Origin: a virus | IMG/VR virus record: IMGVR_UViG_3300045999_010887 | Location: 1 to 64,000 of that record | DNA: 64,000 nt | Reading direction: 5' to 3' (one strand) | Shown: piece by piece, positions 1 through 64,000 of the stretch | Layout of the letters: every line of letters begins with the position of its first letter | How positions within the stretch are numbered: position 1 is the first letter of the stretch | Notes under the pieces: generated by a model | Told to the model about the DNA's origin: nothing | The model's input: the letters and a program-made list of their open reading frames with translations, nothing else | The model's database searches: none | Translations under genes and position numbers: made by a program

Positions 1-121
1 TTGGAAGGTGCAGAGACTACTGGGTGTAACACGATCTTGTTACGTAATACCAGATTTAGCGTCCGGCATCCCACAGGGATGAAGAGATAGTCCACCCCTC
101 TAAGAAACTAGAGACCAGGAG
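1..121 (+). mobile_element. 3' part of a group I intron (IA-like) interrupting the major capsid gene
   Basis: R element GTGCAGAGACTA (8-19) and S element AAGAGATAGTCC (82-93) give P7 GACTA/TAGTC. P7.1 CTGG..CCAG (20-53), P8 CATCCC/GGGATG (67-81), P9 CTCTA/TAGAG (98-113), terminal G at 121. In-frame TAA at 101-103 blocks the capsid frame. Confidence 0.85.
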
Positions 122-1273
122 AACGACTTTCCAAAGATTTTAGGTGCGGAACTTTATCGTCCCCACCCTGCATATATTGCCGAGATGGCAGTGGAGCCCG
201 TGGTTGTCCACGACTTCACCCGCCAGCCTGGTCAAACCGTTCAGCTCGACCGCTATAAGTTCTGGGGTACCCCTGGTACGAAGGACAGCCGTGAGCGTAT
301 CGCTGACCAGACCATTGGTACTGCCAACAGCCGTAACATCACCAAGGAAAAAGTCCTGGTGGTGCTTAAGGAATACACTGGCCCTGCGGACCCGGGCGAT
401 CCGACCCAGCCTTCGACCTTCAAGATTGCACGTGAAACCCTGATTACCGCCCAGCGCCTGCTGCTGGACACCGGTAACCTGAACATGTTCCACCAGTCCA
501 TCGGCAGCCTCACCCTGCTGGATGACTATCGCCGGTGGCGTGATCGCGTGTTCATCGATGAACTCGCCAAAGCCGAAGCCAACGGTGAAGCTTCCAGTAC
601 TCAGGGTGGTTACTACTTCCCCGGTGGCAAGACCAAAGCTGCCAATGGTTCGATCTCGTACACCACTGCTGAGTACGCTGCTGATGTCCAGCAGTTCCAG
701 GTGCGCACCGACCTTCTGACCGTTGTCAAGGACCTGCGCAAGCGCAACGTTCCTACCTTCGCTGATGGTCTGTATCGCTGCATTTGCGATCCCACCTTCA
801 TGATGCACCTGCGTCGTGATCCTGATTTCCGTGAGATCGCTCGTTACAGCGGCAACCCTGGCCAAGGCATGTACATGGGCAACCCCATGATGCCTAACAA
901 CGCCAGCTTCTACATGGGTCCACAAGCTGGTCAGGGCTACTTCCTGGCTGGTGAGCCTGTGATGCCGACTGGTGTTCAGTTTGAAGGCGTGAAGTTCTTC
1001 GAGTCGACTAACTTCCCGACCAAGACTGTAAGCGCAAGCTTTACTGATACTCCTTCCTTCTCTAACCAGGAAGTTGCACAGGGTTATTTCTTCGGTCCTC
1101 AGTCGATTGGCGTTGGTATCGGTGGCCCGAATGCGCAGGTGCTCATCAACAACAACGACGACTTCAGCCGTTTCATCATTCTGATTTGGCAACTGTACGC
1201 CGGTTTTGAAATCCTGAACAAGGACTTTGTGACCACCGCGTTCAGCTTTGTCCAGGACGACGGCAGCATCTGA
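122..1273 (+). CDS. Major capsid protein, exon 2 (N4-gp56-like family inferred)
   Basis: Frame is open from 122 (NDFPKILGAELYRPHPAYIAE) into ORF 185..1273. Strong codon bias; first gene of the structural cluster. Confidence 0.8.
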   Translation, partial: NDFPKILGAELYRPHPAYIAEMAVEPVVVHDFTRQPGQTVQLDRYKFWGTPGTKDSRERIADQTIGTANSRNITKEKVLVVLKEYTGPADPGDPTQPSTFKIARETLITAQRLLLDTGNLNMFHQSIGSLTLLDDYRRWRDRVFIDELAKAEANGEASSTQGGYYFPGGKTKAANGSISYTTAEYAADVQQFQVRTDLLTVVKDLRKRNVPTFADGLYRCICDPTFMMHLRRDPDFREIARYSGNPGQGMYMGNPMMPNNASFYMGPQAGQGYFLAGEPVMPTGVQFEGVKFFESTNFPTKTVSASFTDTPSFSNQEVAQGYFFGPQSIGVGIGGPNAQVLINNNDDFSRFIILIWQLYAGFEILNKDFVTTAFSFVQDDGSI

Positions 1274-1308
1274 TAAAGAAAAATAAATCCAATTTAACGG
1301 AGAAATAA

Positions 1309-2106
1309 ATGTCTTATTTGTCTTCTAAAAAGATCTATCCAGGCAACTGGACCAACGCTCTGAACGGCTGGTACAAGAACATTGATACCAACGACAACGG
1401 TACCAATGATGCTTCCAAGGGCGGCCCCACTTCTGTGCTGGCCGTCCCTGGCTACCGCTATTTCCAGCAGCGTGGTTACGTGGCTGTTGCATGGGCCTCT
1501 GGCGATGCTGCAACCAAAGGCCAGACCATGGATGTGATCGTTCCTTCGCCTTACCGCCAGGACGACACCCGCCCCGACATCACTGGCATGGTGATCTCTG
1601 GTAGCGCCACCCAGCCTGTTTTCGTGTATCGCGCTGCGATCTCGGTTGCTTCTGGTTGGGGTGACGGTCGTGTTGCTACCGGCGTCTATGCCGCCACCGG
1701 TAACGTCATCACTTTCGGTGCTGGTCCTGCTGCTGTGACCGGTGTGGGTGAAGCCATTTCTCAGGCCAACCTCACCTCCACTGTCTCTGGCGACGCTTCC
1801 GCCAAGATTGTGTTTGCTGCTGGTACTCAGGCCCTCAGCTCCACTCCCTTCCTGACCGCTACCGGCGCTACCGGTGTTGGTCCTTCGGGCGTGTACAAGG
1901 TTCTCAGTGGTACTACCACCTTCAAGGTGTTTGCTCGTGGCACCACCACCGACACCGGCGTGTCTGGTGGCGTGTACCTGGCTGATGCTGATTTCAACGC
2001 TGGCCTGAAGGGTTACCTGGTGGTTGAGGTGTGTTACATCCAGCCTGACGAAGCTCCTGGCTACGAAGATATTGAAGAGTATATCCTCGGCCGCACTGTT
2101 AGCTGA
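1309..2106 (+). CDS. Virion structural protein (putative capsid decoration/minor capsid)
   Basis: Follows the capsid gene, GGAG SD, same codon bias, G/A/T-rich protein. Confidence 0.6.
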   Translation: MSYLSSKKIYPGNWTNALNGWYKNIDTNDNGTNDASKGGPTSVLAVPGYRYFQQRGYVAVAWASGDAATKGQTMDVIVPSPYRQDDTRPDITGMVISGSATQPVFVYRAAISVASGWGDGRVATGVYAATGNVITFGAGPAAVTGVGEAISQANLTSTVSGDASAKIVFAAGTQALSSTPFLTATGATGVGPSGVYKVLSGTTTFKVFARGTTTDTGVSGGVYLADADFNAGLKGYLVVEVCYIQPDEAPGYEDIEEYILGRTVS

Positions 2107-2147
2107 TTAGGTTAAACTAGGACCAGAAATTAAAACATCTGGTCCTT

Positions 2148-2558
2148 ATGCTTTATCAGCACCGCAAAACTGGCGCTCGCGTCAAAGTTGTAAGCGAATG
2201 GGATAACGGCGATTGGTTCATGGTTGAAGATCAGGACGGTCGCCTTTATACCGCTTACAAAAATGAATTGACCCCTGATGAAGCTGCAACTAAAAAAGTT
2301 GCTACTCTTCAGGTTAAGGATAAGGCAGCCCAAGAAGAGCCTCGTACTTTCCCACCCGAAACACGTTTAAATATCAATACCGCTACCCCGCAAATGATCG
2401 CGGATCACATCAAGGGTATCGGCCTTAAGACAGCTCGAGAGATTAAAGATCTTCAGATGTCCTTATCGGGTGAGAAGTTTAATAGCCTTGAGCAGTTAAG
2501 ACAGATTAAGCGTGTGGACTGGGAGGCAGTCCTTGCAGCCGACTTAATCAGGGTTTGA
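2148..2558 (+). CDS. Helix-hairpin-helix (ComEA-like) protein
   Basis: RLNINTAT...IKGIGLKTAREI...FNSLEQLRQI. Confidence 0.75.
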   Translation: MLYQHRKTGARVKVVSEWDNGDWFMVEDQDGRLYTAYKNELTPDEAATKKVATLQVKDKAAQEEPRTFPPETRLNINTATPQMIADHIKGIGLKTAREIKDLQMSLSGEKFNSLEQLRQIKRVDWEAVLAADLIRV

Positions 2559-2576
2559 TCCATTCATCACAAGACG

Positions 2577-2603
2577 AGACCCCTGGGAGACCAGGGGTTT
2601 TTT
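2577..2603 (+). terminator. Intrinsic terminator
   Basis: ACCCCTGG-GAGA-CCAGGGGT then T run. Confidence 0.85.
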
Positions 2604-2629
2604 CGTTTTAAAATAAAAAGAAAAAGATA

Positions 2630-3316
2630 ATGGCTGGCATTCAGTATTTTGGGCAAGTCGGATCGACTGGTGTATCAACCGGTCCGCATAAACACGTTTA
2701 CGTAAAAGAGTTAGCCACAGGCAAATACCTGGATCCAGCAACCATTCGCACTCCTCTCCTTGGTTTGCGTATTGGTGAAAAAAAGATACCTGCTTTAATT
2801 AAAACTGCAGACGGAAAGATTGATTTCAATCCAGCAGCAGGCATTACCCTTACATCACGATACGGACCTCGCAATGCGCCAACAGCTGGGGCAAGTTCTT
2901 TTCACCGCGGAGAAGATTGGGCTCTACCAGAAGGCACACCTATTTACTACGAAGGTGGCGGTAAATTTATTCCAAAAGCAAATCAAGGCGGCTACGGAAA
3001 TCTTGCAACGTTAGTAACTGGAGATAATAAATACGAGATTGGCTTGGGGCACATGAAGACTCTTGGCGGCGCTTCTGAATTGCCGCCAACAACACTTCCT
3101 GTAGATACTGCAACTTCTACGGCTTCAGCGTCCTCTGGATCTGGAGACGATTTAAATACGTTGATGTCTCTTTTGCAGTTAACTAAACCAAGGCAAAAGA
3201 CACTGCAAGAATCAATTCTTGAGCAGTCTTTAGGAGAAGCTTTAACACCAAAGCCAAGCATAGCGCAGCAATTCCTCCTGGAATATATGAACTCACCACT
3301 ACCTGGTGTCGGTTAA
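2630..3316 (+). CDS. M23 peptidase-domain virion protein
   Basis: TSRYGPR, HRGED, GGYGN, GHM motifs. Confidence 0.75.
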   Translation: MAGIQYFGQVGSTGVSTGPHKHVYVKELATGKYLDPATIRTPLLGLRIGEKKIPALIKTADGKIDFNPAAGITLTSRYGPRNAPTAGASSFHRGEDWALPEGTPIYYEGGGKFIPKANQGGYGNLATLVTGDNKYEIGLGHMKTLGGASELPPTTLPVDTATSTASASSGSGDDLNTLMSLLQLTKPRQKTLQESILEQSLGEALTPKPSIAQQFLLEYMNSPLPGVG

Positions 3317-3355
3317 ATTGATTACTTTATAATTAAACTATAACGAAAGGTAGAC

Positions 3356-3817
3356 GTGCAGTTATCTGACTTCGACAAAAGTAGAGTTAGGTATCACCTG
3401 GGCTACTTTACCGTGTCTGTTCCAGCGGGTGATTATGCTCGTTTGGAAGAAGCAATGAATACCATTCCGGATTCATACTTCTACGACAAGGTTGTTATTC
3501 AGCTTGGTCGTTGTGATACAGCTGAAAAGAAAACAGAAGTTGCATCAACACCTTCTACGCGAATTGAAAGCATCCTCGGCGACGTGGACCGTACAATTCG
3601 CTCTAGTAATGCCAAAGAGGCATTAAAGGTTTGGGATGAGATTTATCTCTACGAAACCAATCGTCTTGCTGGCATCCTTTATGTCCCGAACTACAAGGAC
3701 CCCTTCCAAGCCAGATACCGTTACGAACGCTCTGGTGCTGAGTTTATTCAAGCTTTACCTGGTCCTGCTGACACTGCAGTGGGCTCTCGTCTTTATCTTC
3801 ATGAGGTTTGGCGCTAA
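3356..3817 (+). CDS. Putative head completion/adaptor protein
   Basis: 153-aa ORF in the structural cluster; function inferred from position. Confidence 0.45.
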   Translation: MQLSDFDKSRVRYHLGYFTVSVPAGDYARLEEAMNTIPDSYFYDKVVIQLGRCDTAEKKTEVASTPSTRIESILGDVDRTIRSSNAKEALKVWDEIYLYETNRLAGILYVPNYKDPFQARYRYERSGAEFIQALPGPADTAVGSRLYLHEVWR

Positions 3818-3819
3818 TC

Positions 3820-4647
3820 ATGGCCATTGATATTTTTAAAGCGATTCAAGCTGCAGGTGTTCCATCTCCTTTGTTTCAACGGCAGAAAGCCAAGCCAAAA
3901 TCTTTTATTGAGATGGCGGCCTCTGCCCCAATGGCAGCTTCTCCACTGTTTAAATTCCCTGGACAGACTGCACCTTATGCTGTGCCAGCGACTGTCCCAG
4001 CCGCTCAAGTAGCCACTGGAGCACCAGCCGCCGCAGAACGTGCTTATCAAACAGAAAAGGCTCGTGTTGCACAGATGGCAGCTCAAAACCCAGAACTACA
4101 GCGTTACGAAGCAGCACGCAAGATTGCAGCAGCTAAAGGTGCAACGCCTGAGCAAGTGCAGTCTGCAGAAGATCTCGGGATGCAGATGTGGGCTAAAGCC
4201 AACCCCACACTTGCAGCTAAGGTAAAGCCTGGGCAGTCTGGATATGAAGCCATTCAAGGGATTGTTGGCCCCAGTGCAGCGTCTGCGTTAAGTAATCAAC
4301 AAGTTTTAGGTGTCATGAGTTTTGACCCTAATACTGTTTTAACTACAACACAGAACATTCAAGGTCAGTTTCGTCCCAATCAACAACTTACGGATCAAGA
4401 GATTCTTGCTGCCATGAGTTTTGATCCTAATGTTGCTATGCGCAGCGCAGCAAACATTGCGTATGCACCAATGTCTGCCGCAGAATCTGCCATGCTCCAA
4501 GAGGTGGGCGGTCCCCAAGGTGAGTACATCACTCCCATGGATTCTTTTGTACCACCCGCTCAAAAGCGTCGCGAAGCCAATCAAGCTGCATCTCCGGATG
4601 CATTTGCTCGGATTCTTGAAGGAATTCGTTTATATGGTGGGGGTTAA
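3820..4647 (+). CDS. Ala/Gln-rich putative internal virion protein
   Basis: ORF with an internal MSFDPN repeat. Confidence 0.5.
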   Translation: MAIDIFKAIQAAGVPSPLFQRQKAKPKSFIEMAASAPMAASPLFKFPGQTAPYAVPATVPAAQVATGAPAAAERAYQTEKARVAQMAAQNPELQRYEAARKIAAAKGATPEQVQSAEDLGMQMWAKANPTLAAKVKPGQSGYEAIQGIVGPSAASALSNQQVLGVMSFDPNTVLTTTQNIQGQFRPNQQLTDQEILAAMSFDPNVAMRSAANIAYAPMSAAESAMLQEVGGPQGEYITPMDSFVPPAQKRREANQAASPDAFARILEGIRLYGGG

Positions 4648-4738
4648 TATAAATTGACTGGCGTTGCTTTGCATGTAAGCCCAGCCTGCTGGACAGGAAT
4701 CCTTGATTCACGGGGGCCAGCGTTGTTGCTTTAAAACC

Positions 4739-4855
4739 ATGATTCTCTGTCCCAATTTTGTTAAACGAACCCTGACTCATCTGGCGGTCGCACTTACTCT
4801 TCAAACAGTGTTTATTCCCGGTCTCAGGGCAAGTTCAAATTGGGTAGGAGCATAA
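4739..4855 (+). CDS. 38-aa hydrophobic peptide (not in ORF track)
   Basis: [38 protein letters not shown]. Confidence 0.4.
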
Positions 4856-4865
4856 GCAGAAAACC

Positions 4866-5492
4866 ATGTCTTACACCAGCGAACAACTTAAAGAGATTGC
4901 GAGGGAAAAGGCTCGCACTTACGGTGTAAACGAAGACATCTTTCTGCGTCTTGTAGGAGCAGAATCAGGCTGGAATCCACGTGCCAAAAGCGGTGCTGGC
5001 GCCGAAGGTCTAGGCCAACTTATGCCGGGAACTGCTCAAGGTCTTGGTGTAACCAATCCCTATGATCCTGTCCAGAATTTGACGGGCAGCGCCCGCTATC
5101 TGAGCCAACAGCTCAAGCGTTTTGGTTCTTACGACAAAGCACTGGCAGCGTACAACGCAGGTCCAGGTAACGTCGAACGGTATGGTGGCATCCCACCCTT
5201 CAAGGAAACACAGAACTATGTGAAAAAAATCCTTGGTGGTGCCGATATTGCAGCCCAGCCAAAACCTCAGGTGCAGGAACCAACCACGTCTGGACCACAA
5301 GTACAAGATTTTTTGAAGGGGTTTCTTCTTCAAAACTTGTTGATTGGCAACCAAAACGTTGCACCTTCCATTGGCGAGCAGTTACTTAAAACTGCATTCC
5401 AACGCCCAATGACTGAGGTAGAGACGGATATCTCAACGGCGTCTTTGTTTACACCAAGGACACAATTTTTGGAATCCCTGACTCAGTTTTGA
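4866..5492 (+). CDS. Lytic transglycosylase (SLT domain)
   Basis: [33 protein letters not shown]. Confidence 0.92.
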
Positions 5493-5497
5493 CTTTT

Positions 5498-5523
5498 AGG
5501 CTTCACGTGAGTGGAGCCTTTTT
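5498..5523 (+). terminator. Intrinsic terminator
   Basis: AGGCTTCAC-GTGA-GTGGAGCCT then TTTT. Confidence 0.75.
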
Positions 5524-5601
5524 CATTGAGTTTTTTACGTTAGAATTTATTTACAAGAATGCGAAAGCAGTCATAAAACTGCTACATCTGGGAGGTTTAT
5601 T

Positions 5602-6381
5602 TTGAGCTCTACTAGTAGCAACAAGCAGCCCCTATTTATCGACCGTCCGTTGTTTGATACGGTACGTGTTACCACTCAGACTGTTGGTAGTCAAGCCAGT
5701 AATACGGTATTTGTCCAAGGCGGCCAGGCCCCATCGATTTTGGTGGACATGGACGCTGCTCTTAGTGAAGACAATAACAGCGGTGGTGTTGTTGATTCCA
5801 TTACGATTGTTCGCAACGATCGCTATCGGGATGCTGATTACACCGTTAACGCCAGTACTTCTGGAACTGTTGTTGCTTTAACAAGTGGTCAAGTTGTTTA
5901 CGTTCAGTCATCTGCAGTATTGACCAACGGTACGGCCAGTGGTGTTGGTTACTACACCTATACCGGCTCCGGTACGTTGACCGGCGTAAATACAGCCCTT
6001 AATTATTCTGGCGCCATTGCCAGTGGCTTCCAATATCAAGGTGTTGCGTACGGCTATCAACCTGCTGTAACTTTTGTTTTTTATCAGACACGTAATACCA
6101 CCACTCCGATTCCTGCTAGCGGTGATTACCGCGTACTGTTTGCAAAGACAGTACCTGCAAACAGTGGTGTAGTTGACTGCTCAGACGTAATGCCTCAGCT
6201 GGCCATTCCGATGCCAAGTGCAGGCAACACTAACGGCTTGGGTCCAAGTGCTCCACTACGCAACAAAGGAATTTACCTGGAACGAGGCGACCGAATTTAT
6301 GTCGGAGTATTTGCGGAAGGTCCAAACATTTCTGGGTATACACCAGGCGCACATATTTATGCGCAAGGCGGTTTCTTCTGA
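5602..6381 (+). CDS. Virion structural protein
   Basis: TTG start after a GGAGG SD; beta-rich composition. Confidence 0.55.
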   Translation: MSSTSSNKQPLFIDRPLFDTVRVTTQTVGSQASNTVFVQGGQAPSILVDMDAALSEDNNSGGVVDSITIVRNDRYRDADYTVNASTSGTVVALTSGQVVYVQSSAVLTNGTASGVGYYTYTGSGTLTGVNTALNYSGAIASGFQYQGVAYGYQPAVTFVFYQTRNTTTPIPASGDYRVLFAKTVPANSGVVDCSDVMPQLAIPMPSAGNTNGLGPSAPLRNKGIYLERGDRIYVGVFAEGPNISGYTPGAHIYAQGGFF

Positions 6382-6387
6382 TAAATT

Positions 6388-7926
6388 GTGACAAAACAAA
6401 AGGGCGCATTTGGATCCTTTTCTTCCTTTACTAAGGAAAAAGATAAGGATCCTTTTCGTCTAAAACCAATTACAACTGAGTTTTCTAAAGGATCAATTCC
6501 TGATTCACTCAGCACTGTAAATAGAGAATCTGCGTGGTCTAGATGGCGTCGTGGCTACGAACTTGCGACGGCAACTTTTTATGACAACGATTTCTCGTAT
6601 TCTTTTCAATATCAAATTCCAGTTCCTTCTGGCACGCCAAGTTCTGTCGCTAATCCAAACCCAATCATTTCAGGTGTCTTTGTAGGTTTCCCAACAACAA
6701 ATAAAGAGTTGGGAATGCATTGGGCTGGATGGCGTTATGCAGGCTCGATGAGGAGCGATAAATTAAAAGATCCGATTACAAATCAGAACCTATTCATTGA
6801 ATCTATTACAGAAGATGCAACGAATTGGTACGTAAAACTTGCGGGATCCTGGAGCCCAGCCAATCCCCTTCCGCCTCCTTTTTACGTAGCTGTACCTGGT
6901 GTTCCAGGGGGATTAAAACCTTTGATCACAGAGATCCTGGAAGATCGTGTGATTACTGTTAACGGTGAAATTATTGATAAGGATACGATTGATCCGACTA
7001 CACAAAAACGATACGGATACGTACAAGCCGTCCTTACGGCTGTGAATCAGAATACTGGAATTCTCACATTCAAAAAGGCTGGTTCAGTGCAGGTGACACC
7101 GGACCAAGAATACATCACACCTTCTCCTGCAAAGTTTACGGTAGGCAGGTACCTTATTACTGGTGCAAGATTTTGTTGTTCATGTCAAGATTTTACACAT
7201 CGTGATTATTCTTTTTTAACGAATCCAGCTGCGAGCGACAGGAGATTTTTCCCAAGGAATAGTATTGCTTCCGTCAAGCCTGGACGATATGAAGTCACCA
7301 CACTCAGCGGGGTGGTTGACAACAATGTAATGAACGATGCATCCGTCAATAGAAAGATGGACGTTTATGCCCCTTCGGGATACACTGTTCCATTTTCTCT
7401 TTCTACAACAACTAAAGTTGATAATAATGCGGCTCGCGACAATATAGGTGTTTATAGAGAATTTGGATCAACTTATTTAAGAAGTACATCTAATCCAGCC
7501 ATCCCTGGTGCAAAAGCAGAAGGAATGCCTGGTTATAACGATTACACCACAGAGCAAGGAGTAATCACATCTATTACAGACAACTGGACTCCCCTGCTTG
7601 ATGAAATGCGTTACTGCAAGCATATCTATGCGCTTAAGTTTAAAGACAATACGTTTCCTCCAGAGCCTTCTGATTTCCCCGTGCAAATAGGAAGCATGGC
7701 AGCATGGGAACAAAAACTTGTTGTAAATACAGAAAATGAACAGAAAGAAGCAGTTTCCTTCTTGATGACGAAGAAATCCCTGGCGGATATGGACGTACCG
7801 CCTTACAACTGCCAGAGTCCCATGATGATGCCAATGATGCAGAAGCTTTTCAATGTTCCTGCTGATTTCATTGTCATGAGCGGGTTTACCATGTTTGACA
7901 AGAATGGTCAACCCTATAAACCTTAA
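6388..7926 (+). CDS. Hypothetical protein with a split SWIM-type Zn finger
   Basis: CSCQDF ... YCKHIYAL, separated by ~140 aa. Confidence 0.6.
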   Translation: MTKQKGAFGSFSSFTKEKDKDPFRLKPITTEFSKGSIPDSLSTVNRESAWSRWRRGYELATATFYDNDFSYSFQYQIPVPSGTPSSVANPNPIISGVFVGFPTTNKELGMHWAGWRYAGSMRSDKLKDPITNQNLFIESITEDATNWYVKLAGSWSPANPLPPPFYVAVPGVPGGLKPLITEILEDRVITVNGEIIDKDTIDPTTQKRYGYVQAVLTAVNQNTGILTFKKAGSVQVTPDQEYITPSPAKFTVGRYLITGARFCCSCQDFTHRDYSFLTNPAASDRRFFPRNSIASVKPGRYEVTTLSGVVDNNVMNDASVNRKMDVYAPSGYTVPFSLSTTTKVDNNAARDNIGVYREFGSTYLRSTSNPAIPGAKAEGMPGYNDYTTEQGVITSITDNWTPLLDEMRYCKHIYALKFKDNTFPPEPSDFPVQIGSMAAWEQKLVVNTENEQKEAVSFLMTKKSLADMDVPPYNCQSPMMMPMMQKLFNVPADFIVMSGFTMFDKNGQPYKP

Positions 7927-7952
7927 AGTTTTAAATAAAGTATACTTATATT

Positions 7953-7968
7953 AAGTCTCATGAGACTT
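7953..7968. promoter_or_regulatory. Perfect 16-bp palindrome, putative operator
   Basis: AAGTCTCATGAGACTT, intergenic, next to a TATACT box. Confidence 0.5.
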
Positions 7969-8042
7969 GTTAGGAATTCCTTAAGAAGCGGCGACCAGTG
8001 ATCTACGATTCCTAGGTTCTGGGGACGCAGCTCATCTCAGCC

Positions 8043-8465
8043 ATGACTCAGACCATCCCTGTGGACCAGCGGATTGTAGATTCGTATTTTCAGCTTGATA
8101 GCCAGCGCAGTAATAAAGGTGCTGCCTGGCTGTTCGGTATGATTGCAACCTACGGCATCAAGCCAGAAGATCTTTCATCCTTTGATTGGGGGCCAGGCAA
8201 CACCCTGGTGCTCACAACTAAAAAGCGTCCGATTAGCCCATTGCATCCGCAATGGGTTGTTTTGTTTAACTTACAAAAAAAGCGGCCTTGCGAAATGCAT
8301 GACCGCTTAGGTTCCCTCGCTCCTCAACTGTATCGTCTGATGGCTCACCAGGCCATTGACGTTAATGTGACAGATTTACTGTTGGCATATAGCATGCGCA
8401 AAAAGCATTACAAATCCATCAAGCAGCGCCCGCCAGCTCTTCTTGCTTGCGTAGGTGCTTCCTGA
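8043..8465 (+). CDS. Truncated, degenerate tyrosine-recombinase-like protein
   Basis: WLFGMIATYGIKPEDL and PLHPQWV resemble cyanobacterial integrase segments (GMLATYGLRPHE; PLxPEWV). Catalytic Arg is replaced by Lys and there is no HxxR box. Confidence 0.55.
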   Translation: MTQTIPVDQRIVDSYFQLDSQRSNKGAAWLFGMIATYGIKPEDLSSFDWGPGNTLVLTTKKRPISPLHPQWVVLFNLQKKRPCEMHDRLGSLAPQLYRLMAHQAIDVNVTDLLLAYSMRKKHYKSIKQRPPALLACVGAS

Positions 8466-8637
8466 CTGCCCCTACATTCCAGCGATAACCGTCCCTAGAG
8501 CGAGTCTCAGGGAAGGCAGCGAAGTGCGGGCCAAGCTTTAGCGTCCCATCATCACGCATGCGAAAGAGCTCCTTGCGGTCAATCCCAAGGAGCTCTTCTG
8601 CTCGTGCGACGGAGACCCAACCTTTGCTTTGAGCCAT
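8419..8637 (-). CDS. Excisionase-like winged-HTH protein
   Basis: WVSVARAEELLGIDRKEL...GPHF...YRWNV; TTGACT-16-TACTGT promoter upstream. Confidence 0.6.
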   Translation of the reverse strand: MAQSKGWVSVARAEELLGIDRKELFRMRDDGTLKLGPHFAAFPETRSRDGYRWNVGAVRKHLRKQEELAGAA

Positions 8638-8777
8638 GACGTAGATGTCAGGGTGAACAACTCTCGTACAGTAACGGTTCAGGACCTCGAGTCAAGGGTA
8701 CTTATACTTTTTTAAGGCCAAGGTGAAGTTCTGTAAAGCCTAAAGAAATTAGAATGAGTTAACGGCTGCTAAAGAGT

Positions 8778-9215
8778 ATGTATTACAGCGAGCATGAGCC
8801 CATCGCCTTACTCGTTGAAGTTACTCCAAAATTAGCAAAGAAACGATTTAGAGACGAGATTTATAAATCCTGGAACCACGAATGCGCTTATTGTGGTGAT
8901 GGCGCCACAAGTTTGGATCATGTCATCCCTCGTCATAAGTCTGGCGAAACAACACGTAAAAACTTAGTGCCAGCGTGTCGACGGTGCAATGCATCCAAGG
9001 CTTCCTATAAGTTACATGAATGGTATTTACAACAAGATTTCTTTTCCAAAGCTAGGCTCAATAGAATTGAAAGATGGATTGATCAAGATCCTTTCCAGGT
9101 ATTGAATTGGGAAAGAGAGGGAAACCATTCTTTAGTTCACTTTAATTATGTCGGACAAACCAAAGAAGGCTGTGGCTGCAGCCAAGCGATACCAGAAGGA
9201 CAAGATGGCGTGTAA
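8778..9215 (+). CDS. HNH endonuclease
   Basis: CAYCG...LDHVIP...NLVPACRRCNASK. Confidence 0.9.
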   Translation: MYYSEHEPIALLVEVTPKLAKKRFRDEIYKSWNHECAYCGDGATSLDHVIPRHKSGETTRKNLVPACRRCNASKASYKLHEWYLQQDFFSKARLNRIERWIDQDPFQVLNWEREGNHSLVHFNYVGQTKEGCGCSQAIPEGQDGV

Positions 9216-9519
9216 CAAACCACAACGCACTCCTGGGCATAAAACCAAAAGCCATATCGTCAAGGCTTGCGAGGGTGGAGAAGAACGCATCATTCGGTTT
9301 GGGCAACAAGGTGTAGAGGGTGCAGGCAAGAATCCACAGAGCGAGAAGGATAAAGCGCGTAAAAAGTCTTACTACGCTCGTCATAACGCTCAAGATCCTA
9401 ATCCAGATAAGATGTCAGCACGGTATTGGAGTCACAAGGTTAAGTGGATGATCTTAAGTGGTATGATAATCCCAGAGTTGCTTCACGCATGTCTTCACGT
9501 TGGAACTACATTGACGTAA
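9148..9519 (+). CDS. Conserved basic phage protein; C-terminus extended by an insertion
   Basis: IRFGQQG...SYYARH...ARYWSHKVKW; the likely original stop now lies at 9924-9926. Confidence 0.7.
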   Translation: MSDKPKKAVAAAKRYQKDKMACNKPQRTPGHKTKSHIVKACEGGEERIIRFGQQGVEGAGKNPQSEKDKARKKSYYARHNAQDPNPDKMSARYWSHKVKWMILSGMIIPELLHACLHVGTTLT

Positions 9520-9911
9520 AGTGCACAAGTTGCGACACGGAAAGTTGCATACGCATTGATCAATACAATCGCAAGGGAAAACAGTGGACGTGTCGTTCAT
9601 GTGCTTTTTCTGGACGAAAATTGCACGTCAAAAATCCTTCAGCAAAACATGATCCTCAAAAAACAGGGGCTTGGAAAAGTTATTGGAGGGCCAAAAAACG
9701 AGTCAGTGAAAACCATAACGGCGCATATGGAGATGTATTGTTTAAATTTGAAAGTTTTGATCAGTTTTGGAATGAATTGGGAGAAAGGCCTGAAGGCAAG
9801 AGTTTAGATCGAATAAATCCTTGGGGTCACTATGCGCCAGGTAACGTAAGATGGGCTACACATAAAGAGCAATGCAATAATAGAAGAAAGAAAAGTGCCG
9901 TTCAAAAGTAA
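9489..9911 (+). mobile_element. Free-standing HNH homing endonuclease
   Basis: LGERPEGKSLDRINPWGHYAPGNVRWAT; flanked by a 12-bp direct repeat. Confidence 0.8.
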
Positions 9912-9925
9912 AAGGTGAAGTGGTA

Positions 9926-10147
9926 ATGAAATTAGCAGGCAAGTACAGCACTGGTTACACACCAGAAATTTTTCCAAATCAAAACGTCATGCAAGCAATG
10001 GCAGCGCAAACAAAAAATCCTGAACTAAAGAATGCTTTTCTTGATTTTCAGTATCCGTTTCGACATGAAGATTTGATTAATTCTGAATACTCTCCTGAAG
10101 TTAAGCAATTGATTTTGGACGCTGCCACACGGCAAAACTACCGCTAA
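9926..10147 (+). CDS. Hypothetical protein
   Basis: ATG overlaps TAA (TAATG) of the displaced gene end. Confidence 0.55.
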   Translation: MKLAGKYSTGYTPEIFPNQNVMQAMAAQTKNPELKNAFLDFQYPFRHEDLINSEYSPEVKQLILDAATRQNYR

Positions 10148-10173
10148 ACTGCTTACGTCAACCCCATTCCATC

Positions 10174-10299
10174 ATGGCAAAACCCAAGTCAAGCGCATCC
10201 ATCAAGATTGAGTCCAAGCCTAAGAAAACAAGACAAGGCCAGGGATTGCACTCCTTGCCTAATCACGGACGCAAGAAAACTCGCGGTCAAGGCAAGTAA
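10174..10299 (+). CDS. 41-aa basic protein (not in ORF track)
   Basis: MAKPKSSASIKIESKPKKTRQGQG...RKKTRGQGK*. Confidence 0.6.
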   Translation: MAKPKSSASIKIESKPKKTRQGQGLHSLPNHGRKKTRGQGK

Positions 10300-10336
10300 A
10301 ATCTGTGTATGATTGGGGGTAACTTAGTTACCCCTT

Positions 10337-11002
10337 ATGTCTGATTTTTCTAGTGCAATTGAATTAATCAGGAAGTACGAGGGGTATAACGAAAAGGCAT
10401 ACCCCGATCCTTCTACAGGTTCCGAACCTTACACCATTGGTTACGGCACGCAGTATTACCCAGACGGATCTCCAGTCAGGCGCGGACATCTCTGCACAAA
10501 ACGCAAAGCCCTGGAGTATCTGTACCATGAGTTGGAAGTGCTTGATACTGAACTCAAGCGATTAAATCTTGGCCTGGATGATTCCATGCACCAAGCGTTA
10601 ATTTCTTTCATTCATTCGGTTGGCTGGAATTCTTTCCTGTACAGCAACATCATCGACTGCCTGGAACAAGAGGACTGGCGTGGTGCCAGCGAAGAGATTC
10701 CTAAGTGGATTTTTGATCAAGATCACAAGATGGTAGGAGCCCTTCTGCATCGTCGCCAGGAGGAAGTCTCGTTGTTCTTGCGTGAGATCAACGACAGCGC
10801 CTGGGTTTCAACAGAGATCCTGCTGACTGCCTTCCGCAACTACTCTGCGGCTGCTCACCAGGTGCGCGCCATCCGCCTCCTGGAGGAGGCTGTCAACCCT
10901 TATACTCTGTCTGAGTTTGCTAACAATTTCAGAATTGAAGAGGATCCCTGGACCGCGACTGAGTTTGATGATTTTGGCCTAAAAGGCATCTGCGACATTT
11001 AG
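10337..11002 (+). CDS. Phage lysozyme (GH24)
   Basis: IRKYEG...AYPD...YTIGYG...RRQEE. Confidence 0.85.
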   Translation: MSDFSSAIELIRKYEGYNEKAYPDPSTGSEPYTIGYGTQYYPDGSPVRRGHLCTKRKALEYLYHELEVLDTELKRLNLGLDDSMHQALISFIHSVGWNSFLYSNIIDCLEQEDWRGASEEIPKWIFDQDHKMVGALLHRRQEEVSLFLREINDSAWVSTEILLTAFRNYSAAAHQVRAIRLLEEAVNPYTLSEFANNFRIEEDPWTATEFDDFGLKGICDI

Positions 11003-11026
11003 CTCTAGAATAGTTTTAATTGAAGC

Positions 11027-11335
11027 ATGCGATCAGGAATGGACAGATCGGTTGAACCTCGTGAGTTTGAGCTTCCTTTAGAGCTTCAATTCTCAATGCG
11101 CAAGGCCGAGTTGCAAGCGCAGGAAATGACATGGGAACAACTCTATGGTGCGCTCCTAAACCTGTACCACCAACGTCTCATGGAATGGTACGCTGTTAAG
11201 TCCTTGATGGCCGATGAGAATGTCAACATTGAATGGGATTACCCTACAGATATAGAGCTTGCGGAGTTGGCTATGGCATGCGTTTATGAAGATGATGAAA
11301 ATGAAGATGAGGAGGATGATTTCCAGCCTTTTTAA
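11027..11335 (+). CDS. nblA: NblA-like phycobilisome degradation protein with an acidic tail
   Basis: ELPLELQFSMRKAELQAQEMTWEQLYGALLNLYHQ matches the NblA pattern (LSLEQQF..R....V..MS.EQA...L..LY.Q). Confidence 0.7.
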   Translation: MRSGMDRSVEPREFELPLELQFSMRKAELQAQEMTWEQLYGALLNLYHQRLMEWYAVKSLMADENVNIEWDYPTDIELAELAMACVYEDDENEDEEDDFQPF

Positions 11336-11787
11336 AATGTTGACTGTTCTAAATAAAGGATTGCTTTTTGCAAAATAGCAATATCATCATTGGCTTGCCC
11401 CAATAATGAGTTGCATTTAATACAGAGCAATCCTCTTATTTGATTTGTGCGGTGACAGTGATCAACGGAGAAGGTATTACGTTGCTTCCCAGGAGAGGTT
11501 GTCTCGCAGATTTTGCATTTTCCTTCTTGTTTACTTAATAGTTTTTCATACTCGGCGGATGTTAATTCATACCTTTTTTCAAGATGCCAACTTCTTTGAT
11601 ATTCCGGATAGCGTCTTTTGTTGTTATTTTTTCTTTTCTTTTCATGCGCTTCTTTAGTAAGCCATTGCTCAACATAAAAGCCATCTTTCTTTTTTCTATG
11701 TGTTTCGTAAGCCCAGAATAATCGCCCATCCTCACGCTGATCTCCACAGCGAAAAGGTAATCCAGTGATTGGATTGATTCTTTTCAT
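11332..11787 (-). CDS. Endonuclease VII-family (HNH) protein
   Basis: CKICE...VDHCH...IRGLLCIKCNSLLG; ATGA overlap with the upstream gene. Confidence 0.88.
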   Translation of the reverse strand: MKRINPITGLPFRCGDQREDGRLFWAYETHRKKKDGFYVEQWLTKEAHEKKRKNNNKRRYPEYQRSWHLEKRYELTSAEYEKLLSKQEGKCKICETTSPGKQRNTFSVDHCHRTNQIRGLLCIKCNSLLGQANDDIAILQKAILYLEQSTF

Positions 11788-12272
11788 TTTTGCTCTTGAA
11801 TCAAGAGGAGGCGATCCAAATACCACTGAGCCTTTAAAAGATCTGTTTTTCCTCCTTTATGACGCCATCTCCATAAATATTTAACGCAATTTCCACGGAG
11901 ATAACCTTCGTATTCTTCAAGTGTTAATTGAGCTTCAATTGCTTCAATGCACTCAATCCCACCACCGTCAGTGTAATGAGGTGGGTGATTAACTTGATCT
12001 GCCTGGACTACAGGAGTTTCTTCTTTTACGGCCCAGGGTACAGGGCATACGCCACCAGGGCAATCACTCACTTCTTCTACCGGAGCAAACCACGTCGTTT
12101 GGCCGACAGAAGGCGTTCCGTCTCCTCCGGCTCCTCCAGTTCCAGCACCAGAGCCTTGGGACGTGGTGATGCCCCCATCGCCAGGCCCTCCTCCATCGAA
12201 GGAATGTAACCCGTCATTCCAGGACGTGCCCCCTCTAGTTCCAGGCTCTGTCTTGGTATCCCCTCTTCGCAT
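11784..12272 (-). CDS. DUF3310-domain protein (start uncertain)
   Basis: VNHPPHY...ECIEAI...GNCVKYLWR..HKGG..DLLKAQWYL. Confidence 0.8.
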   Translation of the reverse strand: MRRGDTKTEPGTRGGTSWNDGLHSFDGGGPGDGGITTSQGSGAGTGGAGGDGTPSVGQTTWFAPVEEVSDCPGGVCPVPWAVKEETPVVQADQVNHPPHYTDGGGIECIEAIEAQLTLEEYEGYLRGNCVKYLWRWRHKGGKTDLLKAQWYLDRLLLIQEQK

Positions 12273-12427
12273 AATGTCAGTCCACGATTGTACTGGTCAT
12301 ACAATGGTACATCATTTTCTTCGTTGTCGAGATCAGCGCCGAATGTCGCCTGGCTCAAGCAGCGACACATGACCTCGTCAATGATGTTTTGACCAAGGCC
12401 GTCGCGGTAATCAGCAAAGTTATGCAT
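12077..12427 (-). CDS. Hypothetical protein
   Basis: 116-aa ORF. Confidence 0.5.
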   Translation of the reverse strand: MHNFADYRDGLGQNIIDEVMCRCLSQATFGADLDNEENDVPLYDQYNRGLTLCEEGIPRQSLELEGARPGMTGYIPSMEEGLAMGASPRPKALVLELEEPEETERLLSAKRRGLLR

Positions 12428-12468
12428 GGAAATATCTTGGCCTAAATTGCCTCGATTACAATATTAAC

Positions 12469-12930
12469 ATGGCAAGATTCTATAACCCACGCAGAGAAAA
12501 TATTGATCAACCGGTGGATACACCAGTTGGCTACAGAGGCCGTGTTCAATATGACCCACGGCAAGATTCTGGTTCATCCGGCGGTGAAGTTACCGACTTA
12601 ACCCCAGAGCGTCAATATGACGTTGACTTACGGCGCTTGGACTCAGGCGAACGTGCTACCGCTGGAGCGGCTGACACAGAGAATGCGGTTCAGCAAGGAC
12701 GTGTTTCAAGATTTTTAAAAGCATCCCGCCTGGCAGAGAAATATAAATCACAAGCGGACACCCGCTACCCAAACATTGGGACATCGGAACGGCGGTTGCC
12801 TGCCTCCAGAGGGGGCGTCGTCCTCCCGAGCCTGGGAGATGCTCCTGGAGCAAGGGGCAGTGTTAACTACCCCAATAAACCCCAGCCTCGAACAGGTAAG
12901 CCCTACAACTGGCTTGACGTCTTCAGTTGA
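12469..12930 (+). CDS. Hypothetical protein
   Basis: 153-aa ORF with TACAAT just upstream. Confidence 0.55.
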   Translation: MARFYNPRRENIDQPVDTPVGYRGRVQYDPRQDSGSSGGEVTDLTPERQYDVDLRRLDSGERATAGAADTENAVQQGRVSRFLKASRLAEKYKSQADTRYPNIGTSERRLPASRGGVVLPSLGDAPGARGSVNYPNKPQPRTGKPYNWLDVFS

Positions 12931-13518
12931 TCAAACTTTGCTAAAGACAACTTCAGGGGCCTGGTTCTGATACTTGCCCTTACGATCTTGGTAGCTGACT
13001 TCGCAGGGGTTGCCGCGGTAGAACAGCAACTGGGTGACACCCTCATCGGCGTAAATGCGATTGAAGAGTCCAGTGCAATTGCTGATCTCCAGAGTGAGGT
13101 AACCTTCCCAACCGCTTTCGGCCGGTGTGATATTCACAAGAATACCGGAGCGGGCATAGGTTGATTTACCAACTGCAACCACGGTCACGTCACGCGGCAG
13201 CTTAAGGCGTTCACGGGCAACTCCCAAGCAGTATCCATAGGGCGGCAGGAGAAAATAACGTCCTTTCTCGTCTTCTAAAAGTTCAGCATTTGTTAAGATT
13301 TCAGGCTTGAAATCTTTAGGGTCGCATTCACCTTCTGAGATGCGCCCGAAGATAAGGCACTGCTCTGGAGACAATCGAATGTCGTATCCATAAGAGCTGA
13401 GGCCGTAGCTCAGGATGCGACGACCGTTTTCCTTGCTAACGAGATGGTCCTGGAATGGGACAATCATCTCCTCTTCTTCTGCAAGACGACGGATTTCTTT
13501 ATCGCAGAGAACGCTCAT
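12931..13518 (-). CDS. dcd: dCTP deaminase
   Basis: SYGLSSYGYDIRL, GKSTYARSG, TPAESGWEGYLTLEISN, Y.DRKGKYQNQ. Confidence 0.93.
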   Translation of the reverse strand: MSVLCDKEIRRLAEEEEMIVPFQDHLVSKENGRRILSYGLSSYGYDIRLSPEQCLIFGRISEGECDPKDFKPEILTNAELLEDEKGRYFLLPPYGYCLGVARERLKLPRDVTVVAVGKSTYARSGILVNITPAESGWEGYLTLEISNCTGLFNRIYADEGVTQLLFYRGNPCEVSYQDRKGKYQNQAPEVVFSKV

Positions 13519-13550
13519 AGATCCATGAAAGCTTTTTCAATATAGATCAT

Positions 13551-14138
13551 TCAGCAAAGAACGCGACCTTTCTGAGAGTAAATATCAATGAATCGCTGGG
13601 TAGCCTCCTCCACATTATGTTTTGGTTGTAAGTACACCAAAAAGGAAGTGCATGTGTTATGTCGTTTGATGCCCTCATTTGTACGTGCAACCAAGCTTGG
13701 TACAGTTCTAAGAATGCAAACAGGAAAATCAAAGAGTCGTTGTTCGTAACGAAACATGTCAGGACAGTTGGAGAAATACAATCCCTCCTCTATTTCGTTA
13801 TGGAACCAAGCTTTGAATAAACGTCTGAACCACACAGCATGAGACGATGTCAAGGTCGCCGAACAAGCTCGTGTCATCTTCCAGCGTTCGTTCTTTTTAT
13901 CCCAAAAGTACGTCCCGCTGGGAGGGAATAAGTAGACCTTGCCAAACCAGTCCTGGTCATTCAAGCCATCATCGCTTGGAGTGTAATAATGTTTTGCATT
14001 GACGTATTCGTTAGCAAACGCTGAACTTGCCACATCCAGATCGATGTGTCCCATTAGACCATGCGCAGAAGCGACGAGATCTGAATTGGTCACCAACTCC
14101 AAATCTTCGCGACGCATGCCGCTTTTAGTAATAGCCAT
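13551..14138 (-). CDS. Phage N6-adenine DNA methyltransferase-like protein with an atypical motif IV
   Basis: IDLDVASSAFAN, DDGL...WFGKVYLFPPS (NPPY expected). Confidence 0.6.
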   Translation of the reverse strand: MAITKSGMRREDLELVTNSDLVASAHGLMGHIDLDVASSAFANEYVNAKHYYTPSDDGLNDQDWFGKVYLFPPSGTYFWDKKNERWKMTRACSATLTSSHAVWFRRLFKAWFHNEIEEGLYFSNCPDMFRYEQRLFDFPVCILRTVPSLVARTNEGIKRHNTCTSFLVYLQPKHNVEEATQRFIDIYSQKGRVLC

Positions 14139-14524
14139 TACTTCTCAGTCACTTTGTTGTAATCGATTTCAAAATAACGGATGCCTTCTTCATCATTAAT
14201 GACGTATCCGGCTTTTTCTGCTGGATCAATCTTTTGTGCAGCAGATAAAATTCGCCTAAAACTCTCAGCAAGATCTCCGTCGTTGTTCCGTTCACACTCC
14301 TCTTGAGCAGAGTGAATCTCTTTAAGCGTCCAAAAAAACATTGAACGTTCTTTATTTTTAGGCTGAAACACCATCACGCCAGGCCCCTCTGCTTCCCATA
14401 ATTTGCAGTAGTGCTGGCCCATGTCGCCAAGAATTAAACGCACAGTAACGTCTAACATCTTGACTTTAGTATCGTCCATGTCAGGACCAATTGCTTGAGC
14501 AATTAATTTTTCTCGTCTATTCAT
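14138..14524 (-). CDS. Hypothetical protein
   Basis: Coupled ORF. Confidence 0.6.
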   Translation of the reverse strand: MNRREKLIAQAIGPDMDDTKVKMLDVTVRLILGDMGQHYCKLWEAEGPGVMVFQPKNKERSMFFWTLKEIHSAQEECERNNDGDLAESFRRILSAAQKIDPAEKAGYVINDEEGIRYFEIDYNKVTEK

Positions 14525-14999
14525 TGGAATTCAATCCTTGTTTTTGTAAGACCTCTTGAAGGCGAGGGAGAGGTTGATAAATAACGACTAGCTTACCAAG
14601 AATGCCACGTTTTTTAACGAGTTTCCCTTGGTCATCACGAAGTTTGTCAAACTCTCCAGATCTGATTAAGTACTCAGCCACGCAACGTAAACGCCTTTTC
14701 AGAGGCAACTCAGCTGCTGGAAATTTATTACAAATTGTATCTGGTTGCATATCTTTGAAAGCAACACGCAATCGATTTGCCAGGGTCATGTTGGAGTTGA
14801 CGTCCTCTTCTTCGTAGTTACGAATAACTTCCAGATAACGACGCAAGCAACCGTCGTCAAATGAGCCTTCAGGAGGAAGAAAACATTCCACTTGGAGCGC
14901 CAAGGACACAGGGAGAAGCACCTGGTAATTTTCAAGCGTTACTTCCTGTATTGAAAATGTTTCAAATCGATGTGCCAGGGGTATCGTCTTCTTCTGCAT
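14517..14999 (-). CDS. Hypothetical protein
   Basis: Coupled ORF. Confidence 0.6.
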   Translation of the reverse strand: MQKKTIPLAHRFETFSIQEVTLENYQVLLPVSLALQVECFLPPEGSFDDGCLRRYLEVIRNYEEEDVNSNMTLANRLRVAFKDMQPDTICNKFPAAELPLKRRLRCVAEYLIRSGEFDKLRDDQGKLVKKRGILGKLVVIYQPLPRLQEVLQKQGLNSNE

Positions 15000-15447
15000 T
15001 TGATTCTTTGTTTAATGAGGCAAGGTAAACATCAAGCGAATGTTCGTTGTATTTATAGAGCTGTTGGCTGCTTCTATCTTTGAACTGCTTGAAATTAAGT
15101 TCTTCGTTTTTACTGAAGGAACGGACGAGATGGTTCCACGGAATGCGAAGTTTGTTTCGACTTTTGTGTCCAGGATTGATATTGACGTAATGAACGCCTT
15201 CTATCCAGCCTTTCCCAGATTTGTTTTTTTTGCCAACGGCGATCCAGTTCCGGATCGTTTGATCTGTGACGCCAAGCCGTCTGGCACACTCTTCTGTGGA
15301 AATGTATTCATCAGCGTACGCCTCTGGATTGGGGCTGCCTTTTGAATCTGCCCCTTCCTGGAGCGCCCAAATACTTGCAAGAATATTGCGAATTCCTTTT
15401 AATTCGTATGCAATATCTTCTAGGCCCTTGCGAATTCCGTAAGTCAT
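14962..15447 (-). CDS. HTH DNA-binding protein (Xis/MerR-like)
   Basis: YISTEECARRLGVTDQTIRNWI...GVHY. Confidence 0.75.
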   Translation of the reverse strand: MTYGIRKGLEDIAYELKGIRNILASIWALQEGADSKGSPNPEAYADEYISTEECARRLGVTDQTIRNWIAVGKKNKSGKGWIEGVHYVNINPGHKSRNKLRIPWNHLVRSFSKNEELNFKQFKDRSSQQLYKYNEHSLDVYLASLNKESNAEEDDTPGTSI

Positions 15448-15495
15448 ACCTCAGTCGTTTTGCGTAAATGCTAATGTATTTGTACAAGTTTTGTT

Positions 15496-15843
15496 ATGCC
15501 CATGGACGAACAAGTCCAAAATAGTGTTCCACAAGAGTTTCAAGCGCCAATGAAACTTTCGTCAGAACAAATTGAAATGCTGAAGGCCGTTGCCAGGGAG
15601 CGGGCAATTGCTCAGGCAGCAGCGGAGCAACCTCTCCAGCCCCAGCGTTTTGCCGCCCCTCCTCCGTCTATTGTTCCACCACAGCAACAACAAGAGCCAA
15701 AGGTTATTTACCTTCGCCGTAACTTTACGGTTGCGGAGGTTCTTTTGGTCCTTCTGATTTCTTGCGGAATTGTTGCAGGTGTACAAGCCTTATGGGGACT
15801 TGGATCTCGTATATTACCTCAAGTTGAAATAAAGGTCAAATGA
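15496..15843 (+). CDS. Membrane protein
   Basis: C-terminal hydrophobic helix. Confidence 0.55.
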   Translation: MPMDEQVQNSVPQEFQAPMKLSSEQIEMLKAVARERAIAQAAAEQPLQPQRFAAPPPSIVPPQQQQEPKVIYLRRNFTVAEVLLVLLISCGIVAGVQALWGLGSRILPQVEIKVK

Positions 15844-15895
15844 AATACAGCAAACCTAAACTATAATTTTAGTTATAAGGTTTGCGGGCGTATAC

Positions 15896-18250
15896 GTGGC
15901 CAACAGGCGGATTTCAGATCTACCAGCAATTACTTCGGTTGGCATCTCTGATGCCGACCTATTTACTATTGTTGATGTTTCAGAGGTTGATCCTGGCCTA
16001 AAGAACAAGAAGTTTACATTTGCAGAACATAAGACATATTTAAATAACTACTACCTTCAACTCAGCGGTGGAACCATTGTCAATGATTTAATTATTGGCG
16101 ATGATCTAAATGTTTCTGGAGATTTGACAGTCGCCCAGAACATGGCGATTGCCGGTACTGGTACATTTGGAACCCTGGTTATTAGTGGGTTTACAAGCAC
16201 TGGTATTATCAGTGGCGTAACCATTACAGGCACCAATATTCTTGGTGTCAATGTCAATGGTAATAACGCTTATTTTGCTTCTCTCCAGGCACCCACAGCA
16301 GCATTGGGTGCGGCAACTGCAACCTCTTTGAGTGGTGGCACGATCACCGGCAACACGATCGCCGCTAGTGGCATTACCGGTCAAACAATCACGGGTAATG
16401 TCATCAATGGCCTTAACATTAGTGGCACGACAATCACTGGCGTAACAGGTGTTTTCACAACGTCTGTTTCTGGTTTATTAGTCACCGGTGATACGGGAAG
16501 TTTTTCTAATATCACCGGCATTTCTGGAACATTCACCAGTCGTTTATCTGGTGCTGTTATTACAGGTAACACCGGTTTATTCTCCAGAATTACTGGCGTA
16601 TCTGGGGTTTTTACTGATCGTGTTTCAGGCGCTCTTGTTACCGGTGTAACAGGACAATTCACTCAACTCAATGCAGTTACCGGTCAATTCACTGTTGCAT
16701 CGGGTGCCACTGTCACTGGAACAACTGGTGCATTTACGACGATTACAGGTCAAAACATTTATGCAGGCATTGCCGTTTCCGGAGAAACAATCAACGGAAC
16801 CACAGGCGTTTTTGTAGATCTTGTTGCTAATAGTGGTACTTTTTCCGGCCGCGTTTCTGGCGCAGTCATCACTGGTGTAACCGGTTTATTTACCGTTGTC
16901 AATGCCGGTGGTATTACTTCGACTGGCACTATTAGTGGGGCTACGGTAACAGGTGCAAGCGGTCGATTCATCACACTGACTGCACAGACAGGTGTCTTTA
17001 CTGATACCATCTCCATTCCTTCAATTACAACAACGGGCAATCTGTCTGCCAGTGGTGATTTAATTGTTAATGGAAGTGGTTACATCAGTTCTGGCCTGGT
17101 CGTTTCCGGAACAATTTCAGGTAACACGGTTACAGGTCAAACGTTTATTTTTAACACCGCAACCGGATCTTCATTAAACGCTACCGGTCTAATCTCGGGT
17201 GTTTTAATTACAGGCAATACGATCCAGGTAACGTCACTAACTGGTGTTACCGGTGTATTTAATACAGTCAGTAGCGCTGTCATTACTGGGGGTACAGTCT
17301 CCGCCGTAACTGGTTCCTTTACGACTGGTTTATTTTCGTTTGTTTCAGGTAACACAATTACAGGCGCAACAGGCACATTTGTAGCAGTTACAGCAGTCTC
17401 TGGCACCTTCACCAGTCGAGTTTCTGGTGCAACTGTTACAGGCAACACCGGTTTATTTGGAAACCTAAGTGGTGTTTCTGGTGTTTTTAACGTGCTGTCC
17501 GGTAGCTCAATTACCGGCAACACAATCAGTGGCACTATCGGAACTTTTAATACAATCAATGCAACTACAGTTAACTACACTTCAACGGCAACTGGCAACA
17601 TCGTTGCAAGTGGCAGCGGTATCTTTAACTCGGGTCTTTTAACCAGCGGTAATCTTTTTGTTTCCGGAAGCGGAATCTTTGGCTCTGGTGTTCTTACGTC
17701 AGGTGCATTATCAACTAAGAGTGGTGTACGTTGGCTTGATGCAGATGAAAGTAATTGGGTTGCCTTCCAGGCCCCTGGAGTAGTCCCAACCAACGTTACG
17801 TGGGTTCTTCCTTCGGGAGATGCTACAACTTCTGGCTATGCCTTGATCAGTGATGCGTCAGGTAATTTGACGTGGGGGAACGTTTTATTAATTTCAGGAA
17901 CAACTGTTACCGGTCAAATAACCTTTGCAAGCGGTTTTGTTTCTAGTGGACAGGCAACATTTGTTAGCGGATTTGTTTCGTCTGGTACGGTCATTTTTGC
18001 AAGCGGTTTTAGTTCTAATTTGCATGCCACTTTTGGCATGCAATCAGCTTTGCGTTTTGCAGATGCTGATTCTAGTAATTGGGTTGCATTCCAAGCTCCT
18101 GCTACAATAGGAAGTAATGTTACATGGACGTTACCTTCTGGTGATGGCACTGCTAATCAGAACTTGAAAACTGATGGGTCTGGCAACCTAAGCTGGGCAA
18201 CAAATTCATCTATTACAAAAGGAATGTCTTATTTTTACGCAGGTTTTTAA
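15896..18250 (+). CDS. Tail fibre protein
   Basis: MANRRISDLPAI N-terminus, many VSG..VTG.TG.F repeats, duplicated DADxSNWVAFQAP...GNLxW module. Confidence 0.8.
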   Translation: MANRRISDLPAITSVGISDADLFTIVDVSEVDPGLKNKKFTFAEHKTYLNNYYLQLSGGTIVNDLIIGDDLNVSGDLTVAQNMAIAGTGTFGTLVISGFTSTGIISGVTITGTNILGVNVNGNNAYFASLQAPTAALGAATATSLSGGTITGNTIAASGITGQTITGNVINGLNISGTTITGVTGVFTTSVSGLLVTGDTGSFSNITGISGTFTSRLSGAVITGNTGLFSRITGVSGVFTDRVSGALVTGVTGQFTQLNAVTGQFTVASGATVTGTTGAFTTITGQNIYAGIAVSGETINGTTGVFVDLVANSGTFSGRVSGAVITGVTGLFTVVNAGGITSTGTISGATVTGASGRFITLTAQTGVFTDTISIPSITTTGNLSASGDLIVNGSGYISSGLVVSGTISGNTVTGQTFIFNTATGSSLNATGLISGVLITGNTIQVTSLTGVTGVFNTVSSAVITGGTVSAVTGSFTTGLFSFVSGNTITGATGTFVAVTAVSGTFTSRVSGATVTGNTGLFGNLSGVSGVFNVLSGSSITGNTISGTIGTFNTINATTVNYTSTATGNIVASGSGIFNSGLLTSGNLFVSGSGIFGSGVLTSGALSTKSGVRWLDADESNWVAFQAPGVVPTNVTWVLPSGDATTSGYALISDASGNLTWGNVLLISGTTVTGQITFASGFVSSGQATFVSGFVSSGTVIFASGFSSNLHATFGMQSALRFADADSSNWVAFQAPATIGSNVTWTLPSGDGTANQNLKTDGSGNLSWATNSSITKGMSYFYAGF

Positions 18251-18263
18251 TTGGGAGGTATAA

Positions 18264-18575
18264 ATGGCATCCGGAACATTAGGTCAAGCAGCACCAGCTG
18301 CTTTTACAAATACAACGGTTTATACTGTTCCTAGTGGTAAAACTGCTACGGTAAACATTAATGTTGTGAACCGTGGCACGGATGCCGCACTTGTTCGAGT
18401 AGCTGTTGCAGCCTCTGCCACTCCCACGAACAGTGAATACCTTGAATACGATGCAGCTATACTACCAAATGACGTTTTAGAGCGTACGGCAATTGTGATT
18501 AGTGCGCAAAAAAATTTGGTGGTATATGTAGATACCGCCGATACAAGTGTAAATGTTTACGGGTTTGAGGAGTAA
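18264..18575 (+). CDS. Tail-associated protein
   Basis: GGAGG SD; TTVYTVPSGKTA motif. Confidence 0.6.
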   Translation: MASGTLGQAAPAAFTNTTVYTVPSGKTATVNINVVNRGTDAALVRVAVAASATPTNSEYLEYDAAILPNDVLERTAIVISAQKNLVVYVDTADTSVNVYGFEE

Positions 18576-18577
18576 AA

Positions 18578-20992
18578 ATGGGACGCTACGCTACTAGATT
18601 TCAGGCAGGCGGTTCAAATACTGTTGGTGCTACGTATACCGCAGCAGCGGGTGGTAGCAACTCTAAGCTTTTTGTTGCTGCAAACGGACAAACGTTATCA
18701 CGTGCTCAATATCCTGCATTAGCTGCTTATTACAGCGGACAAACTCAATTCGATTCTTTAACTATCAATGGAACAGTTACCGGTGATAGCGCCGGTGATT
18801 TTATTGCAGGCGTAAGAAGCAGTAGCCCACGTTCTAATTTATTTGGAGGAGGAGAACAGGCTGCTACTTTTAGTGGTTTTACTCTTTACCTACAGAATAC
18901 ACGCACGTATTCAGATACGAGCTCCTCCGGTAACGTAGATACTTATAGAATTTGGTATACGCAAAACGGAATTGATTGGAAATTAATTGAGCCCTTCTTA
19001 ACTCCTTTTACAGACGCATCATTTATTACAACTTCAAGCGCTGTTTACATTTGTCATTCGTCAGGTCTTTACAAAACAACTGACGGTTTAAATTACACGA
19101 GCGTGTATTCAGCGGCGGCCGGCGTTCGTGGTTTAGCAGAGTTAAATGGTGTAGTTATTTTCTGCACTGGTGGAACAGGCGTTTTAACAACGACCGATTT
19201 TAGCTCCATTACCGGGTACGATATCACTGGTTTTACGCCACAAAGCATTGTTAATTACAGTGGCGTTTTATATGCTTTTCAGTCCAGCGTAACTGGAGTA
19301 CAGTTCTCAACAAACACTGGACAAACATGGAGCGCAGCTACCAGTGGTTTGGCAGTTGCAGCGGGCGCAGGAAACTGGGCTCGAGTTATTAACAATATTG
19401 TACTTGTCTCAACTCCTGGAACAGGAGCACTGTATCAATACTCGACAAATCCAACAGGTACAACCAATACATGGACGGCGCTCTCTACTAATAAACCAAC
19501 GCAAGCATTATACGGAACGCACTTTGTTTATGACAGTACGGCTAATGTATTAATGTGCGCTTGGCAGCATTTAATTGGTGCCAATACAACATCAGGTGCT
19601 ATTTTTGGTTACCGCGTTACAGGGGTTACAGGTTCTTCAGTTGCGTATACTGGCCTTGTTTTTAACGTAGGTTATCAAAACAGCACGTTTAGCGGGCAAA
19701 GGGCATACCCATTTATTGTTAACACAGGAAATATTAAAGCTTTCTACAACGATAATATTTTTGCTTATCAACCTACGGGTGCGGATTGGCAAGGTGAATA
19801 CAACGTTAATTTGTCAGGCGCTGTAAATTTAAGCGGTTTGCTTTCTACTCCATTTTTTCCTTTTGGAGATAGTTATGCAAATGGCTGGGGAAGAGTAGGG
19901 ACAACAAATTCAGGCCGACGTTATATTATTAAAGGAACCAATGCAAATGTAAACAATAATCATGGTTATATTTCTTATCTCTCAGTACATGTAGAAGAAA
20001 GTGGATTCTTTAAACCACTTTATGGTGTATCTGGGACGGTAACTGGTGCCACGGCGAATATTAATCGCACCACTGGAATTTACTCTTCAAGTAATAATAC
20101 TTGGAATCAAAGCATGACTGTAGCGGAGGCATCCGGGCAATATATTGTTGCCTGGCAATCTGCTGAAAGATCAGGTATTTATTACAACAGGTATAACCAA
20201 TCAACAAGAACTTCAAGCGGCGATTTCTTGTTTGCCTCTGGTCTGGGAACAACTTCCACGGTTGTGACTGCTGGAGCAACAAAAAATGATGGGATTTATA
20301 TTATTCCTACCGGACTTAATACAACGCAAACGGGCGCTTTGATCCAAGCAAGTGGCGCGCCTCTCACTTTTACTTACAATGTAACAGGAATTGTATCAGG
20401 AGGTTTGTTCCCTGGGATTATTCAATTTTCAGACGTTACTAATGAAGTTATAATCTCAACACATACAACAGGAAGCGTAACCGGTGTATCTCTTATTATT
20501 TCCGGGGGGAAAGTAGTTTCTCGGAGTACCTATACACTTTATAATTCCACTGGTGGTGTTGTCAGCACATTAAGCGGCACTTATGTTCTTAAATCTCAAA
20601 ATGCTTACTATGCCATTGACGTTAGTGGGAACATATACAAAGGAAGCAATCCAAGTGCGTTGACTTTTTATAGCAGAAGTGGACCATATCCAACTGGTTT
20701 GACAGGCACTTTCCAGCGTTTCCGCGAATTTGGGGAAACAAAAATTGTAGGACCTTTATTCTTTGATAATGAATATGGAATGATAATTACACAGCCGTTG
20801 CGTAATACATTACATGTCGGCGGAATAGCAGTTTTTCCAGAAATTTTCTCTCAAACACCTACTGACTATTTATTAGCAGTTAATGGCACTACTAATTCTT
20901 TAAGATTTGCAGGTGCCGGAACCGGTTCATTTATTGTCCCCAACATTCCAGTTTCTTCTACTGGAGAAGCTAAATACATTATTGCAAGGTAA
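18578..20992 (+). CDS. Putative receptor-binding/tail protein
   Basis: Collar-like NGQTLSRAQYPAL; BNR-like S/T-x-D/N-G-x-x-W repeats. Confidence 0.65.
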   Translation: MGRYATRFQAGGSNTVGATYTAAAGGSNSKLFVAANGQTLSRAQYPALAAYYSGQTQFDSLTINGTVTGDSAGDFIAGVRSSSPRSNLFGGGEQAATFSGFTLYLQNTRTYSDTSSSGNVDTYRIWYTQNGIDWKLIEPFLTPFTDASFITTSSAVYICHSSGLYKTTDGLNYTSVYSAAAGVRGLAELNGVVIFCTGGTGVLTTTDFSSITGYDITGFTPQSIVNYSGVLYAFQSSVTGVQFSTNTGQTWSAATSGLAVAAGAGNWARVINNIVLVSTPGTGALYQYSTNPTGTTNTWTALSTNKPTQALYGTHFVYDSTANVLMCAWQHLIGANTTSGAIFGYRVTGVTGSSVAYTGLVFNVGYQNSTFSGQRAYPFIVNTGNIKAFYNDNIFAYQPTGADWQGEYNVNLSGAVNLSGLLSTPFFPFGDSYANGWGRVGTTNSGRRYIIKGTNANVNNNHGYISYLSVHVEESGFFKPLYGVSGTVTGATANINRTTGIYSSSNNTWNQSMTVAEASGQYIVAWQSAERSGIYYNRYNQSTRTSSGDFLFASGLGTTSTVVTAGATKNDGIYIIPTGLNTTQTGALIQASGAPLTFTYNVTGIVSGGLFPGIIQFSDVTNEVIISTHTTGSVTGVSLIISGGKVVSRSTYTLYNSTGGVVSTLSGTYVLKSQNAYYAIDVSGNIYKGSNPSALTFYSRSGPYPTGLTGTFQRFREFGETKIVGPLFFDNEYGMIITQPLRNTLHVGGIAVFPEIFSQTPTDYLLAVNGTTNSLRFAGAGTGSFIVPNIPVSSTGEAKYIIAR

Positions 20993-20997
20993 TTGAA

Positions 20998-21303
20998 ATG
21001 CGTATTCAGACAGTTAATGACAGCGTCACGGCAATTGATTTTAAATTGCTTTTTACTTCAACGGAACGTGTGCAAGCTAGAGAATTAGCTAAAACGGATT
21101 CCATTGTTGCAGACATGTTTGGATTACTTGACGACCCACGGACGCAATCAGTCAGTTTAGTCATGCCACAAATTATTTCAATGTTAGATTATTTAGTGGC
21201 GCAAGGAATTTTAACCGCAGAACGTAAGCAACAAATTTTATTAGCTGACGCTCCGGACAGTGAGACTTCTTTTATTCCACCCCCTAACACACCTCCAGCA
21301 TAA
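20998..21303 (+). CDS. Putative tail fibre assembly protein
   Basis: Position; F..LFT..E...GILTAERKQQIL. Confidence 0.5.
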   Translation: MRIQTVNDSVTAIDFKLLFTSTERVQARELAKTDSIVADMFGLLDDPRTQSVSLVMPQIISMLDYLVAQGILTAERKQQILLADAPDSETSFIPPPNTPPA

Positions 21304-21315
21304 AGGAGAAAAGAG

Positions 21316-22344
21316 ATGGCAATTAAATTAACTGATGTTGCCATTCACTTCAAAAACTTAGACCATCAAGTTGAAGCGTTAAATTATTTACAAGCAAACG
21401 TTCCAGCGGATGTGTTAAGCGCTTTTGAGGAGAAGTGGCGCACACCTACTGCGCCAACCTCACCGCCCGTCAACAAACAGGACAACACCTGGGACGGTGT
21501 ATACCAGATGGCCCAAAAAGCTGGCGCCAAATTCCCAGAGGTTGTATGTGCTCAATGGGCTCTTGAATCTGGTTGGGGCAAACACGTCTCAGGTAAAAAT
21601 AATTACTTTGGCTTGAAGGGGTCAGGCTCGAGTGTTAATACACAAGAGTTTATTAACGGACAATGGATAGATATCAAAGCAGGTTTTATTGATTTCCCCG
21701 ATATTGCAACGTGCATTGCATATCTTGTTGATCGTTGGTACAAAGATTTTGGCCGGTTTAAAGGTGTTAACCGTGCCAAGACACGTAATGAATGTGCTCA
21801 ACTTTTGGTTGTTGAACAATACGCTACTGATCCTGATTACAGTACAAAATTAATTCAAATTATGGACCGGGAGATTGGTACTCCTGGTAACGTTGAAAAG
21901 AAGCCAGAAACAACAAAAGAAGAACGTTTTAATCCCTGGAGCCCATTCACCTATAAAGTTACACCTAATATTACGTACGGAGAACTCACTCTTAACCAAG
22001 AAGTACGTCGTTTTACTAAGCAATATCAATGTGATACAGCTTTAGAACTGTGTAAATTTCTTGAAAAAGTTAGAGCGGCTTTTGGAAATAAACCGTTAAT
22101 TATTACAAGTGCTTCTCGCCCTGAACCCATTAATACTCAAGTTGGTGGTGCCAAAAACAGTGAACACACTTACGATGCTCCTTCAAAAGGAGCTATTGAC
22201 TTTTATATAGAAGGTGCCAATATTTATGTTGTACAAGATTGGTGTAACAAAAATTGGCCGTACTCCTTGGGTTATGGTGCGTTAAAAGGTTTTGTGCACC
22301 TTGGCATCAGAGAAAGCAAGCAGCGTATTCGCTGGGATTACTGA
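21316..22344 (+). CDS. Endolysin: GH73 glucosaminidase plus M15 peptidase
   Basis: AQWALESGWG, NNYFGLKG, YATDPDY; TSASR..INTQVGGAKNSEH...AIDF...FVHL. Confidence 0.85.
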   Translation: MAIKLTDVAIHFKNLDHQVEALNYLQANVPADVLSAFEEKWRTPTAPTSPPVNKQDNTWDGVYQMAQKAGAKFPEVVCAQWALESGWGKHVSGKNNYFGLKGSGSSVNTQEFINGQWIDIKAGFIDFPDIATCIAYLVDRWYKDFGRFKGVNRAKTRNECAQLLVVEQYATDPDYSTKLIQIMDREIGTPGNVEKKPETTKEERFNPWSPFTYKVTPNITYGELTLNQEVRRFTKQYQCDTALELCKFLEKVRAAFGNKPLIITSASRPEPINTQVGGAKNSEHTYDAPSKGAIDFYIEGANIYVVQDWCNKNWPYSLGYGALKGFVHLGIRESKQRIRWDY

Positions 22345-22507
22345 GATGAAAAAATATAAAGAGCCTTACATTAGGGTTAATATCTGCTGGGAAATTGGAA
22401 AAGAAAAAAAGTGCGCAACCCTGTCAAAAGAACAGGCTTACGCAACAAGAGATTGGGTAGAAAAAGAAGGCGGAGTTTGTTTTTGGTTTCAAGCCCTGCC
22501 AAATTAA
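22326..22507 (+). CDS. Hypothetical protein
   Basis: Short ORF MKKYKEPYIRV... Confidence 0.45.
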
Positions 22508-22668
22508 CGCTGCTTGGCGCGACCAACCACTAAACCACAGATTTCAATCAAACGATACAATTTCCGAACTGCAAGATCATCTTTGGGTGTTGGGGTGAGT
22601 GCGCAGATGGCAGAACATGCTGCATGGATGGCCAGTGCAACTTCTAAATAACGGTTAAAATCATGCAT
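22504..22668 (-). CDS. Small holin-like membrane protein (not in ORF track)
   Basis: MHDFNRYLEVALAIHAACSAICALTPTPKDDLAVRKLYRLIE...; TPTPKDD motif next to the endolysin. Confidence 0.6.
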   Translation of the reverse strand: MHDFNRYLEVALAIHAACSAICALTPTPKDDLAVRKLYRLIEICGLVVGRAKQR

Positions 22669-22719
22669 GATCATCTCCAGATCTTTTTACATTCTAATTG
22701 TTGATCCAAAGTATTTTAT

Positions 22720-22860
22720 TTAATCTTCATAAACACGGCAGCTGCGCTCCCAGGGATTTTGTTCACAGTAGTTTTTGAAGCGTTGCGCTGTTGGTAGCGG
22801 CTTACCCAGATGAAAACGCCTTGATAACTTACAGATAAACCAGTTGTAAAACTTAATCAC
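22720..22860 (-). CDS. 46-aa CP12-like protein, C-terminal motif only (not in ORF track)
   Basis: Ends FKNYCEQNPWERSCRVYED*; GTGA overlap with the upstream stop. Confidence 0.6.
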   Translation of the reverse strand: MIKFYNWFICKLSRRFHLGKPLPTAQRFKNYCEQNPWERSCRVYED

Positions 22861-23597
22861 GGCACTGTAGTCAAGGGAACAAGAAAAGAAGGAAAACGGT
22901 CATCCGCCTGGTGCTCACGATCCCATGCTGTTTGCCATTCACTTAAAGAATGATCGTGAGAATCTTGTCCTTCATAGAATTCGGAATGATCATTAAGAAT
23001 TGAGTCACCGTTCTCTAATAAGATTAATCCATAATCTTCAAGAAGCAAATCAAAGTCAGCACTTGGAAACTCAATAACAACGCCAACTTCATAATCAATA
23101 GGTTCATTGCGTGTAGCAGATACACATAAGAGATAAGTTCCAACGGATAGAGGATAGTAGCGTTCATCCCCTTTATCCAATCGATTGGGATCAAAGGTGT
23201 TGTATAGGTCAGATTGAGCATTCATCGTATGCCCAACATAAGGGTTATAAACTTTGTTATCAATTGTTATTGTGATGCTGTCATCTTGAAAGATACCTCG
23301 TCCTTCAATGGGATTTAGGTTGAGGTCATACATTGAGACGTTGATATATTTTGGACGTGGCCCACCTTTTGCAACAATGATCCAAGCTTTTTGTGTAATC
23401 GTAAAACTAAACCAATGATTATATGCGCCACCGCCATAACCACCATTGGAGAGTTGATTTGTATCACGACGGCCAACGACTTGATTTTTAGGGCCAAGAC
23501 TTCCTTTTAAATTACGCAAAGAAAGCTGGCTAAATTGACCCATATTCAATGGGTTATCTTGCGTGCGTTGCCTTTGAATATCTTGATTACGAGCCAT
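22857..23597 (-). CDS. Hypothetical protein
   Basis: 246-aa ORF. Confidence 0.65.
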   Translation of the reverse strand: MARNQDIQRQRTQDNPLNMGQFSQLSLRNLKGSLGPKNQVVGRRDTNQLSNGGYGGGAYNHWFSFTITQKAWIIVAKGGPRPKYINVSMYDLNLNPIEGRGIFQDDSITITIDNKVYNPYVGHTMNAQSDLYNTFDPNRLDKGDERYYPLSVGTYLLCVSATRNEPIDYEVGVVIEFPSADFDLLLEDYGLILLENGDSILNDHSEFYEGQDSHDHSLSEWQTAWDREHQADDRFPSFLVPLTTVP

Positions 23598-23625
23598 TTA
23601 TTATATTTGGACCAATCAATCTATT

Positions 23626-24288
23626 CTACTGGTCTGGTATTTCTGGATTTTCTGGAAATGTAATTGTATTAAGGAAGGAACGATTAAAAGTTAAGGGTTG
23701 TTCTTTATGTTTTCCATAGACCATGAGCTTCTCGGCTTGGAATTCAAGTTCAAATGGATGAATTGTTTCAGGTGCAAACAATTTATTCCAACTTGAAACC
23801 ATGTGCAAAGGATTGCCACAGCGAGGGTTTCCGCATAGACGTGTTGTTACCATTCCCCCCACGTCCCCCCAGGCACAGTTGTATATTGCTTTATGAAAGC
23901 TTAAGTTTTCAGACTTCTGGTGACTGTAAGCAGAGCGATAAGAAGGCATGCAAACACGCTTGGGGCTGTAAGCGCCAGGAGAATCGATGGGCCAGCACTC
24001 CTCCATGGGACCTATGGTTATTTTTTTCCAGAGTTTTTCATACTTAGCTTTGTATTCAACATGAAGATAATTGATATCAAATCCACAGATATTAGATTGG
24101 ATTTTGTGAACGCAGTGATAACACCAGTTATCTGTTTGATCCCTGATTACATGACCATGAGGGCAAACAAAACCTCTGTAATAACCAGCGGTGTTTAATT
24201 GATCATCATCAAGATTATCAATAGAAGGAATGAAGCGAAATTTAACAGCTTCAATTAACTTTTTCTCTGATCTATGAAGGTTAGCCAT
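23626..24288 (-). CDS. Zn-binding HNH-like protein
   Basis: CPHGH..CYHC; ECWP...CGNPRCGNPLHM. Confidence 0.6.
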   Translation of the reverse strand: MANLHRSEKKLIEAVKFRFIPSIDNLDDDQLNTAGYYRGFVCPHGHVIRDQTDNWCYHCVHKIQSNICGFDINYLHVEYKAKYEKLWKKITIGPMEECWPIDSPGAYSPKRVCMPSYRSAYSHQKSENLSFHKAIYNCAWGDVGGMVTTRLCGNPRCGNPLHMVSSWNKLFAPETIHPFELEFQAEKLMVYGKHKEQPLTFNRSFLNTITFPENPEIPDQ

Positions 24289-24653
24289 TAGGAAGCAAGG
24301 GAAGAATAAGATTCAGACTCCGCTTGAGCGGATAATTTTTTGAAGTATTTTTTGCTAGCAATCAGCTTTTTGCGATTATCTTTATCTTTATTTAAGGTTT
24401 CGTGAAGGATATCGGTTTTTACCGGATCAACACCAGTACGTAAGTAGTACACGACTCGGTGAGCGAGGTAGACCACGTTGTCGATACAGACCATGTAGTA
24501 ACCAGTGGTCTTGTTAAGGCGTCCCGCCTGGCTTCCAGCAGGGTTACAGGCCTTTTTTACGCGCCACTCGAGCCCACTGGGGTACTGGTCGGACAACAGG
24601 AGCAGCTCTTCCACCCTCCAGAGGGGCGGCATTTCCTTGTGGTTGTGGGACAT
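24288..24653 (-). CDS. HNH-like protein
   Basis: GSQAG...GYYMV...YLAHRVVY; promoter TTGACG-17-TACTAT upstream. Confidence 0.6.
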   Translation of the reverse strand: MSHNHKEMPPLWRVEELLLLSDQYPSGLEWRVKKACNPAGSQAGRLNKTTGYYMVCIDNVVYLAHRVVYYLRTGVDPVKTDILHETLNKDKDNRKKLIASKKYFKKLSAQAESESYSSLAS

Positions 24654-24929
24654 CGGACCCTCTGGGACTGAAAAACATAGTAATAGGGGTCCCAGGGGAC
24701 GTCAAGGGTGCGTAAAAAACTAAGAATAAGTCTTTTTATTCTTTATATCTAGTTAAATGACGCCGCTTGACCAAAGTGTACGTACTTTATTTCTCTTTGC
24801 TTTCTCAGCGAACTTTTCAACATTACACCCTTTATCCAAACTGTCATTTGCTCTAAGGGGGGATTAGGCGGGACCCTATTCTCTGTTCTTACGCACCGCA
24901 GTCAAGTCTTATGTTGAGACTGCGCACAC

Positions 24930-24960
24930 AAAAAAAGGGAGCTGCGTCCAACAGCTCCCC
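24930..24960 (-). terminator. Intrinsic terminator
   Basis: GGGAGCTG/CAGCTCCC stem plus T run on the - strand. Confidence 0.75.
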
Positions 24961-24991
24961 ACCAGGTCCATCTCCTTGGAGACTCTACGCC

Positions 24992-25333
24992 TTACTTGCG
25001 ACCGTAGTCGTCACTAAGGCGGGTGATGTCCTCTTCGTACAGCTGGGAGCCCCTCTGGACCTCGATCAGAGTGAGTTCAGCGTCCCCAGCCTCGAGGCGA
25101 TGGATCTGACCTTTGAGGATGTGAGCGTTAGTGCCGGGGGATGCGGGGAACGTTACGTCCCCCACCGTGATGGTTCCAGTTCCGTTCACAACAACCCAGT
25201 GCTCTTCCCGATGCTCATGCTTTTGCAAGCTGAGTCTCGAATGAGGCTTAACTGAGATTATTTTGACCTTGTAATTGGGTCCCGCACAGATCGTTTCAAA
25301 GGAACCCCAAGGTCTTTCCTCCTTGTAGGTCAT
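24992..25333 (-). CDS. Type II mannose-6-phosphate isomerase (cupin)
   Basis: ERPWGSF, LSLQKHEHREEHWVVV, LIEVQ.G...EEDI.R. Confidence 0.9.
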   Translation of the reverse strand: MTYKEERPWGSFETICAGPNYKVKIISVKPHSRLSLQKHEHREEHWVVVNGTGTITVGDVTFPASPGTNAHILKGQIHRLEAGDAELTLIEVQRGSQLYEEDITRLSDDYGRK

Positions 25334-26595
25334 GCCAAAACCTCGGCCAGCTCCTTGTTCTCAGCCTTTTTTCCTTTCCGTTTACTGACTTTGATCTGCG
25401 GTTCTTTTTTCTTAGTCAGCACCTCCTGGAAGACATCATTAAAGTCTGCTGCAACGGTGTCCCAGTCAAAGCAGGGATCAGTGACACGTTCGTAGCAGGC
25501 TTGGGCAACGGCATCCAGCTGCTCACGATCCTCATACAGTTCGGTCAAGATGTCAGCCAGGTGGTTGTCATCGGGACACGGCATGATGCGACCAAAGTTA
25601 GTGTCTACATCTGCGTGAAGGTTACGAATCAAACGGCCGTAACCGTCAAAAATTTCTTTACATGAGGTGTGATCGGGTACAACTTGAGCAACACGGCAGG
25701 CAGCGTGTTCAAAGTTGACCAGACCCCAACCTTCACCTTTGCAAGTATTTACACCAACATCAGCACAGTTATAGATGATGTTCAAGAGTTCAACATCTAC
25801 CGAAGGACCATGCGGTGTGGGTGCCGTCATGATGATGCGGTTATTTGGATCAAGTCCTTGGCGAAGCATCTCTCGATTAAAGAGAGGCATGATGTCCCAG
25901 CCCTGGTCCTTTTGCCCCATATGCAGGTATAGCTTGGCGTTTGGTTTGTCGACCGCAAACTTTGCAAACGCAGAAATCGTAATGTCAATTCGTTTTCGGA
26001 ATTGATTTCTATTTCCGTTAAAAACAATGAAGTCGTCAGGATTCAGATTTAATTTTTTCCGGCACTCAACCTTATCCAATGGATAAAACTGACCAGAGGT
26101 TACACCATGGGGCACAACCCAGATTGGTTTTTCGACACCCGCAAGGACTGTTTCCTCTGCCCCGAATTTGGTATAACAAACTGCTGCGTCCCATTCATTC
26201 ATGGTATCAGCTAAACAGCCATACCATCCATAGGAATCCATGGGGTAGTAACCAACGAATTTAAACCCGAGCTGCTCGCGAAGATCACGGACTTGAGTCC
26301 ATTGATTATTAATGATCCAGCAATCGTTAATTGTGAAGATAACGTCAGGTTGAATTCGTTCAGTAATTTCACGAATACGCGCTTCCCCAAAGGGAGCGTT
26401 CTGATACATGTTGGAGGCTGGATAGAGGAAGTACTCCTTTTGAAGGGGGGTGTAATCACCGTGCCAGTTGCAACCAAGCACATGGATTTCATATTTATGT
26501 TTAAGGCGACTCAGCACATTTTCGGTAACACGTGCAAAGCCCGTGGTAGCAACGATGTCACCTACCCACAACAGCTTGGGTTTATTTTCAGTCAT
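25330..26595 (-). CDS. Glycosyltransferase, GT-B (GT4-like)
   Basis: TGFARV, RNQFRKRID, EGWGLVNFE. Confidence 0.88.
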   Translation of the reverse strand: MTENKPKLLWVGDIVATTGFARVTENVLSRLKHKYEIHVLGCNWHGDYTPLQKEYFLYPASNMYQNAPFGEARIREITERIQPDVIFTINDCWIINNQWTQVRDLREQLGFKFVGYYPMDSYGWYGCLADTMNEWDAAVCYTKFGAEETVLAGVEKPIWVVPHGVTSGQFYPLDKVECRKKLNLNPDDFIVFNGNRNQFRKRIDITISAFAKFAVDKPNAKLYLHMGQKDQGWDIMPLFNREMLRQGLDPNNRIIMTAPTPHGPSVDVELLNIIYNCADVGVNTCKGEGWGLVNFEHAACRVAQVVPDHTSCKEIFDGYGRLIRNLHADVDTNFGRIMPCPDDNHLADILTELYEDREQLDAVAQACYERVTDPCFDWDTVAADFNDVFQEVLTKKKEPQIKVSKRKGKKAENKELAEVLA

Positions 26596-26628
26596 TTAAT
26601 TGTTTATTGACTGAAAATAGTATACAAA

Positions 26629-26979
26629 TTATTTTGGAGTTATAGAACGAACTAGCTCTTTTTCGATAGATTGTTTCGATTTAAGTTTTGCTTTTAGGAA
26701 TTCAGCCGCCTTATGCGTGTTTGTTGTATCCCCACAGGTGTAGAGATCAATAGCGGCATAGCCCAATTCAGGCCATGTATGGATAGAGGCGTGGGATTCT
26801 GCCAGCAATGCTAGTAGCGTCACACCTTGCGGCTGAAATTTTTCACCAAACATGCGCAGGATTTTTGCGCCTGCCATATTAAGAGACACCTGGAGCAACC
26901 GTTCAAGCTCCTCGTAATTATCAAGAAGAGCTTGATCACAGTCATAGAGATCAAGGATGAGGTGACGCCCGTTGCTCAC
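26629..26979 (-). CDS. speD: S-adenosylmethionine decarboxylase proenzyme
   Basis: GRHLILDL, F.PQGVT...LAESHASIHTWPE...DLYTCG. Confidence 0.93.
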   Translation of the reverse strand: MSNGRHLILDLYDCDQALLDNYEELERLLQVSLNMAGAKILRMFGEKFQPQGVTLLALLAESHASIHTWPELGYAAIDLYTCGDTTNTHKAAEFLKAKLKSKQSIEKELVRSITPK

Positions 26980-29606
26980 AGTTCTTGTGCTACCTCTTCC
27001 ATTGTCGCATCAGATGCTTTGTCAATAATGTCCCCATAGAACGTACGCCATTCTTCTTTGTTTAGGCCCACTTCCACCAGAGATGGATACTGCTCGTACT
27101 TGGGACCGGATGCCCGAAGCGCGATGTTGACGACCCGCATGCCGCGACTGTTCTTGAATTGATAGACATTCAGCTTGAGCTGATGCACGCATACGTCCAT
27201 CAAGAGGGATTCAAACCGGCTGCGACCAAGGATGTTGCTGTTTGAACCACGTGAGAATTCGCAGTAGCTGGCATACAACCACTTGTCCCAGTTGATGTAC
27301 AGGTTAGAGACGCCACCGGGCGCATGTTTTGCAAGGCCCACAGGAGTGGCAATACCTGGATCAAAAACAACACAATGTTGCATCCAATCAAGGATCTGAT
27401 TGGATTTAAGGATTTGTTCACGGTGATGCTTGGCAAAGAAGTCAACTTTCTCGTTGGTCTCCATTAGGTATTCACGCATCTCCGACTCGGGCATATCGAG
27501 GACCCAGTTCACAAGTCCTGGAAGCAGAGATGCAAATTCTCCGAAGGGACGACCGTGATCATCCATATCGATCAAGGTTTTTTGTTCGGCTGAACTACCT
27601 GTGAATGGTTGATCGAATGGAATGGTGAGACGACGACGAGCTAAACCAGAGGTGGGGTCGGTGGTCTGGATGGGTTCGTTGGCCGTGATCATGACCAAGC
27701 CATTGAATTTAAATGGCTTTTGGCTACCGGCTTGGAACTTGCGTTCATTACGAATCAGGTCACGACCTGTAATTGCTTTCAAGACGGAGACCGATCCACC
27801 GTAACGCTCCACATCATTGAAGAGCAGCAGCTTTTTCTTATAGAGGTTGGCGGTTTCAAATCTGTTTTTCTCCAGATGCTCCAGCGAGGAAATCATGGCG
27901 TTGTCATCACCAACTAATGCGTGAGCAAGGTTGGAGTACGTGGATTTACCGGACTTACCGGGACCAACAATTTCCACAAACTTCTGAATATCTGAGTGAC
28001 TCAGCAGTACGGCACGCAACCAAGCCCGCAGCACCTGGACTCGCCCCCAACTATCACGTTGTGTGGATTTCAACCATTTAATGATGGGTTCACAACTTGC
28101 GTAGGGATCGTATTCATACGGCAGTTGTTGGGTGATGTACATCTCCCGGTCAAAGGGAAGCAGCTCCCTAGTCTCAACCTTCAAGATGCCATTGGTAAAA
28201 AGCAGATAATCATTACCTTCATACCAATCATCAAAAATTGTTGAAATCCTCAATTGCTCCATTAAGTCGGAGATGAGGTTCATTGAGTAACCACTGTGCA
28301 GCAACCCATCTTTAATGGAATCAAGTTGGCCTTTGATATCGCCTTTCACCTCATATTCCGACAGTTGTGACCACAGACCCTTTCTGTGGTATTGATACAT
28401 GAAGAATGCGCCATGTGATTGGCTGTACCGAAGATTTCCTTGGTAGTTCTGCAGCAAGATTGCTGCAATGACATCGGAAGATGGATTGCGAGTCTTTTGT
28501 TTGGCACCTTCTCCACCGCCATAGTTAGGACTGCTTCGACGACGGTAGACTTTGGTGTCGCCTTCGACCGTTTCTTTCTTAGGAGCTGGAGCCAATCCCA
28601 AGTCTTTTTCCAATTCAGTTAATAGTTCTGCAACATGATCAAGCATGGCGTCATCTACATTCATTGCCTTGTGATTTTCTGACGGCTTCCAACCGTTTTC
28701 TTTGGCGACGTGAATCAGAGAACCAACGCCACGTCCACCACCTTTCGAGAAGGAACGCCACCGCCGATGGCATTCACCCTCCTGATATTTATCCGACTGC
28801 CGGGACCATTCATCCCAGTGGTCAAGCAGCGATTCATCTAATGAGTGAAGCGACTGACCAACTGTGATCCAGATGTCGTAGTCATCCGTTGCTTCTGGCG
28901 GCATACCCCACATGGCTTCCAGCGCCAGTTGCATGTCGCGCTCTAGGTCAATCTCTGCATTAATGGCAAAAGAAGGACCAACGATGCGTGTAGTTTCTTT
29001 GGCGGGAACACCTTGCTTGATGTTCTTTTGAACAATGGCATTCAGCAGCCATTCTGGAAATTCTGGCAACTCCTGGATCCACTCAAACCCTTGATCTGAA
29101 GCCGTGAAGTAGCCTTCAGTCTCAGGATGCAGACCCATGAGAACGCCTTGGTGACGTTTCCAAAGGATCTCAAGTTTTTCTTTTGTTCCTTCTGCGTGCC
29201 AGGTGTATTTATTTCGTACGAATTGTTTGTGTTGATCTCGCGACAAACGATATAACTTCCGTTCGCGGCCTTCTTTGCCACTGAGGATGGTCAGAGTTTG
29301 AGGTAGAGCCTCTGCAAAAGGAAGTTCCGAGAGATCTTCAATGAGTTTATAAACGGTGGGACCGTCCACATCAACCCAAACCAAACCATAGGGATGGTTG
29401 TAGACAGGACCGCCAAGCAAGCCAACTGCTTTACAACGGCCAGCCAGCACCTCATTCTCGATTTCCTGAGGACTGTAGGGTTTGTTTTGCCAGCCAGCAA
29501 TATAGGGGTCCTTATTTGGACCTAGTGGCGTAAGAGGCCAGTCAATGGGGATATAGTCGAGCCTGATTTCACCGGGCTTGAGAGCTTGCTGATTTTTATT
29601 AGTCAT
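26976..29606 (-). CDS. Primase-polymerase / PriCT-2 / D5-like SF3 helicase
   Basis: WVDVDG, YDIWITVGQSLH..WDEWS, GPGKSGKST. Confidence 0.9.
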   Translation of the reverse strand: MTNKNQQALKPGEIRLDYIPIDWPLTPLGPNKDPYIAGWQNKPYSPQEIENEVLAGRCKAVGLLGGPVYNHPYGLVWVDVDGPTVYKLIEDLSELPFAEALPQTLTILSGKEGRERKLYRLSRDQHKQFVRNKYTWHAEGTKEKLEILWKRHQGVLMGLHPETEGYFTASDQGFEWIQELPEFPEWLLNAIVQKNIKQGVPAKETTRIVGPSFAINAEIDLERDMQLALEAMWGMPPEATDDYDIWITVGQSLHSLDESLLDHWDEWSRQSDKYQEGECHRRWRSFSKGGGRGVGSLIHVAKENGWKPSENHKAMNVDDAMLDHVAELLTELEKDLGLAPAPKKETVEGDTKVYRRRSSPNYGGGEGAKQKTRNPSSDVIAAILLQNYQGNLRYSQSHGAFFMYQYHRKGLWSQLSEYEVKGDIKGQLDSIKDGLLHSGYSMNLISDLMEQLRISTIFDDWYEGNDYLLFTNGILKVETRELLPFDREMYITQQLPYEYDPYASCEPIIKWLKSTQRDSWGRVQVLRAWLRAVLLSHSDIQKFVEIVGPGKSGKSTYSNLAHALVGDDNAMISSLEHLEKNRFETANLYKKKLLLFNDVERYGGSVSVLKAITGRDLIRNERKFQAGSQKPFKFNGLVMITANEPIQTTDPTSGLARRRLTIPFDQPFTGSSAEQKTLIDMDDHGRPFGEFASLLPGLVNWVLDMPESEMREYLMETNEKVDFFAKHHREQILKSNQILDWMQHCVVFDPGIATPVGLAKHAPGGVSNLYINWDKWLYASYCEFSRGSNSNILGRSRFESLLMDVCVHQLKLNVYQFKNSRGMRVVNIALRASGPKYEQYPSLVEVGLNKEEWRTFYGDIIDKASDATMEEVAQEL

Positions 29607-29787
29607 TCCCGGTGTGCTGTCGAACTTCTACTTTAAAGTTTTTATCTGCAAAAGATGCTTCCTTCAATAAGCAGAAAGCATGAAGATGCATGTCAGTGGG
29701 CAGATAAAAACAGTCCCCATCCGCCGCATCTAACATGCGACTCATGAGACTATTTATCCACTCACCCGTACAGACGTTGATGTCCAT
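29599..29787 (-). CDS. Hypothetical protein
   Basis: Overlaps the primase start. Confidence 0.5.
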   Translation of the reverse strand: MDINVCTGEWINSLMSRMLDAADGDCFYLPTDMHLHAFCLLKEASFADKNFKVEVRQHTGND

Positions 29788-29861
29788 GGTGAGGGCTTGA
29801 CTTGAGTGTTTTCTTATCCTACGGCGACCAATCCGGCCACGCCATTACGAGTTTCTGAAAA

Positions 29862-30029
29862 TCAGTAAGTCTTATGGGACTCATTAATTGGATCGATTAT
29901 TTCAAATTGTTTCATTAAACGTTCGTAGACCTGCAACACGTCTTCTTTTGTAACCACAACCGTTTGGCAGGCTATATCCCAAGCGTGTGTCTTACGGCTT
30001 TTCAGTTTACTGTTCAAATCACCGTCCAT
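29862..30029 (-). CDS. 55-aa hypothetical protein (not in ORF track)
   Basis: MDGDLNSKLKSRKTHAWDIACQ... Confidence 0.45.
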   Translation of the reverse strand: MDGDLNSKLKSRKTHAWDIACQTVVVTKEDVLQVYERLMKQFEIIDPINESHKTY

Positions 30030-30092
30030 GACTATTTAAAAATAAAACATAAGTTACTTTCGATATAATTATCTTATAGAAAATATGTTGTC

Positions 30093-30599
30093 ATGCCAAA
30101 GCCTACAGGGCCTGCACCTAAAACCGGAAGCACACCAACACCTACAGCTGGACGGCCAACAGGAGTGAATCGCCCCACCACTTCACCGCAGCCTGCCCAG
30201 CCAAAACAACAAGCAAAACGACCAACAGGCGTAAATCGCCCAACTGCCTCACCTCAGCCTACTAAACCAACACCAACACCTGGACGGCCAACAGGAGTGA
30301 ATCGCCCAACTACTTCACCACAACCTGTCAAACCAAAACAACAAAAAGACCCTGGTGAAGCAAGGAAACGAGCAGAAGAAGTCCAAGGAAAAGTTAAAGC
30401 AATTGATGCAAAACGTCAAGAAGCTTATGCAAAGCAACCTTTTAAAAAGGCTGGTGCTAGCAATGCAAGACCAACTCCCACACCTCCCCAAAGACCTGGG
30501 ACAAACCCTCCTCCTAGACGGGCTGCCCCCATAGGAACCTCAGTTGCCCCCCGTGGAATCAGCAATAAAAATACATCTAAAGGAAGAGGAACTAAATAA
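30093..30599 (+). CDS. Pro/Thr/Lys-rich repeat protein
   Basis: RPTGVNRPTxSPQP x3. Confidence 0.55.
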   Translation: MPKPTGPAPKTGSTPTPTAGRPTGVNRPTTSPQPAQPKQQAKRPTGVNRPTASPQPTKPTPTPGRPTGVNRPTTSPQPVKPKQQKDPGEARKRAEEVQGKVKAIDAKRQEAYAKQPFKKAGASNARPTPTPPQRPGTNPPPRRAAPIGTSVAPRGISNKNTSKGRGTK

Positions 30600-31446
30600 G
30601 ATCTGGATCGTAGCTGTTACAGTTTTCTATTTGAGAATAGTATTCGGCTACGATTTTAAGCCAGTCTTCTCGTAAAGAATCCAGGAAACGCCTGGAGATT
30701 TTAAAAACTTGAGTACGAACAGGCGTCGACACTAGGATTGCCGCCTGTTGTACTTTCATGCCAAGAGTTTGTTCAATTGCAATATCATACGCAGCAAGTT
30801 GTTTGCATGTCTTTTTAAATTTCATATGACCTCCAAGTAGATCACGCCATTCAGGCGAACCTTTTTCCAGATCTTTAGGCCACTTGCGACTGTAAGGTTT
30901 AACGCTGGTTTTTAGATCAGCAAGCGTCAGTTTGTTATTGGCAACAGCAATAATATCAGGAGCACCAGCCCAAGCGCGGCCTTCGTCGTCACAACCCCAG
31001 ACGCGAGCAACATCGTCAGCGCCGATAGTAAAATCAAATTTATCAAGGACGGGTGACTCGGCCCAAAGAACCTCCTGGAACTGATCCAGAATTCCTGGCA
31101 TACCAGCCCAAAAGTCTGCGTATTCTTCTTTGATTTCAGGTGTTTTATTCCCCTTGAGATATTGTTCCATCCCATAGTGGATTGCTGTACCACGTTCAGC
31201 CGCAGCTTCTTTAACACCTGGATTTGCTTTTGACCACATTTCGAGCTTCCGTTTGTTTGCTTCGGAAGCTGTTTCGCTAATGATTGTAGTTACGGACGGC
31301 GCAGGTCCAGTGGGTAACGGAGTTGTGTAGTGACGTTTTCCGTTAAGCGTAATTCTGGCTGCGGTCCTGTTGATTGACCGCATCATTTCTGGTTGCTCTT
31401 CCTTGGCTTTGATCCAAGGATCTGATGTATTCAGTTTAGCAACCAT
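30592..31446 (-). CDS. PD-(D/E)XK exonuclease
   Basis: PSVTTII, RGTAIH, AGAPD..LADLKTS, QLAAY. Confidence 0.85.
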   Translation of the reverse strand: MVAKLNTSDPWIKAKEEQPEMMRSINRTAARITLNGKRHYTTPLPTGPAPSVTTIISETASEANKRKLEMWSKANPGVKEAAAERGTAIHYGMEQYLKGNKTPEIKEEYADFWAGMPGILDQFQEVLWAESPVLDKFDFTIGADDVARVWGCDDEGRAWAGAPDIIAVANNKLTLADLKTSVKPYSRKWPKDLEKGSPEWRDLLGGHMKFKKTCKQLAAYDIAIEQTLGMKVQQAAILVSTPVRTQVFKISRRFLDSLREDWLKIVAEYYSQIENCNSYDPDLI

Positions 31447-31862
31447 TACAGGTTTTGTATATTGGCTACAATGTAGCAGATACAAAACTAAGAATGCAGG
31501 AATTCAAACTCATTGTCTTGACGATTTTATTGGCTATGCTTGCCACCGCCGTCATTGAGCTTGTTCCCCATTGGATCCACTGACAAAAATTAAACTGTCC
31601 ATACAAGGATGGTGGGGTTGCCTGGGGGCACTCCTTCAAATTATTTGGATTGGTATCAAACTAAACTGGGAACTCTTGACAGTATGTCTTGCAACATTAC
31701 TCGTTTTTATTACTGTGATCCAAGCATTGACATCAAATCTTTTTTAAAACTTGAACACTATCGTCGTAATGGCGTTGCCTTTGACGATATTGAAACAGGA
31801 GAAGCCAACGCCTTCGAGGAGAAATTGCTCCAAGAAGGCGAGCTTTATTTAAGAATAGATCT

Positions 31863-32885
31863 TTAAACAGTAGCAAGATCGTATGTAATCATTTCTTTAA
31901 CCATATCTTCAAAAGAAATACGAGGCTCCCAACCAAGCTCCCAGTGCGCTTTGGAGCAATCACCTAGGAGAGTATCAACTTCAGCTGGACGGTAAAACTG
32001 TGGGCTAATAACAATAACAGTTTTATCCAGTTTGGTGCTGTATCCAATTTCATCAACGCCTTCTCCACGCCATTCCAAACCAAGATCCAAGTAATCAGCT
32101 GCAATTTCACAGAACTGCCGAACACTGTGCTGGATGCCACTTGCAATCACATAATCTTTAGCTGCTACTTGTTGCAAGATTCGACGCATGGCATCTACGT
32201 AATCCTTGGCATGACCCCAATCACGCCTGGCCTCAAGGTTTCCCAACTCAAGGACGGGAAGCTTACCTTTAATAACAGAAACTAGTCCTTTGGTAATTTT
32301 CTTAGTAACAAAGTTATCGCCACGGATTGGACTCTCGTGATTAAAAAGGATACCGTTAGCGCCAAACATGTCGTAACTCTCACGGTAATTAACCGTCAGC
32401 CAGTAGCCAAAAAGCTTGGCAACACCATACGGACTTCTGGGATAGAAACAAGTTTTTTCATTTTGAGGAGACGATTCTGTTTTCCCAAACATCTCAGAGG
32501 TTGATGCCTGGTAGAACCGCGGACTTGAGGATCCGGCCCGACATGCCTCAAGAACATTCATCACACCAATTGCGTTTGCCGCAGCAGTGCTTACAGGAGA
32601 TTTAAAGCTGACACCTACATGGCTTTGAGCGGCCAGATTATAAACTTCATCAGGCGCAAAGTCCTGAATTACCCTGGTTAGAGAAGGGGCATCAGTCAGA
32701 TCAGAGTATTCAATTTGCACATCACTTGGAATGTCACCACTAAAAACCCATTTCAGTTTGTCAAGATGGTTGGGTTGCGTGTGGTTTCTGACAACACCAC
32801 AAACCTTGTAGCCATGGTCGATTAGGTTGCGTGCCAGATACGAACCATCTTGGCCAGTAATTCCGGTGATCAGTGCGCGTTTCAT
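31863..32885 (-). CDS. gmd: GDP-mannose 4,6-dehydratase
   Basis: ALITGITGQDGSYL, NLAAQSHV, QASTSE, YGVAK, FNHESP. Confidence 0.95.
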   Translation of the reverse strand: MKRALITGITGQDGSYLARNLIDHGYKVCGVVRNHTQPNHLDKLKWVFSGDIPSDVQIEYSDLTDAPSLTRVIQDFAPDEVYNLAAQSHVGVSFKSPVSTAAANAIGVMNVLEACRAGSSSPRFYQASTSEMFGKTESSPQNEKTCFYPRSPYGVAKLFGYWLTVNYRESYDMFGANGILFNHESPIRGDNFVTKKITKGLVSVIKGKLPVLELGNLEARRDWGHAKDYVDAMRRILQQVAAKDYVIASGIQHSVRQFCEIAADYLDLGLEWRGEGVDEIGYSTKLDKTVIVISPQFYRPAEVDTLLGDCSKAHWELGWEPRISFEDMVKEMITYDLATV

Positions 32886-32934
32886 TTGCCATATCTGCGT
32901 GGTTAAAGTATAACCATTAAAACGACGTTTAGTT

Positions 32935-34110
32935 ATGACGGTGTTTGATTGGCCGCTCCAAAAAAATACGATTGGCTGGAAGGAGCGCCTGGCGCTAGCA
33001 AAGTTTATTTTGACTTCTGACCGTTTTACCAATGGTCCAGAGTGCCGTCAATTTGAAGATGAATGGAGTGAATGGCAGGGTGCACCGTATTCTTTGTATG
33101 TTGCCAACGGTTCCGTCGCCAACTTTTTACTGCTTGACGCAGTACATGAATACTATTTCCCCACCAAAAAACAGCTGACCATCTTTGCTCCAGCCATTAA
33201 TTGGGCCACCAATATCTCAACCTTTTGCCAACAACATCACAATGTTTACTTTTATGACATTGATTACGAAACCTACAGCCCCACTCCCGAGTCGGCCCAG
33301 CAGCTTTTCTTCAAAGGTTTCCAGCCAGACGTTGTTTACCTGACGCATGTTCTTGGAATCTCCAATGACATGGAGAGGATCAAAGAGTTGTGGCCCCATG
33401 CCGCAATTATCGAGGACTGTTGTGAATCCCATGGTGCCCGCGACGCCAAGACTGGTGTGAAGGTCGGCAATACGGGCATTGGCTCAACCTTTTCTTTCTA
33501 CTTCGGACATCACATGACCACCGTGGAGGGTGGCATGATCTGCGTCCAGAATGAAAAACTGTATAACCTCTTGCGTGCCAAGCGTTCTCACGGCTTATCG
33601 CGTGAGATGCTCCCTGCCTACCGAGCAGACATTCAAGAAAAGTATCCGGACGTTGACCCGACCTTCTTATTCCCCACCAAGGGATACAACTTCCGGAACG
33701 TGGAAACCGGAGCAGTCTTGGGTCGAGTCCAACTGAAGAAACTTGACAGCTGGAATGAACAGCGCAGCAAAAACTATGCGTTGTTCCGGGAAGAAATGAT
33801 CGACCGCCCCTGGTTCGACACTCTCCCTAAGGCCGATGGAAACAGTGCCATGACACTGCCATTCCATTGCAAAGATCCAGAGATTGCAGCTGAACTGAAG
33901 AAGTTCCTCCAGTTGATTGGCATTGAAACCCGTCCGTTCCTGGTCGGTAACCTCCTGCGTCAGCCCTTCATGGAGGACTACACCTCTTTAATTGATCTAC
34001 CGAATAGCGAGCGGATGCACACGCATTCGTTTTATATCGGCAATAACCACTTCATCAAAGAAGGTGACATCAAAGAACTCTCGAAGGTACTAGACAAATG
34101 CGGGTATTGA
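32935..34110 (+). CDS. PLP-dependent DegT-family enzyme, ColD-like 3-dehydratase
   Basis: EDCCESHG; SFYFGHHMTTVEGG has His in place of the Schiff-base Lys. Confidence 0.8.
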   Translation: MTVFDWPLQKNTIGWKERLALAKFILTSDRFTNGPECRQFEDEWSEWQGAPYSLYVANGSVANFLLLDAVHEYYFPTKKQLTIFAPAINWATNISTFCQQHHNVYFYDIDYETYSPTPESAQQLFFKGFQPDVVYLTHVLGISNDMERIKELWPHAAIIEDCCESHGARDAKTGVKVGNTGIGSTFSFYFGHHMTTVEGGMICVQNEKLYNLLRAKRSHGLSREMLPAYRADIQEKYPDVDPTFLFPTKGYNFRNVETGAVLGRVQLKKLDSWNEQRSKNYALFREEMIDRPWFDTLPKADGNSAMTLPFHCKDPEIAAELKKFLQLIGIETRPFLVGNLLRQPFMEDYTSLIDLPNSERMHTHSFYIGNNHFIKEGDIKELSKVLDKCGY

Positions 34111-34835
34111 TTTGCAGCATCATTCGCAACAGGGAGCCTTTCTTGTTTGGCTGGAAGGATCAAATCCTTTGTCTCAAGGACGAGAACCCAAAGATTACGT
34201 TTGACCTTTCTGTCTTTGAGAATGATTCAGATGACGGCACTGTCGACTATCTACGGATGATTGAACCAGAGCTTAAGTCTGAGCTCAATCAAGTATGGAT
34301 CCAGTGCGTCAAAAAGGACTGGCCTTATTTTGGTTCGGTGCGCGCAGAAGATCGAGTCAAGTATTTGGCTGAAGCACGCAACGAATGTCTGGACAAAACA
34401 GAGAAAGAAGTTGGTCTCAAGGAGTACGACAAGGTTGTATTTATTGAGCCCGACATTGATTTTGATCCAGAAGAAATCAGTCAACTTTTTTATACAGACG
34501 ATGATATTGCGTCGCCATACAGCGTGCATCCCCTGGATGTCCAAAGTCATCGCTGGATTTATGACAGCTGGGCAACTCGTCTTTCCGTAGAGGATGACAT
34601 CTTCAAAGGCCCTAGGATTTTTGAGATGCCACCCCGCCTTGATGTGGTCTCTACGTTTAATTGCTTCTGTGTTTATCGCGGTCAACCCTTTGCAGAAGGC
34701 GCACGTTTCTCTGGTATTAACCCATGGACTGATTCATGGGACTGCGATACTACTAACATCTGTTATGAGTTCAGCATGCGTGGTTACGACCGCATTGGGC
34801 TGTACAATATTCTCTTAACACACCTTGGCAATTAA
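34098..34835 (+). CDS. Glycosyltransferase, GT-A fold
   Basis: FENDSDDGT, LAEARN, FIEPDID, YDSWA. Confidence 0.7.
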   Translation: MRVLICSIIRNREPFLFGWKDQILCLKDENPKITFDLSVFENDSDDGTVDYLRMIEPELKSELNQVWIQCVKKDWPYFGSVRAEDRVKYLAEARNECLDKTEKEVGLKEYDKVVFIEPDIDFDPEEISQLFYTDDDIASPYSVHPLDVQSHRWIYDSWATRLSVEDDIFKGPRIFEMPPRLDVVSTFNCFCVYRGQPFAEGARFSGINPWTDSWDCDTTNICYEFSMRGYDRIGLYNILLTHLGN

Positions 34836-35026
34836 GGTAAGCCGTACTGTTCATTCAAGTTCTCCGTATTGGATTTAAATGGAAAAACTGCCAGACTATA
34901 TTCAAGCGATAGAAGAGGGTAAATCCCTGGTCGCTAACCACAACAATCTTTTGAAAAGTTTATTGCTATCAAAGCAGGCCAATGACAACAACCTTTATAC
35001 TGGCGAAACAACCAACGGAAGCACAG

Positions 35027-35254
35027 ATGTCTCTCTCAGCGCAAGTGAAGGAATCAGTGGATCAAGCGATTCACCATCTGCGTGATGCCCTTGCGTTTGC
35101 CTCAAGGTCAGAACATTCAATGACCATTGGCACACTGTCAGATATTTTGATTCGTTGCGAAAGTATTGAATCAATGGATGAGATTATGCATCGCTTTGGT
35201 TCCAAATCAAAGCAAGGTAACTTAAATACACCACAAGATTTTGACAAAGCCTGA
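35027..35254 (+). CDS. Hypothetical protein
   Basis: MSLSAQVKESVDQAIHHLRDALAFASRSE. Confidence 0.55.
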   Translation: MSLSAQVKESVDQAIHHLRDALAFASRSEHSMTIGTLSDILIRCESIESMDEIMHRFGSKSKQGNLNTPQDFDKA

Positions 35255-35400
35255 ACGTCATCGATTAACGGAGGCTGATCGCCTCCAAAAATATTTTTGG
35301 GATTTAGAAAAATTAATCCCCAATCCGCCTGCAAACTGGGCGGTGAATGCTAAGCCGTGTAAGTGGGCTAAAATATTAGAAGAACGTAAAAAGAATCCTG

Positions 35401-35682
35401 ATGTCTCAGGAGAATAAATATACAAAACCAGGATTACGCGAACGGATTAAAGATCGCGTGATGGCTGGTTCTCGTGGCGGCCGACCAGGTCAATGGAGTG
35501 CTAGGAAGGCGCAGCTTGTTGCACAAGAATACAAGAAAGCAGGCGGTGAATATAAAGGCGGCAAAGGAGAGAAGCAAAAGTCTTTGGAGAAGTGGGGCAA
35601 GGAAAAGTGGATGACAAAAGACGAATACGAGAAGCGCGGCAAAGCTAAAGCTACTGCCAAGAAGTACAAGGAGAGTAAGTGA
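35401..35682 (+). CDS. Basic phage protein (DUF5872-like), N-terminal part
   Basis: YTKPGLRERIK...GQWSARKAQL...YKKAGG. Confidence 0.7.
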   Translation: MSQENKYTKPGLRERIKDRVMAGSRGGRPGQWSARKAQLVAQEYKKAGGEYKGGKGEKQKSLEKWGKEKWMTKDEYEKRGKAKATAKKYKESK

Positions 35683-35851
35683 TGCAAATTGCCGGACGTT
35701 ATATGGATACATCTGGGCCAGGCAATGACCCAAGAGATTTTTTATTAGAAGAAAATTTTTGGGCTAGTCAAGCTTTGCCCCAAGGTGTTTCCATAGATCA
35801 AGCTATTAAAGATGGTTTATGGCAACAGCTTATTAAGTTTAAAAAATAAAC

Positions 35852-36055
35852 ATGACAGACAAGGCGATTCAAAAGGGTTACACCAAACGCTACCTTCCAC
35901 AAAAAGCCTGGGCCTCATTGTCACCAGAAGAACGTGCAGAAACAGACCAAAAGAAACGCGCTGCCAGTCGTGAAGGTAAACAATTTGTTCCGAACACTAG
36001 GAAAGCAAAGTTAGCTGGACGTGCTGCACGGCGTTATCGCAACAGTAAATCATGA
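35852..36055 (+). CDS. Basic phage protein (DUF5872-like), C-terminal part
   Basis: RYLPQKAWASLSPEER...GKQFVPN. Confidence 0.65.
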   Translation: MTDKAIQKGYTKRYLPQKAWASLSPEERAETDQKKRAASREGKQFVPNTRKAKLAGRAARRYRNSKS

Positions 36056-36057
36056 TA

Positions 36058-36186
36058 TCCTGACAGCGGAGCAATACCGCTCTAGGGGTAATAGTCGAAA
36101 ACCCCTTCCACGTTACGAACGTGGTGCTTAGCAGCGACTTGAGTGGGAAGGAAGTTATGATCCCGGTATAACAACCGGGATTTTTT
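36058..36186 (+). ncRNA. Candidate pseudoknotted ncRNA with an intrinsic terminator
   Basis: Four hairpins, AGTCG/CGACT loop pairing, terminator ATCCCGGT/ACCGGGAT plus T run. Confidence 0.6.
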
Positions 36187-36190
36187 GTAC

Positions 36191-36820
36191 GTGGCGTATT
36201 TGAATCACAATCTTCCCGACTGGTCTTGCTATATCCGCAACGAGTTTCTTTACAACCACAAGCAAGGTCATGGCGAGGTGACCAAGTGTGATGTGCACTG
36301 TGTTGCCAGCCTTGAGAAACGTGTGCCCCTTTTTGAAGCATTCCTTGAGAATGGTGTGAATTGGACTAGGCGTCCACTCCATGCGTTCTGTTGGAAGCCT
36401 GATGCACCCATCGAACCGTTGGAAGATGTGATGTATTGGGATTGTTTCTCCCCTTATATTGATGTGCAGAAACGTGCACGGCTTGCTGGTTTGCAAGCGG
36501 AGCTCATCAAACCTAATGGTGACAAGGCTCTTGGTACCTACATGTTTACCCTTGATTGGTCATGGGAGAACAAGGGTACTACTGACTTTAATTTCTCAGA
36601 GACACCCGAGCATAAGTGTGCGCACCTCTTCAAGATGGAGAGCGGCAACTACTATGCGTATCCCAACAACCGAATCATCTGGTACGACAACGCCTGGACG
36701 TTTAACCGTATCAAACAAAACCCAGGGTACGAGATTGATATGACGGTTTATTCCGTAGAGAACAAACGGAAGCTGGAAACCTCAGACCATTACATGTACG
36801 AGGTAAAGACTGTAGAATAA
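36191..36820 (+). CDS. Conserved hypothetical phage protein
   Basis: MAYLNHNLP...WDCFS...EHKCAH...YAYPNNRIIW. Confidence 0.7.
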   Translation: MAYLNHNLPDWSCYIRNEFLYNHKQGHGEVTKCDVHCVASLEKRVPLFEAFLENGVNWTRRPLHAFCWKPDAPIEPLEDVMYWDCFSPYIDVQKRARLAGLQAELIKPNGDKALGTYMFTLDWSWENKGTTDFNFSETPEHKCAHLFKMESGNYYAYPNNRIIWYDNAWTFNRIKQNPGYEIDMTVYSVENKRKLETSDHYMYEVKTVE

Positions 36821-36939
36821 TTTCGTTCCCCCTCTCTTTTCGATGGGGCAGCAAGGGTGCAACAAGGAACGTTGCATTAAATAAAGGATCCCCTCAGCCG
36901 CATCGTAGATTATCGTAGGCGGACATCCTTGCCCTTTAC

Positions 36940-37013
36940 CGAGAATTAGCGCAGTTTGGTAGCGCACCTGTTTTGGGAGCAGGGGGCCGCAGGTTCAAAT
37001 CCTGCATTCTCGA
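36940..37013 (+). tRNA. tRNA-Pro(UGG)
   Basis: Acceptor CGAGAAT/ATTCTCG, anticodon loop TTTGGGA, T loop GGTTCAAATCC; CCA not encoded. Confidence 0.95.
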
Positions 37014-37088
37014 TTATTCAGATTCTCGATAAATTGCGTTTATCAGGATTCCTGATAAATTATATTTACGCGTGCACAAAAACTATAC

Positions 37089-37343
37089 GTGGCTTGGGTT
37101 AATGCTAAAAAACGTATCGATAAGAATCGACAAAAGCTTCTGGAGTACAAGAAGACTTTGCAGTGCGAGAAGTGTGGGCTGGATGATCACCGTGTCCTTG
37201 AGTTCCACCATGTAGGTGACAAGGATAACAATATCTCAAGCATGGTAAACCATGGCTACGCCTGGAGCAGGGTAGAGCAAGAGATTGGGAAGTGTATCCC
37301 CCTCTGCTGCAACTGCCACCGACTGGAGCACTGGCAATGTTAA
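37089..37343 (+). CDS. Small HNH-like protein
   Basis: CEKCG...LEFHH...KCIPLCCNCHRLEH. Confidence 0.75.
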   Translation: MAWVNAKKRIDKNRQKLLEYKKTLQCEKCGLDDHRVLEFHHVGDKDNNISSMVNHGYAWSRVEQEIGKCIPLCCNCHRLEHWQC

Positions 37344-37367
37344 TATATTCGTAATTAAAATTTCGTA

Positions 37368-37829
37368 ATGTCAGAAAAGGTTTGCAGCGCTTGCAATGAG
37401 CTAAAACCTCTTGAAGATTTTTACAAAGAATCTCGCGTAAAAGATGGCCGCATGCGTCGATGCAAGCTTTGCCATTGTGCGGCAACGGCTAAATACAGAA
37501 CACAAAATCCACAGATTTATAGAAAAGCTAGTTTAAAACATTGGCACAACTTAAATGACAGCAAAAAACATAGTAAATGGCTCAAGCGTTATGGATTAAC
37601 AAAAGAAGAATATAAAACCCTTTTTAATAAACAGAAAGGACTTTGTTTTATCTGCAAAAAGAAATGTTGCTCTGGTCAAAACTTATCAGTTGATCATTGT
37701 CATAAAACACAAAAAGTTAGAGGGCTACTTTGCAAAAAATGCAACACAGCCCTTGGGATGCTAGACGATAATGTTGAATATTTTGAGACAGCTATTCTTT
37801 ATCTTAAGAATTACGAAGAGTCGCCTTGA
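37368..37829 (+). CDS. Endonuclease VII-family protein
   Basis: CFICK...VDHCH..VRGLLCKKCN. Confidence 0.88.
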   Translation: MSEKVCSACNELKPLEDFYKESRVKDGRMRRCKLCHCAATAKYRTQNPQIYRKASLKHWHNLNDSKKHSKWLKRYGLTKEEYKTLFNKQKGLCFICKKKCCSGQNLSVDHCHKTQKVRGLLCKKCNTALGMLDDNVEYFETAILYLKNYEESP

Positions 37830-38367
37830 TCATCCATGCAGCTTTAAATGCTTGCCCACATAAATCACTTAAATAATTTTGAATATCAATGGCACCGACT
37901 TTGGCTGCAACAGGCTCTAGCTTTTTGGTTTTCATTCCCAGCTCTTCAAGATTTTTATAGTACACAGTGAGCATATCCGTGTTCTTGTAGCTGGTAACAT
38001 GCTGGATACCTGGGCCAGCATCAGCCAAACCTCTGGCACACATGGGCATCAGGTAATCCATCGACCGAATAAATTCGGACAACGTATCAAACTGTTCCAA
38101 ATGAGCTTCGTACTGACCTTTAAGGAACCCGTGGAGACCGAGAAAGTTTGCACCTTCAATATTCAGGTGAATCAAATGGGATTGTGTCTGAAGTTCCTTG
38201 AGGTAGGAACAGAGGGAGATGCACTGCTGGATAAAGGCCCCGACATCACCATTCTTTGAGCGAGCAGGGCCTTTTGGTTTGGCCTGGGGCTCAGGAATCA
38301 CTCCATTTTGGGGTGGTTCTACCCCCATCTGGGGTGGTTGTTGAGCTTGAGGACCAGGGGTATACAT
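37804..38367 (-). CDS. Dps/ferritin-like protein
   Basis: SHLIHLNIEGANFLGLHGFL..QYE...D.LSEFIR...KAAWMIKA. Confidence 0.75.
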   Translation of the reverse strand: MYTPGPQAQQPPQMGVEPPQNGVIPEPQAKPKGPARSKNGDVGAFIQQCISLCSYLKELQTQSHLIHLNIEGANFLGLHGFLKGQYEAHLEQFDTLSEFIRSMDYLMPMCARGLADAGPGIQHVTSYKNTDMLTVYYKNLEELGMKTKKLEPVAAKVGAIDIQNYLSDLCGQAFKAAWMIKATLRNS

Positions 38368-38404
38368 GATTTTTTTGCAGTAATTCTATTTTAACGCAAA
38401 CTAA

Positions 38405-39703
38405 TTACACAATTTCAAACCAAGACAGGTCTGTATAGACCTTTGCACCACTAATAGTTGGAGCAGCAACAACAGTAAACACATCACTGACGCCAGCTTG
38501 AGTACGACCCAGCTGGAAGTTAAAGTCCCGTACATCACTCAATGAGAGTGTGCCATCAGAAACAATGTAACCACCAATAATGTCAGTGCCACCACTTACA
38601 GTTGTTGCACTGGTGTCGTATTGAACGTTACCGTTGTAGTGGGTTTGCCAGTTTGCTCCACTAAGTGTTGGGTTAAGAACTACGCGATATTGGATAATAT
38701 CTGGCTTGTTGTTTTGTGTTTGCTCAAGCGCAATGCTTAAATTGGCCGGAATAACAACACTATCCGTGCGTCCTGATGCCATGCGGATTGAAACCAGCGG
38801 ATATGTTGCGCCAGAAGAAGTAAGAGTTTTTGGTGTTGTACTGGTAGCAATGTTATAACGCCTGGTAAAACCTTCGTAGCCACCTTCCGATGCAACCGTT
38901 GCACAGATTTGTTTTGCTGTAGAACTAGATGCAGTCGTACCAAGATTTTCAATTTCTTGGCGCAGCGGCAACACCGCTGTTGTCATATAGCTTGTTGTGT
39001 TTTGATTATCGTTGTGGAAGATATGAGCAATTTCCATATGACCATCAACAATAAAACCAACGCGTACATCACCAACGCCTAGCCATTCAATATCCATCCA
39101 AAAGATATTGGCTTTAGATGGATCCAAGGTACGGGCCGACGGGCCAGCGCCGTTAAATTTATCGTAGTTCCAATCGCTTTGAGCAACGCGAGTTTCATTA
39201 ATGGAACCGCTTACATAACTACGTAGGACAAGGTTGTTTGTAGTTCCGCTTTGCTCAAAGAAGACACCGTTTTGTGTACCAAATAAACCAACACGCTGTC
39301 TTAGGTTTGTCTTGCCAGAAGCAAAAACAAACGAGGACATATTCAAGAATGATTTCCCTGGTTGATAAGGAAATACACGTGTGGTTTCTCGATAGATGTA
39401 ATCACCAGAAACAGTAGTTACATTTAAATCAACAACGCTTTGGTTGACTTGATAGGTTGTCGAAGCACTACCACCAGTAACAGTAGTCCACTTATCGTTT
39501 TCTTGATAACGGTGTTGACTATCAAAGATGGTATATAGCTGTGAAATTCGTTGCCGTCCAAATGCATCACCTGCTGTTGTTCCTGGTTGCGTGTAAACAA
39601 CAGCACCTGAGGTGGTTGAAACCTCTAAGGGACGGCCACTACAGGTTTGAACTTTATGAACATGATAAAGATTATTATCTGTGGGGTCCCGATAATTAGG
39701 CAT
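38405..39703 (-). CDS. Hypothetical beta-rich (possibly virion) protein
   Basis: 432-aa ORF, DAFGRQRIS, YQPGKS. Confidence 0.65.
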   Translation of the reverse strand: MPNYRDPTDNNLYHVHKVQTCSGRPLEVSTTSGAVVYTQPGTTAGDAFGRQRISQLYTIFDSQHRYQENDKWTTVTGGSASTTYQVNQSVVDLNVTTVSGDYIYRETTRVFPYQPGKSFLNMSSFVFASGKTNLRQRVGLFGTQNGVFFEQSGTTNNLVLRSYVSGSINETRVAQSDWNYDKFNGAGPSARTLDPSKANIFWMDIEWLGVGDVRVGFIVDGHMEIAHIFHNDNQNTTSYMTTAVLPLRQEIENLGTTASSSTAKQICATVASEGGYEGFTRRYNIATSTTPKTLTSSGATYPLVSIRMASGRTDSVVIPANLSIALEQTQNNKPDIIQYRVVLNPTLSGANWQTHYNGNVQYDTSATTVSGGTDIIGGYIVSDGTLSLSDVRDFNFQLGRTQAGVSDVFTVVAAPTISGAKVYTDLSWFEIV

Positions 39704-39750
39704 TTGCTTTTAGCTACGTAATATTATTTTAGGTTCAATATATTTGACAT

Positions 39751-39778
39751 AAAAAAGCAGTGACCTAACGGCCACTGC
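39751..39778 (-). terminator. Intrinsic terminator
   Basis: GCAGTG..CACTGC plus T6 on the - strand. Confidence 0.7.
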
Positions 39779-39796
39779 AAATACATATCAATGTAA

Positions 39797-41185
39797 TTAA
39801 TCGTTATTTACTGTTTGTAGTAGTTTGAGTAACACTTTATTTTCATCCGCATTTTTTTGGTAATACTGCCAGTTGTCATAGACTACCTCTAGTAACACTT
39901 CAAAGAATTCATTACCATTCAAAACGTTAGTGTCAACAAATTCACTGACGGTATCAGCTAGGTATTCCCGCAGGCGTTCTTTTGCTTTTGCTTTGGACTC
40001 TTGGAAAAAGTCCGACCATTTATCTGTGGGTGCTTTTAGAACATTAGCTTCTGGTTTGAAGTTTGCTTTGATGTAATCAGAAGTTGCTTTGTCAGATTCA
40101 CGCCGCATTTTGGTAGTACCAAATTCCTCAAAGGCTTCTTTGTAAAGGACATCAAGATTGTCTAGTTGGTTGCTCTGTGCCAAGGTAGGAAGCAAGATCT
40201 GTAACAGCTTGATGATAGCCTTGCAACCACTCGTCGGAAACCTGTTGTTTACATTTGGGATTATTTCTATCTGTTACGTAACAGATGTAAGTAACATCAA
40301 GGTGCCTAAGCGCAGCTACAGCATGTTGCTCATTCATAAAAAAAGGGATACTTAATCTTTAAGCATCCCTTTATTCTAAGTTGTAATAAAAGTTACATTC
40401 TTAAGAAAGAATAACTTCTTGTCCTTCAAACTTGCCCGCTTCCAGGTCTTTAACAAATTCAACACGCCGGAAGTATTCATCCCGGCAATAAGGACCTGCT
40501 TCTGTCAGGCAAAAGTTTTGCCACAGCCCAGTGTATAGACCATTGGTACGAGCAGAGCACTGGTACATATGTTCCATAAAGTCTGCTTTCTTTTGCTCAG
40601 CAGTAACGTTCCAGTTCCGAAGCTGCTCTTTTAGCCAGGGCGTATCAAAAGCACCTGCAGTGCGGAGTTTTTTGGCAAGGTCGTCAGTCATTGAAGTTAA
40701 CGGCTGTTGTAGAAGTATAGACACCTTTGACGCTGGGGCTGAGCTCAAATAACAAATCATCAAGATCGTCTTGAAGAGCCTCTGCAATTTCTTCGGCAGT
40801 CTTGCCGCCAAAGGAATTGTATTCAACGTCAATGTCAACCGCAAAAGATACGGTTAACCTTGGCACAACAACAGGTTCCATTTAATCCAAAGAAGACCTC
40901 AATACTGTAGCAGTAATTTTATTGAGTTCAGAGGAGTCGCTCTAATGATTGGAACTTGACACTTTCGTAATAACCAAGGCGTTCTTGAATTAGGTTGTAA
41001 TAATTAATAGCAGCATCAACCATTTCTTCTGCATCCATAGAAGATGCAAGGTTTTCATTTGCAAGCATGGATGCTGTCAAGATAATGACACCATGTTCCA
41101 TTTTGGAACCAGTGATTGCAGCTAACGGCGTTCCATCATTGGTAAACCCAGCAATCAATTTATTTAAGACTGGATCACCGCCCAT
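39797..41185 (-). CDS. Five small hypothetical ORFs (39797-40195, 40152-40337, 40401-~40690, 40684-40881, 40928-41185)
   Basis: Co-oriented ORFs; terminator-like hairpin at 40338-40372. Confidence 0.55.
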
Positions 41186-41241
41186 AAAACTTTATTGTTT
41201 TACTTAGTTTAACCTATCATAAACTTATAAATAAAAGAAAA

Positions 41242-42135
41242 ATGTTTGATAAAGCAAAGGCTTTACTTGCTACTTTAGCTGCTAAACGACACAAAGAAGT
41301 TGTAGGCCAAGGCGCTTTTGGTGTTGTATATGCAGACGCTCCTGGAACAGTCGTTAAAAAAATTGCAGGTGAAACACCAGAAAAAATTTTAAACGAAATT
41401 AATTTACAAGCAAAAGCAGCAGAGCTTAACATTGCACCAACTTTAAAAACAGCTCAAATAAATCCGTCTGGACCTGATGTTGGTGGATCAATTACGATGC
41501 AAGATTTAAGAAAAAACTATGTTCGTTTAGGTGAGCCTGTTGCTGATATGCCTTATCCCCGTGAAGGTGTTGTAGAAATTGCTGGTGAAGGATACAATTC
41601 TTATGACCCAAGTTTGAATAGCGCGCAAATAACTCAAGCAAAAGTAAATACACATAAACAATTGGCTCAGCTTGCTTTAAATAATGTAATGCTTGAAGAC
41701 AGGCATGTTGGAAATATTTTTGTAAACAAAATGAGCAATAGACCAATGCAGATTGATTTTGGTTTAGCAACTGAGATTAAAACACCTAGTCAAAAAGCTG
41801 GTGCTTTGGCGTACCATGTTGGGAATGGTTTGAATGCAGCAGGTTTAAACGAAGAAGCCAGACTGTTTAGTCAACTTGTTAATGAGGTAGGTCAGTTTAA
41901 TATTATGACAAATGCATACGACAATCCAGAAGCAGCACTGGATATGGCTAAACAAGGTTTGTCACGCCTTCAAAAAATCAAAACACCTCAAATAGAACAA
42001 ATTTCTGCTGTAAGACAAAAAGAATTAGAGAGCATGAGAAAAACATCTTTACTTTTGGAACAAACTCCTGCGCAACAAAGGCTTAATACTTTTGGAGAGC
42101 CAATAGAAAAGGGGTACTATGGTACCCCTGTCTAG
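41242..42135 (+). CDS. Protein kinase-like protein
   Basis: GQGAFGVVY, VVKK, E, DRHVGN, IDFG. Confidence 0.8.
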   Translation: MFDKAKALLATLAAKRHKEVVGQGAFGVVYADAPGTVVKKIAGETPEKILNEINLQAKAAELNIAPTLKTAQINPSGPDVGGSITMQDLRKNYVRLGEPVADMPYPREGVVEIAGEGYNSYDPSLNSAQITQAKVNTHKQLAQLALNNVMLEDRHVGNIFVNKMSNRPMQIDFGLATEIKTPSQKAGALAYHVGNGLNAAGLNEEARLFSQLVNEVGQFNIMTNAYDNPEAALDMAKQGLSRLQKIKTPQIEQISAVRQKELESMRKTSLLLEQTPAQQRLNTFGEPIEKGYYGTPV

Positions 42136-42138
42136 GTT

Positions 42139-42489
42139 TTACTTAGCTGTTTTTTCCCGTTGTAACCAATACCAATAGGCGTGACGTGCGTTCTGATGAA
42201 AGCGTTTACCTGAAAGAAGTTTTAGTTTGCGTTCTTCCATTTCATCAAGCTTTGATTCTTGATAAGCAAGGATTTCGCGCCCTTCTTCGCTAAGCATGTT
42301 GATTTCAATGTCAAGCATGTCAATCTGCATTTGGAAGTCATCAACAGATTGTTGATGACAACACATCAAAATATGTGCGTCTTCCAGGTCAGTTGGTGAC
42401 GTCAGGTTCTTGTAGAAGCTCTCCGAAATATTCGGGTGCTTGTGCTTCCATCCGTTTGGTAGAGAAGAGCCGGTTTTTTCGGACTGCAT
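42139..42489 (-). CDS. Hypothetical protein (start uncertain)
   Basis: 3' part of ORF 42139..42759. Confidence 0.45.
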   Translation of the reverse strand: MQSEKTGSSLPNGWKHKHPNISESFYKNLTSPTDLEDAHILMCCHQQSVDDFQMQIDMLDIEINMLSEEGREILAYQESKLDEMEERKLKLLSGKRFHQNARHAYWYWLQREKTAK

Positions 42490-43102
42490 ATTGTTGTTCA
42501 ACTTTGACTCCGGTCGGTAGGTGTTCACCGTTTTGGTAAGCGTTGCGGATTGCATCAAGGTTTGGGAGGGTTTCAATTTTTGTTTTAGGTTCTGTTCTAT
42601 CGGATAGAACTTCTCCTGACATTGAACGTACCACAGTTCTTTTGGTTGTGGTGACTTCTTGCTCGATACAGTACTTGCTTCTCTCTTCAGTGTGCCAAAA
42701 CTCCGGATCCGATGTGATTTCGACCGTAAGTTCCTTCTTCTTAGAGAGGACAAACTCATAGTTTTTGCCTTGGATTCGATTGGAGTCCAGCGGCAAGGAC
42801 CGCCTCAGCCAACCTAGCAAGTTCTTAAGTTGGTTGAGTTGTGCCTCATGGTGGCGTTTGGCCTGAGCAATTAGATCTCCTTCCTTTTTAATGCGCTCCA
42901 GGGCATCTTCATGGGCAGCCAACGCGTAATAAATACGATCAATTTTTTCAGACCGTAGGTTGGCGCAACTTTCCAGCTCGGCTTTTGCCAGCTCTTGGGA
43001 CTCAGGAGTAAGGAGAGGAAGAGAGCGTTCCAGGGCACCATAGTGCTCGTATAACTTGATGATGTTTAGATCTTCAAGTTTAGTTTGAGTGATGTGAGTC
43101 AT
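42389..43102 (-). CDS. Siphovirus Gp157-like protein
   Basis: EKIDRIYY, coiled coil, PNLDAIRNAYQNGEHLPTGVKV. Confidence 0.65.
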   Translation of the reverse strand: MTHITQTKLEDLNIIKLYEHYGALERSLPLLTPESQELAKAELESCANLRSEKIDRIYYALAAHEDALERIKKEGDLIAQAKRHHEAQLNQLKNLLGWLRRSLPLDSNRIQGKNYEFVLSKKKELTVEITSDPEFWHTEERSKYCIEQEVTTTKRTVVRSMSGEVLSDRTEPKTKIETLPNLDAIRNAYQNGEHLPTGVKVEQQYAVRKNRLFSTKRMEAQAPEYFGELLQEPDVTN

Positions 43103-43104
43103 GA

Positions 43105-43224
43105 TCAGATGGTGTTGAATTGAGATTGAATTTTGTTGATTGCATAGGTCAGCAGCATGCCTGCTGCTGCCCAAAGAAGATCTTTAACAACCGGAAGTAC
43201 GGCAGCAAACAACGATTCAAACAT
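43105..43224 (-). CDS. 39-aa membrane peptide (not in ORF track)
   Basis: MFESLFAAVLPVVKDLLWAAAGMLLTYAINKIQSQFNTI*. Confidence 0.55.
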   Translation of the reverse strand: MFESLFAAVLPVVKDLLWAAAGMLLTYAINKIQSQFNTI

Positions 43225-43243
43225 GAGTTGAGATGAGATGGGA

Positions 43244-43271
43244 TGGTCAGTTTACCGTCATGACCAGGACG
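43244..43271 (-). ncRNA. Family A pseudoknot, copy 1
   Basis: CGTC-CTGGTCAT-GACG-GTAAAC-TGACCA. Confidence 0.7.
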
Positions 43272-43290
43272 CCCACACCCCCGTGGGACG

Positions 43291-44060
43291 TCAGTCTACC
43301 AGGTCTGTCAAGCTTTTAGTAGCAATGGTAACAAACTGATTGATGTAATCAGTCAAGGCTTCAACCTTAGCATTGACCACTTTGATCTCCTCCATCAACT
43401 CTTCCCTGGAAGGGCTCAAACCAAAGATGTCATTGTCTTTGAGTGCCTCTGGGTTGTTAGCTTTTTGATACATGCGGCAATCATTGTTGGTTGCATAGAC
43501 AGTTTCTTGATATATTTCAGAAACTGTTTTGAAATCAACATTGCCAACTCCCTCGGCTGAAAGGAGGTTGCAGGTATCAAGGTAAAGCCTGGCAGCAAAC
43601 CTGACATTGTCTTTGAAAAACTTCACATACTGTTCAGAAGGAAGTCCGTAGGTGTCAATCGACATAACAATCCAAAGCTTCTCGGAGTGCATTAATCATA
43701 AAGGTTTCTTGGCCTTCTGGACCAAGGTCAGTCCACCATTGAAGATCAGGATCGTTTTCGTCCCATTCAATATGAATGGTCATGGAACCATCCTCCTCAT
43801 CAATGCAATTAATTTGCAACTTGTTAATTGAACTGGGATTCAAGCCGATCGAGGCCAGATTCAACATGTCCAATAAGGATGTGTTCTGCATAGGTTTCGC
43901 AATCAGTTTTGATCTCTGCACCAAGCTTAACGAGACCCCAGTAGGTGTCTTCGTCAAGCTCTAGATCTAATTTGAATTTACCGTTTGAAAGCATCATTGT
44001 TTTTAAAGGTGGTTTTGCAATAAGCGATAACGCATACTCACGTAACTCGTCAGGCATCAT
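43291..44060 (-). CDS. Three small hypothetical ORFs
   Basis: 43291-~43668, 43655-~43870, 43824-~44060. Confidence 0.5.
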
Positions 44061-44998
44061 TGCTTTTTAAGTGCAGCCTTGAGTTGTGGCAGTGCAGTAC
44101 CAGGAAATGGAACGTAGCCCGCCTCCATCATATTGAAGAACAAATCCCATGCATCATGCTGCGTAAAGATTTCCTTAGGTTTGTAGGTACGCCAATGCGT
44201 CAGCGGAGCTTGTGCCCCTGAGTTGGTATATAACAATACAAAACGACCGTCACTAATGTGATCAACGGGTGGTGCATACCACCAGGCCACACACTTCTCA
44301 GGCGTACCACTGGGGCTGGCATTCCGTACATCAGTGCGCTTGCACAGCAGTTCCCTGTACTTGTTGAACCAAGTCAGGTGGATACACCAGGGCTTGAAGC
44401 CTTGGATCTCGGACGCAAAGTCAGATAGGTTGCTGAGCTGACGCTGATACGACCCACACGAACACCAAGGTTCACCCATGACAGGCTCGGACTGGTCAGC
44501 TTCCATGTCGCTGTCAAGGTCAATGGGCCGATTTGGAAGCCGCAATCCGTCTGGTGCAACCAGATGTCCAAGATCCGTTTGGTCGGACTGAAGGAGATGG
44601 AGGACTTTGTTGGTGTCTGATACATGTATAAATTTGTCAGCCCAATGCGCCTGGAGCTTTGCATTTGAGGTCAGGTGTCCGAGTGCATGCGTGTAGTTCC
44701 AGCCCTTAAAAAGAATGTAAGCATTGTTATGCCATACACTAGGGCCACGGTAATTGGGACCAAGGTAAGAAAAGAAGTCTTCGAGACGATTGGTGTAGGT
44801 TTGGAAATGAGCTTTGATTAATGTCCGTTCGTAGATTTGCTCAGTGCCATCATGACACACCACAACACAATGATCGCCTCGCAGATAAATGCCAGCGATT
44901 GCGGTGTCATCAAAGTCCGGGTAAGCACGCCGGATACTGGAACGAGAGTAGATAAGAGCCTGCGCCGAGTTGAGCTCGGTCTGCGCCTGGATCGACAT
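44057..44998 (-). CDS. SWIM Zn-finger protein
   Basis: WCSCGSY...WCIHL. Confidence 0.65.
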   Translation of the reverse strand: MSIQAQTELNSAQALIYSRSSIRRAYPDFDDTAIAGIYLRGDHCVVVCHDGTEQIYERTLIKAHFQTYTNRLEDFFSYLGPNYRGPSVWHNNAYILFKGWNYTHALGHLTSNAKLQAHWADKFIHVSDTNKVLHLLQSDQTDLGHLVAPDGLRLPNRPIDLDSDMEADQSEPVMGEPWCSCGSYQRQLSNLSDFASEIQGFKPWCIHLTWFNKYRELLCKRTDVRNASPSGTPEKCVAWWYAPPVDHISDGRFVLLYTNSGAQAPLTHWRTYKPKEIFTQHDAWDLFFNMMEAGYVPFPGTALPQLKAALKKQ

Positions 44999-45323
44999 GA
45001 AGTTGAGTTGGGTTGAGTGGGATTGGAATCAGACGTGCCAGAAGGACGTGTCCTCTTCTTTTTGATCCGACTTGATCTTAGCATTGGCCTTGGCGTGTTT
45101 GTACGCAGCCTTGCCCATGCGATAGGTGCCGTAAAGAACAGCAGCCCAGCACACGGGGTTCCCAATGATAGAGGCAACAACAGCACTAGCAGCAAATGTT
45201 GCTCCTGCTGTTTTGATTGCCGACTTTTCTTCAGGGTTCATGTCAGAGATTCTTAACACAAATGGAAAGTTGTGCGTAATAAATGTTTAAGTAAGTAGAC
45301 TTGTTGTAACAAATAAATACAAA

Positions 45324-45584
45324 ATGGACGAAATTAAATACGTACCTTTAACCAAATTTCAAATTGAACCAACGCTTGACGATAAATTCTGGGAAGAAAA
45401 AGTCAAACGTTCAATTCAAGATTGTAATTCAGTCAGTACATTAAAGGAAATAGCGATCCTCTTAGCGAGGATCGCTACCCAACGTCAAGGTGTGATTCGT
45501 GGGTTAGTTCAAGACATGTTCATCTTCAACAATGTTGCAGTTGAACCAGATGGCTTGACTAACCCTGACGTCACCTCACAGTGA
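45324..45584 (+). CDS. Second NblA-like protein (divergent)
   Basis: EPTLDDKFWEEKVKRSIQDCNSVSTLKEIAILL..., two-helix NblA-like pattern. Confidence 0.4.
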   Translation: MDEIKYVPLTKFQIEPTLDDKFWEEKVKRSIQDCNSVSTLKEIAILLARIATQRQGVIRGLVQDMFIFNNVAVEPDGLTNPDVTSQ

Positions 45585-46592
45585 ATCGTCTTCACCAGTT
45601 AGGGGATCACGAGAAGGCAGGGCCTTTACGTCAACCGCATCTGTGGTACGAGACACAGGCAGGATCTCGACGCCTTGCTTGATGCCATAGGCACCACCAA
45701 GCTTTTCAGCATCCTGACGTGCATGTTGATTGATGTAATCGCTGAACATTTCCTGGAACTTCCAGGTTGATTCACGATCTTCATCAGGAATCGACATGCG
45801 GCTCAGCGATTCGATGGCGGCATCTTGGTCGCTGTAATCAGGGATGTCAAAAGATTCAATTGCGCAGATCTCAACGTTGTTGGCTCCACGCATTTCGTTG
45901 GCAAGTACCGGAGCAAATACGGTAGTGGCGTAGAACTTTTCATTGAATGCAAGAGGCACTTCAGAATCCAGTGCCTTGCTCAGGCACTTAGACATTTCCT
46001 TCTCATACAGCTTGACCTTATCGGACACATCGGTGCCATTCAGACCTTTGAGGGTAAGGACCATCGGGATCTTGTGAGCACGCTTGTTGTCCTCAGTCAC
46101 GATGTAGATGAGGTACTTGGTGCGTACGCTGTACTTACGCTTGTACATTTCGCCCTTGCTGTTAGCAAGGTCGGCAGCAATCTTGTCGGCATCAAACAAT
46201 TCCTTGACCTCTGGATGCTCAAAGGTACCAATCGTTTGACGCATCCCTGTGGTTTCTTCAACCATCAAGGGAGAACGCAGCAGGATTTGAATGCGTGGCT
46301 CAGTGAAGTTCAGGCCTTCTTCAACAGAAGTGTTGGGTGCCATACCAAAGGTTTGCTTGTAATCCCAGATGACGGAACCTTTAGCAAACTGATCTTCGGT
46401 TGCAGTCCAACCACAGGTATCAAGATCTGATTTACGGATGAACCATCCGCGTACTTTTGACTTGTTGAGAGGTTGAATTGTGACGAGGTTCTGGTAGCCA
46501 GATACAAATTCTTTAGACTGGAACATCCGGAAGGAGTCAAGTCCGCGAGCAGCAAGCGCAGCAGTTTTCTTGGTGGTCATGGAAGAGGTCAT
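45576..46592 (-). CDS. Cyanobacterial DUF5895-like protein
   Basis: EEGLNFTEPRIQIL.RSPL, RTKYLIY...H.IPM.L..KG; next to SSB. Confidence 0.55.
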   Translation of the reverse strand: MTSSMTTKKTAALAARGLDSFRMFQSKEFVSGYQNLVTIQPLNKSKVRGWFIRKSDLDTCGWTATEDQFAKGSVIWDYKQTFGMAPNTSVEEGLNFTEPRIQILLRSPLMVEETTGMRQTIGTFEHPEVKELFDADKIAADLANSKGEMYKRKYSVRTKYLIYIVTEDNKRAHKIPMVLTLKGLNGTDVSDKVKLYEKEMSKCLSKALDSEVPLAFNEKFYATTVFAPVLANEMRGANNVEICAIESFDIPDYSDQDAAIESLSRMSIPDEDRESTWKFQEMFSDYINQHARQDAEKLGGAYGIKQGVEILPVSRTTDAVDVKALPSRDPLTGEDDSL

Positions 46593-46612
46593 GGTGTGTT
46601 CGTAGTCAGGAG

Positions 46613-46640
46613 TGAGCAGTTTAACGTCATGCTTAGGACG
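46613..46640 (-). ncRNA. Family A pseudoknot, copy 2
   Basis: CGTC-CTAAGCAT-GACG-TTAAAC-TGCTCA. Confidence 0.7.
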
Positions 46641-46645
46641 TGAGG

Positions 46646-46888
46646 CTATTCTGCTTTAGGTTTGTCCCATTCCATCACGTACTGCTGGGTACGTAATAAA
46701 TCGAAATATGCCGCAGAAGATTCTTTCATGCATTCATAAATAGTACTTTCCATGTAGCCACAACCCTTGAGGAAATCCACAACGTGGGTGACTACATCGT
46801 CAGCAACTAATGCTTTGAATTCATAAAGAAGTTTGGTGTTCTCATCCTCGTAAAGCAGGGTGAATTGATCGTGAGTTGGTGTTGACAT
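46646..46888 (-). CDS. Hypothetical protein
   Basis: FLKGCGY motif. Confidence 0.6.
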   Translation of the reverse strand: MSTPTHDQFTLLYEDENTKLLYEFKALVADDVVTHVVDFLKGCGYMESTIYECMKESSAAYFDLLRTQQYVMEWDKPKAE

Positions 46889-47703
46889 CAGAAGGGTACT
46901 TCGTCGAGTTCAGGTGCATTGCCGTAGTGACCAGGCAGATCAGGCAGTCCACCACCAGAGGCAGCGTTCCAAGGATCCGCTGGCTCCTCAGCAGTGCGGC
47001 CACCCCAAAGCGGTGCGACCTTATCGGAGTTAGCCACTACAGTCTGAGGGCGAATCGATTGATTGGCTGTGTCGCCTGTCACCTTTGGCGCCAAGGTCAT
47101 GGACACCAGTTGAATCTTGGTGACTTGACGGCGCTGATTACTTTCTTTATCTTGCCAGGCATCGGTGACTAGACGACCATTGATCGTTAAGCCTGTCCCT
47201 TTACGCGTGAAATCAAGTAAGAGCTGAGCATTGTTCAGCTTGTCTTGATGGGAATTAATAGCGTAAAAATTAAAGAGATCTGCTTGATTGCGTCCGGTAT
47301 TAACGGAAAGCGTTTGATTGCAGATCATCAGACCATCTGCCGTTGTCTTAAAGGCGCGTGTGTCATCCTGCTGGATGTCTTTAACGCAACGACCACTAAG
47401 AATGATTGTGTTTAGGATCGGAAACGATTCCGTGACCGTGGTAATGACGCCACCATGGAGCGAGTGGGTGCGTGTCTCCAGGTCATAGCGCAGCTTGGCG
47501 CCATGAATGTAGATCAACGAGTTCTTTGCAGTGCGTGCAAAACGCTCAGAGTTTTTGCCATAGACGTTGAGTTCAATTGGAGTTGCTGCCTTGTTACCAA
47601 CAGGTGGCAGCAAGACATTGCAACGCAGGGCGTAAGACGTTGCAGAGATGGATACCTCACGGGGTTCCTCTGTGGTTTGGGCACAGACAAAAGCTTGGTT
47701 CAT
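46888..47703 (-). CDS. ssb: Single-stranded DNA-binding protein (two OB folds)
   Basis: LSGRCVKD, KGTGLTINGRLVTDAWQDKE, acidic tail LDEVPF. Confidence 0.85.
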   Translation of the reverse strand: MNQAFVCAQTTEEPREVSISATSYALRCNVLLPPVGNKAATPIELNVYGKNSERFARTAKNSLIYIHGAKLRYDLETRTHSLHGGVITTVTESFPILNTIILSGRCVKDIQQDDTRAFKTTADGLMICNQTLSVNTGRNQADLFNFYAINSHQDKLNNAQLLLDFTRKGTGLTINGRLVTDAWQDKESNQRRQVTKIQLVSMTLAPKVTGDTANQSIRPQTVVANSDKVAPLWGGRTAEEPADPWNAASGGGLPDLPGHYGNAPELDEVPF

Positions 47704-47725
47704 GTGATGCCAAAAGGTTGTGTGA

Positions 47726-47755
47726 GAGGCAGTTTAACGTCTTACCTCAAGGACG
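47726..47755 (-). ncRNA. Family A pseudoknot, copy 3
   Basis: CGTC-CTTGAGGTAA-GACG-TTAAAC-TGCCTC. Confidence 0.7.
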
Positions 47756-48005
47756 AGAGATCAACTGGTTTATGTTTAACTTCAATCATTTCACCTTTTC
47801 GATTCCAACACTGACCACAATCAGGACACTGATAATGGTTAATACGGTCAGTGCCCAAATACTCCACACCAATAACACGACTAAAGAATTTAGATTCGGG
47901 TGAATAATAACCCTTGTCTATGGATTCTTGAGGGATGTAGGAGTGAATCCAGCTGACTTCGCAAACCGGGCACTGTTCTACTTTGGTGATGTCGAGGTAG
48001 TCCAT
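47742..48005 (-). CDS. Zn-ribbon protein
   Basis: CPVC...CPDC. Confidence 0.6.
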   Translation of the reverse strand: MDYLDITKVEQCPVCEVSWIHSYIPQESIDKGYYSPESKFFSRVIGVEYLGTDRINHYQCPDCGQCWNRKGEMIEVKHKPVDLSSLR

Positions 48006-49870
48006 CAGTGGGTCTGAGACCAGTCCGATCCTACCCTGGAATCACCTTCGATACTGCAGCGGAACCCAAAGAATTCCTGTGCCTGTGGGAAAGCAAGCAT
48101 GGCCTGCTCTCTGATGGCGTCTGTGTATTGAGGCTTGCACGCTAGTTGCACTTCATCATGAACCATCAATAGTTGTTGCCAGTCATGATCGTATTGCAAA
48201 CCAAGGTTTTGTTTGATGTTGTTGTGAATATTAATCACAACTTGTTTCATAAGGATTGCACCAGCTGATTGCAACAACACATTCAATCCTTTGAATGCGG
48301 AACGACAATACAACTGACGACGATCCAAACCAATCAGATAACCACGCAAACCAATAGTCTTATCAATCTCCAGCTTAAGAGCTTTCAATGCTGGGACACC
48401 ACGCATAAAACCATCGATGGCATTACGCCCAAGCATGCGCAGTTCATCTTCATCTTTGAGATTTGGATCAATGATTGAACCAGCCTTTACAGATCCACAG
48501 CCATAGAGCATGCCGTAAAGCAACCTCTTGCTGATGTCCCTGGTTTCTACGCCAAATTGCTTTTGGTTGTAGGTGTGGATGTCAACGGATTCATCGGTTA
48601 CCAGCCTTGCGTATTCACCGTTATCCCAGACGGCAAGGTATCCAGCAAGGCAACGTAATTCAAGTGCCTTAGCGTCAATGCCAATGAGATCCCACCCGTC
48701 AGGAGGAACGAACAAACTTCGACACTCTTTTCCGTAAGGTGAGTAACTGGCTGGGACCTGACCCATATTTGGATTGCGGTGTGCACAGCGCCCAGTAATG
48801 CAACCGTTAGTAATAAGATCGCCGTGGATACAACCAGTGTCATTGTTGTAGAGCTTGATCCAAGCATTGTTGCCATCAGCAATTTGACCAAGGCGCTTTT
48901 TGATCAGCATATACTCAGCCAAAGGTTTAGCCTCTGGGTATGGGAGTCGTTCTAATACTTCGTCATCAAGAACTGGATTTCCTTTCTCAGTTGTTTTCTC
49001 TGGAGTCCATCCGTACTTTTGGCGGAGTCGATCAGCAATCTGCTGACGAGATCCAGGATTGAACTCTTCATAGCTGACTTTAGTGAAAGGTTGTCCTTTG
49101 ACATAACCACGATTCTTGTTGTTTACTTTTGGAACAAATGTTGATTCATGTTTGATAGGTGGAAAGATTTGTTTTAGATGGGATTCAAGTTCTGTTTCCT
49201 TTGCTCTGAGATTATCCACCAAATCAAGAGCAGCATCCAAATCGAAAGGAACACCTGATCTAATTTGTTTGTTAATCGCCAAAGCAAAGTTGTGCTCCAA
49301 GAGAATGGAGGACTCTGGATAATTTTGCGCAGCGATAAGCTGCCAAAGATTGAAGGTGACTGCAACGTCTTGGATGCAGTAGTCCAACATCTCCTGCGAG
49401 TATTCCGTGAAGTCTTTGAAGTCAATCTTATGGTTGGCCAATCGCCATCCCCATGCCTTAAGCGATGGGGATCCACGTTGTGCCTTTGGAACTTCCGGAT
49501 ATTGTTCAATGTCAAGCTCATAGAGAACCTCCTTGGGCCAGATCAAACGTGAACAGATGAGGGTGTCAATGATGCGAGCGTTGGTCTTAAAGTCTGGAAA
49601 CAGTTTCTTTAAGACAGGGATGTCATAAAAGCAGATGTTGTGGCCAATAAGAACATCAGCGTTACGCAAATACTCAAGAGCAGTGTCAATGTTGTCAGGA
49701 CCAAAAGACAAAGTGCTTTGACTGTTGATGTCATAGATGACAACACAGTGAACTTTGGCGACTTTGTCATACAGTCCGTCTGACTCCAAATCAAAGACAT
49801 ACCATTTGTCATTTGCGGAACTGGGCTTCATCGCGAACTTCGAGTTCTTCACTGGCAAGGCTGCTGTCAT
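48005..49870 (-). CDS. polA: DNA polymerase family A (T7-like)
   Basis: FDLESDGL exonuclease motif, DAKALELR, RDISKRLLYGMLYG (Tyr at the 762-equivalent site), VHDEVQ. Confidence 0.95.
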   Translation of the reverse strand: MTAALPVKNSKFAMKPSSANDKWYVFDLESDGLYDKVAKVHCVVIYDINSQSTLSFGPDNIDTALEYLRNADVLIGHNICFYDIPVLKKLFPDFKTNARIIDTLICSRLIWPKEVLYELDIEQYPEVPKAQRGSPSLKAWGWRLANHKIDFKDFTEYSQEMLDYCIQDVAVTFNLWQLIAAQNYPESSILLEHNFALAINKQIRSGVPFDLDAALDLVDNLRAKETELESHLKQIFPPIKHESTFVPKVNNKNRGYVKGQPFTKVSYEEFNPGSRQQIADRLRQKYGWTPEKTTEKGNPVLDDEVLERLPYPEAKPLAEYMLIKKRLGQIADGNNAWIKLYNNDTGCIHGDLITNGCITGRCAHRNPNMGQVPASYSPYGKECRSLFVPPDGWDLIGIDAKALELRCLAGYLAVWDNGEYARLVTDESVDIHTYNQKQFGVETRDISKRLLYGMLYGCGSVKAGSIIDPNLKDEDELRMLGRNAIDGFMRGVPALKALKLEIDKTIGLRGYLIGLDRRQLYCRSAFKGLNVLLQSAGAILMKQVVINIHNNIKQNLGLQYDHDWQQLLMVHDEVQLACKPQYTDAIREQAMLAFPQAQEFFGFRCSIEGDSRVGSDWSQTH

Positions 49871-50042
49871 TTTTGTTAATCCACGTCAAGATCTGCTGAG
49901 CTCCAGCCCTGTATGGGTGGGAGAAGATCTTGTTCAGAGCTACCTCTGAATCTAACGGAATTAATTGGAATTGATTAGAAGTTTGACAGGCAGTAATGGC
50001 AAATGGCTTACCGTTTTTCCAGGTAGCAATGACGTAAGACAT
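49809..50042 (-). CDS. Hypothetical protein
   Basis: First ORF after the TTGACG-16-TAGTAT promoter (50064-50091). Confidence 0.55.
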   Translation of the reverse strand: MSYVIATWKNGKPFAITACQTSNQFQLIPLDSEVALNKIFSHPYRAGAQQILTWINKNDSSLASEELEVRDEAQFRK

Positions 50043-50097
50043 AAAGGAATGAAAGACGGACAGATACTATCCGATCTTTCATTCCCGTCAAGGTTCT

Positions 50098-50571
50098 TCA
50101 GTTTGTCTTCTGTTTTGATTTGCGGAAACCAAGACGTTCGTGATGCGCCACTGTTGCCTTATCACAACCAAAGCGCTTCGCAATCTGATCGCGGCTCATG
50201 CCGGAGACTCTGAGTTGTTTCATTTTGTCAAGATCCTCTTGGCTAAACCGTGTTTGCTTTGGTCGAAAACGTCCTCTTTGCATCTTGTCATTTACGTTGT
50301 CTTGGTTTGTTCCAAGTAGAAGATGAAGTGGATTGCAACAAGATGGATTGTCGCATGTGTGCCGTACTTGTAAAGCGTTGTAGATAACAACACCATGATG
50401 ATGCTGATAACTCCAACGATGAGCAAGCATTGTTTTGTTATCTATAGATGATTGGCCATAGCCTTTTGGATTCCTAAATCCAAGCCAAGGCCAACAAGCT
50501 TCATGACCCCCGGAGGGGTCAATCTGCTTTAAGAACGTTAATGAGTTATTTGGTGTTCTGCCTCTAGGCAT
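50098..50571 (-). CDS. HNH homing endonuclease
   Basis: CWPWLG..GYG..AHRWSY..VRHTCDNPSCCNPLHL..GT.QDN. Confidence 0.88.
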   Translation of the reverse strand: MPRGRTPNNSLTFLKQIDPSGGHEACWPWLGFRNPKGYGQSSIDNKTMLAHRWSYQHHHGVVIYNALQVRHTCDNPSCCNPLHLLLGTNQDNVNDKMQRGRFRPKQTRFSQEDLDKMKQLRVSGMSRDQIAKRFGCDKATVAHHERLGFRKSKQKTN

Positions 50572-51337
50572 GAGATTGATTTTTACGTTTGGAACTATAG
50601 CCCACAAATCCCCCTTCCTTCTTGCGTTGAGAAAGCGCCTTGCTTGCGTCGGATCCAGCCCGCTGGGAGCCATGAACCAACAGTGCGAAGGGCTTGTCAC
50701 CTAAGCAATGGCTGTCGTCGTGATCGATCTCCAGACCACGCTCTGCTGCCTCAGCTTCTGTGTAGACCACATAAGCGATGCGCTGAAACACATGCGGATA
50801 TTTCGGGATGAGGTAGTCAAGTGTCCCACCGAACGATGCGGTGAGGTAGAAGTTGGGTGGGATCTGATCCCGTAGGTTAATCCACATACCAAGAGACTTG
50901 GTGTAGCTGTAGAACTTTTGCCTGGGCCTCTCGCGAGCAACCATCATCCAAGCCTTCATGTAGTTCTCAGTCCAGTAGTCACCACTCTCATGGACACGAA
51001 CAAGTTCCTTGGGTGGCTGCATCAAAAGGGACATGTCAATCAGATCACGGAGGAGTGTGACCTGATTGCCGTTCATGTGGATGGTTTCACGCAACAGATC
51101 CCAGTTGTGCCAACGCGCTTCACGCACGGTGGGCCTGGTCTCCGCCATGGCAGCAAAACAACGGTACTCATCTGCTTCTGTGCCTGTGAACTGAGGCAGG
51201 TCACGGATCTGACCAGTGACACGATCAGCCATGGTTTTGCAAACACCAGCATGTGGACATGAATAGCCCGCTGGGATATTGAAGATGAGTCGGTTCTTAA
51301 GCTTGCCGTTACCGGTAGAAAATTTCAGGAGCTTCAT
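50564..51337 (-). CDS. GP88-like protein
   Basis: FNIPAGYSCP..C...CFA, RVHESGD, FYSYTKS. Confidence 0.7.
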   Translation of the reverse strand: MKLLKFSTGNGKLKNRLIFNIPAGYSCPHAGVCKTMADRVTGQIRDLPQFTGTEADEYRCFAAMAETRPTVREARWHNWDLLRETIHMNGNQVTLLRDLIDMSLLMQPPKELVRVHESGDYWTENYMKAWMMVARERPRQKFYSYTKSLGMWINLRDQIPPNFYLTASFGGTLDYLIPKYPHVFQRIAYVVYTEAEAAERGLEIDHDDSHCLGDKPFALLVHGSQRAGSDASKALSQRKKEGGFVGYSSKRKNQSHA

Positions 51338-51370
51338 GGTTGTGTTGAATTGATTGATAAGAAAAACTAA

Positions 51371-51398
51371 TGAGTAGTTTAAGGACGTGCTCAGGTCC
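51371..51398 (-). ncRNA. Family A pseudoknot, copy 4
   Basis: GGAC-CTGAGCAC-GTCC-TTAAAC-TACTCA. Confidence 0.65.
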
Positions 51399-51417
51399 AT
51401 CTTCCCGTTCGGGATTA

Positions 51418-51960
51418 TTACAGTTGATTACAGCCTTTGAATGGTTCTCTGGACAAACGAATCATAATCTGATCACCTGAGTCTGGAACTTCTGATGGAC
51501 CCTGGTGCACCAGGATCTCCCATACGCTTCGATTGATCTTCATGATGGAGTGACAGTACTTCGTCATCAAAGCTTCTTTGTCTTGCCCTGGTTTGTAGGA
51601 CAAAACTTTCTTGTGGATACCAACGGGTTCATCTTCATTGTCTTTGGTGTAACAAGCAACCCAGTAAGCAGATGAATGGGTCTTTTGTTTGGTCGTACTA
51701 AAACCTTTCATTAGTTGATCGGACTACTAGGCTTCAAGCTCGGTGGCAATGGCGAAGAGATTACCCACTGTCACTGCATGGACCGGACAGCCTTCCAAAT
51801 AAAAGGTTTCTCCTTGCTCTGCGGCAGCACGCAGGGCGGCGGCAGCAACCATGCCTGCGTGTTTCTTGGCGGGAACTACATAAAGGTGTTCCTCTTCGTC
51901 GTAGACGCGGAAAGCGGCAAACTGCACCGCCTGAGCAATAGGTGAAAGTTCTTGAGTCAT
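51418..51960 (-). CDS. Two small hypothetical ORFs (51418-51711, 51727-51960)
   Basis: ORF track. Confidence 0.55.
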
Positions 51961-52036
51961 TGTTGAACTTCGTAGTGTGTAGAACTAAGTTGTAGTTATG
52001 TTACTGGATGAACAACATCATATACATGAAACGTCA

Positions 52037-52060
52037 TATACTTTCCGTATCAACCGCTAC
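52037..52060 (+). promoter_or_regulatory. -10 box plus NtcA site overlapping the predicted start of transcription
   Basis: TATACT 52037-52042; GTA-TCAACCGC-TAC 52047-52060. Confidence 0.55.
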
Positions 52061-52066
52061 AGAATA

Positions 52067-52219
52067 ATGACGCTCACGTATCGGGGTGTCAAGTACGACA
52101 AGGACGAGCAGTCCAAGACGGACATTGGCTGGTGGAACTTAGCCCACCGTCCATGGCTCTGCCTGACGTACCGTAACATCTGCTACTTTCCTTTTGTCAC
52201 CGGAGGTCAAATCAAATGA
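52067..52219 (+). CDS. DUF4278-like small protein
   Basis: MTLTYRGVKY and a second LTYR..Y. Confidence 0.7.
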   Translation: MTLTYRGVKYDKDEQSKTDIGWWNLAHRPWLCLTYRNICYFPFVTGGQIK

Positions 52220-52332
52220 ACAAAGCACTGATTGTCTACTTGGTAGATAGGAAAAAGAAAGTGACACGCAAGGATGTGGAGTCCAAGCATGCCATCAAAG
52301 AATTAAAAAAACAAACAACCGCGACCTTCTGA
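52216..52332 (+). CDS. 38-aa basic peptide (not in ORF track)
   Basis: ATGA overlap; MNKALIVYLVDRKKK... Confidence 0.5.
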   Translation: MNKALIVYLVDRKKKVTRKDVESKHAIKELKKQTTATF

Positions 52333-52360
52333 TCGCCATTGTTCTATCTCCTCCCCTGGC

Positions 52361-53011
52361 TTAGTAGCCGGGGGATTCTTCTTGGAAGGCAGCTTCTCCA
52401 ATGATGGGGAACTGTTGGCAGAAGATTCGTTTAATTTCTCTGGCAATTTGTTGGTGTTCAAGTTGCGTTCCATTGGAACAACGAAGATCAAGGTAGTGTA
52501 TCCACGACCTCAGTGTGCCGTTCATGAACAGACGAGTCTGTGTGGATAGTGGCAAAACGGAACGAGCACATTCCTTGGCAATGCCATTGCTTACCATCTC
52601 ACGATAAAGATGCTCAGCATTTTCATACAGTTCGCTGATGCGTCTGTAATAATTACCAAGCATCTCAACAGGGATGTCATCAATGCTGTTCTGTCTGTTC
52701 TTTAAATCTTGACGACGTAGGTGCGGGATAACAGCAGAGCCAAGCTCGCTGGTATCTGCATAGCGTTGACTAAATTCCTGAAATGAAAATGAACGATGAC
52801 GCAAGATTTGTGGTGAGATTGCACGGGTCGTTTCAATCTCCACGGTCATGTTGGCCATCTCAAATGGACTCCAATGTTTGTTCCGAATGAGATACTTCAA
52901 CAAACGTGGAGCTGTGTTCATGTTGTCTTGGTTCTTTGGTGCAGAAACTCTTGCCATCTTGACAATCATTTCTTCTGCATCGGGCGTTGCCCAGATAAGA
53001 TTAACATTCAT
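52361..53011 (-). CDS. thyX: Flavin-dependent thymidylate synthase
   Basis: HWSPFE, QILRHRSFSFQEFSQRY, ECARSVLP. Confidence 0.95.
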   Translation of the reverse strand: MNVNLIWATPDAEEMIVKMARVSAPKNQDNMNTAPRLLKYLIRNKHWSPFEMANMTVEIETTRAISPQILRHRSFSFQEFSQRYADTSELGSAVIPHLRRQDLKNRQNSIDDIPVEMLGNYYRRISELYENAEHLYREMVSNGIAKECARSVLPLSTQTRLFMNGTLRSWIHYLDLRCSNGTQLEHQQIAREIKRIFCQQFPIIGEAAFQEESPGY

Positions 53012-54490
53012 GTGCTGCACCTGAGGAAGTAATGCCAATTGTTAGTGGGATCAGTGTACCTGATTACGTTGCAGTTTTTGTAAGTGTCAATGACTTCAAA
53101 GTTTGATTTGCCTTCAGTTTTATCTGATGACAAAAAGATTGAAGCCAACAAACCAGTAGCTGCAAACGCAAGGATTGTTACACAACAACCACGGAGGAAA
53201 TGAATCTGTTGTTCAGTCATGATTCCCATGGTAGAAAGTCAAGTGTTCTTCGCAAGGTCAAAGCATCTTCGTCAGTAACACAATTGCCCTCAACAAGACA
53301 TTCAATAATTTCTCGTACTTGATTTTTCAAGTTTGACAGCTTGACACGGCGAGCATTGCGTAACTCTCGTCCATAGCTAGGACAAGGAAGACTGAGCCAT
53401 TCACAACATGCATCCAACTCTTGATCAGCCCCCCAAAGAGCCGCTTGCGTGCACATATATTTTTCACGATTCATGTGTTTTACTTTTGCTTTATACCATT
53501 CATCAGACCATTGGAAAACAAGGCCTTCAGAAGGTAGTGCAATTGGATGCTCTTGAGTCATGTTATTCACCAGGGACAATGACTTCTTTCATCAGGCGTT
53601 GAAGCTCTGATGCTGGACAGATACGCATCGTAGCGTGTTCTCTTGGTGATGACAGATGATCCCACTGGATCACCAAGAACTTTTGCTTACGTCCTAGCCT
53701 GTTTGGTTTTTCAATGATGTCAAGTACATGACCGTACCGCTGACTGCGGTACTGTTGAATCCGTTCTTTAACTTCATTGCGTACAGCAAAAATCCCATGA
53801 ACCTTGGGACGTTCTGCTACACGATCACCAATGGCATAAGTGAATTGACGTTTGGTTGTCATTTGATGTTGGAATAAGTTTTGTAATTGACAATGCGTGA
53901 GATTGTGCTGCGGTTAGTGTCATAGCGTATAGCTATCTGACCGTTGCTTAATCCCTTCTGATGTAAATGACGAATCATTAATACATCTTTGTCTGTCAAA
54001 AAAGAATTACCATTTCTAGTACCTGTTGGCTTGTAGGGCACCAATGGAACTGGCTTTGCAATTTCGTAACGTTCTACTGTACGAAACTTAGCGCCGCAAT
54101 CAAGACAGCGACAATAACGTTTGGTTACTTCAGATCCTATATGTTCAGTGCAGGTAACACGTGTGTTACTACTGTTACATGTTCTGCATTTCATTGTGTG
54201 AAGTGAGGTTCAATGAATCAAGAATGAATACAGTTTCTTCTTTGCCAACAAGATTAAATGAATCTTTGATTAACTTGTGGCCAGGAGCTTCTGTATAAAA
54301 TTGTTGAAGCAGCTGTTCAGCTGTTTCAAATGCATCGGGTTTACCAGTCAGTTGAATCATGACATCTGATGTCATGTTATCTAGCATTTGTTGAATGACT
54401 TGATAACGAACATCAGGCCATGCTTCATCTGGTATGCAATCAGCAATAAGTTCTGTTACATCATGATAGATAATTGATTTGAAGACCATG
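53008..54490 (-). CDS. Five small ORFs, including an NrdR-like Zn ribbon-HTH protein (53859-54194)
   Basis: MKCRTCNSSNTRV...RYCRCLDCGAKFRTVE. Confidence 0.55.
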
Positions 54491-54519
54491 AAGAAAAGAC
54501 CCCTGCATGTGCAGGGGCC
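54491..54519 (-). terminator. Intrinsic terminator
   Basis: CCCCTGCA-CA-TGCAGGGG then TCTTTTCTT. Confidence 0.7.
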
Positions 54520-54537
54520 GAACATTCCGCTGTGATT

Positions 54538-54900
54538 TTAAGCAGTTTGGGCGTTGGTGTCTACCGCCTGGTCCATCAGGCCTGACTCTTTGAGTCGATC
54601 CAGCATGCCGCACATGATGGTGGCATGGGCATGGGTTTGTTCCATGAACATGCGCGCCCGCTCTGCCGACATGGTATGGACACGGCCGGAGGGTTCCACA
54701 TAACGCCAGCTGCCATCAGGCTGGGGATCACCTTGGAGGGCAAGACGTTCTGAGTTATGAACGTACCTGAGCTCGAGGTTGTAATGGTCCTTAAGGCCGT
54801 CAGCCGCTGTCCAGGTTGCTCCAAGGTTGTAACGCTGTTCTTCATCAGAGTAAGCGTGGAACTCAGGGATAAGATTTTTGAAAGCAGCAAAGAGTTGCAT
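54538..54900 (-). CDS. Hypothetical protein
   Basis: Probable start MQLFAAF just downstream of tRNA-Leu. Confidence 0.6.
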   Translation of the reverse strand: MQLFAAFKNLIPEFHAYSDEEQRYNLGATWTAADGLKDHYNLELRYVHNSERLALQGDPQPDGSWRYVEPSGRVHTMSAERARMFMEQTHAHATIMCGMLDRLKESGLMDQAVDTNAQTA

Positions 54901-54921
54901 GATGTTGTGTTGAGTGTAGGT

Positions 54922-55008
54922 TGGTGCAGACGGCGGGAGTCGAACCCGCAAGGGCAAATGCCCGACGCATTTTAAGTGCGTTACGTATACCTATTCCGTC
55001 ACGTCTGC
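54922..55008 (-). tRNA. tRNA-Leu(UAA), intron-less, CCA encoded
   Basis: Acceptor GCAGACG/CGTCTGC, anticodon ACGCA-CTTAAAA-TGCGT, long variable arm, GGTTCGACTCC. Confidence 0.95.
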
Positions 55009-55218
55009 ATCACTTGGACTTACACTCACATCAATTGATGTGTGATGCCAAGTGTGATCATGAGGTAACGGCTCAGTGCCGTAGTCCCATGTATCATAGT
55101 CATCCTCGTTACGAGGATCCTTATCGATCAGGATGTACTGAGGTGAGTTATCTGTGATGTACTCACCAATGTTTGCCATTGCCATGGCAAGCAATTGATC
55201 ATCAGTGTAATCGGGCAT
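54991..55218 (-). CDS. Small acidic protein
   Basis: Reads through element B into the tRNA D arm. Confidence 0.5.
   Translation of the reverse strand: MPDYTDDQLLAMAMANIGEYITDNSPQYILIDKDPRNEDDYDTWDYGTEPLPHDHTWHHTSIDVSVSPSDADVTE
55011..55054 (-). ncRNA. Family B element, copy 1
   Basis: CACTTGG-CAT-[stem]-TGTAAGT-CCAAGTG, 2 nt before the tRNA. Confidence 0.7.
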
Positions 55219-55267
55219 GAGTTAAAGGGCATCCATATAACGAGGATAGGATGCCCCTGCTGTGGCC

Positions 55268-56992
55268 TTAGCTTTCAGATCTTAGCTGTTTCTCACGAGA
55301 TTGCAAGGCCTGCTTGAAGGCAAGTGCGTACTCTTCCCTTTGCTCCTCGTTCAGTCGCTGGTTGGCTACGCCAGCAATCTGCTTGACGTTCATGACACCC
55401 ATGGATACATCCAGTTGAATGGTGAAGGTTGGCCTACCATCAATCATGCAAAGCACAATGAAGTGCTTACGTTTCTTGATGTCTTCTGCATACTGGGACG
55501 CAGAGCCCACACAGTTGCGGACTGCTTGTCCCCACTGTGCAAGTTGATGCGTATCAATGGGTTGCAGGAATGTCCAGCTATGGCCATTCATCTCTACATG
55601 CACAGGTGCAGGGAATAGATCCTGGTGCAGTGACTCCTTCTTGTTCTGAATCTTCCATGCCTCTGCTTGCACATAGTCATGGAAGTCAGGCATGCGCCAA
55701 CGCTTTGGTGGCTCAAGTGTTTTACCTGCCTCAAGGATACGCATGATCATTGAGAAGGTATCGTTCATCTCATACCATGAATGAACAAAATAGTTGTAAT
55801 CAGAATGGATTAAAGAACGAGCTGACGCAGACTTCTCTTCATTAGATTTTTCAGAATACTTACGCATCATATTGAGGAACGATGTAACACTCATGTGCTC
55901 ACGTAGCCAAACAATGAGTTCATCACTGGTACGCAAGTGATTGAGATTGACTTGACGTAACTCAGCAAAGTATGTACGGTAATGATCAAGCGGACAGTCG
56001 GGCCATACTCGATTGATAAAGTAGATTGAATTAGTCGTCTGCTCAAATTCTTTGTAACCATACTTAATTGCTTTACGCAATTCGTTATCAACATTGTTGT
56101 ACTGTTCAACAGAGCGATCAAGCATTGTTTGCAAACGCTTCTTGATAAATGGAGTTGTAATGATGTGCTGAATATCGTTGATGGTTAGATAGGTTAAAGA
56201 TGTGTAATTATTCTTAGCTGTCCATGCATTAGCAAGGTCAACTATATTGTCAACCGTTAACTTGAATACTGAACGATCTTCGATGCAGTTTGTTAATGCA
56301 AATGGAAACTCAAGTGCATCAAGAAGGTTATTACATTTGATGCGATCAAACATGGAATGACTGTCGTTCCATGTTGGGATAGTTTCCATCAAAGTTGACT
56401 CAAAACTATTGATTGCATCATTCATATCACGTGACTTCTGGTAGTAACTAGCAATACCCATGGCACGCCAATTACGTGCATCATTACCTGCAATGATGTC
56501 TTGCTTAGTTATGGTACGTGAGTACGTAAAGGTTTGCGCGCCACGTGTACTGGCGTGTTCGGTGCAACGATCTTTAGTATTCCAGATATGACGAGGTAGT
56601 ACCTTAGCTGCAGCTGCAGTGTTCTTGAATGCATAGGCATAGCCATAGATGTAGTCCTCACCTTTGGCAGGTAGCCATGCGGCATACCAGCATTGCTCAA
56701 AGTGATAGAGGATTGCAATGGTAATTGTACGTGCTTGTGGTGTGGCAACATCAACCACCTTGGTAAAGCGATGGTAACGTTCTGATACACCTGACGAATT
56801 GATACGATCAATTGCATCTTGTTGATAGCTACCACGCACCACATTCTCAGGGATGAGATGTGGGATATTACCCAATGGATATTTAGCTTTCTTTGTAGTC
56901 TTCTTGGGTTCCTGTTCTTTGACCAAAGCCTTAAGCTTTGGATCATAAGCCAAGAGTTCTTGTTGCAGGCAAGAGGGAATTTGGAAGTGCAT
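55268..56992 (-). CDS. PcfJ-domain protein
   Basis: FHDY...L..WGQAVRNCVGS..Y...FTIQL...VKQI.G.AN. Confidence 0.75.
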   Translation of the reverse strand: MHFQIPSCLQQELLAYDPKLKALVKEQEPKKTTKKAKYPLGNIPHLIPENVVRGSYQQDAIDRINSSGVSERYHRFTKVVDVATPQARTITIAILYHFEQCWYAAWLPAKGEDYIYGYAYAFKNTAAAAKVLPRHIWNTKDRCTEHASTRGAQTFTYSRTITKQDIIAGNDARNWRAMGIASYYQKSRDMNDAINSFESTLMETIPTWNDSHSMFDRIKCNNLLDALEFPFALTNCIEDRSVFKLTVDNIVDLANAWTAKNNYTSLTYLTINDIQHIITTPFIKKRLQTMLDRSVEQYNNVDNELRKAIKYGYKEFEQTTNSIYFINRVWPDCPLDHYRTYFAELRQVNLNHLRTSDELIVWLREHMSVTSFLNMMRKYSEKSNEEKSASARSLIHSDYNYFVHSWYEMNDTFSMIMRILEAGKTLEPPKRWRMPDFHDYVQAEAWKIQNKKESLHQDLFPAPVHVEMNGHSWTFLQPIDTHQLAQWGQAVRNCVGSASQYAEDIKKRKHFIVLCMIDGRPTFTIQLDVSMGVMNVKQIAGVANQRLNEEQREEYALAFKQALQSREKQLRSES

Positions 56993-57022
56993 GAGTTGAA
57001 TTGATTGAGTAGGTACTGAAAA

Positions 57023-57054
57023 GCCTGGGACTTACACCTTACGGATGCCCAGGC
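57023..57054 (-). ncRNA. Family B element, copy 2
   Basis: GCCTGGG-CAT-CC-GTAA-GG-TGTAAGT-CCCAGGC. Confidence 0.75.
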
Positions 57055-57067
57055 ATGATGTCAAACG

Positions 57068-57495
57068 TTAGTCAAGTTCGACCAGTTGCCACTGAGGATC
57101 GAGCTGATCAAGATAGGCGCAGAAGCCATCTTCATCAAGAGGAAATGGTTCCTCTGGATCCAGCTCGACAGTTGTTGTACACAATGCAGGAGCCCACTCT
57201 TCAGGGTCGAGGCGAGTCGCCCGATAGAGCAGGCGCATTTCGTCAACAACTGCTGTAACTGTGACATGAGTATCAGTGAAATGAGTGTCTTCAATGGCTA
57301 AGACTGTCATCAGTTGTCCTCGATGTAGGAACAGTTGGTGGTTTTGATGAGGCGGTACTTCATCCACAGACGTGCTGTGTCGTACTCGCCATTGAAGCGT
57401 GCTTCATCTAACACATTTGAATTCGCCCTGCGCTGTGCACAGGCAGCAAGATTAATGCGATCAAACATGTTGATGTAGTCTGTGTATGTAGCCAT
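57068..57495 (-). CDS. Two small ORFs (57068-57310, 57310-57495)
   Basis: TGATG coupling. Confidence 0.55.
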
Positions 57496-57527
57496 GAATT
57501 GAAATGAGTTGAGGTAATGGACAAAAG

Positions 57528-57555
57528 CTGGGACTTACACCTTACGGATGCCCAG
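57528..57555 (-). ncRNA. Family B element, copy 3
   Basis: CTGGG-CAT-CC-GTAA-GG-TGTAAGT-CCCAG. Confidence 0.75.
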
Positions 57556-57559
57556 ATCT

Positions 57560-57969
57560 TTAGATTATCTTAATGTTTGATTTGCTCAAACCTGTGCCTG
57601 GGATACTGATTGATCCACGCACACCAGACTCACGTGCATTGAGTGTGAGTTGGAACGGTCCAAGCTGAAACGATTTGCTATAGGATTGAATACCATTTTC
57701 TGTGATATTGAATCCAGCAATGGTCTTATCAAAGCTGATTGGTGATTTGTCTTTAGTCATTTCAAGTTCTCGGGCATTAGTTGATTGATGTCATCTTCAT
57801 CTTCAAAATTTGTCATTACAAACTTTTGTCCATCGGGGGCAACAAAGCCCCCGATAAAACCAATACCGTATTTGTCTGCTGATTCTTTCATCTTGGCTAC
57901 AAGCTGCATAGCTTGAAGTCTTTGAAGATCAATTGAATCAGGAATACGAGGAGTGTTGGAACTAGACAT
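57560..57969 (-). CDS. Two small ORFs (57560-57760 DUF4236-like; 57757-57969)
   Basis: GVRGSISIPGTGLS in the first. Confidence 0.5.
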
Positions 57970-58107
57970 TGGTGTTGAGTTGATTGGTGGTCTAGAAGAC
58001 TTGGGTAGTCTACCAGGGTTGTCAAGGGATGGTAAAGGGGGAATACATAATAGTTTCTTATAGAACTAAAGGTATCCCCCTGGTACTTCCCCAGGGGTTG
58101 TAGGGGA

Positions 58108-58554
58108 CTACGAATGCATAGCCTGGTGCTCCTGCCAAGCAGCTGCGTGCATTTCTGCTGCAGTGATTGGAGGTTCACCTGGTTCGTTCGGAGTTGGGTC
58201 GTAGTCGAGTTCTTCTTCCAGCATGGAGATCATTTCTTCGACTAGACCCTTGGCATGTGGTGTAAGGTGTTCATCCATTTCATGGCGCTTGCTCTCGCGA
58301 GCTTGCACATTCTTTAAGATGGAGTGAACTTCTGCAAGGTAGTAATACTCGTTCTGTTGTGCGTAATACATCCGTAATAATGCTTGAATTTCAGATGCAA
58401 CCTTGGGGCCAGCTTGATGAAGTGATTGAATGCGGTACAAACCAAAGTCCAAGATCGCTTGAATAGTTTGTAGTTGTGCACGCATCAAAATGTTCCTCGC
58501 CCTGGTACCAAGGCAAGGACAATCAAGCACTGATGTTTCTGGTTTTAAATGCAT
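58108..58554 (-). CDS. Protein with an RNA polymerase alpha-CTD-like domain
   Basis: LGTRARNILMRAQLQTIQAIL....IQSLHQAGPKVASEI. Confidence 0.6.
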   Translation of the reverse strand: MHLKPETSVLDCPCLGTRARNILMRAQLQTIQAILDFGLYRIQSLHQAGPKVASEIQALLRMYYAQQNEYYYLAEVHSILKNVQARESKRHEMDEHLTPHAKGLVEEMISMLEEELDYDPTPNEPGEPPITAAEMHAAAWQEHQAMHS

Positions 58555-58582
58555 GGTTGGTTTGGAGTTAAGGTTGGATTAA

Positions 58583-58624
58583 AGCCTGGGACTTACACCA
58601 CATTGTTATGTGGACGCCCAGGCT
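58583..58624 (-). ncRNA. Family B element, copy 4
   Basis: AGCCTGGG-CGT-CCACAT-AACA-ATGTGG-TGTAAGT-CCCAGGCT. Confidence 0.75.
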
Positions 58625-58687
58625 ATGACTGAAGTATTGGCATGTATTGGCACTTTGTACGTGCCACCCAATACTACGGTATAACGA

Positions 58688-59595
58688 TTACGTTGTCTTA
58701 GGTTCGAGCATGATCCAGCCTGTGTAGTTAGCACTGCTGCGATCAATGGTTACTAAGCCGTGTTCCTCCAGTCTTGTCAATGCTGTGAGGTATTGATCAA
58801 GCCTAGAGTTTTGGACGGGACACCTTGGTACGTAACACGGTGTGTTCTTGTACTTCTTCCTGTGGTTCAGGTAGTACAAGTAGATGTTCCGTTGATTGAT
58901 GCTCAATCCGACTGGCGGTGTCAGCGTTGATGTTGCCGTTGTCATCAGCAGTAATGTGGAGTTGATTCGGGGTAGACAGTAGCGTATCCGTTGGAGAAGT
59001 TGACTTCGTAGTTGTGGTACGTCGTCGAGAGACCGAGGCTTGGCTGGTCTGCGACTTCGTACTCGTCGAAGTATTGGATGAAGGCTTGGACCGCTTGCTT
59101 CTTGGAGAAGACACAGTGGGTGAGGACTGGGAGTCCTGCTTGGTACCACCATCCGCCTTCTTCTGGACCGCCGTAGTGGAGCGTCGTTTCGTGGACGGTG
59201 ACAGTCGTTGGGTCTTCATGCTCCCACTGTTGGTGGGTTGTGTATCGCTGGATGGCAAAACGTGCTTTCCAGGAGTTGGGGTAGAACTTTTGGAGTTCAG
59301 AGATGTAAGACATTTGATTGCATCAATGAAAGTTGTGATGAGAATTGAAATGATGACAATGATGTGAACAACAATGTCATCTTCGTGTTGCTTAGGCTTG
59401 GTCATCGTAAAGCTCCTGTTCTTGGTTAGGTGTATTAGTCACAGAGAAACCGACGAATTGTCCGTCGATTTCAATGAGTGACCATTCGGATTGATCAGCT
59501 TCACGCATGGCTTCTTCTAGTTCGTATGCACGATCAGCCATTGCGTCAAGCAAGTCTGCATTGCGCTGCTCATCAATGAAGCTAAAATCTTTCAT
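58688..59595 (-). CDS. Small ORFs (58688-58945, 58945-59313, 59392-59595)
   Basis: Coupled ORFs; YGGPEEGGWWY motif in 58945-59313. Confidence 0.55.
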
Positions 59596-59623
59596 GGTTT
59601 GAGTTGAATAAATGAACAGTTGT

Positions 59624-59675
59624 CCTGGGACTTACACCACTTATTGAGAAGAGTTCTCAAGAGTGGAGGCCCAGG
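59624..59675 (-). ncRNA. Family B element, copy 5
   Basis: CCTGGG-CCT-CCACT..AGTGG-TGTAAGT-CCCAGG. Confidence 0.75.
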
Positions 59676-59685
59676 TGATGTGTGA

Positions 59686-60192
59686 TTAGGCTTTGATGTC
59701 GCTCCAAGCAATACCGCGAGCGATATTACTGATTGCGCAGCCTGTCACGTTGTAACGGCGACCAATAGCTTGGTACGCCTGAGTTTTGCTTGTCCACCCA
59801 CCCATGTACTTCTCATCGTTGATGAGCAGTTTGATTTCACGTACTTGGCTGGGTGTAAGCTTAGGTACAGGACCGCGATAACGTAGATGTGTAGTACCAG
59901 AAGCACCAACAGGTTTGAACTGTGTTGTGGTCTTGGTCTCTTTCCTATCACGTTCTGCAAGTTCCTTTAGATAAGCCAAGCCCTGTTCCTTGGACATGAC
60001 AGGACCATTCATCCGTCCCCGTGACGGTTGCATGGGGGGTTGAGGGGGTGTCTCGATCCATGGACTGCGGATAGGAAAGCCAAGCGTTACTGACGTTCCA
60101 TCCTTGAGGATGGAGATGGTGACCTTACCATCCCTTGTAATCACAGAGACGTGATCGGGGGCGGTCACATCGAGTTGGCTGAGCGCGTCCAT
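59686..60192 (-). CDS. Protein with a C-terminal HTH
   Basis: KLTPSQVREIK...AIGRRYNVTGCAISNIARG..W. Confidence 0.65.
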   Translation of the reverse strand: MDALSQLDVTAPDHVSVITRDGKVTISILKDGTSVTLGFPIRSPWIETPPQPPMQPSRGRMNGPVMSKEQGLAYLKELAERDRKETKTTTQFKPVGASGTTHLRYRGPVPKLTPSQVREIKLLINDEKYMGGWTSKTQAYQAIGRRYNVTGCAISNIARGIAWSDIKA

Positions 60193-60330
60193 GAGTGATG
60201 TACTGGAGTTTGAGTGGACTGTTGGGTGAGCTGCCCCTGCCTTGCAGGATGCAGGTAGAGAATAGCTGGTACGTACAGAGATGCAAGTACCAGCCGTAGC
60301 GCTTTGCGTTTGCGGGACACCAGATGTAGG

Positions 60331-61019
60331 TTAGTCGTGTGGGATAAAGTCCGAGTCGTTGAGTAGCTGATGAACTGACAAGCAGTCTTCAGCGATCTCA
60401 TCTCTGGTGCAACCTTCCCATTCGATGGACTGGTCTTCAATGACTTCACAGCCAGCATCTTCGAGCTGGTCGTGGAATTGAGACCAAGTACGTGCGTTGC
60501 CCCAGACATGGGCATAACGACCGGAATGATCAGCGACTAGTGCGATGTGGAGTGCCATTGTTCTGTTGAGTAGGGTTGGAGTTGATGTTAGTGATGTCAA
60601 TGCCGATCAGTGCAGGCACTGTGAATGCGGCAATGATGAGGGCAAAGAGAGCAATGCCGTACGACCAAAGTTGATTTGAGCGAGTCTCAGTAGACTCACC
60701 ATAAGAATCAAGGATGATGTACTTGCCTTTGCCCATGGAATAGATGGTCTTCATCTTAGATCGTGGCAAGAATGTAACGGACGCAAACCAGATGATCTGG
60801 CTTGAAACCAGGCGGTAGTTCTTCTGCGTAGAACCACTCGCCCTTGACATCAAGCGAGACGCATTCGCTGTTTCGTGCAAAGCCAAGAGCTTTATCACCC
60901 TTGGTGCACCAAACAATGTAGACGCATGCGTCCATGCAAAGGATGTAATAATCATCCTGCTTGATATCAAACGTTTCAAGTGCGTCTTGAATGTCTGAAT
61001 GATCAAATGTAATTGGCAT
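60331..61019 (-). CDS. Small ORFs (60331-60558, 60530-~60736 membrane, 60756-61019)
   Basis: ORF track. Confidence 0.5.
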
Positions 61020-61103
61020 AGTGTTGTATGCAATGGATGCAGGGAAAACCCTGCAGAAAACCCACTCATCACAAGGATGAGAAGGGTTAAGTGCAGAGGT
61101 CAG
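61020..61103 (-). ncRNA. Family D switch element, copy 1
   Basis: CTCTGCA..hairpin..TGCAGGG-TTTT-CCCTGCA. Confidence 0.55.
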
Positions 61104-61510
61104 TTAACGTACTTACTGTTGATGCAGTAATACGTATCACCAAGGAATCCCTTGGTGTAGATCAGGTTGTGCCCTGGTTGGTTATGGCATGTGTTCTTGT
61201 AATGCTCATTGAGCATCTTCTGTCCACAGACGGACAGGATCATGCCAATACCAGTGCCAACAACGATGGCGATAACAGAGTCAGCCAGATGATTGTTAGT
61301 CATGATTCAGATGTCTTTCTTGGGAGTGATAACAAATGCCATGTCATCAGGCATCATGAGTGCAGCAGCACGACAACGAATGTCATGCAGCTTCTCTGAT
61401 GCATTAACCGATTGACATGTCTTGGTAGCAACCTTTGCTGTAGTCTTGGTTGCAGTTACTACCCAAGGCAGGAATTCACGTACGTTCTTCCTGAAATTAA
61501 GTGCAGTCAT
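61100..61510 (-). CDS. Two 67-aa ORFs
   Basis: 61100-61303 (TM helix) and 61307-61510. Confidence 0.55.
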
Positions 61511-61583
61511 GGCATTGAGTTGAGTGGAAGCAGGATATAGAATCCTGCAGTAAAGGGCCGAAGCCCCTTAGAGCAGGAATCAG
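61511..61583 (-). ncRNA. Family D switch element, copy 2
   Basis: TCCTGC..GGGC-TTCG-GCCC..GCAGGA-TTCTATA-TCCTGC. Confidence 0.55.
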
Positions 61584-63213
61584 AAGATCGTTGCGTAAAG
61601 ATTGTCGAGGTGCATCGTGGTAATGTACTGATAGTAATCAGACATTGCAGCTAATAACTCCTTGGTACCAGCAGGAATACCGTTACCAAGAGTTTGTACC
61701 TCACGTTCAATCCAACAAGGATTGCCATAGCAGTCATCAACTTCTACTTCATAACGAAGCATAGTTGATTCACCGCCATGCCAAGTGATACGCTCGGTTG
61801 CACCTTCGTAAGGGTAGTAGCACAGCATAGTGTTGTGTTGAGTAGATGCCACGGGATTGTGGCAAGTGTTGTGTGGGGGATTTGATCCCCCGGCATCACG
61901 CCTGGTCAGAAGACCATCACAACGTCGTCGGCCTCCATCATCTCCTCGAAGGACATGATGCGCACGTCATGCGTGCCTTGTATGCCGTTGTTAAGTTCGG
62001 GTGCATTGAGCTCGAAGTCGCATTGAGCTGCTTCGATTAGCGCCTCTTCCCACTGGAAGGAAACGCCATGTTGCACGCCGTCAATCACAATGAAGTACAT
62101 GGTGTTGAGTTAAGTAGATGCCACGAGATTGTGGCAAGTCTGAACCAGGGGATTGCACCCTGGAACGCCGCTTAAACGGACTCAGATAGCGTAACCGTTG
62201 GTGATGCACCAGTTACGGTGAAGCGTGTCATGCTCCTTCGGCCAGTCATGTGTAATGCACTGGTGAGCCGTTGCCTTGTCCACAAAATGGATGACGACTT
62301 GGCTACCAATGCCCATGATGGAAGCAGCAATGAGCACGCAGGATGCAATACGTTGAGTCATGATTGCGTTGAGTAGATGCCACGGGATTGTGGCAAGTCT
62401 GATGCCGGGAATTGAACCCGGCTGCGCACCAGCTATCAGAAAGGATGATAGTCGACTACCAGAAGATCTTGCTCCCAATCCTCAAAGGATTGGAAGTATT
62501 CAAGAGCTTCTTGCTCGTTGTCAAACACCTTCTCACATCCCTGGAAGTAGGCGTCTTCGAATGTGTAGTCAGCGTAAACAGCAAAAGGATTACGCTTAAC
62601 TTGAACGGAGTAATACATGTTGAGTTGAGTAGATGCCACGGGATTGTGGCAATAACTGGACCAGGGTTTGCACCTGGTCACCCGCTTTAACGGATCAGCT
62701 AACTTCGTAAATTGCCCATGACATTGAGTCATAAACCTTCCTGGCGATTTCGCCATTCGGATCGTTAACCTCAATGAAACGGTCAACTATTTCAGCCATG
62801 CAGATTTCATGGCTGACCATTCTCTGACAACAATCTTCAATTGCTGCCTCACGAAGTGAGATCAGCACTTCAAGAGTGTGCGCAAGAGCTTGGTCCACAG
62901 GATTCTCCTGTTGTGTGGTGCCCATCTCCACAGGGGGCAATAACTGTGGGAGGGTTTGCACCTCCCAACCCGCTTTAACGGATCAGTTGTTCTCCAGCAT
63001 CTCGTCCACGTAGGACTTGATAACCTGGAGGTGTTCGGCAGTAAGTACCTGGCTACGGCCATACTCAAGCAGGTCAAGGACCTGGAGCATGACTTGATCG
63101 CCAGCTTCCTGCCGGGTCGGTACGCCACACATATCGAAGATCTCTTCGCATGACATCTCAGTGATGTCAACGCAGTCGATCTGACGAACGGTGGCGATGG
63201 TGGTGTTGGTCAC
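61580..63213 (-). CDS. Six small ORFs of the array (61580-61828, 61906-62100, 62182-62361, 62436-62618, 62695-62898, 62983-63213)
   Basis: 59-82 aa, unrelated to each other, mostly acidic. Each start directly follows an element. Confidence 0.65.
61829..62986 (-). repeat. Array of five family C tRNA-like elements alternating with small ORFs
   Basis: Elements at 61829-61926, 62101-62186, 62362-62440, 62619-62701 and 62919-62988. Shared TTGCCACAATCCCGTGGCATCTACT in four copies (one substitution in the 62101 copy). Confidence 0.85.
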
Positions 63214-63228
63214 GGTGTACTCCGGTAG

Positions 63229-63262
63229 CTTGGACTTACACCACTGAAGTGTGGATGCCAAG
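63229..63262 (-). ncRNA. Family B element, copy 6
   Basis: CTTGG-CAT-CCAC-ACTTCA-GTGG-TGTAAGT-CCAAG. Confidence 0.75.
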
Positions 63263-63293
63263 AACACCTGGTGACCTACCACCTGAGTTGTCT

Positions 63294-63318
63294 GCTACGT
63301 TTAACGTCCAGCTCGACG
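63294..63318 (-). ncRNA. Family A pseudoknot, copy 5
   Basis: CGTC-GAGCTG-GACG-TTAAAC-GTAGC. Confidence 0.6.
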
Positions 63319-63521
63319 ATTACACTGCTTAAATCCCGACCTTTAACATCGGGATTAACCAAGTCTTGTATTACTCACTGTCCTATTTGGCCCGTGGGGG
63401 AGCGTAGCGCCACATCCAACCGAAATGTCAGGAAATGTTGACAATTGAGAGGATAATGAGTGGAAGACTCACTAAATGAGGGCTATATAAACCCCTGGTC
63501 GCCCAGGGGAAGAGATAACCG

Positions 63522-63842
63522 TCAATCGAAGCAGGTTGCTTCTATAACGAAGCTAAGATCTTTGGGTCTGCGTGTGATAAACACTCGCCATTGACGGATG
63601 TCAACGCTACCTTCGCTGCTGGTGTCATAGCTGTTAGCGTACAACTCTTGTTGAGCAAGCTCAAGCTCGTAGATGTACAGATAACTAAGCAACTTATCCA
63701 TCAAACGCTTCGGACTAATGTCCGCAGCTTTGAAGAATCCTGGTGCTAATGTCACCTTCTTGCCGTTAGCAAGTGCAGCAACTGCGCACTCGCAACGGTA
63801 GTCAACTTCGTAAGCGCTGATCGTAGCAATGAATGTTGCCAT
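63522..63842 (-). CDS. Hypothetical protein
   Basis: Probable start MATFIA. Confidence 0.5.
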   Translation of the reverse strand: MATFIATISAYEVDYRCECAVAALANGKKVTLAPGFFKAADISPKRLMDKLLSYLYIYELELAQQELYANSYDTSSEGSVDIRQWRVFITRRPKDLSFVIEATCFD

Positions 63843-64000
63843 TGTGCTGAATACAGTGGAACTCTGCGTTAGTACGGATGCGCAGCCCCCGTTACTTATC
63901 AACCTCCTTCTTTTTTTCTATCCGGTATCTCTCTCGGTTGGGGTGTTGGAGAAGAGTCAGGTAATTTTGTACCCTTTTCAGGGATATATGCGCCCGTTTT

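Follow-up and report, generated by a model that had tools for sequence, protein, structure and literature searches.

The 64,000-nt stretch of DNA analysed here (the window; positions 1 to 64,000 of IMG/VR record IMGVR_UViG_3300045999_010887) belongs to an S-EIV1-like cyanophage, its DNA polymerase being 68% identical to that of S-EIV1. Between 43 and 63.5 kb the early and replication genes are interspersed with four families of small, conserved, folded RNA modules and one tRNA, all on the coding (minus) strand (Table 1). T+H consists of a mimic of the top half of a tRNA followed by a hairpin, K is a hairpin with an invariant CAU/UGUAAGU internal loop, P is an H-type pseudoknot and D is a hairpin close to the stop codon. 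Copies were counted with covariance models made from relatives (R1 for T+H, R2 for K) and, for P, by a structural scan. The window contains five copies of T+H (E 1e-18 to 3e-6; next match E 0.07), six of K (E 5e-11 to 3e-8; next match E 0.37), four of P and two of D. The first-pass annotation had listed 18 elements; 17 of these, together with tRNA-Leu, were recovered in the places and on the strand it had given, whereas its fifth P pseudoknot was not found by the structural scan. The order of families that it described along the transcript (there labelled C, D, B and then A) holds roughly, but the first junction already has P followed by K (63318-63227).

Table 1. RNA modules and reference features of the leftward operon, in transcript order
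Feature	Position	Strand	Score	Remarks
P-a	63288..63318	(-)		S1 CGUC/GACG, S2 GCUG/UAGC, linker UUAAAC; head of leftward operon
K1	63227..63264	(-)	R2 47.7 bits
T1+Hb	62918..62990	(-)	R1 62.5 bits, E 8e-12; MFE fold z -2.2	Mimic and variant hairpin Hb (UGCCC...GGGCA)
T2+Ha	62633..62702	(-)	R1 94 bits; fold z -4.8	Mimic and hairpin Ha (UGCCAC-AAUCCC-GUGGCA)
T3+Ha	62377..62442	(-)	R1 54.4 bits	T-loop UUCAAUU
T4+Ha	62118..62188	(-)	R1 81.8 bits
T5+Ha	61846..61921	(-)	R1 36.7 bits; fold z -3.9	Four-way, cloverleaf-like mimic
D1	61528..61583	(-)		UGA, CCUGC, UUCG-capped hairpin, GCAGGA, UCCUGC; two alternative pairings
D2	61036..61102	(-)		Layout of D1, other sequences
K2	59623..59676	(-)	R2 46.6 bits
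K3	58584..58623	(-)	R2 46.7 bits
TTGACA-N7-TAGACT	58007..58025	(-)		Candidate extended -10 promoter, not an RNA module
K4	57526..57557	(-)	R2 44 bits	Minimal form, GUAA-capped P2
K5	57023..57054	(-)	R2 45.2 bits	Upstream of PcfJ-like gene
K6	55011..55054	(-)	R2 38.1 bits	Ends 2 nt upstream of tRNA-Leu
tRNA-Leu(UAA)	54922-55008	(-)		Encoded CCA, then directly C/A-rich leader and ATG
Terminator-like hairpin and U-tract	54498..54519	(-)		Ordinary, inside operon; contrast to modules
P-b	47724..47755	(-)		Upstream of SSB gene
P-c	46611..46640	(-)		Upstream of DUF5895 gene
TTGACA-N7-TAGACT	43293..43311	(-)		Second exact copy, just upstream of P-d
P-d	43242..43271	(-)		Upstream of Gp157-like gene

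All four families are found outside this phage, both in S-EIV1 and among dozens of related IMG/VR contigs. Module layout and spacing are conserved from S-EIV1 to this phage despite the divergence of the DNA polymerase proteins. It had been claimed that many of the non-coupled gene junctions carry an element, which holds for some 14-15 of the approximately 25 junctions of at least 25 nt. The modules lie, as described earlier, between a stop codon and a C/A-rich leader; these leaders are poor in G (3-8.5% G, ~65-70% C+A) with mean lengths of 17-28 nt. Within a family, modules vary rather little in how far they lie from the start codon (K ~28 nt, P ~25 nt, H ~17 nt), and according to folding neither the leader nor the start codon is sequestered by the modules. 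Megablast of the region against phage records gave no match. In line with the suspicion that the elements are undescribed, no module belongs to an Rfam 15 family by gathering score, only the two tRNAs reaching the cut-off, and nothing relevant for the modules appeared at E values up to 10. A literature search, within the papers open to it, gave no account of such elements in phages; they may be among the unnamed candidates of a survey of 10,006 candidate viral RNAs (PMC10690425).

The stems still pair in related metagenomic contigs through compensatory changes, which agrees with the earlier view that the elements are structured RNAs of the sense strand under selection. For T+H, 95.8% of the cells in 97 distinct copies are paired, versus 35-50% when the partners are slid, compensatory changes occur in 17 of 21 pairs, and G-U outnumbers A-C by 44:11. 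The T-loop has 7 nt in 92 of the 97 copies and retains U54 (90%), C56 (99%), R57 (100%) and A58 (100%); its closing pair, corresponding to G53-C61 of tRNA, is G-C in 94 copies, while position 55 is G in 79%, departing from GGTTCRANYCC. In the copies inspected by eye, the acceptor and T stems together make 11-12 bp. H follows after a linker of 2 nt in 91 of the 97 copies, and a 19-nt H sequence is identical across 41 contigs. As canonical tRNAs the T elements fail: ARAGORN found only tRNA-Pro and tRNA-Leu, and the best T match to RF00005 reaches 18 bits (T5) against a cut-off of 29; T3 gives a sub-threshold match to mascRNA (18.7 bits). What T does have is a T arm with a T-loop of tRNA type, on which an acceptor-like stem is stacked, as in the t-elements of plant mitochondria, where tRNA-like elements direct cleavage of mRNAs by RNase Z and RNase P (Forner et al. 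2007, PMC1920247). T and the t-elements alike fold in a tRNA-like but non-canonical way, keep a conserved T-arm and are part of long transcripts, the t-elements next to mRNA ends and T, judging from layout, at cistron boundaries. Some t-elements run into the end of the reading frame that precedes them (PMC1920247), as T does; in T1 the acceptor-like stem includes the upstream stop codon UGA in its 5' strand. A genuine tRNA probably takes the same role in this phage as in mitochondrial tRNA punctuation. Unlike t-elements, T occurs in a phage of a bacterial host, in arrays of 3-7, lacks D and anticodon arms, mostly has G at position 55, and is obligatorily followed by a hairpin 2 nt downstream.

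The K modules have the architecture P1, CAU, variable P2, UGUAAGU, P1', and the two conserved halves lie 4 to 45 nt apart. Both stems covary (91.8% paired, 8 of 10 pairs compensatory). There is no excess of G-U over A-C (9 versus 12), so only the constant orientation of K tells on which strand it acts. A K module lies 2-3 nt upstream of tRNA-Leu in 7 of 7 relatives, even though the tRNA sequences differ; this adjacency is a new observation. We know of no analogue of K. A pseudoknot between GUAAGU and the leader was considered and dropped, perfect complements being present in 22% of K leaders versus 9±4% of shuffled ones, which is too weak. K-like patterns in cellular genomes were taken as chance matches (12 found, versus ~30 expected by our own arithmetic; 18-33 bits versus 38-48 for true K copies), and matches of the 14-mer GGTGTAAGTCCCAG in viral contigs are likewise mainly due to chance.

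Both stems of P covary (94.5% paired); in the second stem 90.9% of the cells are paired and 5 of 6 pairs have compensatory changes. GUC, GAC and UAAA are invariant in 22 copies, with U next in at least 90%. P reads NGUCC-loop-GACNUUAAAC-U, to be compared with GUCCGAAGACGUUAAACUAC in coremin (PMC10520033), the exonuclease-resistant RNA of plant and other RNA viruses (xrRNA-C; PMC6546385, PMC10520033, PMC10321173). By sequence and predicted fold, P shares with coremin the GUCC...GACGUUAAAC core and a Watson-Crick pseudoknot topology, a likeness that is new here. What the two have in common is the first stem (GUC/GAC), the loop-opening C and the GACGUUAAAC(U) core, in total 15 of 20 positions: P has the 3-5 bp GUC/GAC first hairpin followed by the spacer GUUAAACUAC, differing at the last spacer positions. 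Its loop pairs antiparallel with the tail directly after UUAAAC, which is the topology of the Watson-Crick coremin variant xrRNA-WCC (PMC10321173), and like coremin it lies upstream of the RNA it would protect. In contrast, the YGAD tetraloop of coremin is replaced by a loop of 8-10 nt, which pairs with the tail, the second stem has 4-7 bp instead of 3, the separate downstream hairpin hp2 is missing, and the carrier is a DNA phage of a bacterium without Xrn1. Longer loops can still resist Xrn1 (PMC10321173). The earlier statement that the elements have no known analogue needs correction for P (PMC10520033, PMC10321173) and for T (PMC1920247). A P copy is found upstream of the SSB gene both here and in S-EIV1. 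The leader of the SSB gene of phage T4, gene 32, reportedly also contains a pseudoknot, which is said to be autoregulatory. P-b and its S-EIV1 counterpart resemble it, by fold and position only, as H-type pseudoknots in an SSB-gene leader (in part PMC10690425), but P modules also precede unrelated genes and the first early gene.

The families are interchangeable. The PcfJ-like gene is preceded by P in six relatives and by K (K5) in this phage; hence K and P replace each other upstream of orthologous genes, which is new here, and another gene has D upstream in the window and T/H upstream in a related contig (L147). D occurs twice per contig with unrelated flanks; covariation is seen in its UUCG hairpin, and the data agree with either of the two alternative outer pairings. 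The T/H junctions are joints of gene-cassette shuffling, also a new observation: one downstream gene follows five different upstream genes, and of the gene clusters that occur repeatedly, 6 of 7 on the upstream side and 7 of 9 on the downstream side are joined to several partners across T/H. That breakpoints of gene order would fall at the elements, as had been suggested, is thereby borne out. In this respect the modules resemble the PeSL cassettes of T4-type phages (PMC2839356, PMC4122927), which are also short conserved intergenic motifs flanking small variable early genes at joints of gene gain, loss and replacement. PeSLs join a sigma-70 early promoter to a terminator stem-loop, which was not found in any element; there are four families instead of one, and these comprise a tRNA mimic, an internal-loop hairpin and a pseudoknot rather than a terminator hairpin. 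The folds are also unlike integron attC sites, and no integrase was found among the subset of ORFs scanned. RNase III needs a duplex of ~20 bp. The RNase III sites of T7 are likewise intercistronic structures in a polycistronic early transcript, whereas the stems of the modules are only 4-8 bp long.

Taken as a whole, the elements are best explained, with a probability that we put at roughly 0.5, as cistron-boundary modules for RNA processing and protection, which probably cut up and shield long viral messages. For modules with the observed structures, conservation, placement, interchangeability and shuffling, we infer each enzymatic step from analogy and layout. The leftward early and middle genes would be transcribed into long messages by the host polymerase, and self-contained modules would punctuate these at cistron boundaries, each between the upstream stop and a G-poor leader devoid of a Shine-Dalgarno sequence. 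T, as a copy of the acceptor/T-arm half of tRNA, would most likely recruit host RNase Z and possibly RNase P; since a cut by RNase P would remove the upstream stop codon, only cleavage at the 3' side fits simply. With H starting 2 nt after the mimic, the new 5' end would be base-paired and hidden from the 5'-end-dependent RNase E/J. P, as a Watson-Crick pseudoknotted relative of coremin, may stop 5'-to-3' decay (by RNase J in cyanobacteria) before the next cistron. To our knowledge, coremin has been tested only against eukaryotic Xrn1. K would do an equivalent boundary job, because it replaces P at orthologous genes and always abuts tRNA-Leu, and D may switch its fold when the ribosome reaches the stop codon. 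The sequences they have in common could also make the modules joints at which small gene cassettes are shuffled by homologous recombination. A more specific version is put forward tentatively and at less than even odds: the S-EIV1 lineage would possess a "structure-capped" mRNA system in which T delivers the early transcript to host tRNA nucleases, P and K block RNase J before each cistron as xrRNAs of a bacterial virus, and the same modules drive the shuffling.

Translational control by gp32 at its leader pseudoknot and by RegA in T4 provides models for a different reading, in which each family would be recognised by an RNA-binding protein, from phage or host, that turns translation of a temporal class of genes on or off. 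Specific binding of a protein would also agree with the invariant single-stranded motifs (UGUAAGU, UUAAAC, the AAUCCC loop), with the fairly constant distances to the start codons, with the P module ahead of the SSB gene in both phages and with the arrangement of the families by position along the operon. We nevertheless consider such operators rather unlikely, given that K precedes a tRNA gene, where translation is irrelevant, in all seven genomes, that K and P are swapped before the same gene, and that leader and start codon are left free; Pfam also named no RNA-binding regulator among the ORFs tested. No RNA-processing enzyme was named by Pfam among those of the operon. In another reading, one or more of the families would be small self-cleaving ribozymes that release each cistron. 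Compact conserved folds with invariant unpaired bases, the K module abutting the 5' end of the tRNA and the resemblance of P to the hairpin, pseudoknot and A-rich linker part of pistol are compatible with that idea, which is very improbable: no ribozyme family, pistol included, matches any module in Rfam at E values up to 10, the only ribozyme match (Hammerhead_1, 18.5 bits, E 2.9) falling within the DNA polymerase gene and on the opposite strand, and minimal K (32 nt) and P (28 nt) have neither the additional helices nor the cleavage-site loop found in known classes.

Signals acting at the DNA level, i.e. promoter and/or leaky-terminator cassettes like PeSLs, read by the host polymerase or an unrecognised phage factor, are unlikely. 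Each element does precede a gene or the tRNA, U-rich runs follow some K copies, the elements sit at shuffling joints, and the 5' half of minimal K copies (CUGGGCAUCCGUAAGG) resembles the Syn5 promoter ATTGGGCACCCGTAAGGG. Yet a consensus scan found no sigma-70 promoter or same-strand intrinsic terminator in any element, as the first-pass annotation had expected; the sole terminator-like match touching one (61847-61864, within hairpin H of T5) is on the opposite strand, the ordinary terminators at other places do not resemble the elements, and a separate promoter-like motif, TTGACA-N7-TAGACT, is present elsewhere. A T7-like RNA polymerase (PF00940) gave no match in the 80.6-kb genome, nor in the control genomes. 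This and the covariation of both K stems led us to reject K as a Syn5-type promoter; the variable spacing of its conserved halves also argues against a DNA signal, and for duplex DNA there would be no meaning in compensatory changes, such as those of the tRNA-like three-way junction and the pseudoknot. Distinctly unlikely, too, is that the modules are mainly selfish or neutral recombination linkers, portable repeats spread with cassettes whose structure is kept only as insulators. The combinatorial partners at T/H joints, the unrelated flanks of the two D copies and the identical H sequence in 41 contigs speak for it; the tRNA-specific T-loop residues and the coremin core are, however, conserved far beyond the needs of folding, and layout and spacing are kept between two phages whose DNA polymerase proteins share only 68% identity.

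If processing and protection at cistron boundaries is indeed their role, a bacterial virus uses the tRNA-punctuation logic known from mitochondria, and an exonuclease-blocking knot known only from RNA viruses of eukaryotes also exists in a bacterial virus, so that both ideas would extend to prokaryotes and RNase J. The fold of coremin is still unsolved, and P, whose Watson-Crick pseudoknot is clear and covaries naturally, could help to resolve it. Direct tests are within reach, since both S-EIV1 and its Synechococcus host are cultured. For polycistronic constructs in cyanobacteria the modules may be of use as compact insulators or stabilisers, and they would explain the exchange of small early genes in a widespread lineage of freshwater phages.

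A 1040-aa ORF beside the operon was considered as a hidden polymerase and rejected, as it gave no Pfam or PHROG match; it is of low complexity, rich in A, Q and P, and has a hydrophobic N-terminal stretch. Joints and loose ends of contigs were seen at element positions (58612, 62104/62630, 62648 and others); as these may be assembly breaks at repeats, they were left out of account.

Reading of the minus-strand junctions between ~43 and 63.5 kb, followed by tests of the resulting families on relatives, gave four families of intergenic RNA modules, T+H, K, P and D. These match all four families (C, B, A and D, respectively) that the first-pass annotation had delineated. All modules are compact and end just before a G-poor leader with little pairing capacity. 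The source IMG/VR virus record (80,654 bp) is rated complete, and the family A DNA polymerase of this phage shares 68% identity with that of Synechococcus phage S-EIV1, all other phage records being below 60%. From ~63.5 kb down to 42.4 kb the minus strand carries nearly all genes: small unnamed ORFs, a PcfJ-like gene, tRNA-Leu, ThyX, a Gp88-like gene, an HNH endonuclease, DNA polymerase, SSB and a DUF5895 protein. Since no T7-like RNA polymerase domain was found in the genome, this arm is presumably transcribed by the host polymerase.

Coordinates of modules, signals and neighboring genes (window positions unless a locus is named)
Feature	Position	Strand	Remarks
T+H, five copies	62990-61846	minus	
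Terminator-like match touching a module	61847-61864	opposite to modules	sole such match
Terminator-like hairpins with U-tracts	63509, 54519, 45480		ordinary type, same arm; consensus scan
TTGACA-N7-TAGACT	58007-58025, 43293-43311	minus	exact, at two junctions
TTGACA-N7-TAGACT in S-EIV1	L001 15986-16004		one copy
12-bp two-part hairpin (GUAUUGG..GGCAC / GUGCC..AAUAC)	~58640-58690	minus	upstream of K3; surrounding CCAAUAC repeats conserved in relatives
75-codon ORF	54991-55218	minus	reads across K6, stop codon inside tRNA-Leu
tRNA-Leu(UAA)	54922-55008		also in related loci L018, L025, L149, L153, L160, L051; kept across lineage
HNH homing-endonuclease ORF with helix-turn-helix tail	50098-50700	minus	between Gp88-like gene and DNA polymerase
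Small unannotated ORF (MSYVI...)	~49871-50050	minus	just upstream of DNA polymerase gene; shared with S-EIV1 (L001 8566-8790), where the stretch is annotated intergenic
Sugar-nucleotide gene set	25330-34110		glycosyltransferase, GDP-mannose 4,6-dehydratase, DegT-type aminotransferase
1040-aa ORF	G000 64462-67584 (L166 462-3584)	plus	beyond window, pointing away from early operon

The T+H family combines a mimic of the tRNA top half (T) with a hairpin (H). In T, an acceptor-like stem of 5-6 bp holds the upstream stop codon (usually CUGA) within its 5' strand, which is followed by a small hairpin (often CCG-UUAAAG-CGG) and a T-arm-like hairpin. H (UGCCAC-AAUCCC-GUGGCA) lies 2 nt past T and precedes a leader of, on average, 17 nt across relatives; its exact 19-mer is present in 41 IMG/VR contigs, and it covaries in S-EIV1 (UACCAC.../...GUGGUUA). 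The structure set by hand on 24 copies is 97% paired, as compared to 34-39% with partners slid. The model built from it gave 132 matches (97 distinct) across 52 related loci, which are 95.8% paired with compensatory changes at 17 of 21 pairs; it detected exactly five copies in the window, and S-EIV1 has two. Neither ARAGORN nor Rfam called the copies as tRNA. The T-loop is tRNA-like over the 97 copies, with 7 nt in 92, U54 in 90%, C56 in 99%, R57 and A58 in 100%, and a G-C closing pair, equivalent to tRNA G53-C61, in 94. The excess of G-U pairs over A-C mismatches (44:11) argues for folding as sense-strand RNA.

Family K (six copies) consists of stem P1, CAU, a distal stem-loop P2 (4 to ~45 nt) and an invariant UGUAAGU. 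P1, CUGGG/CCCAG, also occurs in the covarying forms CUAGG/CCUAG, CUUGG/CCAAG and CAUGGG/CCCAUG, and 45 copies are 91.8% paired with compensatory changes at 8 of 10 pairs. The start codon lies 15-32 nt downstream, mostly 28-30. The 3' end of copy K6 is 2 nt before tRNA-Leu, and a K-like hairpin precedes tRNA-Leu by 2-3 nt in 7/7 distinct relatives bearing it, the tRNA acceptor sequences being different; K is thus more than just a translation signal. Its 5' half resembles the Syn5 promoter, but a Syn5-type promoter was rejected since no such polymerase was found here and both K stems covary. The tRNA-Leu gene itself encodes CCA in six of seven genomes (L153 ends GGCA), its acceptor-stem sequences are quite different, and in every case a C/A-rich leader comes after it, with a start codon ~20-25 nt downstream.

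Family P (four copies) is an H-type pseudoknot in which S1 (NGUC/GACN) is followed by one C, S2 of 4-7 bp joins loop and tail, and the linker is UUAAAC. Over 22 copies 94.5% of positions are paired; all four Watson-Crick types are seen at the outer S1 pair, and S2 has compensatory changes at 5 of 6 pairs. The P sequence, NGUCC-(7 nt)-GACNUUAAACU, is identical and colinear at 15 of 20 positions with coremin, the plant-virus exonuclease-resistant RNA motif (GUCCGAAGACGUUAAACUAC; PMC10520033). Its topology is that of an Xrn1-resistant Watson-Crick coremin variant, whose first loop is base-paired to the nucleotides directly 3' of UUAAAC (PMC10321173), whereas the YGAD loop and second hairpin of coremin are absent from P. 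The coremin publications examined make no mention of a phage or bacterium. Family D has two copies; blastn detected the first in many relatives, some contigs bearing it twice in unrelated flanking contexts. Its UUCG-capped hairpin covaries. Its GCAGGA has two candidate partners, CCUGC just past the stop codon and a UCCUGC farther downstream; the observed variation fits either pairing without decisively supporting one of them. In each of the four families, UAA, often as UAAG, recurs in conserved segments that are unpaired or in loops (K, UGUAAGU; P, UUAAAC; T mini-hairpin loop, UNUAAG; D, CUCUAAGG); these could represent a common recognition motif or stop codons that are out of frame. A full-text search found no paper on such elements in phages; they may be among the 10,006 unnamed candidates of a viral RNA survey.

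The first-pass annotation had set its RNA-processing proposal against ordinary promoters or terminators, and had suggested that the elements may also serve as a shuffling scaffold. The consensus scan placed no promoter in any module, and the one terminator-like match is on the opposite strand. The TTGACA-N7-TAGACT motif, also found once each in loci L144, L149 and L051, reads as a candidate extended -10 promoter (TGnTAGACT) that is distinct from the modules; one of the copies closely precedes pseudoknot P-d. Across 46 non-redundant T/H junctions, one downstream gene is preceded by up to five different upstream genes; of the clusters found repeatedly, 6/7 upstream and 7/9 downstream ones are joined to more than one partner. 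Joints of mosaicism are thus located at modules. Upstream of the PcfJ-like gene, six relatives including S-EIV1 have P where the window has K; before a second gene, the module is P in S-EIV1 but K in one other relative, and the gene following copy D1 has T/H upstream in locus L147. Because of these swaps before the same genes, the families appear functionally equivalent at the gene's 5' side.

As the modules are compact, end before a G-poor leader and replace one another or a tRNA, their simplest common job would be to mark the boundaries of cistrons and protect them. T would have the minimum features needed in a substrate of the nucleases that act at tRNA 3' and 5' ends, by analogy with the tRNA-like t-elements of plant mitochondrial transcripts (PMC1920247). 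A cut past the T discriminator would leave one unpaired base ahead of H, an arrangement predicted to shield the monophosphate end against RNase E/J. P, by analogy with coremin, would halt an exonuclease moving 5'-to-3' shortly before it reaches the following cistron, and K would act likewise. RNase P cleavage at T or tRNA-Leu would also remove the upstream stop codon: the 75-codon ORF reads through K6 into the tRNA, so a cut at the tRNA 5' end would deprive it of its stop. Such cleavage might shut off upstream genes, or may not happen.

Beyond the early operon, the 1040-aa ORF has no Pfam or PHROG match; it is A-, Q- and P-rich with a hydrophobic N-terminal stretch, and its product probably belongs to the virion or is injected.

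Follow-up and report, generated by a model that had tools for sequence, protein, structure and literature searches.

A small uncatalogued RNA hairpin recurring between the genes of picocyanobacterial viruses

In the stretch of viral DNA analysed here (the window: positions 1 to 64,000 of IMG/VR record IMGVR_UViG_3300045999_010887, 64,000 nt in all), a single type of hairpin, which we call Family B, recurs six times within 8 kb. This raises the question of what kind of molecule the hairpin acts in, and what it does at the places where it is found. The original prediction held that it acts as RNA or single-stranded DNA rather than as a double-stranded operator, and that it is a recognition site for a protein or nuclease coordinating early genes.

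The genome containing the window is 80,654 bp long and comes from a relative of Synechococcus phage S-EIV1. Searching this whole genome with a covariance model built from relatives returned exactly six copies (34.5-47.3 bits, E 2.5e-6 to 8.6e-10), all on the minus strand, which is the coding strand, and zero matches on the opposite strand; these are the same six places that were originally predicted (Table 1). The sequence GGACTTACACC, with at most one mismatch, has six matches versus 0.74 expected, and 0 of 100 shuffles did as well. As foreseen, five copies stand close to a start codon and the remaining one abuts a tRNA. A non-coding stretch of 260 nt contains copy 1, which is preceded by a terminator-like hairpin.

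Table 1. Copies of Family B and neighbouring features, in window coordinates
Feature	Position	Strand	Structure	Score	Placement
Copy 1	63229..63262	-	CUUGG/CCAAG outer helix, CAU, distal CCAC-loop-GUGG, UGUAAGU	38.6 bits, E 1.9e-7	15 nt upstream of a GTG start with GGAG
Copy 2	59624..59675	-	CCUGGG/CCCAGG, CCU, distal hairpin of ~13 bp with mismatches, UGUAAGU	37.1 bits, z -3.8	10 nt past stop, 28 nt before ATG
Copy 3	58585..58622	-	CCUGGG/CCCAGG, CGU, distal hairpin of 6 bp, UGUAAGU	43.6 bits, z -4.0	65 nt past stop, 30 nt before ATG
Copy 4	57527..57556	-	minimal form: CUGGG/CCCAG, CAU, CC-GUAA-GG, UGUAAGU	45.1 bits	3 nt past stop, 31 nt before ATG
Copy 5	57024..57053	-	minimal form, CCUGGG/CCCAGG	47.3 bits	7 nt past stop, 31 nt before ATG of a 574-aa PcfJ-like gene
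Copy 6	55012..55053	-	ACUUGG/CCAAGU, CAU, distal hairpin of 8 bp, UGUAAGU	34.5 bits	within last codons of ORF 54991-55218; 3 nt before tRNA
tRNA-Leu(UAA)	54922..55008	-		58 bits (Rfam)	mature 5' end 3 nt after copy 6
G-poor SD-less leader (YUCAA repeats)	56993..57023	-			from copy 5 to the next start codon
Equivalent G-poor SD-less leaders	57496-57526, 58555-58584, 59596-59623	-			

The architecture consists of an outer helix closed by GG/CC, a 3-nt strand C-N-U in which the middle base can be A, G, C or U, a distal hairpin of any length, and a 7-nt strand N-R-UAAGU. Its invariant core is GGC on one strand and R-UAAG-U-CC opposite, with about 11 invariant and 5 near-invariant nucleotides gathered in a junction between freely variable helices. 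The two conserved halves lie 8 to more than 70 nt apart, distal loops vary freely, GUAA, UUAC and UUCG being among them, and the distal hairpin spans the range first described, from 2 bp with a GUAA loop up to about 13 bp. Minimal copies measure 28-30 nt and combine 5-6 bp of outer helix with 2 bp of distal helix, for a total of 7-8 bp, and are predicted to be modestly stable (-7.8 kcal/mol, z -0.85). The 7-nt strand had been described as an invariant UGUAAGU: UAAG is indeed invariant, whereas position 1 can be C, G or U, position 2 can be G or A, and 4 of 119 sequences have a C at position 7.

Both helices are paired in 96% of cells versus 83% in shuffles, with a covariation score of 0.325 versus 0.087, and in an unbiased test of the flanks the first two positions outside GG/CC formed pairs in 100% and 93% of cases, drawn from GC, UA, AU and CG. 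The outer-stem covariation initially reported (CCUGGG/CCCAGG versus CUUGG/CCAAG) is real, and becomes much stronger when relatives are added. Distal hairpins are more stable in the sense than in the antisense direction (33:15), and G.U counts (19 versus 9) again favour sense. Covariation of both helices, G.U asymmetry and strict coding-strand orientation thus bear out the proposal of a structured single strand, read in sense. A protein or nuclease site, or a tertiary core, would be expected to show a sequence-specific internal loop of this kind, and to this extent the proposed recognition site agrees with the structure; the coordination of early genes that went with it does not hold (see below).

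A match to a described family was one of the observations that the original prediction had set against itself. In a cmscan search of positions 54000-64000 on both strands, with E up to 10, only the tRNA passed and no Rfam 15 family overlaps the six copies; Family B is a small uncatalogued RNA hairpin. We also compared its junction with known structural motifs. The T-loop first suggested would be one candidate structure: this five-nucleotide U-N-N-R-A turn has an invariant U1 and A5, and Family B has UGUAA, with an invariant A at the fifth position and a U at the first in 114 of 119 sequences (C or G otherwise). A tRNA-type T-arm, however, closes its 7-nt loop by a pair between the flanking G and C; in Family B the letters G-UGUAA-GU-C fit the pattern but the would-be closing bases have other partners, G pairing with column 12 (CG 95, UA 18, UG 4) and C with a G of the outer helix in 119 of 119 copies. 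The 11-nt tetraloop receptor is CCUAAG/UAUGG, which the UAAG opposite xAU of Family B resembles, with two extra nucleotides and inverted flanking pairs. A kink-turn, made of a 3-nt bulge and tandem sheared G.A/A.G pairs, was rejected: the short strand lacks GA and the long strand has AA where GA is required.

Family B occurs in hundreds of viral contigs, of related as well as unrelated cyanophages that represent at least three lineages. Cyanobiaceae genomes have it in two integrase- and NikA-bearing mobile elements, and it is nearly absent from the cellular genomes searched; one chromosomal copy is located after a tyrosine integrase gene. Across these lineages and mobile elements no protein is common to all carriers, which fits a host enzyme or a self-contained fold. 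Since copies also stand ahead of tRNAs, VIPR guide-RNA arrays and a major capsid gene, as well as in mobile elements, a role confined to coordinating early genes is not sustained.

All copies lie inside co-directional gene arrays, with a same-strand ORF downstream in 95 cases, and none of them at a genuine convergent junction. The hairpin usually starts 2-10 nt past a stop codon (median 3-10 nt), and in one lineage the upstream ORF even terminates at the UAA of the loop itself. What follows is one of three kinds of unit: an SD-less start (after about 28-31 nt), a tRNA (2-7 nt) or VIPR guide-RNA repeats (0-3 nt). Hairpin-to-ATG distances have a median of 28-29 nt and an IQR of 27-30 nt in S-EIV1-like phages, and the distance is 30 nt in one Prochlorococcus-type mobile element; the leaders are nearly G-free, consist of YUCAA repeats and have no SD. 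The major capsid gene, by contrast with these, has a normal SD and the hairpin 46-51 nt upstream, and some copies are followed by more than 100 nt of non-coding sequence. Upstream of tRNAs we counted 19 unique copies, 2-7 nt before tRNAs that include unrelated tRNA-Leu types and a tRNA-Asn; relatives carry unrelated tRNA-Leu sequences at the same spot, behind the same hairpin. Near-identical hairpins also occur between unrelated flanks, with mosaic breakpoints just downstream, and among identical hairpins the upstream flank is kept more often than the downstream one (14 pairs versus 2).

Two further contexts are informative. At the PcfJ junction, where this genome has copy 5, relatives carry a compact pseudoknot, Family A, between the same two genes and at the same distance. 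Family A contains GACGUUAAACU, 11 nt identical to the coremin Xrn1-resistant motif (PMC10520033, PMC6546385). In addition, many Family B copies stand 0-3 nt before GGY/NN 5-nt repeat tracts that match the vrRNAs of VIPR systems (preprint 10.64898/2026.04.26.720920), and the gene neighbouring these tracts models as a Csm3/Cas7-like RAMP. Of the seams in these loci, only the first, where the ORF meets the leading guide RNA, has the hairpin; later guide-RNA/guide-RNA seams lack it.

Because Family B always lies between the end of one RNA unit and the start of the next, it most likely marks and shields RNA ends. We tentatively favour, at slightly less than even odds, an RNA boundary module that would define transcript ends and protect them from exonucleases. 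It would act in cis, as a structured module in the long co-directional transcripts of picocyanobacterial phages and mobile elements, marking the point at which a translated ORF gives way to the next unit, whether an SD-less leader with its ORF, a tRNA or a VIPR guide-RNA array. The transcript would be cut into units by RNase P at the tRNA, by guide-RNA maturation, or by RNase E in the single-stranded U-rich leader, and the hairpin would stay at the new end and block exonucleases from crossing the seam, its invariant core providing a special fold or a docking site for a host factor. The version we prefer is a 3' cap for the upstream message, which proximity to stops, co-inheritance and the tRNA and vrRNA contexts favour; alternatively the hairpin could be a 5' cap protecting the downstream message against RNase J, a version favoured by the exchange with the coremin-like knot and the constant AUG spacing. 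Both RNase E and RNase J are present in cyanobacteria, and a strong structure at the 5' end makes RNA fragments resistant to 5'-end-dependent decay (PMC8682795). Against a boundary role stands the modest stability of the minimal copy, with its few base pairs; moreover, a plain GC-rich hairpin already stops many exonucleases, so that this model alone leaves the invariant loop unexplained.

The narrow AUG spacing (24-31 nt) could instead point to translation. The hairpin or the pseudoknot, equally distant at the orthologous junction, would then set the 5' edge of the unstructured, near-G-free leader and either aid 30S/S1 loading as a standby site or insulator, or nucleate a repressor as does the T4 gene 32 pseudoknot. 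We consider this unlikely, as many copies have no nearby downstream ORF (those before tRNAs, vrRNA arrays or long non-coding stretches), the capsid gene combines a wider spacing with a normal SD, and genome compaction together with the need to keep a stable hairpin off the 30S footprint can explain the narrow spacing. A cut at or beside the hairpin that frees the downstream RNA, made by a new very small self-cleaving ribozyme or by a dedicated endonuclease, would account for an invariant junction between variable helices, as in small ribozymes, for a distribution specific to phages and mobile elements, and for a position beside phage tRNAs and at guide-RNA boundaries comparable to that of VIPR hammerheads. 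Such a cut nevertheless seems quite improbable: the minimal form has a single internal loop, and we know of no natural self-cleaver as small as 28-30 nt; Rfam finds no hammerhead, twister, pistol, hatchet or HDV signature; and there is no second strand or pseudoknot to build an active site, a test for complementarity between loop and leader being negative (6 of 65).

Action at the DNA level, as a folded attC-like single-stranded recombination site or a REP-, MITE- or PeSL-like palindromic border shuffling small gene cassettes, deserves as little credence. The attC-like layout just after stop codons (basal helix, unpaired bases, second helix, variable end), the unrelated flanks and breakpoints, the chromosomal copy near an integrase gene and the swap of Family A for Family B between the same two genes all speak for it; yet this genome has no integrase (PF00589), the outer helix is CUGGG/CCCAG-like and lacks attC R''/R' boxes (RYYYAAC / GTTRRRY), the G.U asymmetry points to the sense, mRNA-like strand when attC works from the bottom one, a position so strictly ahead of tRNA and vrRNA 5' ends is difficult to account for in DNA, and homology by itself can lead to recombination at a conserved sequence between genes. 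That Family B is a signal in the nascent RNA, either a leaky terminator or attenuator or a put- or nut-like modifier of host RNA polymerase, we regard as very unlikely. Its place after stop codons, the GNRA-like GUAA in its loop and a short U-rich stretch in S-EIV1-like phages (positions +1 to +4 past the helix are 44-56% U) would suit such a signal, as would restriction to one host group without a shared phage protein. Intrinsic terminators, however, are GC-rich hairpins followed by a U tract and enriched at operon ends; the other lineages have no U tract, convergent operon ends carry no copy, and a terminator scan skips the Family B sites, while six copies in 8 kb are unlike put or nut and the copy 3 nt before the tRNA needs read-through. 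Finally, transcription from phage N4 early promoters begins just after a DNA hairpin, which the mature tRNA and vrRNA 5' ends 0-7 nt past Family B recall. An N4-type hairpin promoter, or a conserved box for a modified host polymerase starting RNA a few nucleotides downstream, is nonetheless scarcely credible, given that a phage RNA polymerase was looked for and not found, that the conserved halves are so variably spaced, that sigma-70-like enrichment is lacking, and that copies overlap coding sequence and a stop codon.

If Family B is indeed a boundary module, picocyanobacterial viruses break up their long transcripts by means of a portable 30-nt element, the same core being kept in unrelated phage lineages. 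This would offer a handle on message-stability control in SD-less, Rho-less cyanobacterial systems, reveal what keeps phage tRNAs and the recently described VIPR guide RNAs separate from adjacent mRNAs, and allow tests for exonuclease-resistant RNA folds in phages, hitherto a eukaryotic-virus theme. Being so small, the module could be used as an insulator part in cyanobacterial synthetic biology, and its presence in the cultured phage S-EIV1 makes it directly testable. A bolder reading, to which we attach a rather low probability, is that Family B and the coremin-like pseudoknot are the bacterial equivalent of viral exoribonuclease-resistant RNAs, or that a minimal self-cleaving ribozyme of a new type is at work. 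In both cases cyanophages and mobile elements would be using a protein-independent fold of 30 nt to cut RNA units or wall them off, tRNAs and VIPR guide RNAs among them.

Several known systems come close to Family B. The early genes of T7 are separated by RNase III hairpins, R0.3 to R1.3, whose cutting leaves a message-stabilising hairpin; both are intercistronic hairpins with an asymmetric internal loop in polycistronic early phage mRNA, but the loop of Family B is invariant across unrelated phages, its host is a cyanobacterium, and cleavage here is only presumed. A T7-type RNase III site takes about two helical turns of double-stranded RNA around the internal loop, and minimal Family B copies are too short for this enzyme. 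REP elements are likewise short structured repeats right after stop codons in operons, able to block 3' exonucleases. REP and MITE-type repeats differ, since REP keeps its whole sequence in both orientations whereas Family B conserves only the junction core, with a free distal part and every copy on the coding strand. PeSL cassettes of T4-type phages join a sigma-70 early promoter to a stem-loop and are also repeated intergenic modules flanking small early genes and coinciding with mosaic breakpoints; our promoter scan gave 11 sites versus 14.9 expected, none of them at Family B copies. Integron attC sites, which follow cassette ORFs, likewise combine unpaired bases with a basal helix that is conserved and a terminal structure that varies, and differ in their boxes, their integrase and their functional strand, which in Family B is apparently sense. 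Coremin, or xrRNA-C (PMC6546385, PMC10520033), is similarly a tiny viral module with a short hairpin, a conserved A-rich single strand and a closing helix, but has two hairpins, hp1 with a YGAD or YGNNAD loop and, past a GUUAAACUAC spacer, hp2; Family B has one nested hairpin, free loops, the single strand N-R-UAAGU and no such spacer, and where coremin blocks Xrn1 the enzyme would be bacterial, RNase J or a 3' exonuclease. In some other VIPR types, hammerhead ribozymes lie between adjacent vrRNAs in the array (preprint 10.64898/2026.04.26.720920). Family B, although it lacks the hammerhead core, keeps to the first seam and is also present in phages without VIPR, this genome included, likewise stands at a boundary beside GGY/NN guide RNA in phage VIPR loci.

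Family B, an RNA hairpin motif with a fixed internal loop, is an uncatalogued and widespread structured RNA motif, whose anatomy and context are well supported and whose mechanism is a proposal. The record that carries it encodes a family A DNA polymerase, a primase-polymerase/D5 protein, ThyX, SSB, a terminase and structural proteins; one structural protein is 76% identical between this phage and Synechococcus phage S-EIV1, and for the PcfJ-like protein, of 574 aa, the identity to S-EIV1 is 42%. S-EIV1, a cultured phage, also carries the motif within annotated intergenic gaps, with copies at 40726-40787 and 41436-41478 of KJ410740. Read on the - strand, the 54.9-64 kb interval of the window is a series of small co-directional genes, between which six intergenic elements share one architecture (see table). 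The 11-mer GGACTTACACC, allowing at most one mismatch, occurs 6 times versus 0.74 expected. The six copies of the original prediction are confirmed, since a structural pattern returns these sites and no others in the entire 80,654-bp record, and the covariance model (CM) search that had been proposed, run with a model from relatives, scores them at 34.5-47.3 bits and finds no additional copies on either strand of the genome. Predicted folds of the copies reproduce the two helices and clearly beat shuffles in four copies, the two shortest being weaker. The distal stem does vary freely, from CC-GUAA-GG up to ~13 bp. The loop, described as an invariant UGUAAGU, is so only in part: UAAG is invariant, while positions 1-2 vary across loci (CGUAAGU, GGUAAGU, UAUAAGU).

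Location and composition of the elements discussed (window positions unless a locus or isolate is named; L-numbers are viral loci or contigs collected by motif searches)
Feature	Location	Composition	Strand
Family B, outer helix		5-6 bp, terminating GG/CC	-
Family B, short strand		3 nt, C-N-U	-
Family B, distal hairpin		CC-GUAA-GG to ~13 bp	-
Family B, long strand		7 nt, UGUAAGU	-
Family A, H-type pseudoknot	43249-43259, 46618-46628, 47731-47741, 63298-63308	CGUC-loop-GACG-(U/G)UAAAC-loop partner	-
Family A in relatives	L126-L152, directly 5' of PcfJ-like gene		
Three-unit GGY/NN arrays	L018:3380-3745 (-); also many loci: L007, L029, L045, L093, L111, L123, L293-L335	hairpin tails	
PHROG 4652 protein gene	L018:3784-4371 (-); S-CBS1 gp02 (NC_016164 2174-2740); S-CBS3 gp02		

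We gathered 25 related loci and more than 200 derived from the pattern. Across 72 sequences, pairing is found in 96% of cells versus 83% in shuffles, and the covariation score is 0.325 versus 0.087; slid controls collapse, and 119 distinct CM hits give the same picture. In a test of the flanks that was free of search-pattern bias and covered 61 unique instances, positions 1 and 2 beyond the GG/CC are paired in 100% and 93% of cases, with GC, UA, AU and CG all represented. The outer helix ranges from CUGG to UUCCGGG, AGUUGGG, GCAAGGG and AAAGG; the positions that never vary are GGC in the 5' strand and UAAG and CC in the 3' strand. Sense distal hairpins are stabler than their antisense counterparts by 33 to 15 and have twice as many G.U pairs, and copies and flanking genes lie on the same strand in every case. 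The structure is thus real and read on the sense strand: both the noted covariation of the outer stems and the view of a structured single-strand element, not a dsDNA operator, stand. Invariance of the core goes beyond what simple stability explains, which implies a specific fold or partner. The letters and covariation ruled out K-turn, loop E, UAA/GAN and tRNA-minihelix readings. A regular pair between columns 11 and 78 was rejected, as these are U.U in 101 of 117 sequences, and pairing of the loop (GUAAGU) with the leader (ACUUAC), present in just 6 of 65 leaders, was dropped.

A match to a described family was sought in Rfam at a permissive threshold, and none was found. Searches of the region and the 34-nt element against isolated phages (megablast, blastn) gave nothing useful, and UGUAAGU and TGTAAGTCC return only unrelated matches in the literature. 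Two pattern scans of IMG/VR each matched at least 119 contigs; the first used a bare 14-mer, for which many chance matches are expected, and the complete motif is present in 53 of the 119 loci listed from it. The exact tetraloop form occurs in none of 185,579 species genomes. A host origin was rejected: a gapped pattern gave 8 matches, 7 of them without the structure. Among 151 Cyanobiaceae genomes, the CM found two matches, both inside mobile elements, one directly 3' of a tyrosine integrase gene and the other directly 5' of a NikA-like gene. From this near-absence in cellular genomes and the mobile-element matches, Family B is a property of picocyanobacterial phages and mobile elements, not of host genomes.

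The distance from a stop codon to the start of the hairpin is usually 2-10 nt among unique instances, and no copy was found at a convergent junction. In S-EIV1-like phages, 24-31 nt separate its end from the ATG, in a leader that is almost G-free, lacks an SD and is rich in YUCAA. A tRNA begins 2-7 nt 3' of the hairpin end in 19 unique copies; the same hairpin precedes unrelated tRNA-Leu sequences in relatives, and tRNA-Asn in another lineage. Relatives of S-CBWM1 have a single copy 46-51 nt 5' of the major capsid gene. In a siphovirus lineage whose nearest isolates are the cyanosiphoviruses S-CBS1 and S-CBS3, a single copy lies 3' of a gene of 164-196 aa, or the loop's own UAA overlaps the stop codon of that gene. 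The isolates S-CBWM1 and S-CBS3 have no Family B copy and S-CBS1 only a weak match. The AT-rich, jumbo-size viral contig IMGVR_UViG_3300010213_000001 (L314, 244.7 kb) has two identical minimal copies (AAAGG...CCUUU), at ~523 and ~1196, in a 673-nt tandem duplication, which shows the motif outside the three identified lineages. Three large, unrelated contigs (L081, L325, L336) have a common second box (ATAGATTAGCCTTGCGCTCTTTGTCTTCC-like) 60-110 nt past the hairpin or its tRNA. In the window, a ~30-nt box, ACTTGCCACAATCCCGTGGCATCTACTCAAC, recurs 5' of several small ORFs at 61840-62990 (-), each time with T-arm-like hairpins on its 5' side, whose 7-nt loops are UGCAAAC, UUCAAUU and AUCAAAU; one, at 62398-62440, has a weak mascRNA-like Rfam match.

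In the siphovirus lineage, an array of three GGY/NN pentamer-repeat units begins 0-3 nt past the hairpin, and every unit has a structured tail. These tracts match the guide RNAs (vrRNAs) of VIPR systems (10.64898/2026.04.26.720920), so that the cyanosiphovirus arrays, by their sequence, look like vrRNAs. They adjoin the 164-196-aa gene, of PHROG 4652, for which S-CBS1 and S-CBS3 have the annotation 'head-tail joining'. The best PDB matches of a low-confidence model of its protein (pLDDT 57) are all Csm3/Cas7 RAMPs, so the protein may be a Vipr-type RAMP instead of a structural protein. This phage has neither GGY/NN tracts nor a RAMP-like gene; dependence of Family B on VIPR was therefore rejected here, and the hairpin is independent of VIPR. 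At L082:3086-3200 and L121:3308-3420, single Family B copies are followed by 5-nt periodic tracts of another consensus (CCGCA/YCGCN), which may represent guide RNAs from a different VIPR type or encoded on the opposite strand.

What these contexts have in common is a seam within one transcript, where a translated ORF gives way to the next RNA unit. We tentatively read Family B as an RNA boundary module, giving this slightly less than an even chance. Cuts in the transcript would come from RNase P where a tRNA follows, from guide-RNA maturation at vrRNA arrays and from RNase E within the single-stranded leader; the hairpin would then stay at the new RNA end and block exonucleases. Cyanobacteria possess RNase E plus the 5'-3' exonuclease RNase J, and a strong 5' structure lets RNA fragments escape 5'-end-dependent decay (PMC8682795). 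The 75-aa ORF at 54991-55218 (-), which contains the copy 3 nt before tRNA-Leu(UAA), has its stop 18 nt inside the tRNA gene, so RNase P cleavage would leave a message without a stop codon; its S-EIV1 homologue stops just 3' of the hairpin, with no tRNA after.

Rival readings place the function elsewhere. As a promoter, the hairpin would serve a phage RNA polymerase, a reading rejected because none was found in the genome; as a terminator or antiterminator it would act on transcription, and neither sigma-70 promoters nor terminators are enriched at the copies. A ribozyme is a further rival, and in other VIPR types hammerhead ribozymes are reported to lie between vrRNAs (10.64898/2026.04.26.720920). 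An ssDNA recombination site is another rival; no integrase was found in the record. The last rival is a translation helper. The original inference, a recognition site for a protein or nuclease coordinating early genes, is partly supported.

For the boundary module, two directions of end protection can be considered. Protection of the upstream message by a 3' cap is favoured by stop proximity, by upstream-flank co-inheritance and by the tRNA and vrRNA contexts: identical hairpins are found between unrelated flanks, and among identical hairpins the upstream flank is kept in 14 pairs versus the downstream flank in 2 (the pairs not being independent). A 5' roadblock for the downstream message is favoured by constant AUG spacing and by a coremin-like substitute. 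Where a small ORF adjoins the PcfJ-like gene, Family B occupies the junction in this phage, and in every relative a compact pseudoknot, Family A (CGUC-loop-GACG-UUAAAC-partner), takes its place at an equal distance from the ATG. Family A copies in the window lie ~30 nt 5' of SD-less starts, ssb among them, and their loop-tail helix covaries. The sequence GACGUUAAACU, present in these copies, agrees without mismatch with 11 nt of the plant-virus xrRNA motif GUCCGAAGACGUUAAACUAC, the coremin Xrn1-resistant motif (PMC10520033, PMC6546385).
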